Assembly: GCA_964199315.1 (NCBI GenBank)
Contig: OZ116699.1
Coordinates: 18,848,001-18,912,000 of the forward strand
DNA length: 64,000 bases
Origin: Orbicella franksi
Lineage: Eukaryota
Direction: 5' to 3'
In this document: positions 1 through 64,000 of the stretch, piece after piece
Numbering within the stretch: position 1 is the first letter of the stretch
Layout: each line of letters opens with the position of its first letter
The notes under the pieces: generated by a model
The model's input: the letters and a program-made list of their open reading frames with translations, nothing else
Database searches by the model: none
What the model was told of the DNA's origin: nothing
Made by a program: the position numbers and the translations under genes

Positions 1-120
1 GGAGACTCGGCAAATTGAATTATATATTTTACTTTACAACTAAAATCGTCTCACTTTTTCATTGTGAATTGTTTTTTTGAGCTAGATGTGTATAATTGTC
101 TACGTTTGTGCTAAACTCAC

Positions 121-408
121 CAACAACCTGAAGTGTGTAAGTGTGATTTATACTGCCATATGGATTGGACACTATGCAAATGTATTTTCCTGAGTCGTTG
201 GGCACTAGATTTTTCAGTTTTAGGTACCAAATGGACGTGTTAAGATATGGGTCCATCCTTCGGCTGGGCATTTTCATTCCGTCCTTTAACCATGTGTATT
301 TGAGAGGTGGCGCTCCAGTCGCTTGACACCTCAATCTGATCGAATGTGATGCTGGCCATGCTCTAAATGCTCTTTTTAACAGATTTGGATCAGAAAAGGT
401 TGGTGCTC
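121..408 (-). CDS. Gene C exon: duplicated FGFR-type Ig2 (D2) domain
   Basis: Acceptor AG at 410-409 and donor GTGAGT at 120. The 288 nt translate as GAPTFSDPNLLKRAFRAWPASHSIRLRCQATGAPPLKYTWLKDG...YTLQVV. Confidence 0.88.
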
Positions 409-3400
409 CTAAACAAAGGACACAGAAACAAAATAATTAAGACCAATAAGTATGATGTGTAGCTTGACTCTACTTCTACAATCTTGTAGACATGGCCAGT
501 TGCACAGGTGGCGCAAAAGCTTAATTTTCGTTATAATTCAAATTCATTGGAATGCCAAAGGAAAACCCGTGGTTAATAGTTTGCAAGTATTTACTTTATT
601 TATTAAGGACAAGTCATTGATTAATGCGGGTTATGACCACTCTTCATGTGATATTGCCTGTTTTGAAAATGAAATGTAATAACCTTGTGGGAAAAGAAGA
701 AATATGAGAAAGTTTTGACTGATTGTACAGATGTTCATATGAGAAGCGTTAGACGTCTAGTTTCCTCAGCACTCAGGAATTACGAAAGTTGGCAATGGAT
801 CACGGAGAGTATACTCGTTTTCATCTGAACATCGGAAGAAAACCGATATTGCTTTGGTTTCTTATTTCTACACTGTGCAATGACATGCAAACCCAAAGAG
901 GTTAATGGCGTAGAAACCTCAAGGTACTTTTAAATATAATTCTACATTATACATACCGAATTGGTGATCATATTCACTTTTACTGTATAGTAGGATATAT
1001 TGCAGAGATATATTGCAGAGATATTTTCAGTATCAGATTAATTTGAGTAATAATATTTGTACATACAAACCTTCAACGGGGGCGCTGGGTTTCCCATCTT
1101 TGCTAAGGAAAGCACTACTGTAATCCTCGCCGACATGATTGCTCACATAGCAAGTGTAGAGTCCCAAATCATCCTCTTTGACATTAGCTATTCTCAACTC
1201 AACGCCGTAATGGTCCTTGACTCGGATAATCTTGTAAAAATGTGGGTCTATAATGCGGTATGATCCGTTCTCCAAGTCTTCACTAATTTTCTTTGTTGAT
1301 GTGACAGATTTGTCCCATTTCAGCCATCTGAAATCTGGAAGTGTTCCACTAACAAGCACAATGCATGTCATTGTTGCATTATCTCCAATCTGTACGGTTG
1401 TATTCTTTGGAGAGCTTTTTTGTAAGATGGGCCGTGATCGTGGTTTAGCTGTCGAGAAGATGATGGAAATCTTTTTTAAAAAAGAATATTTCAGCTGTAA
1501 CAAGACCAAAACTGCCAGTGTTGCCTGGTGCGGAGACTCGGCAAATTGAATTATATATTTTACTTTACAACTAAAATCGTCTCACTTTTTCATTGTGAAT
1601 TGTCTTTTTGAACTAGATGTGCATAATTGTCTACGTTTGTGCTAAACTCACCAACAACCTGAAGCGTGTAAGTGTGATTTATACTGCCATATGGATTGGA
1701 CACTATGCAAGTGTATTTCCCTGAGTCGTCGGGCACTAGATTTTTCAGTTTTAGGTACCAAATGGACGTGCTAAGATATGGGTCCATCCTTTGGCTGGGC
1801 ATTTTCTTTCCGTCCTTTAGCCATGTGTATTTGAGAGGTGGCACTCCAGTCGCTTGACACTTCAATCTGATCGAGTGTGATACTGGCCATGCTCTAAATG
1901 CTCTTTTTAACATACTTGGTTGAGAAAAGGTTGGTGCTCCTAAACAAGGACACATAAACAGAATAAATATGACCAACATTTTTGTCTCAATGTTATGATG
2001 TGATAGACATAGTCTTGTGAACGTGCCATTCGTGTAGTTGGTACAAAAGCTGACTTTGAATTATAATTGATTGAAATGCCAAAGGAAAAACCTGTAGTTA
2101 ATAGTTTGGAAGTAATTACCTTATTTCTCTTGAAAAGTCATTTAGTATTGCGGTGATGATCACTTTACGAAAATCAAATGTAATAAATTTGTGGAAAGAG
2201 AAGAAATGGGAGAATTCAATGCAACTGAGAAGAGAGAGACATCTATACTTTCCCTTTCAGCAATCGGGAATTGCTATAGTTCTCAATGCAACATAACGAA
2301 TGTAGTAATTTTCACCAGAACGTCGGAAGTAATCCGAAATTGCTGTGGTTTTATCTCGACATGTTATCTGATTTTGTTACACTGTGCAATCAAATGGCAA
2401 ACGATAAAAAACGTTCATGGTCTAAAAAGATAACTTAAAGGTACATTTTACTATAATTCTGAAGCCCTTCCATCAAGTGCGTTCGAAATCAAACATGCAA
2501 AATTGTATTTTTCTTGGAAATTCCGTTTGCAATGCACCATATCTTGAGATATTGGTAGCCTGGCAATTCCTGACCTAAGTTATAGGAAATCGAGCTCGCA
2601 CAAAATGAAAGTTTTATCTGATTTTGGATTTTTTTCTTTACCGTTTCCATTAAAATATAGATTTTTCAAGAAGAAACCTTATGTAAAAATTCTGCCTAAG
2701 TCCAGTATCTTGTGCAATTTTGACAAGGGAGGAATGGGTAAAAGTTCAGGTTTGGCCCTGGGAGAACGGTTTTTTAAAAATATCTTAAAGGGATGATTCA
2801 CGGCTCAACGCATGTGGAAGCTATAACGTTAGCACCTTTTGAAGTGAGAGAGTGTCTGAAAGTTAAGAGTTAGCGTACTTACGTCTACTTTGCATCTGGA
2901 TAGCTGTGAAAAAAAGGTGGGTGGGGAAGAAGGTTTGATTTTAACCGCAAATCTTTCCATTCTTCTGAGTCCACACACATGCTACTCCGATTTTAGTTAC
3001 CTTTATTTACCTAATACACTCGGTCTTTTTGCAATGTCCAGGATAGCCAAGACATTGTTAGACATGATCGCTTTTGCATCCAATACGTGCCGTTTATTTA
3101 AAACTTTACAAAAAAGATTTTGGTGTGCTGATTACATTCGCGGCATTTAATTCGCTGACTCGTGCCCAGTTGTCTTCTCACATCTGCATCGACTGGGAAC
3201 GAGTAAGGGATTTTCGAATGGCATGGTAACTCCGGCATGGGTCAAACCTGACTCGAAGACAAGGGCGACACAGGGACTTGGGAGGGTACAACCATAAATC
3301 ATAACTTTTTTCAAACCAGTTGAAGTTGATGGGACGCCTTGGTCCCAGCGTCTAGAATTCTTTGAACAGAGGGGTAGTGTAGTCCAGCAGCCTTGCTGAA

Positions 3401-4419
3401 GAGATTTCAGTTGTCCTCTCGTGAGGTGCTGACCTTTGCACGCCATATAATGAATATTCAGGAATATTGTTTGCACAACTCAACATCCCAACATATCCGG
3501 CACCTCAAATGTACATGGTTAAGCTTTCAAATCGCTGGATGTCTTTCAAACGGAAGACATCGAAAGCATGGAAGTGAAAATGATTTCCATGAGCTCAGGT
3601 TGAGCGCAATTATTAACATTATCATTGATTATGAGTTTATTTATGGAAGCTAGAGCAGTATCACGCAACCCCTGAGGGAGGGGGGGGGGTACTCAGAAAA
3701 GTTGGGTAGGGGTGTGCGGCCCACATCCCAAAAACCTTACCCTATTTATGACCAAAATCTGCAATTTTTGCTACTTTGTTTATGACCTGGCCAAAAATTC
3801 GATACTCTATTTATTAACTTTGAAGCTGGCACAGTTGCCCTAAACATAATTTATGATGGGATTTTGTTGACGGTCCTATCGATAATGATGAAAAAATAAG
3901 TTCCTTCTAAGAAACATACTCAATTCAAGACTAGAGTGCTAAAACCAAACCCTATTTAAGACCAAAATGGCCAAAATCGATACCCTATTTATGACCGAAA
4001 CGACTGAAAAATCCTAATCTTTGGGGCCGCACATACCTATGTAGCTCATATAAGGGAGTACCCCCCCGGGCACGAAATAAACCCAAACCCAGATCTAATC
4101 AACCCAATTAAGGAATTTCCACAGGAAAATATTTCATTATACACTCTGCTTTACAGTGAAGCTATAACCTCAACCATAGAGTTATTTGCAACGCATATTT
4201 TGGGTTAAATCTTCGCTTTCATTTAGTTTTTCTTGCCTGAGCTGCGCAATCGTAACTTAATTCTGAGCGTTATATGACTTGAATCGCTTAAACAATCATG
4301 CGGAACTTTCATCTACGTTTATTACTTAAAGTTTCTCAGTGGTACTTGCCTGAATACACTATCGAAGAGAAGAACCCTATGAGTAGAAGCATCGCCAACA
4401 GTTTCATGCCGGGGTCCAT
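121..4419 (-). CDS. FGFRL1-like Ig-domain gene C (partial, runs off the left edge): signal exon 4419-4350, Ig2 1939-1652, Ig3 1448-1071, second Ig2 408-121
   Basis: All exons are open in frame with phase-1 junctions and AG acceptors; donors are GT except a GC donor after the leader. The Ig exons carry FGFR D2 (C-x-A-x-G-x-P...TWLKDG...DSGKYxC..SNPYGSINHTYTL) and D3 (RSRPIL...GDNATMTC...YTCYVSN) motifs. The 3-prime end lies outside the window. Confidence 0.82.
1071..1448 (-). CDS. Gene C exon: FGFR-type Ig3 (D3) domain
   Basis: Acceptor ...ctcgacAG at 1450-1449 and donor GTTTGT at 1070. The 378 nt translate as AKPRSRPILQKSSPKNTTVQIGDNATMTC...DLGLYTCYVSNHVGEDYSSAFLS... Confidence 0.88.
1652..1939 (-). 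CDS. Gene C exon: FGFR-type Ig2 (D2) domain
   Basis: Acceptor ...ccttgtttAG at 1941-1940 and donor GTGAGT at 1651. 288 nt, phase 1-1, with both Ig cysteines and the W of TWLKDG intact. Confidence 0.88.
3670..4070. mobile_element. MITE-like non-autonomous DNA element with CCC..GGG G/C-run termini (hAT-like by 8-bp TSD)
   Basis: Starts ccctgagggagggggggggtact and ends gagtacccccccggg. Flanks cacgcaac / cacgaaat look like a degenerate 8-bp TSD. The internal sequence is homologous to 58138-58483. Confidence 0.75.
4350..4419 (-). CDS. Gene C leader exon (signal peptide MDPGMKLLAMLLLIGFFSSIVYS) with GC donor
   Basis: The minus strand reads ATG GAC CCC GGC ATG AAA CTG TTG GCG ATG CTT CTA CTC ATA GGG TTC TTC TCT TCG ATA GTG TAT TCA G|GCAAGT. 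Phase 1 matches the Ig2 acceptor at 1939. A pyrimidine-rich acceptor at 4482-4481 defines the exon start at 4480. Confidence 0.72.
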
Positions 4420-7400
4420 CGTGCTTCGAGTCAACTTTGCGACTCTTCGACTCGTGTCTGTGTACTGGGGGTCTGGCAGGCTGCCCAAGAGTCAAAAGAA
4501 GGTCACAAGCGTGGGTCAAACTTAAAGGCCAGGCTTTATGCTTATTGGTCTATTTGCAGAATTCTCGAAAGGATCGTTAAGTTCATTAGCTTTAATAGCC
4601 TTATTTGCGATGTTATAGGATTTGTGACAACTTAAGGTAATTCCTCTGAAATAAAAGTGACAATAGATTTTTGTTCAAAGTTTGTCCACTGAATATTTGT
4701 CATATGATAACTTCAATTTTGAAATAAAAAAGGGAGGTGCCCATGCTCATTAATTAAGGAGCAGCGAGGCATTGAAAATGCCCCTTTTTGGCATTATTTA
4801 ATGCTTATTATAAGAACGCATTCCCAGTAATTGTAAAATCTTTGTGAGCCCAGACACATAAGAACACGCATTAAACTGCAGTCAATACATTGTGTCGGAC
4901 AGAAATAAACATTTAAGCTTAATTCAGACAGAAAGCTAAATCATTGATTAAAAATTTGAACCAAATTTCTTGACGTGGTTACCAAACTGCAAAATAGAAA
5001 AGACTACAGTGTATCTGCTATTTTTCTCATTTGTTCAATTTTCAGCAATAGAAATTAGATCAGTCTTTTCTCACGCAAAGCTTATGATTAGTTGATTACA
5101 ATGACTGGAAAAAAAATTGGGGTGCCTGGGCTCGTTGGTGAGCTAGAGCCATTTTTCAACTGACAGAGCTCAATATCAAGGCAAATCCGTGATGTTTTCA
5201 ATATGCGCGTGCACGAGCGCGCGCTAATGACGCCATAAATTATGCGCAGTAAGGATGCGCGATGCAAATGTGAGCAATGACCTTAACCAAAATATGGAGA
5301 CCACTGCCAACTGAAGATTTGCTTTGTCTAAATAGTATACGAGCTTTGGCCGTTATATTACAAAAGCATTCAACAGAGAATCACTTTTTTTGTCTCCTAT
5401 ACTTAGGTGCACAAGGTTGTAGCCTGGTGGTACTCAAGAACAGCCTGGGGAGGCAACGATTTCCTTTCACGCAAATCACACCTTCTAAGAAACGTCTTCC
5501 ATTCAACTTTGCTAAAACCTTTCCTTAGTGCAAAACCTCTGGTAAGTGAACGAGTGATAATCCAGAGATTCCTGGTTTACGCTTTATCAGTAATAATAAT
5601 ATGCCCCTCGGACCGGAAGACTCGCAGATACAACGCGACAGCTCAATGACGTACAAAATACTCCTGCACAAAGACATCGATTGCCCACTAATCTTTCCGC
5701 TTAACTCCACGATGGTTAAAAAATGGCCTAATAATACTTAGGGTATTAATGAGGAAGCGTTTCAGTGTCTTTTGGTCTGTGCAAGTGCAGTTGGGTGCCT
5801 CCACTAATACACATCCGTTCCTCATCCTCAAAACGGACACCAGGGGAAACCAACGTTTATTTCCAGTAGTTCAAGATAGCTAGGGACTGGATGTCTCGGC
5901 GAATCATCTAAGAGCATGTGAACTTTACTTTTAGTGGGTCACGCAAATAACTTATACCTATATTGACCAACTTTGCTATATATTTTATCCGCTAGATTGG
6001 GTACATTTACTGAATGAAGTAGACCGCCCATTGTTCCACGGCAGTTATTTGCAAGCTTAGTAAGTGTCAAGGAAAAGAAAACACTTTTTAGGTGACCTGT
6101 AAGTCCATCACTGACATCTCCTTTATTGTCGATCCGATTAAGACCAGCCTACCCACGAAATTAGAACACAAGAGTTTTTACTTTGAGTGTGATAACTAAT
6201 TCAAGAAATACTACGTCCTTATGCAGTCATTGCGCGCCAATGCGTTACGATACTTAATGAAATATGGTTAGGAAAAGAGCATTTGCCCCGAAGTTTCGGC
6301 CTTAAAGTACTAACGAAAGAACGACCTGTTCTCAGCCGAGAATTAGTATGTCGCGCGCGAGAAAATGTGCCCAGCGCTAAAACAGACATATTTCTCGGGC
6401 TCAAAAGTAAGAATGGCCACTTTTCTTTGAAACATGCTTACATATATCGTGGTAAAAGCCTGGAACAGACTATAGTCAACATAGGATGCAGCGTCTCGGT
6501 GGCCATTTTCTAATCTTCAAGAGAGTTATTTCATTTGCAAATTAAGAACTGAAAGAATCTAGCTGTTTCAGTAAAAGGAAATTCTTAATGAAACTTATAC
6601 ATAAAACCTGAATACACTTGTTTTTAATACTATCACCATTATGCACTCCTGCTGCGTACTTGAAAGGGAACTTTGCACCGGGGACACCAACGTGAACACT
6701 CGGCCATCAAGTTTCTATATTGCGTGAGAGGCAAACACAAGTAAAGACAATTTCGACACAACAATACACAATTATGGGTCTTTCAGCATTTGTATTGAAC
6801 CCTTGATACCCGGCCGTGGTGCGTTGTCCGTCACATTTCTTTTAAAGATGATTTGTTTTCAATTTTCATTTTTACTCGCGGCATTTGAAACGTTACTTTG
6901 TAGAAATAAGATCGATTCATGAAGATTTCGTATATTAGAAAACTAATAGGGTCTTTTTTCTCTAACTATACAATTGCAGTGGAGTTTTCGGCCACTAGGG
7001 AAATAAAAATTTTTCAGTTCACAACACTCCGAGACCGTTGCACTCATGTCGAGGATTGCACACTAGTGAGATCCATGCATGCTCTTTCTGATAAATACCT
7101 CAAATTGTTAGTAACAGGCTAGGTTACTCCATATTTCACGGAGAAGATTATGTGTGTTTTGATGACTTGTTTACGAATGAGGACACACCTGTATGTATCT
7201 TATTAACGTGCACACCTGGACATTTTTCTGAACTGTATTTATTTCTGAACTGACTTTCGCAACAACAAGACACTTTAACTCATGCTATATTTCCCGCAAA
7301 TGAAATGAAACTGAATTTTGCGCACCAACAAAGATTTCAAACTGGTCTGTGGTAGAAGGTACACCTTGAATTTGCGTTTTACGTCGTTGAAATTTTGGTT

Positions 7401-7812
7401 AGTTTTTATCCGCCAGCGCGGAACTGAATCAGGGAAGGGATTTTTCTATATATACACATTCATTTATCAGTAGTTTAGTTGTAAAAGGGCGAAAAGAAAA
7501 GAAATGTTATGATTTGCATGTTGTCCCAAATTCACGTCATTTAAAGTCGAACATACACTTTTAACACCGGCTTTAATAACCAGCAAAACAAAGTAGAACC
7601 GACTTCGGATATATAATTAAGACAATTCGAGATTAAATACACGATAGTTATACTTGTGCAAAAACAACCCTTCCATGGGCACGATCTACAACAACATCTG
7701 TAAGGTGTGGGCAGGTATAACTTGCCCAAACGTCAGGTTTTAACAGTGTCACATATGCTCATTCTTGTCCAACATTGCCGGTGATCGCCAGAAAGATGTA
7801 GTCCCTCATGCT

Positions 7813-8003
7813 TTACGAGATCTCTATTCCTGGCTTTGTCGCTGTGATTCTCTTATGATACAGATGGCACCAGAGAAGGGCGATTGTTGTAATGACAGCC
7901 CAGGTGCTCAGTACACCTATAAACACACTGAGCGGTATCTTGGCCTCTCGGGATCTAGATAACACAGGTTTAGGCGATGGGTTGTCCAATGTAACGTTGG
8001 TTT
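7813..8003 (-). CDS. Gene B terminal exon: juxtamembrane, TM helix and 14-aa cytoplasmic tail
   Basis: Acceptor ttttttaattgtttaatcgtcAG at 8005-8004. Translates as ETNVTLDNPSPKPVLSRSREAKIPLSVFIGVLSTWAVITTIALLWCHLYHKRITATKPGIEIS*. Not present in the supplied ORF track. Confidence 0.8.
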
Positions 8004-11000
8004 CTGACGATTAAACAATTAAAAAAAGAAAAAAATGTGAAGATTTAAATTAATGTTGTTCGTACTTTTTTACCACTTATGTCATATTGTGTTGTCATAA
8101 GAACCACCCAATATAAATCATTTTTCTGCGCGTCATTGAGTACACACCGATGACTGATCACACTGAGTGGAAAAAAGATCTTTATATAAAAACAAAACTC
8201 AGCGGAAAATATGGAAAGTCAATGATACTTCTTGGCGACAAAAAAAGTGCAATTCTGCCAAAACTGATGAGGCGGTGTGCTTGCCATTGTGCAGTTTGCT
8301 AAGCGGCATTAACTTTGAAACTTGCATTCTTGCGTCGTATGTTGTTACTTTTTCCGCAGTCCATGTAACAGAACATCGTGGACGATTTGGTCGCTTTGTC
8401 CTATCCAAGTTCTTTATTTTCGCTTTGTACCCCCATCACCAGTCCGGGATCTAGCTATGCTAAATCATACGCTGTGGTCACCTCAGAATTGAGATGACCG
8501 CGATATCATGGCGGGATGTTGCCTTTGCCATTTCTTCGGTTGTACCCGGGTCAACTACCTATAGTTTTGGATATTTGGACGAGAAAGGAGATTCGTGCGT
8601 TGCTAAGATGGCCGTCAAAGACAAACTATAAAGATGCAACTTTTAATCGCATCAAACTATGAAGTGACCAAAAATACAGCCAAATAGAGCTGAAAGAGAA
8701 ACCAAATCCATGTATAGGTTCATCTTACCTGTAGAAAGCGAGGATTCTGTGTTGTGATGTTTCGCGAGGTAGTTTTTCTCAGGATTTGCTGTCGTGTCTG
8801 AAAGCGACTCTGTCGATCAGTAATATTAAAAGGATTAAAACAGTAGTATGCATTTCACAAAGGTATAGACAAACGTGTGGGTCTTCCCTGGAATGGATAA
8901 CTGTCTTTTGTTCAAGGAATGTTGCACTGGTAAGATCTTTTGAAGAGAGCCGCTTTCCAATGAAAAATGTTTTTCTGCATCAAATCCAGAGGTTCGGGAT
9001 GCCACCCGACCTCGTACAAAATTCTCTAGAATTGATCATTACTCACAGCTAGTCTCTCTACCTACGTGTATAAGGGACCAGCGGAATGAGCTGTGCAACC
9101 TTAAAAAAACGACAATGATGTACATGCATATGCTACTTGTTATCGGTAGGTCCGTAATCATATATAAAAATGCACATATGAGAAATTCAATTAAAAAAAG
9201 CGCACTGAAATGTAGGACAAAACAAAGTATCGAAAGTCAGAAACAAACTTAAGTTTGTGAGCTAAATAGTTGCGATGAACTGAGTAGTGTAAGCCTACCT
9301 GATTGAAAAGCACATCGCAAAACAAAACAAATGTTTTAGCTACGCATTTTTATGTTTATTGTACTAAACTCTGCGTTAATTTGTTGTGGAATTTATTTTG
9401 TTTTATAAGCAGTTTGCGAAAGTGAAACTGAACGAAATGAGGCGGAATGGTTTCAAAAATTTGTTGCTGAAACGGAAACAGCTAATATTCATACAACGAC
9501 AAACTGCGATAAAACAAAACGTCTGAAGAGTTTCAACAAACATTAGGAGCTAGTTACGTTCACTGAATTTATCCAGACTGGGCAAGAAAATTTATAAATG
9601 AGAATGATACAGTTGTAAAACAAAAAGGTCTTTTGGTTGTGAAAGAAGGAGCATGAGAAATTTATTTGAACAAGGTGAACTATGTTTTCTTTGGCCCAGT
9701 AAACACACAAACGCCGAAAAAAAAAGAACCATTTCGTTTAGACCAAACTAGCACTTTTGTTATGTGATCAAGATATCTTTCTACATAGAGGGTCAAGGAA
9801 CCAAAGGAAAATTACTAATTGTGAACAGCTCTTTTTTTTATTTAAGTTGAGAACGATGATCAGGCGGCCATTTTGCTCATTCGAATACGATAAGACCGTG
9901 CATTACACGTCGATATATTTGGTCTTTCAACGTCATCAAATTGCTAAACAGGCAAAAATATGCGGATGCTCTAAAAGACCCTATCAATTCCTATTTAGTA
10001 ATGGCAGGCGATTTTTATCCAAAACTTAGAACTAGACATGCTTTTTATATTGTTTGCGTTGTTTTTCCGACACGTATTCTGTTACCTTAAACACGATTAA
10101 GACTACCCAGAAAGAAACTATTTAAAAGAACAGGAAGCGTCGAATCTAATTTCCTTTTAAATTAAGCTGTCTATGGCCGGCAAAAGGAGTTAATTAAAGG
10201 GATATAGGGGGACTAAGATATTTACAATACCTCAATGACTTCTGTCACTTTCGATTAACGGTGATGTTATTGCATACGTTGGGTTGGAATGCAATGTCGT
10301 ATCATGATTCCAAAAAAACAGACAAGCTCACTGAGATGAACTGAATTAAGACAACTTCGTTCAGATGAATAAAGAGTAAAACACGTTTTTTTCGTTAACT
10401 ACTGATTTAAGTAGTCGAACGATTCTATCGTTCTCACAAAACGCCCAAAGTTTAACGAACTGGATGTAGTTCTTACCTTCTGACCCTTTCCACCTGTCCG
10501 TTTTCTCGCTTAAAAACGCACTCCTGTAGTCGGAACCAAGATGGTTACTAACGTAACACGTATACGGTCCAAAATCTTTGGGTGTGGCGTTTCTGATGTT
10601 CACTTTAACGCCGTACTTTCCTGCAACGTGAACCGTTTCATATTGCGCAGGATCAACAAGGGTGTACGAACCTCTTTCAAAGTCAAGTGAATTGGGGTAC
10701 GTGCTGGGGACATCATCCCACTTTACCCATCTAAAATCTGGAAGTGTTCCACTGACAAGGACGATGCAAGTCATCGAAGCGTTTTGTCCAAGCTGGACGC
10801 TGGTGTTTCTTGGGGAACCGCACTTCAAAATGGGCTTACTTCGAGATTTTTCTGTGTAAGAGAGAAACGTAGAACGATTGTAGACAGTTTATATTAACTA
10901 GATTGGAAAGGTGAACGCTCTGTTGAACCAAAAAAATGAGTTGGTCAAGAAGCAATCAACTACCAATCAAGAATGAGGTTTTGAAACTTTACGATCATTG

Positions 11001-13527
11001 AAAATCGTTTCCCGGGATCCTATCGTTGCCTTGAGTGAATGAACGATGACACCCCACTACCCCACGGGCTTACCCAAAATAGTAAATTTTTTGGACCAAA
11101 AAACTGAGTAACTCAGATTTTATTCCAACGTATTTAAGCTACCAAACGGTTCTAATGGCAGAACCTTCGGCTCAGATGTAGCGTCCACGAATATAGTGGA
11201 ATTCGATAAAATGACGACTGTAGCTAAACCAGCAAGAAGCATGCAGAGATGTTTTCAAAGAGGTAGTGAACATTACTGTTCTGGTATAGAACGTCCGATT
11301 ATGTCAGTTCTACAGTTTATATTTATCGGTTCTAATTATTTTTCAACCCAGTGCCTAACTTGGCAATCTCATTTATCCAGTTCTTTTCCACAAATGTTTC
11401 GATGATATCAAGACTCTTGACTTACCACCAGGATATGAAACCGATGCATCAGTGCACTTTGTACTACTTTACTATCCTAGATCTGATAGCATTTCTCTTT
11501 CTTTATTCTCCGATTACTTACCTACAACTCGTAGTGTATAAGTATGATTGATTGAGCCATAGGCGTTGGAAACTACACACGTGTATTTGCCCGAGTCCAG
11601 GGGTACCAAATCTTTAAGTTTTAGGTACCACATGTTTGTCTTAAGCCTCGGCTGTAATCGCCTGTGTATGGAAGGATCTCCGTCTTTTAACCACTGGAAT
11701 CTCAAAGGACTTGAGCCATTGGCTTTGCACTTTAGTCTAACAGTGTGACGTGCTGGCCACGCAATGAACGTTTGTTGCATTCTGATGGAGTCCACAAATC
11801 TGGGAGAAGCTGCACACGAAGAAAGTTGAATCAGGTGAAAATCAACTGTGTGAAGGACGGAATCACGGCGATGAAAGAAAACGTCGCCTACCGTGCAGAG
11901 TAACAGTTGCGAAAACATAAAATAATACACATTTATTATATGGCGGTGTCTCACAAGGACTGGGAACTACCGAATTCACGAATTTGATTGGCTGAAACCG
12001 ATATTGACCGCGGTCTAGATTTTCCCATCTAGACCGACATCTAGACCGGTTTCATTTTGCGTTGAAAAAGTAGCAAACTAAAATACAAAAATGTTCATCA
12101 TTTTCTTTTATTTAATTCTCAATCATTTATGGAAGTGCCAAAAAGCCTGAGGACAAAAAAAAAAGTAAAGAGGACGAGCAAATTTCGGCAGGTTTAAGTT
12201 AAGCTCATCGCCGTTCGCAAGCGAAATCTCAGCAAACCAGTTACGGATTAGAGTTTTCTTCTTTGCCATATAATAAACATCTTATTAATCGAGCTAAGTC
12301 GATCTGTATGGGAGAATCTTGACCTCGGTCGTGTGTACAGACCTCACTGCGTTCGGTCTGTACTCACGTCCTCGGTCAAGATTCTCCCATACAGACCTCC
12401 AGCTCGGTTAATAAGAGCTAACTAATAACTAGGAATTTGCCCCTCGTCCTCTGTCACTGTATGGTTACATCCCCTTTAACTAAGTCTGTCAGCACCGAAA
12501 ACGTAACGTAAAAGAAATGAGACAAAACAAAAGACAGAGTCGACGAACAACCAGAGCAATAGGAGCATTAGCAACGACGAGGGCAACGCCGAAGACGACG
12601 CCATGTCAAAAATTAAATTATATTTTACCAGCGAAATTCGCAACTATCTAGTTTAGTACGCCGATGGCTCTAAAAACGTCCTCAGGCTAAATATGCAATG
12701 ACAGCGTTCACTTCTAAATGGAAACACGAAAAATTAGCCGTCGTCGTTCGCGTTCCTCAGACTACGCAAACCTTAGTCATTTCACGTTCTTGATTTGCAG
12801 AGGACGGCAAAGAAATGTACAAAGATTTATGAGGCACGTGCACAGCTATTGTTTTGCTCATTAAGCCTTTTGTTTGGTGGCGATCTCGTTGCCGTCCTCG
12901 TCGCGGTTTGCTTAAGTTCCCTATGAGTGACTTACGAAAACGGGAGGTAGGCTTGGCAATACAACTTCGATTGTTATAGTTTGAAACTCCTTTCTAAATT
13001 TCAACCAGTTTGTCAGAAGCGGGAATTCTTTTTTTTCCACGACAGCTACTCTCTTATCTAATTTCCTAACGGCATGATTGATTCAATGACTGTGGGAATG
13101 TAACTGGGATTGGAGTGCCCCAAAACTGAAGTAAAGCAACGTAAAGCTTATCTCTCGAATGCACCTTCTCGTGCGTTGTACAATTCTGGGCGCTACACTC
13201 TGTTGATTATTCCGTCTACGACTGAAACGACATCGTGAAATGAGCAAATTTTGTATTATCTGGAGAACTGAACCGAGGCAGTAAATTTTCATTGACTTTA
13301 TTTCTCCGTGAACGCCGTTTCTCCATTTTAGCTGTCTACATTAAGATTAGCTGTTTGCGTTAAGATACAAACTGAGCTGTAATAGATTTCAAAGGCAGTG
13401 TAGGATAAGCAAGATATACAATATTTTTCCACTCCCTAATAACTAGACCAACCTTGAGCATCTCCAGAATTCGTGTTTGAAGAAGATGACGACGTTGTTG
13501 ACATGTAACTCATCGACGTAGAGCTCC
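7813..13527 (-). CDS. FGFRL1-like Ig-domain receptor gene B (leader exon not located): S/T-rich exon 13527-13453, Ig2 11809-11522, Ig3 10851-10477, stalk 8809-8729, TM plus short tail 8003-7813
   Basis: Five exons, all with phase-1 junctions and open frames. The terminal exon encodes TM IPLSVFIGVLSTWAVITTIALLWCHLY, similar to the gene A TM IPLAALIGVPIAVLILLIGTIVWCYFM, then stops. No kinase domain. Confidence 0.8.
8729..8809 (-). CDS. Gene B stalk exon (27 codons)
   Basis: Acceptor ...atattactgatcgacAG at 8811-8810 and donor GTAAGA at 8728. 81 nt, phase 1-1, open: ESLSDTTANPEKNYLAKHHNTESSLST. Confidence 0.68.
10477..10851 (-). CDS. Gene B exon: FGFR-type Ig3 domain
   Basis: Acceptor tttctctcttacacAG and donor GTAAGA at 10476. 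375 nt: EKSRSKPILKCGSPRNTSVQLGQNASMTC...DFGPYTCYVSNHLG. Confidence 0.88.
11522..11809 (-). CDS. Gene B exon: FGFR-type Ig2 domain
   Basis: Acceptor ctttcttcgtgtgcAG and donor GTAAGT at 11521. 288 nt: ASPRFVDSIRMQQTFIAWPARHTVRLKCKANGSSPLRFQWLKDG...DSGKYTCVVSNAYGSINHTYTLRVV. Confidence 0.88.
11955..12420. mobile_element. Non-autonomous repeat element ending in a long internal hairpin (MITE-like)
   Basis: 12280-12420 is an imperfect palindrome (ttattaatcgagct..ctgtatgggagaatcttgacc...ggtcaagattctcccatacag..agctcggttaataag). The architecture resembles 33581-33855. Confidence 0.6.
12560..12923. mobile_element. MITE with TAGG(G)AG..GCAACGACGA-type TIRs
   Basis: Starts taggagcattagcaacgacgagggcaacg and ends cgttgccgtcctcgtcgcggtttgcttaagttcccta. 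A second, inverted copy lies at 49578-49941. Confidence 0.75.
13453..13527 (-). CDS. Probable gene B Ser/Thr-rich exon upstream of Ig2
   Basis: Acceptor gtttctgttcttgatcttcAG and donor GTTGGT. 75 nt, phase 1-1, open: GSSTSMSYMSTTSSSSNTNSGDAQ. Confidence 0.55.
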
Positions 13528-16500
13528 CTGAAGATCAAGAACAGAAACCTATGAGTTGGCAATGCATACACATGCGACTATTTTCATGTTAACATCATAA
13601 TATAAATGAAAGCAATTCTCTTTTAAAGTGATTTGTTGATAGGTTGACAGACTAATACATGAAAATGGGGCCAATCTGTAACTTGGTTGCGGTGAAATGG
13701 ACGGTTTCGTTGGGAAATAGCTTGGTCGTTCATTTTAACTTTGTCCGCAAATAAATCAAAAAACGCTTCTGCTTAGATTTCTCTCCTAGTTTTAGATCAT
13801 CGCAGTTACGGTATTTAAGGCACTGGAGGTATACATTGAATAGGTAGGCATTCACTTTAACACTTTCATTGGAGTACGCGAAAGCCCAGAATACTGATTC
13901 AGAGAACGCAAACCTCTTTCAGATCACAGCCAAGTGAAAGGTTACAACCTTGGGCGGATGTCGTTATCTCCGTAACAATGGTCAGTCCCTGTATGTTCGT
14001 AAGACGTACCATAACGATTTCTGTTTGGTTAATTTGAATAGGGTACTAAAACGTACACTCAGGAACGGGCATATTACTCTGGCATGGTTTGGCGGGATTG
14101 CTCGTGTCATCTTTCTTACGACGCAAATGGACTTGGGAGCATTCGTGAATGGAGCTTTTACATGTAATTGAGAGTTGATTACACGGGAACAAAGGAGCTA
14201 TTGAAAAGAGGCTGGAAATTGATAAATAATGTGTCTGAGGATTTCAGTTGATAACAAGAGCTCTTTTGTATCCTGTCAAATGAACAGCCGGGTTTATAAC
14301 ATTCCCTGACGCAAGTTCTATTGAGTAAGGACCACGATTGAGTTGGGTCGCTTATAAGGTGTACGAAGAGCGAGATGTATCGTCTAGCAAATAAATCTAG
14401 ATAGGCTACATTTCTTAAGGGTTTTGCTTATTACAATAAAATTCGTGCAAATTTAGTGCCATCTCCCATTTTCAATCAACGGGATTTTTTACAGATTAAC
14501 TTTATTTCGCCGTCAGTCCCAAATAAAACGATTATGGACGTTCCCGAATGATACCATTAGAACCTGTATTATTTTTTCGTTTCACAGGAAGCAGTACTCA
14601 CTCCTATGTTACATCTGATATTTCTTATGAACTGCCACAATGTATCACTTTCGCTTCAAGGCATTAATTTTAGGTTATTTCGGGAAACAAGTGTTTCAAA
14701 TCTGAAACAACACAAGATAATACGAAGAAATGTTATCACTGCTAATGCGACATCTTGACGCTGGGAAACATAGATTAAAAGACTGATGCTGTACTCGGTC
14801 AAAATTTTTATGTTTGATAAAACTGGCCATGTCAGTTTCAGTCGCATTAACGGCTTGTTGGTGGAAACGTGTACCGCTTACATTGTTCCGCGACCAGTGA
14901 AGACTAGTCTTTCTCAAGTGAAGTGTAAAACTTTGCAAAAGGTCAGAAAATTGGTCAACATCTTTTTGAGAGTTACGTATTGCCACTTTAGTTCTGAACA
15001 ACTGTGTAATGCCTTATAAGGAATGAAACCTAAAAGTTAAACAGTGTTTCCATCATCGAGAAATACAAGTTCATCGCGAACTTTGACTGACGTACAATCT
15101 TTTGCACTGACAGAACTTTCCGGTATTTGGCAAACGGCTGGCAAGTCGCGTGCCATTATAGGAATAATTGTGTGGCAGGCACGTGTGAACATTACAAAGC
15201 GATCTCTTGATTTTCATGTCGTCGAACCGAAATTGTACACGAGATTGATTGTCGTCAAAGGATCATCCTCTTGTGGAAAACCACAGACTATTAAGCGGGC
15301 TGATTCTAGCAGTCGTCACGGCGTAAGTAACAAGCAGACTTAACATTTTTTTTGACACAGTGTTGATCTAACCGTTATTGTTTTGGTCGAAGACAGGCCT
15401 GAAGTTAATGTTGACAGGGTGTGCAAAACAATCCGGTTTGAAGTATCCTTTACGGAAATTAAAGGGCAAAGGACTTGGACAAATTAAGATCGTAGTGGGG
15501 TCGTTATATATGAGTGCATTTCTTCACTATTCTCAGCTGATGTCGTTTTCGTAGTTACAATTTGTAAGTTCAGGAATTCCAACATAGTACGAAACAGTTA
15601 AACAGGCTGCGATTTGGGAAAGGAAGCTGTCAGGTTTTGTTGAGAAAAATTTCACGCCCCTCATCATATGTTCCCCTGCTGATTCCAATCTAACATTTAT
15701 CCCTGACGTAGTTAATTTGGTTCTAGATCTTTCGTTCATCTCGTAAAGGGGCAGTATATCACAACGCCTTTGGTAAGCGCTGAAGAATTATAAAGAGATG
15801 AGAAAAAAAGCTAGTGAACCTCTTTTTCGCGCAGCAACTTATTCGATGATATTTATATTTGTTCTTCACCGATGGTCTGTTTCGGGCGTCGAATATAAAC
15901 TACTTTGGGCAAATGTTCTTGTTGCATGATGAGGATGAAAGCAAGACATGTTTTTTCCCTTTATGGTAAACATATTTTGACACTAAAAGAACAGCATGTT
16001 CCCACCAGGATAACAAAATACAGACCGTGAGATGGGAGGTGTGAGCACCTTTGCCGGGTACCGATCGTGCTCCTACGCCACCCGAATTACGGTAACATTG
16101 ACACTTTGTACCAGTGCCAGAAAAACAACTCATCACACCCGCGGTTCTATTCGCCGAGTACTTATTTTTTCGTTTGCAAAATATTTAAAGTAAAGGGAAG
16201 TTTTTCACCCATTGGCAGTTGAATCGCACGCACCTCCCTGGCGCAATAAGGACAGAAATTAGGAACATCCGCCTCATACTGAGAACCATCGCCCGAGGGA
16301 GGGTGTCTAAATATTATTACTTCTTTGATACTGTGATGCAGTTAGCGAAAGACAGAGTAAACACAAAGCAATCTAAATTATTTATTCTTGTCGTACCTGC
16401 CGCATCCGTCGTGATTTGCATCGCTAATGTACATGCAGCGAAAACGACTCTCCAATCAGCCCTTTGCCTCATGTTGTGCACCTCACCTTGATGGCAACTT

Positions 16501-17695
16501 TGCTGCCTTATCTTTACTCCAGCTCCGTAACGCGTTTATGTTTTTAAAGTTTTCTGCAGCTTGTTTGTATTAGAATTGACGCGCTGCAGCCAGAAGTGCG
16601 ACCAGATATCGTGCGGGCTGGCGCCAGACGGCGGAACCTTGATGTTTTATCAGGAAGGAAGTTATCTGTGTTACAAGCTCATTCCTTGGCACTGGAATGG
16701 TTAAGATCTCTCAACTTCCTAATGTTTGACAAGGCTTTCCTATTTTAGGTCACCTGAAGAGCGCCCATACAAGTACACGGTTTCTGAAAGGCCAGAAATG
16801 TTCGTTCCACGTATTGACGTAATCTTCCACAACCTGCAGGTTAAATACCGTTGGTCATATTTACAAACAGGGGATTCAAGGGGTAAACTGTTGAGATAAA
16901 TGAAATCTTGTGTTTAGTTTCCAGCTGTCTGCTTACCGTCTTGGCTAATTTCAAAGGTCTGTTATCTTGCTCAAAATAAGTTATTTCTCACGCGAGTGTT
17001 GTCATTGCCCTTGTGCTTACTGGGAAAATCAGGCTCGAGTTTTGCACCTGATTTTGTTGAAAACAACGAAACTGTTTTGTAATAGATCGCGTATTTGGAG
17101 GCCTGCTGGGAGAGGGTATTATTGCCCTAAGCCTAATTTGCGGATGTCTTATGCTTTCTACCTATCGTTTCAGGTAAACGGCTGGTAACTAGATCTTCAG
17201 ATATCACAGCGTCCAGTTCCGATGCAGACTAAATTTTAGCCTGTTGGGTGCGCAATCGATAAAGGAAACGTAGCTATCAGATCAGCTTAACTATCGACTG
17301 GAAGGGATTACTTTGTCCTGACGAAAGCAGGCGAAAGCTTTCAAGTGGACGAGTTTTCTAATGGATTCTTTCGTCGAAAAGAAACGGAAGAAGCAGTTGA
17401 ATTTCTGGACAATGACACGCACATTGCTGTGAGCAGCTTGAATTATCATCCTTGCTTACTCATCCCACTATTGTTTTATATAACTAAACAAAACCTGTAG
17501 GAAGCATTGTTAGGAGGCTTTCTTCTTCACTCAGTTAAATTACTTGACCTTCAATTTAGTCCTTAGCCCATGGTTGACCATGGATCATGACATTAAGGAA
17601 AAAAACGGGATGAACTCTTTTAAACATGCCCCAGTTTTAAGAGCGATTTTACATAAGGATACCAACAGACTTCCAACATCCCATTGACTCTGGAA

Positions 17696-17753
17696 CCTGG
17701 GGGGGGGGGGGGGTACTTTGGGAATTTCTGGGTGGGGATGTGCCGCTGGGACC

Positions 17754-17784
<31 letters not shown>

Positions 17785-17973
17785 CAGCTGAATTTTGCTA
17801 ACCTATACAAGAGTGAACTCCCCAAATCCCCCCATCTATCGACACTGTTGAGGCTGATTTGCGTAAATTTAAACTTGCCGATTTGATTTATATATATTTT
17901 TGAGTGGCACTTCCTGGTTTCCTTACTCTAGATAAAATCTTCAACCACCGGCCAGTTTTGTGAAAAATGATAT

Positions 17974-18012
<39 letters not shown>

Positions 18013-18100
18013 CCTAGAGTAAACTGCTTGAAAACCATACCCTTCACAGCGGCACATACCTATATAGCCCATATATGGCGGTACCTCCCCCCCCCCCGGG
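17696..18100. mobile_element. MITE-like element with CCTGGGG..CCCCGGG termini
   Basis: G-run/C-run termini. Shares the cacatacctatatagcccatata..gtacc subterminal motif with 3670-4070 and 58138-58483. ctctgga occurs on both flanks. Confidence 0.72.
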
Positions 18101-21100
18101 GCTCTGGACTTTGTGATAAGTTATTGAATCGTTTAGAGCCATCGACGTCATCTACTACTGACTACTTAAAACACTTGATATGATGCTATGTTTGACGGCA
18201 CTAAGGCTGTAACCTGACTGAGTTGTCTGAGCTTCAGTCTCTGTTCAATCTCCACCGTCGCTGCACATGATGTTTATAGACATCGCATTCCGTCATCTTT
18301 GATTTTTTTTTTTCCGGTCAATTTTGTTTCTTATCTGTTGCAATAGAAACCAAGACAAAACTAAGCATTGACATCCTGACACCAAGTGTATTTTTAGTTC
18401 TGTGTAAATCTGTAACGGCTGATGTGCAAGTTAAAAATGGAATCAGGACTCGCATGTGCGTATGTTCATTGTTATCAAGAAACATAAGCTTGATTTATGT
18501 GTGTCCGCAGAACACATCTTTCAAGAAAGATTTTGTAGTATTCGGAATTTGATATATGTGGTGTTTTTGATGCCAAATAAAATTACACTTTTCGTTCAAA
18601 TATGTTCGTCGCTTATGGAACTACGAAAAGATGTTTTTTCCGACAGAATTTTTAAGATTTTATAGACCTCGATCGTTCACGTGGAAATCGATACACAGTT
18701 AACAAACAAGCTGACAAGCTAGAGAAATCATGACGTACTTAACTCGAAAATATCGCGTTGCTGTTTGTTCTTTAAACATTTCATTGAACGACGTACTCCC
18801 ATTTCGTGAACTCTTCTGCCTACAGCTCAGTATGATATTTCAGGAAGTCCACAGAAGCAAACAGAATTGAATGTAAACGCAATTAAATTTGAGCTAATGG
18901 ATTACAGACTTGTGCTCTTCATTAACCTGTTGGATTTCCTGCCTTTTAAAACAACAACGTAAATTACACAATGTACACTTGTTAAGCTCATTAAAAAACA
19001 GAGTACCTCTAGAGTAAGCGGCTTTTGACTTAGTCTTATGCGCCGTTATTACTAACGTCAACAGAATAACGGGCAGGTAATCTTATAATTGATGGAGGGC
19101 ATCCGAGAAGGACTATGTTCTTAGTTACCTAAAATGGTAAATTTACCTCAGTTCAGTTGCATGATAAAAACGGCTGTTCACAGACATCAGGATCTAAAAG
19201 TAGTAAGCGATTGTTGATCGGTTCATGGAATTGACTCAAGAACTATGGTTAATATATCACGGATTGACTGATGCACAACCACCTAGAGGTGATCTTAAAC
19301 AAAAAGTAAAATGATGGTGTACAAAAAGATGCAATGTGAAGTAAAGGTAGCGTCAGAATCCTAGTAAATCCGCTGTCATTCTTTTCAGTCATTTTTGGCA
19401 TAAGCTCATTATGATCAAATTCCGTCGGCAAATTCTCTTTGTTAATTTTCTTTAATGCGCGTTAATTTGAACTTATTTGTCTTGCACTGGAGAACGCCAT
19501 TTTTCACTGATTTTTCATCTCAGCTTTGTTTCTTGTATCATGAGCTTCTACCTAGCTAAATCGTTGCTCCCAAAGTTTTGCGGCCGATGCCACGGTTGAG
19601 ATATCAAAAGGCACCCGACTCAATCCGACAAAATTTAAAATTTCCTTTAAAAGTTTACTTTTCATATTCTAGCGACATACGAAAACAGTTAAACCTCTAA
19701 ACTTAAAAGTTGCCTACAATGTAAAGAGTGGATTATGTAATCGAGGGAAAACAAAGCAGTAAATTTCAATTTAATGACCACCAAAATAGAAACCTTTTGT
19801 AAGCTTCTTTTGTCGCTTAGTTTCCTTGAGAGAATTGAATTGGATACCGAAGATTTTCCAGTTTGTATTGGAGTCTGTTCAGTGAAACATGGCTTGCTCT
19901 GTGCTGTTGAAAGGTATTTACCCAATACGCTAGTTTTAGACGACGATTGAAAGCACATTTTTGATGGCAGGGAATAACAAATCATGGCACGAGAGGAATG
20001 TCTTTTAAAACGCATTGGGCATGCGCAAGATAATCGACATGTTACCCCATTCTCGTTCCCAAATCTGCGCATCTGTTTATTAACGGAAGGAAGCCTGGGC
20101 ACTGGCATCGGGAACGGTTTGAAAGTTTTTGATAGTAGGCCACGTTGCGAAGTCCTTAGTGATAACTGCAGGCGCCCACTTTCCACTGGGAAGAATGACA
20201 TTACCACAATCCTATTTGACAATACCCAGACTGCGATCTAAAGTTGGCTGATCTGCTCACCGTTAGGTAATAAAAGTTAATTAAAATAAAAGTCTATTTC
20301 AAGCATGTAAATCAATAATTCAGTGCCAAATTGAACTCAATTTTTGTAGGATACAGTAATAAAAATTGGGTTTAAAAATTGAGTTTAAGAATTAAGTTTA
20401 AAAATTGAGTAAAACTGAGTTTAATTTGGCATTGAATTATTACTATTTACAACTTTTGAACTGTTTACCGTGCCACGCAGCAACTGATCCTTTTGGATTA
20501 CAAAAATTTATTTTTATCATGTCCCAGTTACTGACATATGAAATCTGCAGATACACATAACACTGATTTTTTGATGGATTTGTGTGATATTTTTAGCTGC
20601 GGTTAAGAAAAAGCCGCGAGTGCGCTCCTAGATCCTAGGTCGATTGACTGAGGATCGATGGACGGCCCTTGCGTAACCAATGAGATTACTACTTATCTAA
20701 TATTCAGTCAAGGTCAAAGTCAAACAACAGTTCACTGAAATCTTGCATGAGAAGCCAGGATAGTTCAGAAATGCCTGAATAGAGAATAAAACAGATATCT
20801 ACATGTTGTAGATACAAATATATGTCATACTTGTATTCAAGCTATATGACGTCGCGTTATTTTGCTGCTATCAGTACCGGAAGCTTGACATTAGTTATGA
20901 TCATCAGGCCGGACTGTCATACATTCCTTTTAATAGACGGTATGTCCTTGTTGAGGACTTTTTTTCCATTCTTGTCACCCGTTGGCTTGACAATCTATTG
21001 ATATTGTAAACGGAAGGACTGTTGTTGTTGTTGTACTAATAGATCTCAAATTTACTCAAGGGAGTAAAAACCAAGGTTAACTCTTGCACGAACTTTCCAT

Positions 21101-24100
21101 GAGTTTGATCGATCATATTACAATCAAGTTTAAAATCTACACCGATTTTTGCCATTTACTCCAAGTCTTGTGATCATCCTGTTAACCTTAGAAATTATCA
21201 GTGACAAAATTCGTCTTTATTTTGCCACTATTCCCATATACCTAATAAGTTCAAATTAACCCCGCAAAAAAAGAAAGCCTCACAAATTTCATCGAGTACA
21301 GCTGATCAGTGAACTACAAACGTCATATGGAGGTACAAGGCAACATTCATGACCTTTCATTTCAATTGTTTTTCACACTGGTGTTTCATCCACAGACTCA
21401 AATGTACGATCAACATTAATTGACTCAAGGTTTGAACTCTGAGTTGAAAGCAGCCGACCACGGATTTCCGTAGGTTTACGTCGTCAAACAGCGCAGAATA
21501 AACCACTTGACTGAGATTTTGCAACACTCAAGAAAACTTGCAGATTTCACGTGTCCTTGTCTGACAATTTACGGCGATCTCGAACTTTCCTCTTACCAGT
21601 TGTTCCAATATCTACACATCCTACGCGCTATTGTCGCGGGCTATTGTCATGAGGATAAGCGGAACAACACTACCTCGCGTAGCTTCTACTTACTAGTAAG
21701 CTCAGTTACCGCTTAAATTTGATACCAATAAAGAAATTAAGCCCAAATGCAGTGCAGCCTTTGTATAGTCCAAACCATACCCTGGGAACAGCAGTTGGAA
21801 ACATTTCCACCTCTGAAAAAGTCAAGACATGGAACTTACCGGTTAACTTTAGTGGAACGGTTCCGCAAACTGGTGACGCCAAATCTGTCACTGCATCTAG
21901 TAAAAGGCCAAAGGGAGCTTTTATAGCCTTTGTGCCAGATATATACTGATCTGTTGGCCAGATAGAACATACAGCTCAGCTTAAAAGATTTGTCAACAGA
22001 TATAACATAGGGTAAATATGTAAGTTTCCACAAATATTTAGCTAGATAGCGGAAACGTAGGACTGAAAGATTACAGGCTATCACGTACGTACGCATGCAA
22101 GAAACGCTGGCGATTCAGGCATGTGAAGATCTCTTCAGAAATTCTGTTTGTATAACGAATAGAGAAAACAATGCATCTGCAAACGTTTCGAATAAAGCCC
22201 ACTACGTTTGAGAAATAACTGATCGCTTATTGTTTTGCGTGATCCATGTGCTTGTTGCTGTAATTATCACCCCAGTGGTGGTAGCTAAGCAGGATATGGA
22301 TACGTTTTAAGATTTCCGTAAATCATCAGCAACTCACTGTTAAATATGTAAAGTGTTTGTAATGGGGATTAGGTCTGTTCTTATTCTTGTGCACATGAAA
22401 GGTCTTTACTTCGATTATTCCTCATGAACAGCACGAACTGGTGAAAATGTAGTTGTGTGTTTGCTGTAGTTTGGGAAACAGAACTCTTTTTTCGGATCTT
22501 GTAGAAAGGAACATTTTTACCATCGCTGTCATGCTTGTTAGGTTAAAAACGAAGAGATTTTGCGTTGAGTGCGTTCTTGCTGAAACGAATGCTTCAGGTC
22601 CACATTAGCAATGCCCATGAGTAGCTGCATGTTCAGTTGTGTGGTCTTTTTTTCTTGCTGTGCGGTTCGTTTTTCAAACCTCAAACGGAAGGAGAATCTT
22701 CATGGAAGCCAAAACACTAACGAAGATCAATATTCTCTTGTGCAAGCTAGATTAAGCCTTTAAGTCCTAAGTGTGATCAGCATTGTGTTTCTCCCATTAA
22801 TATCGATGCATGGACATACTTGTACAGTTTTGTGAGCATCAAGGAAATCATTACAATGAAAAGTTACCTGGGCTCTTTCTTAACGGCGAATCCTTGTTAC
22901 TGGTATAGTACGAAATGTTCTCTTATCCCTAAGGAGAATTTCAATGTTGATATCGGGGTTCGAGGGGTTAATTACGAACAAAATGCTTTACAATTTATTT
23001 GTCTCAATAAAAACAACAAAAGACGGCTTACGCTTAGCCAAACCAGATCAATTAAGGCTGTCTTATGTTCTCAGCAGCCCATCACATACGGCTCCTGACG
23101 GTCTCCACTTTGGTGTTTTTACTTCTGATAGACTGGTATAATCCCTACCAAATATTCAAGTACCACTTGGCCTCACGTTCGGTATGACTGGATTTTGAAA
23201 TCTACAAATTCGCACTGAAGAGGAGCCATAACTTCCACTCGAAGCTTAATAGACATTCCCAGGGTCCTGTGTAATCGTTGTATTTGTGAAAAACAAAACA
23301 GCAACAGCAACAACACATACGAGAATTTGTCTTACACTCTCCGAATTTTCATTCGAGGTAGGAGACCAATCAGATTAAGAGTTTCCAGACCCTGAGGATC
23401 ACCCAATCATAGCATTTATATTATCAGCGTAGCATCTTTTGAAAGGGTTTTCACTACATAGTTCTAGAGTTCCGTTCAGTTTATTTCCGACTGTATATAA
23501 TGTTCAAACCTGCAATAAGAAGGTCTGAATTGGATCCTAATCGGTCTTGTTGCGAGTTATTGTTGAAAGAGATCGTGAATGGGATCCTGGCTCAGCTAGC
23601 AGTTAGACTCATCGCTTTATCGTACGTTCCCGTTAAAAGACGTGCCCACTTTCAGGCCCAAAAGGCAAAATCATGACAAAATCCATACTCCTACTTCAGA
23701 CTAAATAAAGAAGCTCAAACCCGCGCTATTAATTTGACGTGGTAATCAGACCTTTTTAGTTTGCATCATGGGAGGGAAATATTTATCCGAGCTACCTTAA
23801 CTTTTCGAAAAATTTTAAATTTAAAAGGTGGCTCTGAACACCACGTACAGATTTTTTAAACTGTGCCAAAAGTTGCGTCTTCATTGTCCTGCTAATTAAA
23901 ATTAGGGATGTTTTAGCAGGCCTTGATGTTGCTGTGGTAACCTATTGAGTCACGGAAATGATAACGACACCCCTTTAATTGGGCAGTCTTTGTGGCATCA
24001 ACTGAGAAAAGAGTCGTTAGATGACCCATCAAAATCTTAAGTCTTGGAAAAAATGAGCAAGCGCGACAGCGAGGAGACTGGAGAAGAGACCTCCATCTTT

Positions 24101-24481
24101 GGCACCAATCCCCACACGATCGCGCTCTCCCTGTCTTACCTTAGCTCTAAACTGTAGTGGTAAAAAGAAGCCGAAAAATTATCCAAATTATTGGCTTAAA
24201 TTTTTATTTTCTCTGTCATAAACCACCTCCATTCCATCTCAAGTTTTAACTTGACTCCTGATCAGTTCTTGACGTGCTTTCTGTTTGCTTAGGGATTGAA
24301 AATAAAGATAAGATTAACTTATTTTCTCTTCCAGTTGACGACTTGTCACGTTATAAAGAGCAGGTACCATTAGTGATTTAAGAAATAAAACCTTTTAGGC
24401 TATCTTTACAAAACGAGGAGGTCGCCTTATTGGCATTGTTGCTGTCAGTAAGAGGGTTCTCGTTACTCTAGCACTCACATA

Positions 24482-24841
24482 GGGCTGCCACAGATCAGGA
24501 AAATTGGTCGGGAAAAAAATTGTCAAGGTCAGGCAAAAATCAAGGAATTTTATTTTGAGTCAGGGAAAATTGAAATAGTTTAACACGGCTGATTTGCTGC
24601 TATTGAGAGCTGGAGGAAACATGTGAGGTCACTGTGATCTCAACGATGTGTTTCCCAGATAGACAAGGAAAATTTGTTAAAAACTTATCAGTTTGACATG
24701 AATGGGTGGAGATGACGGCTGCAAGGGGAAGCTTGAGGACGCTACTATATGTGACTTTTTGTATTCATTTAGTCAGGGAAAAGTTATTTTTATCAGAGAA
24801 TATTCACGGAATTTTGAAAAGTGATGCCTGAGGCTACCATG
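24482..24841. mobile_element. Degenerate MITE with (C)AGGG.TGCCAC / G.GGC.ACCATG-like termini
   Basis: Starts catagggctgccac, carries repeated gtcagggaaaa subterminal motifs, and ends gaggctaccatg. Confidence 0.45.
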
Positions 24842-37204: not shown

Positions 37205-40200
37205 TCTTCGACCAAGGGCTTTTCCGTCCACAATCAAGCACAGCTGCGCCCCGCGGTCCTTCCAAGTCCAAAGGCTGTCGAAAAATAACAAAGAGACACG
37301 GCGGCAGGTTAATAAATTTCTATGCATATATGAATGAAGCTATCGATTGCCCGGTACACTGACCTTGCAAGTAAGCTAGCCACTTACAGCAAGAGGTATT
37401 CATCAGTTGGCTTTTCATCAGAAGGGGGCTTAGACAGAAACATCTCACTCGCTTGCCAGTGCACCACAGGGTAGAATATTAGCATACGTTTTTCAAAGGT
37501 CGGATCGATTTTACATTCTTTAACATCTGCTTAAACTCCCTCCCAATATCATTTGCAAAAGCTACCATTTAAATTCATTAAAAACACAGCGGAGGAGACG
37601 TTAGGTTAATGCTTCTTACGCTTGCAATTCCAAGAGATTTGTGTCCACTGTTATTTGTATACCTTGATGTCGGTGTAAACATTCTAAAGAGAAGAAATTT
37701 AAAACCGATTTGCCGAACACTCTTGGCGATTCTAATGCACACTCGCTTTTCAAAACGACCAATAGAATTAATCCTGTAGTTGTCAACGAAACCCTTTCTG
37801 GAACAAAAATAAAAGTAGCCCATATCGGTTTTTTGAGAGAGGCCTTTGCAGGTAATGGCAGACGGACAAGAAGCGGGGGTCCAGTTTCATGCAATGACTG
37901 TGCCAAAAGTGTGGATATATTCAGCAGGATGAGGAAATTCTAACTCATTGAAGAGCAAATTCAGGTGTAATCCGGCCTATGATACCAAGGAGGCCGAAGT
38001 AATAAATCAACTTAACTCGTGCTTTCAACATGGAATAATGGGTCACAGGTTGTGAAACGAAACTTCTCGATGTATGGAAACCGGAGAAGCACTTCACAGC
38101 AAGACAGAATTGGAAAAACAATCGGCAAAACGTCCCAGTGACGGCTGGCGAGTTTGTCTTCGAAACTGATTTCAAAAGAATATTACTAAATTCTGTAATA
38201 GTCACTACACGTGTAAATTATGACGTTCAGGTGTCGCCGGTAATAATCAAGGCGCAGTCATCAATCATTTCACGTTACTCTGCCACTTTGAAGAAAGCTT
38301 TCACATACAAATGAAAAATGTCCTGTTGAAATTTTGGGTCCAACAAGACATGCTAAACAATCGCGACCAGTCGGAACATACATTCACCTGCAGTGCCTAA
38401 CAGCAATCAAACAATCCACAACACCGAAGCCTGCTATGGCTAACGACGAAGTAAAAACACCCCGGCTGCCTGTGCTTCCCAGACAAATTCGAGCTGCTAT
38501 GGTTTAACTATGGTATTTCAATCCGTGTTTGACCCGAGAGCACCGCCTACAGGACGGATATCCGAACAAGCCACACATCATCAATACTTACGCAGTGTTC
38601 AAGCTTGAGAGATCGGCAGCCAAGTGTCCCTTTATGCTGATCAGATCGCACAATAAAGAGAAAAGCTCGTAATGCCCAGGATTTCACTGTCCAACCGAGA
38701 ATTCATTTCGCTCGAGGCAAGGCAAGGCGCATGCCAATCAGTCGGACAATTACTGCCTGTCAAGTCACCGATTACAGCACAAAGATAACCTATTGTTTCC
38801 AAACAGTTCCCAGCTCAAGTGAAAAGGCGGTCTTTACGCAAGCTGTTTTCCTTTCCTTGACGACTCTGTCCTTACGTTCGTGGATGCCACATCTAAATAA
38901 ATAAGACGCTCGACGTCAAATTGCAAGATTACTGCGAGTGTAGGAGATCGTTTAAGCCATTCTCGTGCATTCGTGGCCACATATCGAGCGGCTTAAATGT
39001 CACATAGACAGATTCAGCGGAAGCCGCTGAATACAGTGCAGGTAAAGCGAAGCCACAGCCTTCTCGCTATCGCGAATGGTCGTCTGGAGGTCAAATCAGA
39101 TGCTGTACGGATGATGTGGCGAAAGTGAATTACACTAAGGGGAGATCGATAAGGAAAGTGTCGATCTCGCGGATTAGCGTCTGTGCAATTTTCCACAAGG
39201 CGAGTGATGCGTCAAAATGTAAAATGAGCGATTGTTGACTGAAACCCAATCCGCTAGAACCTTTCTCTGTTCATGTATACACAAATATTTGATTTGAATT
39301 AGAAAATACTTACACATTGGACAGCCAATCAGCGAGAACCGAGACCGGCGCGAATTAATTGACTTAATTGCAAATGTCCATAAAGCACAAATCTTTTCGT
39401 CTGATGTGTACCGCTTGTTCACCTCGCGAACTGCTCAGAGATTATCATCTCGATTTTTATCGCGATACAGTTTGAAGATTTCTTCGATGTTTTCATCACG
39501 ATTTCAAAACAATGTCTCGCGGGCTTGGCCCACCAAGGGAACAAATGCGCGCTGACGGTGATGTAATAAATTGTTCAGCTGTTCATTACTTTAGCTCAGT
39601 ACGGAAATTTGTTTACGATAGGGTAGATTCCAACCAGTGATTTGATCACAAAAGAAATGATTCCTACACGATTTTGTCTATTTTTTAAGTAATGAAATGA
39701 GAACCGCCTTTAACTTTTGCCATTGTCAATCTTTTGGCTCGTTATAAAACCTGTGCTCTGCCTGAGTTTCTCTGGAAATGGAACGCGGCGTCAGAAATTT
39801 ATCCCTTTGTTTTTCATCTTTCATCGAAGAATCAATGAATGTTAAGAAGGCAGCAAAGACATGAGATTAAAAATTAAGAACAAACGAAAACCTCTCGACC
39901 AAAAATAACCCTATCGGGTATGAATACATTCTTTTATTAGCTTGACTGAGAATTCCAATCGCAAAAAATATCTAAAAAGAAATAACATACTTTTCGAGTA
40001 ATTTTGGACCCTTTGCCACGCAGGAAAGAATCAAAATAGACAACAAAATTAAAACGCCGAAATAACTGCTTACTCTTATTTTGTCTAGAGCAGGTGAAAA
40101 CACGACAGGGGGGGAATTCTGGACCCTTCAATGCTAAAAGATGATGAACTATAAATTCCGTGCCGCTAACAAAGATAACAGAAACATATCTCTACCTACC

Positions 40201-43200
40201 GACCGGAATGCAAAAGTCCTTACAAGGGTTCCGGCCAGCTGATGGTCTCCTGGCAGGAGAGAATTTTTAAAATTTTAAACTGATTCTCAGTTCGTCGTTG
40301 AAAGCGGTATTTTGAGCGTTGTTTTTACCTACAGCCGTCTTTTATCTTGATGTATGAATACCGATTACGGTGAACCACACGCTGAGTCGCATCTGAAGGG
40401 ATCCCATCAGAAAACTCGCGCTAAAAAAGGTTCTTTATCAATTAAGGTACCGATTAAATGAAATACAGGATTATACAGGATGGTATTTGTAAGACTTCCG
40501 CAGAAACCTGCGACTAATATTATTGACTGATTTGCAAGTTCGAACGTGGCATGATTGACCACTGTCAAGATTGTGATAGTTGATCGGGAGAGGAAGGGAA
40601 ATTTGCTGACAAACTATTGGGGAAAGGAAGATATTACATTACTTAAAATGTCCCACTTAATATTTCTAGTTAATCTTTGTGTTTCACTTCGATTTCCGAA
40701 CGGCTTCATTAACCTCTTCATTTTTTAGTTTACCCCAAGCTCTGAAGAAAAAGAAAGAAAAGCTGTTTTTAAACATATGATTTCCCGCGTCTTATAATTT
40801 GCATTATAATGCTTTAGTGGAGGAAAGATATGATAATTTTATGATTGTTGGCAGACTTGCCAACTGAAACAGGAAAGGACAAGCAAAAGAACTCCTTTTT
40901 TCCCGCTGAGCAATAAGACATGAACGCATTAATAGCGATGTCGTAATTTATACGGTGCATAAAGTTATCCAAAATTAAACTATTTGAGAAGTTTGAACAA
41001 TGCGCTAAACAGCAAACCCCGTACAGCAAACCCTGTGTTTCTTTCTCTTATTCCCTAACTAGAACGTGCTTTAATTACCAATAATTTTCAACCGATCATG
41101 TTTTCTCTGGCGATACAACGACCAGTTTATACTCACCTCAAAATAACCTTGATATCAGCTCATTTTTTTGTTTCCAAAACAAATATTGAAATTTAAACAC
41201 CCTTTTGTCAAGTCATTCGTTAGCACTTTCAGCGTTTATCAACCTGTCAAAGCACCCCGGGACTTTTTATCGAGTTGCGGCCTTTTGCTTTCAAATTCAC
41301 ATTTCAATAATTGCTAAGAAATGAATTATGCCAAAGGAGATAGCATTATATTATTTTTCGCGCGCTTTGTTTATCATAAACTGCGCTATTTCCTACAATT
41401 TAAACTGGTATGTAAAATTTCACCCTGTTTGGCACTAGAATTCTTCGATTTTCGTCTCAAACTAACGGTTTAAGTTCAAAAACCATCCATCACGATGTAT
41501 CACCCAAGTTTCAATAAGCAGCAAAGAATATTCATATTCATATATATCTCGATGAATAATTTTGTTCAGTACTAGTTATCATACAGTATAATGTTATCTG
41601 GTTAGAACCTGAAGTCTCTTCTTGCGCGTCGATCTTTCAATTAAAACTTCACTTCCCAGGGCTAGTCCGGATGACTTTACTGCTCCAATAACAAAATAAA
41701 AACTGAAACCCTAAAGCACTTGCTAAATTCAGTTAAGCTAACCGCCCGGTTATAAAGAGCCCAGAATTCTATTGGCTAATTTAGCTAAAAGCTGGCAACT
41801 AAGTTATTACGATTCAGGAAAGCCTTATGAAACGGATGAGACAAGAATATAAATAGCCTGAGATGAACCAAGCGGGACACAGACAGAAACACATCGTTTA
41901 AACACCGATGACGAGATATTCAGACACGTGTAGAGGACCGCAGAGCTGGTACATGTACACGTAATTACAGTTAATTCACCTTTAAGTTAACCGCCTAGCC
42001 TGGTCGAATACACTGCTTAAATAACACAGGCAAAAATGCGACTATGAAACTTGCAACTCGACCACTATTAAGCCCAGATTTCTATTGGCCAAAGTGGTCT
42101 GAGAAAGCTAAAGAGTTTTAAGAGCATTTTAAGAAAAGCCTCATACAAATGAGACATGGAATTATTTAATTCGAGCATTACCGATCGACGAGCTTATGAA
42201 TATGGCGGATCTAAGTGCTCATATCACCCAAGCACAAAAGCGTCTCGCTTAAAAAATGCGCCTTCATGTTTAGTTCGCGGGCCGTACTTAGTCCGAAGTA
42301 GAAGAAGTGATACAAGCAGTAACAGTTTCTCGTCGCTGAAATCGTTAGACCGGATACATCAACGAAGACAAGTTTCCTGACAACGCAGACTCAAAATGAA
42401 TATTGTTGTCTTTGGTTTAGTTTTCAACACAAATTCAAACGCGCGTAGCTATAATATAATCCTCCAAGGAATAAGAGGATTTGCTTTGTCCGCATTCATT
42501 CGTTGATTTCTTTGTAAACTAGCCAAGTTATAGCTACCCGTTCTGGCTTAAACTTACTTTTCTTTGCTGCGAAGACAGTACAGCCTCTTGCCAACGCGTG
42601 CCAGTCGTCGGAATCACCTTAAGTTCCTTCCTATTCTAATAGCGTGCCTCACTCGTTGGCAGTTTTGACACAAACCCAGCGCGCGTTCCATTAGTAGAAT
42701 AAACAGAGAATAATTTGCTTGACGTGGAAATAGCACTTAGACGCCTGCTCTCTGACCTTTTCTCCAATGCCGAGAGATCCAAGAGAAATCGAAATGTCTT
42801 AAAAGACGGCTACTTGTGCAAGTAATTCCTCAGGAGATTCACCTTATTCACAACAAGGCTTGCGGTGTTGTTTTGTACCGAATCGGGCTAATTTAGTCCC
42901 GTGACCGAGCAAGACAGAGCTTTCGTGAATGAACGAGTAATCCATTGTATGAAGAGTGACACATTACTCTGAATTGAAAGGAACACTCGGAGATAAGTCA
43001 TCTAGAATTGATGTGTTGACATTAAGCTCAAACCTCGTAATCCGCAGAGTTTAATTTTTATGAGGTTCTGCATCGCTAAGGAGTTTAAGGAAAACAATTA
43101 TTCCCACGGATTTGGATTTCGGACAAAGTGTAACTTTCCAAATCTCTAAAGCAAACCCGCAATTCCGCCTTCCCTGAGGAAAAGTTTACTTAATGATGTT

Positions 43201-43724
43201 TATCCAGCAGAATCGAACTGTATATAAACTTTACAAAAGGCTGGACAATTCGAGAGTTTGTTTTTCAAATAGCTTCGTGACTGTTTCGAGTATAATGCTA
43301 AAATGGCCGCCTACTTACTAATTTTGACCTGCCCCTAATTTTATTCTGACAACCATTATTATTCCTTTGATTGACAACGTCACATCACCACCAGCTGCTT
43401 TTGCGCTTGGGGCCTATTTTAAGAGCTTAATACTGTGTTTCGTCTCCTAGGATTTGCAATGTATATTTCAATTTCATGTCAGATAAACGTTAAAACGATA
43501 TTTTGTTATAGAAAGGACGCTGAGTGAAGTTAAAACAGGGTTTCCTGCCTACAGTCGATGTCATCTTAAATGCTTTCGTGCTTGCCTTGTTACAAGAGCT
43601 CTAAACACAAAAAACAAATTAATCAAAATAAAATATTCATTTCGTCACGAATTAAGAAACCACAAAGTATTTCTTGACAGATAGACCATAATGTTCTCCA
43701 ACCTCGTTAGAATTATCTCACGAG

Positions 43725-43872
43725 TAGCCTGCGTAGCAGACATTTTCCTTCCGTTTTCCAGGCGGAGGGATTGAGCAAGCGAGCGAGCACCTGCTTGCTC
43801 CTTATATTCGCACTCGCTCGCGGGTTTGTTCCCTTCGCGTGCTTTTGAAAATGAACCCCTGCTACGCAGGCT
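43725..43872. mobile_element. ~150-bp MITE with TAGCCTGCGTAGCAG TIR
   Basis: tagcctgcgtagcag at the left and ctgctacgcaggct at the right. ctcacga occurs on both flanks. Confidence 0.7.
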
Positions 43873-44626
43873 CTCTCACGACCAGTCGACGATCTGGCTA
43901 AGTTTATCGTGCTTTTCTCGCTCTGTCTTACGCGGTCGTGTGTAAAGAGAATATACTGAAAATTCTGGAAAAAAAAAAAGAGAAAAAGAAAAAAAACCTA
44001 GCAGGTTAAGTTTACACAGCCTTGATCCGAAGTTCTTTCAGCTGGAACTGGGGTGTCTGTCAATTTCAGAAAGTCAGTTGAACTTCTTTCTAAAACCTCC
44101 CAGCACTCGGCTTTTACTGAAGGAGATCGTCGGTCGCGTTAGTTGGACCGGTTTTGTGTATGTTCGTTAATTAGGAGCTACCTAATTGTTCGAAAGAAAA
44201 AGAAACTTTACATGCGGGGATTGGGTGCGGGGGTGTGATGTTAATTTTCTCTGCGGAAGTCGTTGCGCTGAAACAGAAGCCCATTAAGTAGAAGAAAAAT
44301 AGAGTCAGCGATACCAATTAGCACTTTTCTCATTTCTTTACCAGTCTGCTTAACATAAACCATCATTTCTTTCTAGAAAAAAAAATACACTACTCAGTAA
44401 ACTATTAGACTATCCTTCCTTTCGCCTACGAAAGCACTTAGTCTGCTCAGTGTGGATAGAAGTCTATTTGATGTCCCTTTGTAATTCAACTAAAACTCCT
44501 AAACAAAATCTCCACGATATCTCATTTCCACCAACTCCTCCAGTTTTTTTCAGCTCCTCTTCTCACTCACACCCCCACCATGAACAGTCCTCTCAAGAGA
44601 TTTTCACTTTCGACAGACTAATAAAA

Positions 44627-44842
44627 AGAAGAAGCAAAGAAAGACAAAAAAAACTCGACATACCAATGACAGTATCTAAATTTCTATATTGCCTGATGCT
44701 TCAAGACAAAATGGCCCAAAGAAGCTCCTTCTCAGAAGAAGCAAAGAAAGACAAAAAAAACTCGACATACCAATGACAGTATCTAAATTTCTATATTGCC
44801 TGATGCTTCAAGACAAAATGGCCCAAAGAAGCTCCTTCTCAG
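44627..44842. repeat. Perfect 107-bp tandem duplication
   Basis: The unit agaagaagcaaagaaagacaaaaaaaactcgacatacc...gctccttctc is repeated exactly at 44627 and 44734. Confidence 0.92.
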
Positions 44843-47800
44843 TAGAAGGAGCTGAAAAAAAAAACTAAATTCCCTCGACCGTCGGTCTTGCACCTGCGGC
44901 GGGCCATGCACTGCGAAAAAAAGTCAATTTAACAATTCTACAAAATGAATAAAGTTAGGAAAGTTGGTATATATCCGCTTCTGGCAATCTTGTTTGTTCA
45001 TTTTATAATTCTGGCCATCGTCCTGTGATGGCTTCACTTGCCGAGATGGAACTATCTTGAATATGTCCGGCTTTAGGAACGGGTTGAAAAGGGTATGGCT
45101 CCAGAGAAAATTGCTCTGTACAAGTCATACGTTGCTCAAATAATAAAAGAGCTAGGCGAAAGAAAATTGTTGCAGCGTCATGGCAGGCTAGGGCTAAAGA
45201 CACTGATAAACACTGCGAACCGACTTTTTACATTTTTTGTGCTTTAACTACCATTCATCCTGAAAATCTCAGGCGCACTCAGGAGCGCCCAACAGATCGC
45301 TACCTAAAGATTATGATCATAATGTCTTGAGATCATAACTCTTGTCGCTACTCACGTACTAAGACCAGGAACGCCGGAATGCATTCCGAGAATTTTAAGA
45401 ATTTAAACCTTAGCCATACACGACAAGCCGAAAACAAATAAATTTATTGTCAACTGCGAGTGATTTGAACCTAGCAACTATGTAAGTGCAAATAACGAGT
45501 TATCCATCATTGGTGCGATTTGAAGGTTACAAATTATCGTCTGGCCGTTAGTTTTTAGCTACGGAAGCTTTTTCTTAATACATGGTCACAAGTTCTTTCA
45601 CAAGTTCTTCCACGTATGGTTTTTTCGCTCTTTGGGTAAAAATGGTGGCGTTCTGAACATGCGTGCATGCAAGTTAACCCCGCTCTTTTCTCGCCTGGAT
45701 TCAGCTCGAAAATAGAACGTACGGGGAAGGGAGAGTTCAGGGATTAGATTAGCGAAAATCGTGGAAAACATGGCGGGAAATTTTCGGTGGTTAATATTTT
45801 GCGATGCTAAGATTACTTTGTCAGTAGTACTACTGACAAAGTTTCCGGTCAAGGAAAAAAAAACAACAACACACTAACAGAGCATGTCCGACTCACTCCT
45901 ATATCCTAAAGCTTAAAATTTGTCTTTTTAGATCTGTTTTCATAAAGGATGTCAAACGCCGACAGGATAAGTTAACTTAAAAATATGCCTCTGCATTTCG
46001 TTTGACTGCGGTTATAAAACCCGGTTATATGACCCTTTTTAAAATAACTGAGCTTGAATCGGATTGTCTAATATTTCAATTAGACGTTTGTGTCACCCGA
46101 TTCAAAAGAACCTCTATTAAACATGTTGAAAGAGTGTGTTTTGTACAGGAAAACAAACTTGCAAGTTACGTAATAGTTGTACTGGGGTACCCCATAAGTG
46201 TGCCATAAAAACTAAAGAAAATATCGCCAACGAAGTCGCGACGCAAGTAAACCACTCCATCGTCAGGTTTTCTCTTTGAGGAATGTCAGGTAGAAAGCTA
46301 AGCATCACGAGAAACGAGAGACTGGGAAAATGGCCGCAAACTGGAGTTTTGTTTCTTGCCGGCGACAACTTTCATGTGAGTCATGATGAGCATAAAACCT
46401 GATTTCAAAACATTGTGATCATTGTTTATATACCTCCCACTATGTCTTCAATTAGCAGCTACCATTGTTATTGTTATTATTATTAGGCTATGAGTTGAGA
46501 CTGAGTTTCGGCCAGAATTGCAAATGTCGTTCACGGGAAAGTTTATTTCAGAAATGCTGTACGCATTAGTGTCGCACGAATTCTCGATAAACAGGTGAAA
46601 CAGCCTCGGTGTTTTTGATGAATCTTAACATTCCGTACGGCCAACTTTTGAGTTCATCTGATGTTGATACCTCTTTTAATTTCATCAGAATTCTTTTCGC
46701 ATGGTTTCAGTCCCCCAAAGACAGAAAAAGTAATTAATCAAAAATTCGAGCCGGAAAGCTATCATGTTCATGCTCAGCCCCTTCTTAATTTATCATAAAT
46801 ACGATCGGAGAAGTACTCGTCACAAGTTCCAGCGCTGTAATTGTCGAGGATATCACTCGACCTGTAGAGAAATGTCTGTTTTGTGCCGCTGTTATATTCT
46901 TGCTTCTCCTCAGCTAACGCCGTAGCACGTGATATAACTCGAAAAGAACCGTCATCGCTTGGATTGCAGGCGTCACTCTTTACCAACAGCTTGCTTTGTT
47001 CAGAAATTAGTTTGCACAATTGATCAAAATGTTTGTTCCATGAAGCACGCGGTTTAAAGAGATCGATTACTAGCGCACGAAAAGTTCAGGCCATGTTGGT
47101 TCATAATGAAGTCCTGCGTGTCACATACCACAAAAAGAATCAGTCTCCAAGCGTTTGACTAGCTAAACCGACTACTGACAACTCGTCTCGATTTTTGACA
47201 TCTCAAAAGTGAATCACACCGCCTCAGGGCTTGAGTTCTATTCAAAACAAAGGCAAAACGAGCTGTCTGTTTTTATGTCAATCGTAAAACAAAGGAAAAC
47301 TGCTCGTTTTGAAAAGAAGGCGCCGTGGTGGATCGCTTGAACGATCGTTTCGCACCCAGTTGTCAATGTTAACTGGATTTGATGCGGTTATCTAAAACGG
47401 TTTGTTTAAATTAAAGGAAGGGATTAGCAGTTGAAAAAACACCCATCTTTTGTGGAGGTGTAATTGTGAAGGATTACAGTTTGATAGCTGTCAAACCTTC
47501 TTTCAATGTTTTTCAATCCCAATTTCGCTCAGTTAAGCCGTTTCTTTTTTCCTGAAAGTCATTCATTCAAGAGTGGCTCAAGTGTGTTTTTGTGCCAGTG
47601 CGAGATTTTCGGGAAACATCATAAAACGGGCTTCGTAGGGAACGCTTCTGCTCGGAACAGTCTGTGATAAATAAAATTTTGAATTAGTTACCTCTCATCC
47701 TTCGTTGCAGTCTCTCAGTGCTTGCACTTTTCTCATCCCTCAAAGAAATAAATCAATCAATCAATCACAAATTTGACACTGGAAGTGTTAAATTTTTGAT

Positions 47801-49577
47801 GCAATCGCACCCAGAGACAAGTCGCTAGAATTGGACAGTTATCTGATCAGATGCGATAGACTCTGGCTTTCGAACCAGAAAGCTGAAACGGGTAATTGAA
47901 TACGGCGCTGACTTCATCAGATAATCAGTATTGTTGATTGAGCCACGTGCACAATTAAACCATACTGTCATCCACTGAAAAGAGACCAAAAGCTATCAAA
48001 GGTGTGAAGGAAGAATACATTTCAGATCAATGGCCCCGATTACTCATGAGACATACAAGATTTTGAAAGAAAGTGATTATTCATGTCAAATACAAGAAAC
48101 AATGAACAGAATGTGTCGCTGTCGCTCATCTCTACAAACAAGTATCTTATTCTTACTACTTTTCGCGCGCACTAAATTTCGCGTTTTGAAAAAAAATCGT
48201 GAAAGTTAACGCTCGCGAAAAAGACGCAGGCTACAAAACTAATAGAGCGCGCGAAAATTCTAAACACGCGAAATTTTATACAAGATTATGTAAGAAAATA
48301 ATACATGTATTTTGAATGTTTTGAGTCACGGGCTCGTTGGTAATTTTTCAGTTTCTGTCCTTGAAAATAGTCTTTATGATCTTGTTTTTAACTACTTAGC
48401 ACTCTTCCTCCGAATCACTGTTATTTTCAGCTTGAAAACCCGCCAAAACCTAGCTCTATAGCACGTACATCATAAACTTTTCAATCTATAGCGGATCGTG
48501 ATTCGGATTGAGCAGGAGCCCTGGATTGAACACCGCACCTCTGTGTCGAAGAAAGACGAAATCAGAATTAAAAGAATGATACATGAAGCGCTTGATTCCG
48601 TGATTTCGATCATCGTAATGATATTCGTTACAGCCACAGCCTATCTTTTTTATGATGCTAGGACGGACACAAATGCCATTTTCTCATTTTATTTTATTTT
48701 TATGATATGGATAGGACCCTGCGCGCGCTCTGATTGGTCAAAGACCCATGTTTTATCAGAGTATAAAACATAGAAAAAGCGTATTTTATTGTTTTTCGCC
48801 ATATTAACTCTATATCATAAAGCAAATGGAGAAGCCTAAGCCGCAGGCGAGTGTTTGCTACATTTCTGGATTGTTCTCAAAAGCCCGTCGTGTTTTATCA
48901 CAGTGTAATACACGGCTTAGGCTTCTTTATTTGTTAATTATTTCTTTATTTAAGGGAATACTTATACAGGCCGGTCCAATTCAGCCGATGATAGCTAGTT
49001 TAAATGCTGAGGCCTGTAACTAAATAGTAACTTATCAATACTTAAAGTTTTACTGACTGGCAGAAAAAAGAGCAAACAATTTGCATCCACATATCGTTTT
49101 CGAACTGGTTTCACCTCTCCAAAGGCAACTGCAAACGCTTCGATTTCGTCAGTCTGACACCGCCTGCACATACACAAAAGTTGAAGTTCTTCGATTCGTT
49201 TCCACTAGGCCACATTTAAGCCTTCATCGAAAGCATTTTGAGTCCTCCATCGATCTATTGGTGTGGATGAAAGGCTTAAGTCACCAAAAGAACGGCGCGT
49301 TCTCAAACTGAAATACTCCCTCCACTGAGCAACACGGCAGTTTGTACCATTCTCCTGTCCGAGTGAGGCTAAGACCATGACAGGACAAGGTTTTAGTTAT
49401 TGAATTGGATGTGGGAGAAAGAGTGATGGTATCACCCTCGTTTAACCACGCTATAATGAGAGTCAGTCGATATCAGACTCAAAGACTTTCTTTTTTCAGC
49501 TCTTGAAGAGTCTCAATTCGAGTTGAACGTTGTATACTGAACCTGCGATCAGGTTCCCGTTTCCGTACACTTATCTT

Positions 49578-49941
49578 TAGGGAGTTTCAGCAGACCACGA
49601 CGGCGACAGCAACAAGAACGTCACCACATAAAAGATTTAATTAAAGATTCTGCACGTGTGTTTCGAATCTTTGTACATTTCTTTGCCGTTCCGTGCAAAA
49701 CAATAACTTGAATTGAAAAATTTATACGTATTTTGGAGGACGTGTACTGCATGGATAATTTTTAGTGTCTTCATTTGGAATTGAACGCTGTCATTACATA
49801 TATATTTAGCCTGAGCCGGTTTTTAGATCGATAGGCGTACTGAACAGATCTACACAGTTGCGACATTCAAGGGTAAAATATAAATGCTTTTGTACAAGGC
49901 GTCGTCCCCGGCGTCGCCGTGGTCATTGCTAAAACTCTCTA
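49578..49941. mobile_element. MITE, inverted second copy of the 12560-12923 family
   Basis: Termini tagggagtttcagcagaccacgacggcgac and cgtcgccgtggtcattgctaaaactctcta. Internal blocks (tttgtacatttctttgccgt, gaacgctgtcatt, tatttagcctgag) are reverse complements of 12560-12923. Confidence 0.75.
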
Positions 49942-51268
49942 TCCTCCGTAAGGTAGGCCGCGTGTGATCTACCTTCAAAATGAACGCGTAAAAACTAGCT
50001 CAGCTGCTATTGTCACTAACAGCCGCAAGCAACTGAGTAACCCGGGTAGTTCGCTGATAACTGAGGAAATACTGCTGGCCAGTACCAGGTCTAAATCTTT
50101 TTGTGTTCTAGCAGTAACAACTAAATCCCTTGTCAGTGGCGTTACAAGTGTTATAAGAAGCAATCGCAACGCTGCATTAGGATCTCAAAGACAGAAATGG
50201 GTCGCTCTGAATAATTCATTACATACATTGGAATCACAGTTTGACAATCTCGAGCTCTCATAGCCTGCATGCGACTAAGGCTACTTCTGATCTCATACCA
50301 GCTAGATCTGCAGGCCTCGTGAAAATACAATTCCTATACTACAAAGCAATGATCTGCATCGAGAAAAATGCAACAGAACTTTACCATTCTTTTTTTTCGG
50401 TGGCAATGGATGCGTTTAACACTCTCTCAAAAACTCTCATCCTTATATGTATAATAGTGAAACCTCGCCTTACAACTAACCCGTTAACACAACCACCTAG
50501 TTAATTCAGCACCTTTTTGTAACCTGAAGAAAACGCGTAGTCAATATTTTTTGTTTGTTTCCTTTAATTCAACGGACCGTAATTTCATGAACCAATGGCG
50601 GCCGTGTATTAACGGTGTTCCACTGTATCTCTAGCCTAGCAGAAATAGTACAACTCAAATTCATTATAAGAACTACCGCGGCCGTAAATATTTATGATGC
50701 CAGCGCTAACGGCACTCCCTCTTTTCTCTCCAAACACCTCGTACCTGGAAGCAAGGGAGGGGTACCTCAAGCTATTTGCTACCTTTTGCTCTCTCCTCCC
50801 ATGCCAATACCGTGCATTGACAATATTTCCAAATCTGGGCTGAAGCACGGCAGTCGCTTTCAAAACCTTTCTGTAAGATCATTTACAAATTAATTGTCTT
50901 TTCGTAATACACTGAGGTGCACTGGGCATAACGCATGTTTTGCCTGTTAACTGGTACCACTAGTCTGGATCTATGACTGAATTTCATGTAGACGTTACAT
51001 AAGGTAACACGTAGTGCATTAACCCTACAATCTCAGTCCAATGGGTTAAATATCAGTTCTCCATACCGATTGCCATACACTTCTTTTAACGTTAGGAGAA
51101 CTTCGTTGTACTCTTAAAGACGACATCCTAAAATACTGTGGGGAATAAGGCAACGTAAAGTAAGTAACTATATTCCCAACATCACTCTTCTTGACAATGC
51201 ATTGATGATACATAGAGAACATGGAGGACGATCATTCAAGTTCTGTAATTTGAGGGCCAACAGCTGCC

Positions 51269-51686
51269 TTAATCTTCGTCTAACTTCGCCCTTTTATTGT
51301 TGCTAGTTTCCCTTCTTTGTTCATGGAGTTCAAAGATTTTGTTTGCAAACTCTATAGCTTCTTCCACGCCTTCGCATTTGCTCTTCCACAAGTCAGGAAT
51401 CTTGTCCAATCCCCAGTAAGCTCCACTTATCGCACCTGCCATGCTAGCGATTGTGTCTGTGTCCCCCCCTAAGGAGATGGCATAGTTTATGGACATGTCA
51501 AATGACACTCTGCCTTTGTGAAGGAATGAAAAGATGGCAGCAGGCACTGCTTCCTCAGCTCTTATCCCATTGCCAAATGTTTCTACAACAGTCTTAGTTT
51601 CCAAGTTGTCACCTTTACAAAGTAGCTCCTTCATCTCTTTGAACTTCCCAACATATACAGAATGTGAATGGGTTGTGCTGTGACCA
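51269..51686 (-). CDS. ADPRS: ARH3 exon 3
   Basis: Acceptor tattatttttctAG at 51688-51687. Contains [13 protein letters not shown]; stop at 51269. Confidence 0.9.
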
Positions 51687-54600
51687 CTAGAAAAATAATA
51701 ATAAAAAAAATAATAGAATAGGTTTATTCAATAAATTACTTACACATGTATTGTTTGTGTGTAACTACTGGGGTAGGATGTACACAAGTCAAACATGTCA
51801 CTATAGAATAATTGTTATAAAATAAGGCAGATGCTAAATCATGCAGCCCTGACAACATGTACCCTACATTGCACAATATACTTGGAGTAAAATCCGTTTT
51901 TAACATTTAACATTATATATTTTTAAAATCTCCACCAAGCTTATTACATGTATATACATACCCTCATTTTCTCCACACATTCTGCCACAATATATGAACC
52001 GAATAATTCAACCAGCTCCCATAAGTCTGTGTTACCCTTGGTAGCCCAGGGGGGCTCTCACATAAAGAGGACAGGGGTGCTCATTGGAAATTTTGAACAG
52101 AGCCCCTGAGAGTTACCAAGAAACTGTTTTATGGGTGTGGCTTAAAATCTTACCCCTAAGAGGTACCAATGCCAAAACAACCCATTAAATGACACTGACT
52201 TCTTTGGGCTCAATACTGTAAAACGTAACGTGAAAGCTTCCGTTGTGGGCCTAAGAGGTACAGACCCGCTTTTTAACCCCTAAAAAGTATGAGGAGCACC
52301 CCCGTCCCTTTTATATGGGAGTCCCCCCAGGTTGGTAGTTCAATTATCATACAGAGTGGCTCACAAGTCATAGGTTTAACTTCTGTTGAATTTTATTTCT
52401 GAGTACTAGCTTGCCTCACTGATTGATTACATATCACATTTCTCTTGTATTTCTACCAATTTTGGATTCACTATAGTCCAGATATTATCTGTAGAGTAAG
52501 CTATACATTGGTATTGTATGCCTGAGAATGCAGCTTTATATCCTAGTGGTGAGACATGAGAACATTGGAAGGTGTGGCCTAACCTGTTTTCTTTTTTCTC
52601 AATGGGTGCTTCTTTCTCTTTCTCAAGTTCTTCTGCCACCTCCAAAATCTCATCAATAAATTTGTTTGTGTTCACGTTTGGAGGTTCCAGAGACAGTGCT
52701 TTAAATACTGCCAATGCTTGTAAGATAGCACCATTAACACCATTGATGTGAGCATGTGTTATCAGAGCATTCTCTCTGGCATTCTATTAAGATAAAAGGA
52801 AAAGGGATGCAGTTATAATTGGAAAAGAATAATTTATTTAAGACTCTTACCCATTTCTGACCAATGCAGAATCTTCATTCTCCTTAATTAATGCTCTACC
52901 TATGGCTGAAGTGTTCATGGTGGTAAATTTGTAACACGTTCCAGAAAATATCCATACTCATGGAAGGTTAGTTGAAATTCCAAGGTGGAGGGGTCTCAAA
53001 AGCCAAATTTTTAAAAGAAAATCTAACCAAACTGGAATTATCAGAGGGATTGGGGAGGGTGGGGAATGGCAGGGATTCAAACCAAAAAACTCTCTCTTGG
53101 AGGAGTATGGATATTTTCTGAATGAACACAAAGAGAAATTTGTTTAAAACTACAAGTAGACTCAAATTTCCAGTCCTTACTTCATATTGGAGAGTACAAT
53201 AGTCAGTTCACCGAGAATCAATCTAAACCTTCTAATTTGGTTTCTAAAAAAACACAGCAATGAATCCTGCAATCTGATTGGTTCCTAGTGCAACACGGAT
53301 TTTCCTATCTCTACCAACAATCATTATAATGCTTTTGTGAGTTTTATCAGAGTGATTTGAGGGAAAGAGGAAAAAAGAAATGTTATTATCTTGGTTAGGG
53401 ATACATCTGTCCATACAGTGAAACACTTTGACCTTGAACTTGAAAATGCTGCCTGAATTTGGGTAACATTTTCAAGACATATACAGACCCCTCAGCTGGC
53501 AAATAACATATTTATTCACAATATTTGTTTGTTTATATAGGGGCCTCAATGTTAACCCTGGATGGCTGGACTGCTCCAGGCTGCTCAATCCAGAGTCTAG
53601 TGCACTTTTTGAGTTACCACTGGGCCACTGGACCACTCACACATGTAAGCTTGCCCCAGCGGGTGGGGGGTGTGAATGAGCTAAATGGGGACCGCTGAAA
53701 AAGTCCAAATTATGGTCTACAAGGTAACCAATTGTTTGACACAAATATGAGAACAATGGATTTTTTTTAACCTTCAAAAAGTCCCTGCAAAATGTATCAT
53801 CCCCAAAACCTCACTGTTCCCCAAAATTCTGACCTCTCAAAACACTCCAAACCAGCCCCAAAAAGGGCTTTGCGCCCCCCTGTCAATTTTGCCATTAACA
53901 TCCCCCTCCTGTCAGGCATGCTTGATTATATTTGTCCCTACCCCAGAGTGCCTGGGCAGGTAGAAGTTTTTGTTGCACCATGTAATGTATCAATCAACCC
54001 ACATCAAAATCATACTCCTGGTACATCCTGGGCATTTGACTAGCTGATAGGACCCTGGGAAATTTGACACCATTGGCCTTGAAGTCATCATGATGGTGAA
54101 GCTGGACAGCACAGTTCTCTATAAGATTGTGTCTTGAAAAGTAGGCCATCAAAAGCTTTGTGCTGTGTTTGAAGGTTATAAAGCTTTGCTTGACCAACTG
54201 GCTGAAAATTCCAGATGTAAAATGCCTGGTTATCCCAGATTGGAGGGGGTGGTGGGTGAATGTTGAAGTTTAAAACTGACCTGTATATATTAGCCAGAAG
54301 AAAAATTAAAGTAAATAATATCTTACTATTTTTGTCCACTTTCTTGGTTCATTTGACTTACAGTACTTGTCTGGAATGCCAGCCACATATATATAGTGCG
54401 GTACAGCGTGTAATCCCGTAGGACTTTCGTGCCGAAATTGATTTTTTTCGCCGTTTTGCACTTATTTTGGGCCGAACAATAAGAATCCGATGGGGTTCAA
54501 ATTTTCCGATCCCGTCTTCCCATGTTTCTGGCTACTCTAAGGATTTAATTTATGTTAATTTATGCCAATTAGATGCAAAAAAAGTCTTGCGAATATCTTT

Positions 54601-57600
54601 GCTCTTAGATTCAAGATACAGGGACCAAATGTTATACGAAGCTTACTTTTGATGACGTATGTCGTATGACTTGGTTACCATGGCAACCAGCGATGACGTC
54701 AGGTTTAACTACCTGCTATTTTGGTGGCGGCCATCTTGGATCCACCATCTTGGATTTTTGAACTCTCGTTTTTCTAAAGCAAAACAGTGAATTTTAAATA
54801 AACTTTAACTAACGAATGATTTCCGTTATGAGCGATGTCCAGTTAAGTGCAGAACTTTCTTTTATTTTCCTTTTTTGCTAAACACATGTACTCTTTCAGT
54901 TTCTCATACAAAAATATCATTGATTTTTGTTAGTCCCATAGTAAGAACGCCGACGCTTTTCGTCTTCTTTCTGTTATGTATAATACTAATGTACAGCTCC
55001 GTTAAAAGTGTTCATGCATAAAATGTGACTTAAGTGCTTACGCACGAAGACCATCCTCGTCATCAACTCGTTTGCCGTCTGTGAATGGATTTGTACAGGT
55101 TTTTCCAAAGCATTAACAAAGAGGAGTGCATGGAATTCCGTTCTTGAAACAGCTACAGAGTCCCTTGCAGTCTGACTTGCAGCCGCATTTGGTAAGCTCA
55201 ATAACAACTCGGGATGCAGGGAGAGACAAGCATTAGGGATCAGCAGGTGTTGCATTCACTAGATGAGCGCAACAAAATCAAACTACATTTGATTTTATTA
55301 TTGTAAACCATGACGAGCTTGATGATTGTGTTGCTGGAGAAGCACGCTAATAATCTATTGGCGAACAAAGTGACCAGTCTCAGCTTTTTCATAGCGTCCC
55401 ATGAGGAGTGCTTAGAAGAATGCAACAGTCTGTCTTCAAAAAATACTTCAAATCGCTTTTGGCCCTTCTCTGCGTAGCACAGGATATCTTCCTTTGCTTT
55501 TTCAGGCACAAGAGCTGACGACAACACACTCTTCAAGGCAGACTCAACTGTAAATGGGTTGCCTTTGCAGTGCAGCTGTATCGACTGGCGGAGTTTCATT
55601 GCGTTTTTTTGCGTTCTTACGGCAACATCGCAAGAGAGCTGATAGTGCTCGTTCCGCTCAGAAGCCTCGGACACTTAAGGAAAGCATTTCATTGCTTTAC
55701 CATACAGTAGAGATCCAGTGATGTGACAAGAAGGTGATCTAGGGCGGCTTTGTCTTGACTTAACCCGAACATACCTCCGTGGTGCTTTAATACTTTGAGC
55801 TCCTGTTCTAGCGACTGATCTGTGAACAACCTTGTGAACAGGATCTCTGACTTCGCTACAACAAAATCCTCGGACTTCAATGCCTCATATGTCATAAGGT
55901 CCTCCTGCTCAAGTGCGTTAATCTGCGCGAGGTGGACTGGCATTAGCCGAGCGTAGTTGAAGAGATCGTGCGAGAAGAAGTACTTTATCAGGCATTCCAT
56001 CGCTGCCAGGTAGCGTTCCCAGTCCCCAGAGTGGCAAGCATGAATGAGCTGTAACAGGTTGTGCAATTACTTGAGATACTCTATCATAAATCGCGCAAGA
56101 TTTCAAGTCCTTGTTCTTCACGGTCTTGTGGTTTGACCATTTCAGAGTACCAGGGCTCGTCATAGATGTTAACCATTTCTGGACTGCGCTCGTGGAGGGC
56201 TCCTTTAAAGGATACGAAGATACGAATAGAGTGTTTCATTTTATCCAGATGTTCACCATTCTCTGCGTTAGCCTTGCCTAAATAATTTCCATTTCAAACA
56301 TGCCATCGGGAGGAAAAAACTAAACTTTATTATGCCCATCACTGTGCTTCCTGCGCTCACGATTTGGCACATGTGAAATGCCACGTCTAAATCAAATGCC
56401 GCATGTGTTTAATTCCAAGCGACTCAAATTGGTATTTGATTCAGTGCATATGAAATTTGACGTCTAAACCAGGCCTAAGTGAGAAAAAAAAAAACAGCTG
56501 TAAAACTCCAAACTCTAGGCATGTTTCGCAATTTTAAGCCCTGAAAAGAAACTTGTCAGTTCCAGCAGCATATGTTATCATTCGTTACTTAGGGTGCGTT
56601 TCTTTGTTAAGATCATTCCCCAATATTGCACTGCGCATCCCTGCTGCGCATAATTTCACACGTGATTAGTGCGCGTGCATTAAAAAATGGCAGCTTTTTC
56701 TTTACGGTTGGTCCTCGCCATAGAGGTAAATTGTTATTTCCTCGAAAACGACTACGGTGACCTATCATTTTTTTCTGTTGTTTTGAATTGAGTAATAAAT
56801 TTCTCTGTGTAAAATAAATATGAACCAATTCTCAGTGTAGAACAAGAAACAATCGTCGGAAACGTGAAGTTAGCAAACAATTGTGACTATAATCATGGTG
56901 CTATTATAAGGATTTATTAGGTACAAACAAGGTGCTGTTGCTCCTAAACGAACATGGGGACCTCTCATTTTTATTTCAAAATTTAAGTTCCTATAATATA
57001 AACAATCAATAGGCAAAGTTTGACAAAAATCTCAGTGCAGGTTCTGTTCCATTGGAATGACCTTAAGAAAATCCAAGATTGGACTTTTAAATCCGAAAAC
57101 GAATTTTGCGTTTCTTTACTAAACAGATCAACCCGAGATCACTCAGATCATGATGCATCAAAGGAACCGAAAAATCCTTGCCCAGAGTGGATTCTTCGGT
57201 TCCTTGATCCGATAGATCTTAGATTAATCTGTTTAGAAAAGAAACGCAAAATCCGTTTTCAGATTTAAGAATCCAATCTTGGATTTTCTGAAAGAAACCT
57301 ACCCTAAAAGTTTATTAAAAATGCACTGTTTTCCTTTAGAAGTACGAGAGTTCGAGAATCCAAGATGGCGGATCCAAGATGGCCGCCACCAAAATAGTAG
57401 GTAGTTAATCCTGACGTCATCGCTGGTTGCCATGGCAACCAATCTAAGTCATACGACAAACGTCATCAAGAGCAAGCTTGTGTAACGTTTGGTCCCTTTA
57501 CCTTGAATCTAAGAGCAAAGACATTTGCAAAACCTGTTTTTGCATCCAATTAGCATACATTAGCATAAATTTAGTCATTGAGGAGCCAGAAACATGGGAA

Positions 57601-59094
57601 GACGGGATCGGAAAATTTGAACCCCATCGGATTCTTATTATTCTACCCAAAATTAGTGCAAAATAGCGAAAAATTCAATTTCGGCACGAAAGTCCTACGG
57701 GAGCGATTTTGTGGACATACCGGACCGCACTATTTTATACAATCATGTTTTCTGATTTCACATCCTAACTACTGTGTAATGATTCAATTTAGTACAAGGG
57801 GCACTAATTTACTTTTGGTAGCACAAGGTAAAGGTGCTTATTACATGTTGGAATAGGACGCTTATTTGGTCTTAGATAGCTCTCAACAAATAACCCAAGA
57901 AATGTAACAATGGTCCAGCAACACTCAAAACACCATTCTCATGTTTATTCCAAGGTCTCTGAAGTCTACATCTCACTATGGCAAAAGGGGTCTTAAAGCC
58001 CTTTTCTTGTCTGCTTTACAATGTAATCCAACCATGGATGTAAGGCAATTCTGGGCAGAAACTAGAAAATTGTCTGGAAATGCCCCACATTCATGTTTGA
58101 TTATAGTGTAATGCAAATGAGAAAAGTTACCCATGGTCCCAGGGGGTACTCCCAGAAAAGTTGGGTGGTGGTGTGCAACCCACTTCCCAAAACCCTTACC
58201 CTATTTATGACCCAACCAAAAATTTGATACCCTATTTAGGACCATAGTTGCCCTAAACATAAGTTACAAAGGGCTTTTGTTGATGGTCTTATCGATAATG
58301 CTGAAAAAGTAGCTTTTTCTAATAATAACATACCTCATTCAAGACTAGAGTGCAAAAAGCATACCTTATTTATAACCAAAATGGCCAAAATTGATACCCT
58401 ATTTATGACCAAAACAGTCAAAAAACCATACCCTTTAGGGCTGCACATACCTATATAGCCCATATAAGGGAATACCTCCAGGGCCCATGGTAATGGCTAT
58501 TGGAAGGGGCATGCTTATTGGAATAAGGGTACTTATCAGGAAAAAAACCCAGCACCCAATTCAGGGTGCTCGCTAAATTGAATAATTAGGTTCCTAGTTG
58601 TAGCTATGCTTCTGTCAGTTTTCATTGTGGTCATCACTCACCTTTTGCACTTCTGCAGAAGTTTGACTAAAAAGTGCCACAGGTGAGATTCTCATAGCTG
58701 CACCGTTACCATAGGAACCTTGCCCATCAAACTGACTCCGGGCTGGAAGTGTCACGTCGTCGGGATTCTCATCCCGCAACCGCTCGAACACCGTCCCGAC
58801 AGCTGCGCCGTAACCGCGGCCAGGTTCCCGAAAGAACTCCTCCACAAACTCCTGGGCCATGCTTCGATTGTCATATTTCGTCTGCTCCGTTAAAGACTTG
58901 CAGATTGCTCGAGTCATCGCCGAGTCGTCTGTGTAATTGATGGGCTCTTTGTTGTCTTTGATTTTGGTTAACGTGTAATCTGTGACTTCGCCCCAGGGAA
59001 GAATGAAAGGAGTGCCTTCGTAGTGAGATCCAAGGCAATCGCCGACCAAGGCACCAACTAGTGTACCGCGATATTTGTTTAACATTCTATTCAT
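51269..59094 (-). CDS. ADPRS: ADP-ribosylhydrolase ARH3 (poly(ADP-ribose)/Ser-ADP-ribose glycohydrolase), ~356 aa; exons 59094-58642, 52783-52584, 51686-51269
   Basis: Motifs [32 protein letters not shown] and [21 protein letters not shown] are characteristic of the ADP-ribosylglycohydrolase family and ARH3. The spliced frame is open (453+200+418 = 1071 nt) with phase 0 and phase 2 GT-AG introns. Confidence 0.9.
52045..52331. mobile_element. MITE with CCCAGGGGGG..CCCCCCAGG termini in ARH3 intron 2
   Basis: TIR cccaggggggctctcacataaagaggacaggggtgctc vs gagcacccccgtcccttttatatgggagtccccccagg. ttggtag occurs on both flanks (7-8-bp TSD). Confidence 0.75.
52584..52783 (-). CDS. ADPRS: ARH3 exon 2
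   Basis: Acceptor ccttttatcttaatAG and donor AG|GTTAGG. Translates as [26 protein letters not shown]...KKEN. Confidence 0.85.
52934..53129. mobile_element. Short MITE with TTCCAGAAAATATCCATAC TIR
   Basis: gttccagaaaatatccatactc at the left and gagtatggatattttctgaa at the right. Confidence 0.6.
55038..56190 (-). pseudogene. Transposase-like remnant with NYAR...DQSLEQ..K..GG..GL block and C-terminal CXC-type Cys cluster
   Basis: Three fragments lie in different frames: [56 protein letters not shown], and (55232-55038) [48 protein letters not shown]. In-frame stops and frameshifts are present. Confidence 0.75.
56592..57304. mobile_element. Nested PIF/Harbinger-like non-autonomous element
   Basis: Termini GGGTGCGTTTCTTT and AAAGAAACCTACCC, flanked by TTA and TAA. 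57063-57290 is an internal long hairpin (aaaatccaagattgga...tccaatcttggatttt). Confidence 0.55.
58138..58483. mobile_element. MITE (same family as 3670-4070) with exact 8-bp TSD
   Basis: cccagggggtactcccagaaaagttggg...gaatacctccaggg, flanked on both sides by CCCATGGT. Confidence 0.82.
58642..59094 (-). CDS. ADPRS: ARH3 exon 1
   Basis: ATG at 59094 (alternative Met at 59085) and donor AAG|GTGAGT at 58641. Contains GDCLG, YTDD and GNGAAMR. Confidence 0.92.
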
Positions 59095-59260
59095 TTTGTT
59101 GCAGGGACCTTTTCCAAAACTTTCTTACATGTACACTTTTCACTTCCGTGTTCAGAAAGAGGATTGACCAGCGGTCTTACATTATGTCCCATCGGCAAAA
59201 GCGAGCTTGTTCGCTCAAATGTCATGGCGGCAAAATTGTGTCCTTACATTATGTAACAAC
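59095..59260. promoter_or_regulatory. Compact bidirectional promoter region between ARH3 and the plus-strand ORF
   Basis: Divergent ATGs at 59094 (-) and 59219/59261 (+). ETS-type CACTTCCG at 59141 and YY1-like CATGGCGGC at about 59223. Confidence 0.55.
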
Positions 59261-60112
59261 ATGTTCTCATTTCGGATTTTTTCGAGCAAACTATGCTGTG
59301 TCTCGAGGACTTTACTTGCTAATTCGAAGATAAATAGATTTAGTTCAAGTTTTTCACGCTCGTTCTCAGAGACTATAGAAAGAATCAAGGAATTGCTGGC
59401 TGCCAAATCCAACGATGAGGTGAGAAGCAAAACTACGCGGCTTTTCGTGGGAACAGGGCAATATTACGAACACGAGACCAACGAACGGGTTATTATCCTG
59501 TCCCTAGGAGACGATGAAAACACGAGGCCACCGTTTATGCTACACGATACTACTCTACACCGCGATGAGGTGGTAAAGTTAGAGCATGAACTGAATTCTT
59601 TGCCACTGGTCGGGTTACTTCATTCTGGGGAGTTAGACAGTGTGCAGGACTCGCCTTGGAAATTCGGATTTGTTCATAAACCAGTCTTTTCGATCTTCTC
59701 AGCTTCTGGATTTTGCTGCCAGCTTCGGCAATCAAATTCAGAAGGAAGATACTTTAGAATCTTTGATGAACATGTGCATGAAGATATCCCCCTATCAGGT
59801 ATTGATCACATCCAGGTGTTCCTCTCCCCTGAACCATGGGAGGAGAGAAAACTACGGCTCAAAATGAAAAATGGAGATGTTGTCAGCATCGTCGAGGACC
59901 GTGAAGAGAACATGTACAATGACGATGGCTTGGCTTCTCTGATGCTCACCACTGAATGGATGGTGAAGGCTGCTGGTCATTTGTGTTTAACAGCGAGACA
60001 GTTTGGAGACACCAAGGTGTCACTAAAACTTCCTTCTGTTCTTAGAGCTGATGTCAACCCATGGGTTGCAATGAGAAATAAAATATGGGCTGAAAAGAGC
60101 AATGAAAATTGA
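59219..60112 (+). CDS. Intronless protein of unknown function (~283-297 aa) with a mitochondrial-presequence-like N-terminus
   Basis: By far the longest uninterrupted ORF in the window, with protein-like composition. The N-terminal ~50 aa are rich in R/S/F/L with no acidic residue before E51. No family recognised. Confidence 0.75.
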   Translation: MSWRQNCVLTLCNNMFSFRIFSSKLCCVSRTLLANSKINRFSSSFSRSFSETIERIKELLAAKSNDEVRSKTTRLFVGTGQYYEHETNERVIILSLGDDENTRPPFMLHDTTLHRDEVVKLEHELNSLPLVGLLHSGELDSVQDSPWKFGFVHKPVFSIFSASGFCCQLRQSNSEGRYFRIFDEHVHEDIPLSGIDHIQVFLSPEPWEERKLRLKMKNGDVVSIVEDREENMYNDDGLASLMLTTEWMVKAAGHLCLTARQFGDTKVSLKLPSVLRADVNPWVAMRNKIWAEKSNEN

Positions 60113-60892
60113 GAACAGAAGAATTGGCTCCGGAGAATACATTCAGGTAGGGTTCAACAACTGTTCAATACTTCATTAACCTGCAAACAGGCTCCTGGCG
60201 AGGCAGGGAAAAAATACTCAGTGGGCGAAGCAAACGGTTTGGGGCAGGGAGCTTGTAGACTTTGTTTTTGATGCGTCAATCCATCCTGGTGATTGGCTTG
60301 TGACAAATCAGTCAAGAAGGTAATTAGAACTGTCAAAATTTGTTTTTCCCCACACTGATGCAACAGCTTTTGACAACACTCTCCTGCTGGGACATTGTTT
60401 ACAGCATGGAATATTTTTTTCTGAACTGCCTTGCCTTTTTTTGTGCTGGACAAGTCTTTTGTTTGGCTCATCCCTACATGTTAAAAACAAGCCATTGCAG
60501 TGAGCCTTTGGAGAAGTTGAAGGATTCACCTGATCAGTGTTCCAATCTGCCTGGAATTCCATGTAAACTTGTAAACTGTGCATTGCACCCAGACGCCATC
60601 TTTCTTGGCAAAAATTATCCAAATTTTTGAGCAGTCATCAAGATTCTTCAATATTTATCTAAAAGGCAAATTAAAGCTGTCAACATTCAGCAATTTAACC
60701 AATCAGATCATGTACCAGTTTCTGGTATCATGGAATGGTAGCATCAATATAAGCAGTAGTAGTAGTAACAATCTTTTATTAGGAAGCTCCATCACTAAAA
60801 GTGGTTTACATAGAGGTCCTAATACTAGATATATACTATATAATGATACAATTAAAATCTATAAATTAGAGCTAAAACCGAAATATCAAAAG

Positions 60893-61039
60893 CCACTTTT
60901 AATATATTAAAATTCAGCTTGATTGTGAGGCCTAGAGGACACAAACCAAAGAAATGAATAAACATGGTCATTCAATTTCCTTTGTTTGTGTCCTCTAAGC
61001 CTCACTGTCAAGCTGAATTTTAATATATCGAAAGTGGTA
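60893..61039. repeat. Palindromic MITE-like hairpin
   Basis: ccacttt.aatatattaaaattcagcttga.tgtgaggc.tagaggacacaaac pairs with gtttgtgtcctctaagcctcac.gtcaagctgaattttaatatat.gaaagtgg. Confidence 0.7.
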
Positions 61040-61930
61040 TACAGAATGTCTACCGGCTCCCCCATCCGCACTGCTCACTTTGCTTGCTGAATTCTTTTTT
61101 CTGCGCTTGGCGGGAGCCTGTTTGTAGGCTAATACTTCAATGAAACTGTTTCTGAAGTTGTTGTTATTCTACAGTATTGCTTTCTGCCGGTATTCTTCTT
61201 GTGTTTACTGCAATCCTACCAATAGGTGTAATGCAATGCTATACCTGTGACAAAAATAATTTGCTATGTAGTTTGTATCCTAGTGAGTCAATACTTCAGG
61301 GCATACACGTATATAGCTTACCTAGCTGGAGTTTAGTTGAATCAAATGCCCATTCCCATGGGTTGATTTATGGTCATGTGGCAATGGCTAAATCTAAATG
61401 TTACCTGGCAGGCTACAATTAAGCAATTGTCACCAACTTTCTCACCAAGCATAGGTTACTTTTACTTACAACTTTATGCTAAACTCCAGCTTTATAACCA
61501 AACACTTAATCACCAGTCCCTCGTGAAACAGTTAGTTTAATTTGTTTTCCCTCAAATCTCAATGTTTCCCAGATGAAGTCGAGGAAAACTGTTTCCCAAG
61601 AGACCAATGATTAAGTGTATAGTTTTGACCTAGCTAAGCTAAAATCTTTGCTTATCCTGAGTTTGTGTAACACAAGGAAGGAGAATTTCCTTTCGTAAAT
61701 GTACTGTGCAGGACAGATGTAAGTCGACAATCGATACTCTCAAGATTGGAGAATTAAAAGAGATTGCCCACATTGGCCCAGTACTGTACATGAGCTGGAT
61801 AACACACTGTGAATTGAAAAGTGGTTTTGATCACATTGCTATCTGATGGCAGCAGAAGACCAGACAAATGGCATGGTTTTTATGCTGTTCAACACAGCTG
61901 GACTTCCAGGGTCATTTTCAATTAGCATAA

Positions 61931-62318
61931 AATTGAACCTCCACTAACGGCCACCTCTCTACAACGGCCACTTTTTTTTGTTCAAGTAGACAGTCCATAC
62001 TTTCAGTCTTATTTCAACCTCTCTACAATGGCCAACTCTCCACAATGGCAACGGCCACTAAAACGCATTTAAAATGAAAACGACTGACAAATGGTGTACA
62101 CAGAAGGTCACCAAACTTGATCTGTACCAGGATTTGTTGTTCTCTGTTTCTGATTAGTTGCTGTGTTATTGATAATATGCTAAAATAAGCGTTTTTTTTG
62201 GTACTCCCGAAAAGATCAGGTGTCATATTACACCCCTACCCTCCATAACGGCCACCTCTCAACAATGAGCACTTTCCTCTGTTCCCAAGGTGACAAATGG
62301 TGAAGAGGTTTGACTGTA
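61931..62318. mobile_element. Tc1/mariner(pogo)-like MITE
   Basis: The right end agaggtttgactgTA and left end ttgaacctcc match CAGT(C/T)(A/G)AACCTC-type TIRs with a TA target. Repeated acggccacctctct subterminal motifs. Confidence 0.55.
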
Positions 62319-63489
62319 GTTAACTCAAAAGTCTATGGAGGTGCATGTATATGTAGGGCTTCTTCGATTCCAAAAAGTCAATGCAGTGCTACACACAATG
62401 CAATGCAACCGGGTGCATCGGTACATGTGCACATGGCCCAGTATTAAAAATTGTAATGTGTAATTGTAAATGAATTGGGTGGGGTTGCATGTACTGGTAC
62501 ATGTGTACTTGGCCAAGGATTAATTAAAAATTGTAATGTATTTTACAGTATTTATTATTGCAATTAGTCTTAGTGTACATGTTATTCCTTGTGCTGCAGG
62601 ATGATGACGAGGACAAGTGCTTGCTGCAGCTGTAACTCTAGTGCTTGTGAGTGAGTAATCATTGTTACTGACAATATTATTTCCTCTTTTATGACTTGCT
62701 AGAACTTGCTAGAACTTGTTGGGAAAGTATTGAAAAGTCTGTGGTCTTTGGTTGTGGCTTAGGGCTTAATGTTACATAAGCTAGTTACTTAATGAAATGA
62801 AACAAAACAAAACCAAGACAAAGCAAACGAAACAAAACAAAACAAAACAAAAGAAAACCAAATAAAATCAAACAAAATCAAACCAAACAGTGCCTGTGGC
62901 TTGAGGCATAATATTGCAGAAGCAGGCATTAATTACCAGGGCTAACATGTATGAAACAAAATTAAATGAAATTGAGCACAGGAGCCTATGACCAGAGGGG
63001 TTATTCTACAGTCTGTGGTCAGGAAGCCCTCATTTGAGAATACTTTCAATGGAAACTACATTCCATCCAAGGGAGGTAGAAATACTTGAAGCCTCTCACG
63101 TTACAGAAAGAAACATCCCGCTTATTTCTTTGAAACGTCCCAAGAGCTGTACAATACTGATACAAAGGCTCAGCCATCTCAACTGTGAAGCTGTTTGAAG
63201 CTGATTATGAGCAAATGTTTTGGTCTCTCTTCTGCCTGTAATTTTTTTTGAGATTTCCATAAGGTATATAATGTAATGTACTAATTATAATTCTTTTAGT
63301 AACATTATGTTATAGTACAGTACATTATATTTAATAATAACAGAAGTATATCACCTAGGTGATATGCTTGTGATAATAATAATACATTTCATTACTTTGT
63401 GCTACATTGCAAATACTGTGTAATTTACAATACTGTACCCTGATAAGTAATATCTTAGAAATCGATTTTGTAATAATAAATAACAATAA

Positions 63490-63878
63490 AAAGTCATAAT
63501 GTTTCGACCACTCCAAGGTCATTTTCAAGTGTGTGTAGAAAATATATGAAATAAGCATAAATGTCTCTGACAGTAAAAAATAGTAAAAAATATCACAAAC
63601 AGTAGAATGCAATAATATATGTAAGATAAGTGATAAACATATTTACAGAGTTGAAGAGGGGACCTAAACCAGTGAGACAATAAAACAATACTAATAAGCC
63701 TAAAGAACTGATCTAAACAAATAATTTAGTGTGAATTGAATCACACTGTTTGTTCTGTGTTAATTTTAAAACTTTACTCATTGTCGTCTGGCTTCTTGTC
63801 ATGTTGCTCGCTAAGGTGGTTTCCAACTGCCCATCCTTTGTGTTCTTCAATTCATTGGTGTAGGTGTTGGCAAGTATA
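63490..63878 (-). mobile_element. Degenerate Penelope-like retroelement 3-prime end (GIY-YIG C-terminal remnant)
   Basis: The minus strand reads YTCQHLHQ*IEEHKGWAVGNHLSEQHD..., then NKQCDSIHTKLFV*, followed by acttgaaaatgaccttggagtggtcgaaaca. This matches the end of Penelope-like ORFs as I recall them; not verified by search. Confidence 0.6.
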
Positions 63879-64000
63879 ATTTAGAATACTGTGAATATAT
63901 TGTATGTAGAAAATAAGTACATGTATCACTATGAGGCTTATATGACTTGTTTTTAAGACTTTTGTGGTACCTGTGCAAATGCTTTGCCAACTGAACTACT

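Follow-up and report, generated by a model that had tools for sequence, protein, structure and literature searches.

The 64,000-nucleotide window analyzed here, a stretch of a stony-coral chromosome (Orbicella franksi), probably represents the upstream portion of a cluster of FGFR genes in tandem, in which gene A is conserved with the organization of FGFRL1 and genes B and C are kinase-less copies from the lineage of a kinase-bearing neighbor, FGFRk1 (Table 1). As the original prediction had proposed, the window contains three same-strand gene units built from homologous phase-1 Ig exons. These exons are in phase 1 at both ends and bounded by canonical AG/GT sites. On the minus strand the units run in the order A, B, C and are followed beyond the window by two kinase-bearing FGFR genes, which lie on that strand 20-44 kb further downstream. 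All Ig exons matched Pfam I-set/Ig_3, and phmmer searches against PDB placed D2 and D3 colinear with D2 and D3 of FGFR1-4 as single full-length stretches. No kinase motifs were detected within the window (the nearest are outside it, at window coordinates -23356..-25894 and -41055..-43753), and the TM exons of A, B, and C each carry a stop codon; the description of all three as kinase-less and FGFR-like was correct. That the family is locally expanded was supported and understated, as it also includes the two nearby kinase-bearing genes and three further Ig2-Ig3 modules 245 kb away.

Table 1 Features of the cluster in window coordinates (negative values lie left of the window; FGFRk1 is given on the chromosome). 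SP, signal peptide.
Feature	Position	Strand	Details or basis
Gene A, whole	37204-26843	(-)	SP-Ig1-(S/T box)-Ig2-Ig3-TM-141-aa tail
Gene A exon 1, coding part	37138..37204	(-)	ATG 37204, signal peptide MRFVKTVSLEFILFLFAVVHCK, phase-1 donor; DNA kept in L033:720-785
Gene A Ig1 exon	32362..32655	(-)	Phase 1-1; Pfam I-set, E 1.3e-11; dN/dS 0.13
Gene A S/T-rich box exon SNNSTVRSPPITKPTST	32067..32120	(-)	54 nt, phase 1-1; predicted by splice-site scan
Gene A Ig2 (D2) exon	29988..30278	(-)	FGFR3 D2 residues 120-214, single stretch, 64 bits (phmmer, PDB); dN/dS 0.16
Gene A Ig3 (D3), single exon	28973..29359	(-)	FGFR4/FGFR2 D3, single stretch, E 1e-13; dN/dS 0.11
Gene A last exon	26843..27468	(-)	Stalk, TM, 141-aa tail, stop
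Gene B, whole	16472-7813	(-)	SP-Ig2-Ig3-S/T stalk-TM-14-aa tail
Gene B first coding exon	16397..16472	(-)	MRQRADWRVVFAACTLAMQITTDAA + G, signal peptide, phase-1 donor; 4.6 kb upstream
Gene B Ig2 (D2) exon	11522..11809	(-)	dN/dS 0.03 vs L029
Gene B Ig3 (D3) exon	10477..10851	(-)	dN/dS 0.19 vs L029
Gene B S/T-rich stalk exon ESLSDTTANPEKNYLAKHHNTESSLST	8729..8809	(-)	Phase 1-1; canonical splice sites, short match L029:1236-1259
Gene B TM exon, 14-aa tail HLYHKRITATKPGIEIS, stop	7813..8003	(-)	Aligns to ORF end in L029
Gene C Ig2, copy C1	1652..1939	(-)	Phase-1 acceptor at 1939
Gene C Ig3, copy C1	1071..1448	(-)	100% identical to copy C3 outside window
Gene C Ig2, copy C2	121..408	(-)	Spliced to preceding Ig3
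Gene C off-window Ig2	-814..-1101	(-)	Sequence
Gene C off-window Ig3	-1305..-1682	(-)	Sequence
Gene C off-window Ig2	-2345..-2632	(-)	Sequence
Gene C off-window Ig3	-2836..-3213	(-)	Sequence
Gene C off-window stalk exon	-3571..-3633	(-)	Sequence
Gene C off-window TM + 44-aa tail + stop	-3735..-3970	(-)	Sequence
FGFRk1, kinase-bearing FGFR, nearer neighbor	C2:18.822-18.828 Mb	(-)	Kinase motifs

Of the phylogeny that had been suggested as a check, an unrooted tree confined to FGFR-like genes of this genome was obtained; in it, B, C, and the distant modules (r185) grouped with FGFRk1 and apart from A with support of 100/98, and A was sister to the FGFRk1/B/C clade (90/90) when set against the remaining FGFR-like genes. 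The Ig2-intron-Ig3 unit of gene C is an 86% DNA copy of that of FGFRk1, intron included, with 88%/79% amino acid identity in D2-D3. This grouping, together with the copied cassette, supports an origin of B and C as truncated derivatives of the kinase receptor lineage and not as copies of FGFRL1. Both genes share the D2-D3 domains, exon phases, strand, and cluster of FGFRk1 but lack its Ig1, its S/T linker, and all its kinase exons, and their last exons, one for each gene, encode a TM segment and a tail of 14 or 44 amino acids; the TM exon of gene C gave no DNA match to that of FGFRk1 and is not a recent copy of it.

Gene B had been described as an S/T exon followed by Ig2, Ig3, a stalk, and a TM segment with a 14-aa tail. 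This order was retained from Ig2 onward, but what the first coding exon specifies is a signal peptide: this exon aligns to a spliced orthologue transcript (L029:196-556), in which it is joined directly to Ig2, and no S/T exon lies between the signal peptide and Ig2 in that transcript. L029 is a spliced Logan contig from a relative with ~82% nucleotide identity, not from O. franksi, and its 335-aa ORF encodes SP-Ig2-Ig3-stalk-TM-tail, so that the junctions of gene B are seen in the RNA of an orthologue. The first exon is also conserved in another coral locus, L033:20434-20508, 10 kb downstream of the gene A orthologue, and the order of A then B is kept there. Comparisons between species gave dN/dS values of 0.03-0.19 for A and B, indicating strong purifying selection on both. 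Gene B would represent a paralogue from the FGFRk1 lineage that is conserved, has two Ig domains, and is without D1, linker, or kinase, and it might serve as a membrane-bound ligand trap or, alternatively, as a dominant-negative partner of the adjoining kinase receptors.

FGF signaling shapes larval and polyp development in cnidarians, and FGFRL1 is a poorly understood member of this pathway. Truncated FGFRs, engineered or natural, act as dominant negatives or decoys; examples are "XFD", a truncated form of Xenopus FGFR1, and the soluble isoforms of FGFRs. Gene B resembles them in presenting D2-D3 on a membrane anchor with the kinase absent; it differs from them in being a separate conserved gene, neither a splice form nor a construct, with a putative action. 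B and C provide specific candidates for naturally occurring receptors of dominant-negative or decoy type, and a gene of FGFRL1 organization beside kinase-bearing FGFRs and their truncated copies suggests that partial duplication gives rise to kinase-less receptors, and has done so on more than one occasion.

Gene C differs from the SP-Ig2-Ig3-Ig2 structure first proposed. The unit comprises seven Ig exons (Ig2-Ig3-Ig2-Ig2-Ig3-Ig2-Ig3), followed by one exon for the stalk and one for the TM segment and tail, and extends to C2:18844030, 4 kb left of the window; because the array contains repeats that are 98.6% identical, the assembly may misstate how many copies there are. The proposed signal peptide was rejected, as it coincides with the polypyrimidine tract of the phase-1 acceptor at 1939, and an acceptor of this kind precedes every Ig2 copy; no 5' exon or signal peptide of gene C was found. 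An in-frame ATG at 1979, within the pyrimidine tract upstream of the C1 Ig2 exon, is a possible, putative start codon. Against PDB (phmmer), the Ig2 of gene C matched residues 152-248 of FGFR1 (E 2.5e-28) and its Ig3 matched residues 106-208 of FGFR4, both as single full-length stretches. Among the best 30 Foldseek matches of Ig2 in Swiss-Prot, 29 were D2 of FGFR or FGFRL1, and rank 27 was the Caenorhabditis elegans cam-1 receptor.

In the polyA run X29, depth over gene C was confined to exons, including the C1 Ig3, and a joint 408/1071, whose shorter side is only 25 letters, coincided exactly with the donor predicted at 1071 and the acceptor predicted at 408, with GT..AG ends. A JGI RNA contig (L037) joins Ig3 to the start of Ig2 at the same type of junction; splicing of Ig3 to Ig2 was thus seen twice. 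The same contig is unspliced from 2138 through the C1 Ig2 exon, with the intron retained, and this exon showed no depth in X29. Raw reads of a sister species (polyA run X22) contained none from gene C. A paralogous transcript, L030, ends in a homologous TM/short tail and a stop codon. At least some of the gene C Ig exons would be spliced serially before their own stalk and TM/short-tail exons.

Gene C would be a younger partial copy of the FGFRk1 lineage, in which unequal crossing-over would have multiplied the D2-D3 exon cassette until there were seven symmetrical exons. Between the young copies, Ig2 exons differ by 3.1% and noncoding DNA by 1.0% (p = 0.002), but the differences sit at both ends of the 2.1-kb duplicate, with four in its 1.55-kb core, and such clustering at the duplication ends is the pattern left by unequal crossing-over. 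As dN/dS among the copies is 0.3-0.96, gene C could be a transcribed but decaying copy. It is possible, though doubtful, that gene C is nonfunctional and, like the similar modules lying 245 kb away, is an array of recent segmental duplications, from which exon fragments are transcribed and spliced incidentally; the missing 5' exon and signal peptide, these dN/dS values, the loss of Ig3 from one unit, the intron retained in L037, and the absence of reads in X22 all fit this explanation. By contrast, the stalk and TM exons and all seven Ig exons are open with canonical splice sites; divergence from FGFRk1 is two to four times lower in the exons than in the intron (6-15% without indels versus 23% with four indels); polyA RNA depth is limited to exons; and a transcript from the paralogous array has a complete ORF end. 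Returning to a functional gene C, a speculative and rather unlikely extension is that its product is a membrane protein in which FGFR D2 and D3 domains alternate, up to seven in all, the phase-1 cassettes being either all included (a multivalent FGF/heparan-sulfate trap) or variously combined (a set of ectodomains from one locus), and that, next to every one of the genome's three kinase-FGFR lineages, kinase-less copies seemingly arose. If true, the latter would point to recurrent tuning of coral FGF signaling. The repeated D2-D3 array of gene C, if translated, would be an FGFR-family architecture for which full-text literature searches found no description.

In Nematostella vectensis and vertebrates, FGFRL1 (FGFR5) has three Ig domains behind a signal peptide, with an inter-Ig box, and then a TM segment and a short tail lacking a kinase; in Nematostella and human, it is encoded by six exons, with one Ig domain per exon, TM and tail in the last, and all junctions in phase 1, and the gene is linked chromosomally to FGFR genes (Bertrand et al. 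2009, PMC2754479). Gene A shares all of these features, including the signal peptide, three Ig domains, TM segment, and kinase-free tail, six phase-1 exons with TM/tail last, and FGFR linkage, provided that its predicted box exon is counted. The SP-Ig1-Ig2-Ig3-TM architecture with a tail of ~141 aa was borne out, and the gene probably contains in addition a 54-nt S/T box exon that had been missed; this exon corresponds to exon 3 of the published organization (PMC2754479), and the colinear position in L033:6150-6200 shows 76% conservation. Orthologous loci in other corals carry all exons of gene A (dN/dS 0.11-0.16), with identities of 95% (L033) and 61% (L032) for Ig1 and 96% and 77% for Ig3. 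All of the best 30 Foldseek matches of Ig2 in Swiss-Prot were D2 of FGFR or FGFRL1, and Ig3 matched residues 111-213 of FGFR4 (phmmer against PDB). The last exon has 26 homologous clusters (99-44% identity) and carries the invariant motifs ...IVWCYFMTRK in the TM segment, TRNVSFNVYVD, PPLDGL, SNRTNHRKRHERE, and, at the C-terminus, KCSGV, which is PDZ-ligand-like (S-x-V). The four tail motifs presumably differ from the His-rich/tyrosine motif of vertebrate FGFRL1, and the conservation of this motif-rich tail speaks against FGFRL1-like proteins acting purely as decoys. Gene A would be an old, conserved kinase-less three-Ig receptor that binds FGF and/or heparan sulfate through D2-D3 and acts via adaptor or PDZ contacts instead of phosphorylation.

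The label "FGFRL1-type", originally given to all three genes, was retained for gene A by organization and withdrawn for B and C, which group with the kinase-bearing FGFRk1 and would fall outside the FGFRL1 family by descent. Lack of a tyrosine kinase domain and a short intracellular tail are common to A, B, and C, whereas the six-exon organization with its conserved, predicted box exon was found in A and not in B (two Ig domains, no box) or C (seven Ig exons). We consider it very unlikely that the three genes are all paralogues from a local expansion of FGFRL1, an explanation that would agree with their single-exon, phase-1 D2 and D3 and missing kinase, with the joining of A to the B/C/FGFRk1 clade, and with the D2 of gene C being 46-48% identical to vertebrate FGFRL1 D2 versus 33-38% to FGFR1-4. 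The B/C clade, however, holds a gene with kinase motifs, from which the cassette of gene C was copied; the local kinase-bearing FGFRs also have a single-exon D3, so that this feature cannot separate the families; and identity to FGFRL1 exceeds that to FGFR both in A and in the FGFRk1-derived D2 of C, which makes it nondiscriminating and no evidence for FGFRL1 descent. Only gene A, being apart from the FGFRk1 group, is a candidate FGFRL1 orthologue, on the grounds of exon organization.

The further suggestion of an Alr-like cell-recognition locus under diversifying selection is scarcely credible: the cluster does resemble Hydractinia Alr in its tandem cnidarian genes of varied architecture for Ig-domain single-pass membrane proteins, and the Ig2 exon excess in young C copies could be read in this way, but the domains are FGFR-type I-set D2/D3 and not of Alr type, A and B are conserved between species, the differences in C are explained by duplication breakpoints, and exons showed few variant letters across runs, with no hypervariability seen in the cluster. 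The TM segments of A and B, which had been called clearly related, show some resemblance, at only 26% identity over 31 residues.

Every feature of the kinase-less receptor cluster lies on the minus strand, in a genome of 497 Mb. Stop-to-stop frames and a splice-site scan showed that the Ig exons are phase 1 at both ends, with AG acceptors and GT donors, and Pfam assigned an I-set or Ig_3 domain to each. When the best single-stretch, full-length matches to solved structures were taken, gene C Ig2 aligned with residues 152-248 of FGFR1 D2 (E 2.5e-28), C Ig3 with residues 106-208 of FGFR4 D3, gene A Ig2 with residues 120-214 of FGFR3 D2, and A Ig3 with FGFR4/FGFR2 D3; the matched domains stand in the correct D2-D3 order. 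Titin and contactin outscored FGFR only through summed weak matches of many domains. AlphaFold models of the D2 exons of A and C reached pLDDT values of 87 and 82, and the best 30 Foldseek matches of each were FGFR or FGFRL1 D2, except for one cam-1 in the list for C. The single-stretch matches and the Foldseek lists thus confirm the FGFR-like ectodomain proposed in the original prediction. The length-limited word-index protein searches returned mostly single-exon ORFs of genomic contigs, with neither full-length gene models of A, B, and C nor an FGFRL1 sequence; the only named matches, both from stony corals, were "Fibroblast growth factor receptor 4 [Desmophyllum pertusum]" (85% identity) and [quoted passage not shown] (59-71%). 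The sequencing runs containing this DNA likewise carry coral labels. An exhaustive search with the Ig2 profile retrieved only giant multi-Ig proteins that scored by many-domain sums, and no FGFR or FGFRL1 references.

Judged from its sequence, gene A is an FGFRL1-organised gene. FGFRL1 of Nematostella and human has six exons (signal peptide, Ig1, box, Ig2, Ig3, and TM plus tail), all phase 1, and is linked to FGFR genes (PMC2754479, Bertrand et al.); A has the same exon organisation, including a predicted box exon, and its joined exons encode 571 aa. The exons occur in the same order at two orthologous loci in other coral assemblies, with identities of 95% (Ig1), 76% (box), 94% (Ig2), 96% (Ig3), and 84% (tail) at L033 and 61% (Ig1), 65% (Ig2), 77% (Ig3), and 54% (tail) at L032; dN/dS was 0.11-0.16 with L033 as the reference. 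Homologues of the last exon were found in 26 protein clusters (99-44% identity), which share an invariant TM segment, TRNVSFNVYVD, PPLDGL, SNRTNHRKRHERE, and a C-terminal KCSGV. A search of the ESM Atlas with the tail gave only generic single-pass membrane proteins; the tail may have an adaptor signalling role. The A D2 shared 33-39% identity with the D2 of vertebrate FGFRL1 and 26-32% with that of FGFR1-4. The D2 of C, which comes from the kinase-receptor lineage and served as a control, was even closer to FGFRL1 (46-48%, vs 33-38% to FGFR1-4); D2 identity therefore does not discriminate FGFRL1 from FGFR and was rejected as a criterion. A remains a candidate FGFRL1 orthologue by its gene organisation only.

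Coordinates of the receptor exons and neighbouring features (window positions; negative values lie left of the window; C2 denotes the contig)
Feature	Position	Strand	Remark
A signal peptide exon	37204-37138	minus	
A Ig1 exon	32655-32362	minus	
A S/T box exon	32120-32067	minus	predicted, 54 nt
A Ig2 exon	30278-29988	minus	
A Ig3 exon	29359-28973	minus	
A TM + tail exon	27468-26843	minus	
B signal peptide exon	16472-16397	minus	intact
B Ig2 exon	11809-11522	minus	intact
B Ig3 exon	10851-10477	minus	intact
B S/T stalk exon	8809-8729	minus	intact
B TM + 14-aa tail exon	8003-7813	minus	intact
L029 alignment blocks	16752-16395; 11813-11524; 10852-10480; 8797-8774; 7950-7815		8797-8774 is a short match
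C stalk exon	-3571..-3633	minus	
C TM exon + 44-aa tail + stop	-3735..-3970	minus	
Three distant Ig2-Ig3 modules	C2:18.594-18.605 Mb		5022-bp period
ADP-ribosylglycohydrolase gene, two exons	51269-59094	minus	Pfam PF03747, E 2.6e-25 and 5.5e-18
301-aa ORF	starts 59207	opposite to ADP-ribosylglycohydrolase gene	no Pfam match

Gene B, a kinase-less paralogue with two Ig domains, is conserved. L029, a Logan contig (SRR26945551) of a relative at about 82% nucleotide identity, aligned to the window in separate blocks and is therefore a spliced transcript; its 335-aa ORF contains a signal peptide, Ig2, Ig3, an S/T stalk, a TM segment, and a 14-aa tail. The S/T exon originally placed ahead of Ig2 is absent from this orthologue transcript. 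The dN/dS values were 0.03 for Ig2 and 0.19 for Ig3. The first exon of B is also present in L033, 10 kb downstream of the A orthologue, and the A-to-B order is thus conserved.

We extended the sequence of gene C leftwards past the window and located its exons by tblastn, which revealed seven Ig exons from 1939 to -3213 in the order Ig2, Ig3, Ig2, Ig2, Ig3, Ig2, Ig3, followed by stalk and TM exons; all of these are open, with canonical splice sites. The pyrimidine tract of a phase-1 acceptor (tgtccttgtttag/GAGCAC at 1939) underlies the segment initially read as the signal peptide of C (MLVIFILFMCPCLG), and the same acceptor stands ahead of all the Ig2 copies. One unit of the array, between Ig2 copies C2 and C3, has no Ig3 exon, leaving two Ig2 exons adjacent near -118 (C2:18847882). 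A joint from 834 to 1412 in run X26 fits reads from this paralogous Ig2-Ig2 boundary and supports the assembly at that point.

In the polyA run X29, whose source organism also provided the DNA runs closest to the window, depth on C was limited to the Ig3 exon (1071-1448) and an Ig2 exon (121-408), with a joint at exactly 1071/408 that has GT..AG ends; the Ig2 of the first copy had no depth in this run. L037, a JGI RNA contig, joins the same Ig3 donor to an Ig2 start and retains the Ig2-Ig3 intron. The X29 joint and the L037 junction together show that the C modules are spliced in series. The stretch of L037 from 2138 is unspliced, consistent either with a retained intron or with the originally predicted ATG at 1979. 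The raw polyA data of X22, a run from a sister species, contained no C reads. The "RNA" runs X25 and X26 covered introns evenly, resembling DNA or pre-mRNA, and were excluded as expression evidence. C is a cassette array that was amplified recently; it is transcribed and spliced, and is a candidate protein-coding gene.

The C copies differed at 18 of 576 positions in the Ig2 exons and at 11 of 1142 non-coding positions (p = 0.002). Positive or diversifying selection on these young copies was rejected because the differences cluster at both ends of the 2.1-kb duplicate, with only four in its 1.55-kb core. Such clustering is the trace left when unequal crossing-over takes place between Ig2 exons.

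Kinase motifs (GxGxxG, HRDLAARN, and DFG) were found only left of the window. There they follow, on the downstream side, two more sets of Ig2/Ig3 exons on the same strand, one at -21 kb (FGFRk1) and one at -39 kb (FGFRk2). The Ig2-intron-Ig3 unit of C matched that of FGFRk1 with 86% DNA identity, intron included; the exons differed by 6-15% without indels and the intron by 23% with four indels, and this lower divergence of the exons indicates past constraint on them. A recent origin of the C TM exon from that of FGFRk1 was rejected, as the two lack DNA similarity. FGFRk1-type signal peptide, Ig1, and linker exons were absent from the 6 kb upstream of C and from the 24 kb upstream of the distant array of three modules, which has a homologous stalk and TM/short-tail exon. 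A JGI transcript of the distant array, L030, reads linker-Ig2-Ig3-stalk-TM-stop. It is colinear with the genome for 3.9 kb beyond the stop codon, and positions 3101-4105 hold a 334-aa 7TM GPCR ORF on the same strand; this stretch may reflect read-through or an extended 3' region.

A tree of Ig2+Ig3 grouped B, its orthologue, C, and the distant modules with FGFRk1 (100/98 support), placed A and its orthologues as sister to this clade (90/90 support), and contained two further FGFR-like clades from elsewhere in the genome. Six more tandem FGFR-like Ig1/Ig2/Ig3 units lie at C2:16.26-16.34 Mb (L020-L028), with kinase motifs in the last only, and no such motif lies less than 10 kb from a single unit at C13:17.85 Mb (L018-L019). 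The kinase-less units at both places have very short branches beside kinase-bearing genes, which suggests that each of three FGFR lineages may have given rise to kinase-less copies independently. The three-gene cluster is confirmed, with a larger extent and more structure than first described. Its receptors could function as ligand traps or in a dominant-negative manner. In the literature searched, expansions of kinase-less FGFRs in corals were not described.

Between B and C, contig depth was very high (1000-4800) at 3660-4059 and 4460-5459 in all three Logan RNA runs. These segments contain many variant letters and irregular joints, are partly copied elsewhere in the genome, and, like the rest of the window, have no Rfam match; expressed repeats or remnants of transposons are the probable explanation.

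Follow-up and report, generated by a model that had tools for sequence, protein, structure and literature searches.

FGFRL1-type proteins, the kinase-less relatives of the FGF receptors, are believed to dampen FGF signalling and are little understood outside the vertebrates. If such a receptor carried two to four copies of the FGF-binding D2-D3 module, it would represent a natural multivalent ligand trap. The coral locus described here, referred to as gene C, raises the question whether such a protein is encoded, or whether its repeated modules are used one at a time, are decaying or have been placed in tandem by the assembly. Gene C lies at the left edge of the window, the stretch of 64,000 nucleotides that was analysed, where an earlier inspection without database searches (the sequence-only reading) had noticed a tandemly duplicated Ig2-Ig3 exon pair. 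In the FGFR and FGFRL1 literature searched, no paper on tandem D2-D3 FGFR-like proteins was found.

Architecture of the array

The 1531-bp offset reported by the sequence-only reading was recovered by a repeat search, in which window positions 1-300 corresponded to 1532-1831 at 96% identity with weaker collinear blocks up to approximately 943/2460, and by BLASTN, in which -119..943 matched 1412..2460 at 80% over 1101 nt (negative positions lie to the left of the window's first base; -3274 equals G000:C2:18844726 on the contig scale). The breakpoint had been placed about 120 bp past the D3 donor and has to be corrected, as BLAST puts the unit boundary approximately 61 nt past this donor (window 1010). 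The window's left edge cuts through the repeat. Beyond it, where further repeats and a TM exon had been proposed to be sought, the array runs 3.3 kb further left, to G000:C2:18844726, and is followed by one TM/tail exon. The whole array comprises 5.7 kb (window -3274..2460) and is flanked by a single signal-peptide (SP) exon upstream and a single TM plus short-tail exon downstream (Table 1). On the minus strand it contains four D2 exons of 288 nt and three D3 exons of 378 nt, all intact and of FGFR type, together with a D3 stub of 37 nt, the remnant left by a 575-bp deletion. All seven full-length array exons have open frames and retain intact splice sites. Both D2 copies in the window proved to be intact phase 1-1 exons as described before, with open frames, AG acceptors and GTGAGT donors.

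Table 1. Features of gene C and its cassette array (window positions, or contig positions where prefixed G000:C2).
Feature	Position	Strand	Remarks
Signal-peptide exon, gene C	4350..4419	-	23 codons + 1 base, phase 1; donor CAG/GCAAGT, GC-AG intron
Intron 1 (2.4 kb)	1940..4349	-	last ~520 nt (1940-2460) correspond in diverged form to the inter-cassette introns
D2(d) exon, 288 nt, phase 1-1, FGFR D2-type I-set Ig	1652..1939	-	splice sites, open frame, FGFR1 alignment
D2-D3 intron, 203 nt	1449..1651	-	
D3(c) exon, 378 nt, phase 1-1, FGFR D3-type Ig	1071..1448	-	aligned to D3 of FGFR4/2/1 (E 1e-11 to 1e-9)
Inter-cassette intron, 662 nt, D3(c) donor to D2(c) acceptor	409..1070	-	spanned by independent contig L019 at ~99%
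D2(c) exon, 288 nt, phase 1-1	121..408	-	
Start of D2(c)-D3 intron, up to window end	1..120	-	
D3 stub	G000:C2:18847881-18847918	-	
D2(b) exon	G000:C2:18846899-18847186	-	
D3(b) exon	G000:C2:18846318-18846695	-	
D2(a) exon	G000:C2:18845368-18845655	-	
D3(a) exon	G000:C2:18844787-18845164	-	
TM/tail exon, including stop codon	G000:C2:18844030-18844265	-	

The SP exon is the sole signal-peptide homologue in 94 kb and lies outside the repeated unit, in agreement with the earlier statement that no leader separates the copies. The exon and its GC donor are conserved at a paralogous locus, in Oculina patagonica and at the orthologous locus of a related coral (L024). The paralogue, located 250 kb away, follows the same plan with three cassettes and a period of 5023 bp, and carries a stop codon just before the TM segment. 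From this stop, the product of the paralogous locus (18590395-18606322) would be expected to be a secreted (D2-D3)x3 protein. Protocadherin-like promoters or leaders for each cassette were ruled out for both gene C and the paralogous locus, each having one SP exon outside the repeated unit. The array layout sits beside true FGFRs, near an FGF8-Sprouty-FGFR cluster.

Domain identity and predicted protein

Comparison with solved structures identified the cassette exons as FGFR D2 and D3, as the labels Ig2 and Ig3 had implied. Residues 1-95 of D2(d) aligned end to end with residues 152-248 of FGFR1 (E 2.5e-28) and also with D2 of FGFR2-4, and residues 2-123 of D3(c) aligned as single stretches with D3 of FGFR4, 2, 1 and 3 (E 1e-11 to 1e-8). 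A tyrosine kinase is absent: the TM exon reaches a stop codon after a 41-residue tail ending in NEYVFLPQS (a YxxPhi-type motif), and no kinase motifs were found before the next gene by a scan that detected them in the neighbouring true FGFR, gene D. Likewise, D1 is absent, as neither tblastn nor the list of open reading frames in intron 1 gave an Ig-like match between the SP exon and D2(d), and the identical tblastn search detected the D1 of gene D. The claim of a layout different from canonical FGFR and FGFRL1 therefore holds, with no kinase, no D1, four D2 and three D3 exons.

All exons are phase 1-1, and every exon combination keeps the frame. Inclusion of all exons yields an open frame of 863 aa, and single-cassette forms of 323 aa are in frame as well. 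The architecture SP-D2-D3-D2-(D3) put forward by the sequence-only reading thus stood as far as one SP exon, the cassettes and one TM/tail exon in frame are concerned; an mRNA joining 1071 to 408 was not seen. The Ig exons of gene C are nearest to those of the kinase-bearing gene D (79-88% aa), which suggests that gene C may derive from an FGFR of its own lineage and may not be orthologous to bilaterian FGFRL1.

Transcripts

Alignment of RNA reads gave one splice joint, D2(b)-D3(b), with 5 reads, and a depth of approximately 11x on the D2 exons. At every listed variant position, the reads over the D2 exons carry the bases of gene D and/or the paralogous locus, and both the depth and the joint were consequently dropped as signs of gene C expression. 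The gene C D3 exons were covered 1x or less in the one informative run, and in run X22 reads aligned on a repeat only. At this depth, no aligned RNA read or contig joined a D3 to the next D2 or to the TM exon, and protein searches, restricted by length and word limits and thus of little weight as a negative, returned no protein of transcript origin in which D3 is joined to D2 as in gene C. 31-mers of D3(c) were present in polyA RNA runs at 0.41-0.62, in several runs and more than one study, among them X25, X19, X27 and X30 of organism B and X28 and X31 of organism A.

Divergence of the copies and possible decay of the array

Identity between the units is uneven: the D2 exon, D3 and the intron between them reach 96-100%, but the intron preceding D2 only 62-83%. 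It amounts to 98.6% between the blocks -2872..-776 and -119..1976 and to 100% between D3(b) and D3(c), and exon D2(b) is a hybrid. Such mosaic identity with a hybrid exon is expected from unequal crossing-over. Non-synonymous differences amount to 4-12 sites per pair of D2 exons and to 16 sites between D3(a) and D3(c). The junction of the deletion at G000:C2:18847882 is non-homologous with 1 nt of microhomology, and the intron beside it, which is of the inter-cassette type and not of the intron-1 type, contains its own insertion of a high-copy repeat.

The orthologous locus of the related coral, contained in a long-read contig, consists of SP, a D2 stub, D3, a 657-nt intron, D2, a D3 stub and TM; most of one D2 and one D3 has been lost, and the TM exon may carry a frameshift. 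As this locus keeps a broken two-cassette version, comparison of the two sequences places the first duplication, and with it the two-cassette state, before the split of the two corals. Judged by the near-identical blocks and the hybrid D2(b), the later expansion was recent. Within the array, omega was approximately 0.9 both in D2(d) and in the 3' half of D3(a), an omega of 0.3 being rejected (P = 0.02), so that the copies appear relaxed. Between species, the internal exons gave omega values of 0.33 (D3, P = 0.004) and 0.24 (D2, P = 0.001), which points to purifying selection, a signal that gene conversion from a constrained true FGFR could mimic.

These values bear on a reading that we consider unlikely but that deserves to be taken seriously, in which the array is real DNA in decay, gene C being a young, unconstrained or already non-functional duplicate whose cassettes drift, recombine and get deleted and whose transcripts are noise. 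The high omega within the array, the intron repeat insertion, the nonsense codon at the paralogous locus and the near absence of gene C-specific reads in two polyA runs all fit with it, and the 575-bp deletion of one D3 and the truncated D2 and D3 exons with the possible TM frameshift in the related coral make decay or a lack of constraint more likely. It is opposed by the intact state of seven out of seven full-length exons, by a full-inclusion frame that is open throughout, by the low omega between species and by the recurrence of D3(c) words in polyA RNA from more than one study. If the array is decaying after all, the locus records the speed at which such duplicates are made and broken.

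Joint or alternative use of the cassettes

Alternatively, each mRNA might contain a single D2-D3 pair, chosen by mutually exclusive or skipping-type splicing, and the isoforms would then differ in their ligand-binding modules. Single-cassette products would be in frame, the Oculina orthologues have a single cassette, the copies differ at the non-synonymous sites given above, and the IIIb/IIIc exons of vertebrate FGFRs provide a precedent. Nevertheless, we regard this arrangement as quite improbable, since three of the four usual mechanistic prerequisites are missing. An inter-cassette intron of 662 nt imposes no steric block, all cassette introns are U2-type GT-AG, leaving no U2/U12 incompatibility, and joint inclusion keeps the frame, so that NMD would not filter such transcripts. 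Furthermore, no leader exon lies between the cassettes, the identical D3(b) and D3(c) would add no diversity as a pair, and gene models of Porites and Hydractinia take in their cassettes in tandem.

Independent DNA support

An independent contig (L019) contains D2-D3-intron-D2 including the 662-nt intron, and a second one (L020) the D2-D3 part of a cassette. In both, the introns and D3 are gene C-like (~99% identity), and the D2 exons resemble those of gene D (99%) and of the paralogue (98%). This mixture reflects either gene conversion between paralogues or chimeric short-read assembly, and the two contigs were therefore used for the continuity of introns and D3 alone. The adjacency of D3 and the following D2 is also found in the long-read contig of the related coral, which speaks against the assembly artefact considered by the earlier reading and for real tandem DNA. 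That haplotypes or repeat reads have been placed in tandem at a locus with fewer cassettes is accordingly very improbable. In its favour, the 98.6% identity of the two large blocks is within the range of coral heterozygosity, D3(a) and the deletion junction are not covered by the DNA contigs of run X3 (holes that were taken as proving nothing), and no listed piece among these contigs or the X15 'RNA' contigs bridges that junction. Against it, the adjacency recurs in an independent contig and in another species, the junction has the microhomology of a true deletion, the adjoining intron belongs to the inter-cassette type and carries a repeat insertion of its own, and the sequence is free of Ns. 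The doubt extends at most to the number of copies (4 versus 2-3) and leaves the tandem arrangement untouched.

A putative multivalent FGF trap

On balance we lean, if only slightly, towards the view that gene C is a kinase-less, membrane-anchored FGFR derivative of corals, of the type that RefSeq names 'FGFR-like 1', in which the D2-D3 pair was amplified in place, with all cassettes included in the default mRNA and the product acting as a multivalent trap. An ancestral plan of SP exon, D2 exon, D3 exon and TM/short-tail exon would have been extended by multiplication of the D2-D3 exon pair through unequal crossing-over. Given symmetric (phase 1-1) array exons, intact splice sites of U2 type and introns of ordinary length, all exons would probably be taken into the default mRNA. 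The predicted product, SP-D2-D3-D2-D2-D3-D2-D3-TM with the short tail, may use its several D2-D3 modules to bind FGF and heparan sulphate without transmitting a signal and might serve as a multivalent FGF trap or decoy at the cell surface. Recombination could readily alter the number of cassettes. The locus also represents a clean case of exon-pair amplification allowed by symmetric phase-1 exons.

A more far-reaching proposal, which we hold to be rather improbable, is that corals have several times independently evolved kinase-less (D2-D3)n multivalent FGF traps, membrane-anchored or secreted, and that unequal crossing-over, together with gene conversion among FGFR paralogues, reshuffles the number of modules and the D2 sequence from one individual to another. 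If true, FGF signalling would be held back by a brake that is both tunable and polymorphic. If the variability of D2 is adaptive, the genes could instead represent a diversified family of recognition receptors derived from the ligand-binding module of FGFRs.

Comparison with known systems

Vertebrate FGFR1-3 possess mutually exclusive IIIb and IIIc exons; here the duplication is confined to the second half of D3, and the two exons are strict alternatives. Gene C resembles them in that ligand-binding exon sequence has been duplicated in a gene of the FGFR family and could diversify ligand specificity. It differs in repeating whole D2-D3 pairs with normal introns and a preserved frame, for which reason joint inclusion is the default expectation.

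With FGFRL1, gene C shares the FGFR-type Ig ectodomain, a single TM segment followed by a short tail, the absence of a kinase and a gene plan with phase-1 introns, in which every Ig domain has its own exon and the last exon encodes TM and tail; like cnidarian FGFRL1-type genes it is linked to FGFR genes. Canonical FGFRL1 contains D1, D2 and D3 once each, whereas gene C lacks D1 and repeats D2-D3, and its tail lacks the histidine-rich stretch of FGFRL1. The published plan of the Nematostella and human FGFRL1 genes likewise has one Ig domain per exon, phase-1 introns and TM and tail in the last exon, and the Nematostella 'FGFRL1' groups with the animal's own FGFRb (Bertrand et al. 2009; PMC2754479).

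The orthologues in Oculina patagonica (XP_078358972.1 and XP_078358951.1) contain one cassette, and their SP and TM/tail exons are homologous to those of gene C, with the ending ...PRNEYVFLPQ in common. Tandem D2-D3 modules followed by TM and a short tail without a kinase, as in gene C, occur in computed RefSeq gene models, known here as predictions, whose names ('hemicentin-like' and 'titin-like') conceal this relationship. The Porites lutea 'hemicentin-2-like' models (XP_073239420.1 and XP_073239419.1), the former with three D2-D3 units, end in NEYVVVPDFN, resembling the NEYV tail of gene C, but have a Delta/DSL-like N-terminus. The Hydractinia symbiolongicarpus 'titin-like' model (XP_057305894.1), whose gene adjoins a kinase-bearing FGFR, differs by an extra N-terminal Ig domain and is 36-41% identical to gene C at the amino acid level. 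Given the different periods and the low identity of the Hydractinia model, both tandems are, by sequence comparison, duplications independent of gene C. The occurrence of this layout at a second locus and in the Porites lutea and Hydractinia models, beside true FGFRs, may suggest a recurrent mode of modulating FGF signalling in cnidarians.

Anatomy of the gene C array

The sequence-only reading had claimed that an exon cassette is duplicated with a 1531-bp period inside gene C, the kinase-less FGFR-like gene at the left edge of the window, and this repeat proved to be real. A repeat search aligned positions 1-300 with 1532-1831 at 96% identity and a spacing of 1531, and weaker collinear blocks extend to about 943 and 2460. 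Both D2 exons described as intact (288 nt each) and the D3 exon between them (378 nt) are open minus-strand exons of phase 1-1, with a polypyrimidine tract and AG before and GT after. Searching the 497-Mb assembly together with self-comparison demonstrated that the window edge cuts the array, which spans 5.7 kb from -3274 to 2460; the adjacent sequence holds both further repeats and a TM exon.

Features of gene C in gene order (negative coordinates lie left of the window; genome position = 18848000 + coordinate)
Feature	Position	Strand	Remark
SP exon	4419-4350	minus	single, upstream of array; donor CAG|GCAAGT
D2(d) exon	1939-1652	minus	first in array
D3(c) exon	1448-1071	minus	second
D2(c) exon	408-121	minus	third
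D3 stub	-82..-118	minus	fourth
D2(b) exon	-814..-1101	minus	fifth
D3(b) exon	-1305..-1682	minus	sixth
D2(a) exon	-2345..-2632	minus	seventh
D3(a) exon	-2836..-3213	minus	eighth
TM exon	-3735..-3970	minus	single, downstream of array; TM helix and 41-residue tail ending NEYVFLPQS, then stop

All full-length cassette exons (7/7) are open with intact splice sites; D2(d) and D3(c) match domains D2 and D3 of solved FGFR1-4 end to end (E 2.5e-28 for D2 against FGFR1 152-248; 1e-11 to 1e-8 for D3). The D3 stub consists of an acceptor and the opening 37 nt of the exon, which a 575-bp non-homologous deletion has joined to the equivalent of inter-cassette intron position 836. Oculina patagonica, a related coral and the paralogous locus all retain the SP exon with its GC donor. 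No kinase motifs were detected 3′ of the TM exon by a motif scan that succeeds on the neighbouring gene D. Joining all full exons yields an open frame of 863 aa, and the frame also stays open with one cassette (323 aa) or two (545 aa). A (GTCT)n microsatellite (G000:C2:18844300-18844362 on the same contig; window about -3638 to -3700) immediately precedes the polypyrimidine tract at the TM acceptor.

When the four units were aligned to each other, unit c was almost identical to unit a, and unit b equalled unit d from mid-D2 through D3 with an upstream intron of the inter-cassette type. This makes D2(b) a hybrid exon, the trace left by unequal crossing-over when cassettes misalign. The stretches -2872 to -776 and -119 to 1976 are 98.6% identical overall. 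Divergence is far higher (13-38%) in the 3′ half of D3(a) and in the intron preceding D2(d), so conversion has removed part of an older divergence. Only the intron upstream of D2(b) carries a very high-copy repeat (G000:C2:18847201-18847600; L017:3201-3600), probably a small transposable element, with a word depth of 7,000-46,000 in contig runs and many inverted and partial joints.

Paralogues in the genome

At E<=1e-20 the whole genome yields only eight D3 exons: gene C has three, genes D and B have one each, and the paralogous locus (G000:C2:18590395-18606322; L015, L016), on the opposite strand and some 250 kb to the left of the window, has three. This locus comprises one SP exon, three 5023-bp units each with D2 and D3 (99.6-99.8% identical to one another) and a single TM exon that shares 87% identity with gene C's. 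A CAG-to-TAG change introduces a stop immediately ahead of the TM segment, which predicts either a pseudogene or a (D2-D3)x3 protein that is secreted. Gene D (G000:C2:18822000-18828400; window about -19600 to -26000) is a complete FGFR with D1, D2, D3, TM and tyrosine kinase, in which the scan recovered GxGxFG (GEGAFGLV), HRDLAARN and DFGLAR; its D2 (88% aa) and D3 (79% aa) are the nearest relatives of gene C's exons.

Gene B (minus strand; 7816-7989, 10505-10849, 11523-11807) is single-cassette and kinase-less with D2, D3, TM and a short tail, its Ig exons being 58-60% identical to gene C's. Gene B shares an identical 34-residue TM-spanning stretch with Logan transcript-derived proteins, among them P0274 (348 aa, 36 member sequences), so the gene B type is expressed as SP-D2-D3-TM. 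Gene A (28968-30267, minus strand) belongs to the same tandem FGFR-like cluster; its D2 and D3 exons are more distant, with 37% and 32% identity to those of gene C.

Independent contigs and the orthologous locus

In the independent contig L019 (JGI 3300010394, 1998 bp), a D2 exon, D3, the complete 662-nt inter-cassette intron and the following D2 stand in succession, with ~99% identity to gene C in introns and D3. The ENA contig L020 spans D2-D3 and part of this intron. The upstream D2 of L019 (99.4% identity) and of L020 (99.1%) matches gene D's D2, set among 99% gene C-like introns and D3, and the downstream D2 of L019 is 97.6-98.3% identical to that of the paralogous locus (segments L019:261-426, L019:1670-1957, L020:188-406). 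Either gene conversion between paralogues has differed from one individual to another, or the short-read assemblies are chimeric.

In a related coral, the 1.15-Mb contig L024 is collinear with the window, starting at gene B's TM exon, passing through gene C and reaching far downstream. Its order is SP exon, D2 stub (72 nt), D3, 657-nt intron, D2, D3 stub (75 nt) and TM exon; the D2-D3-D2-D3 state therefore predates the split of the two species (dS about 0.2), after which each lineage lost different pieces. The SP-exon region is present twice in L024 (5140-5205 and 6399-6470), the upstream copy without the GC donor.

Constraint and transcription

Comparison of L024 with D3(c) (omega 0.33, P=0.004) and D2(c) (omega 0.24, P=0.001) indicates that the internal exons are constrained between species, a signal that could be inflated by gene conversion from the constrained FGFR. 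Within the array, omega was 0.76-0.96 for D2(d) against the other copies and D3(a) against D3(c), with omega 0.3 rejected at P=0.02.

RNA reads of run X24 covered the D2 exons of gene C about 11x and the D3 exons 1x or less. At every listed variant position, the base in reads on D2 exons is that of gene D and/or the paralogous locus, for example at offsets 70 and 82, where all four gene C copies differ; the reads are cross-mapped, and the sole splice joint in mapped reads, D2(b) to D3(b) (5 reads), is not assignable to gene C. Most of the D2 reads likely come from gene D. Both gene D and the paralogue are expressed, X24 containing reads with bases specific to the paralogous locus. D3-to-D2 and D3-to-TM joints numbered zero at a depth far too low to expect any. 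Exact 31-mers of D3(c), at most 88% of which are common to any paralogue, occur in polyA RNA runs (0.41-0.62 in one study, 0.27-0.38 in runs of others), and therefore some transcription of a D3(c)-type exon is likely.

Interpretation

At the genome level, the initial observation is confirmed and enlarged. We lean towards gene C being a genuine kinase-less FGFR-like gene with several cassettes and at least weak expression. Its anatomy, its splice logic and precedents fit the earlier proposal of one gene with a tandemly repeated FGF-binding module, which is unproven at the RNA level. The main rival, a decaying array, appears less probable and draws on the deleted D3, the broken orthologue in the related coral, the paralogue's nonsense codon and relaxed divergence among copies within the array. 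Alternative or mutually exclusive use of the cassettes, also raised by the sequence-only reading, seems improbable, as three of its usual mechanisms are absent. A copy-number artefact of assembly is more improbable still: tandem adjacency recurs in L019, L024 and partly L020, and, although none of the listed contigs bridges the deletion junction (18847881/18847882), this junction is non-homologous and adjoins an intron of inter-cassette rather than intron-1 type with its own high-copy repeat insertion, features that suit a real history better than assembler error.

Relatives in other cnidarians

No paper on tandem D2-D3 receptors was found in a literature search. Oculina patagonica has single-cassette genes, named 'FGFR-like 1' in RefSeq, with SP and TM/tail exons homologous to gene C's. 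In Porites lutea XP_073239420.1 ('hemicentin-2-like'), three D2-D3 pairs that are nearly identical to each other are followed by TM and a tail with the end NEYVVVPDFN, and Hydractinia symbiolongicarpus XP_057305894.1 ('titin-like'), which adjoins a kinase-bearing FGFR, reads Ig-D2-D3-D2-D3-TM. Both entries are computed models and show annotation pipelines joining such cassettes in tandem.

Judging from predicted proteins, corals appear to shuffle FGFR ectodomain exons widely. Models from Stylophora pistillata (P0030, P0283) and Montipora foliosa (P0278) combine an FGFR-type D1-D2-D3 ectodomain with a TIR domain replacing the kinase, the Acropora muricata model P0267 adds discoidin (F5/8 type C) domains to such an ectodomain, and D1-D2-D3 pieces are repeated in the Acropora palmata model P0264.

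In Nematostella and human FGFRL1, each Ig domain occupies one exon, introns are in phase 1 and the last exon encodes TM and tail (PMC2754479); the exon plan of gene C agrees with this plan.
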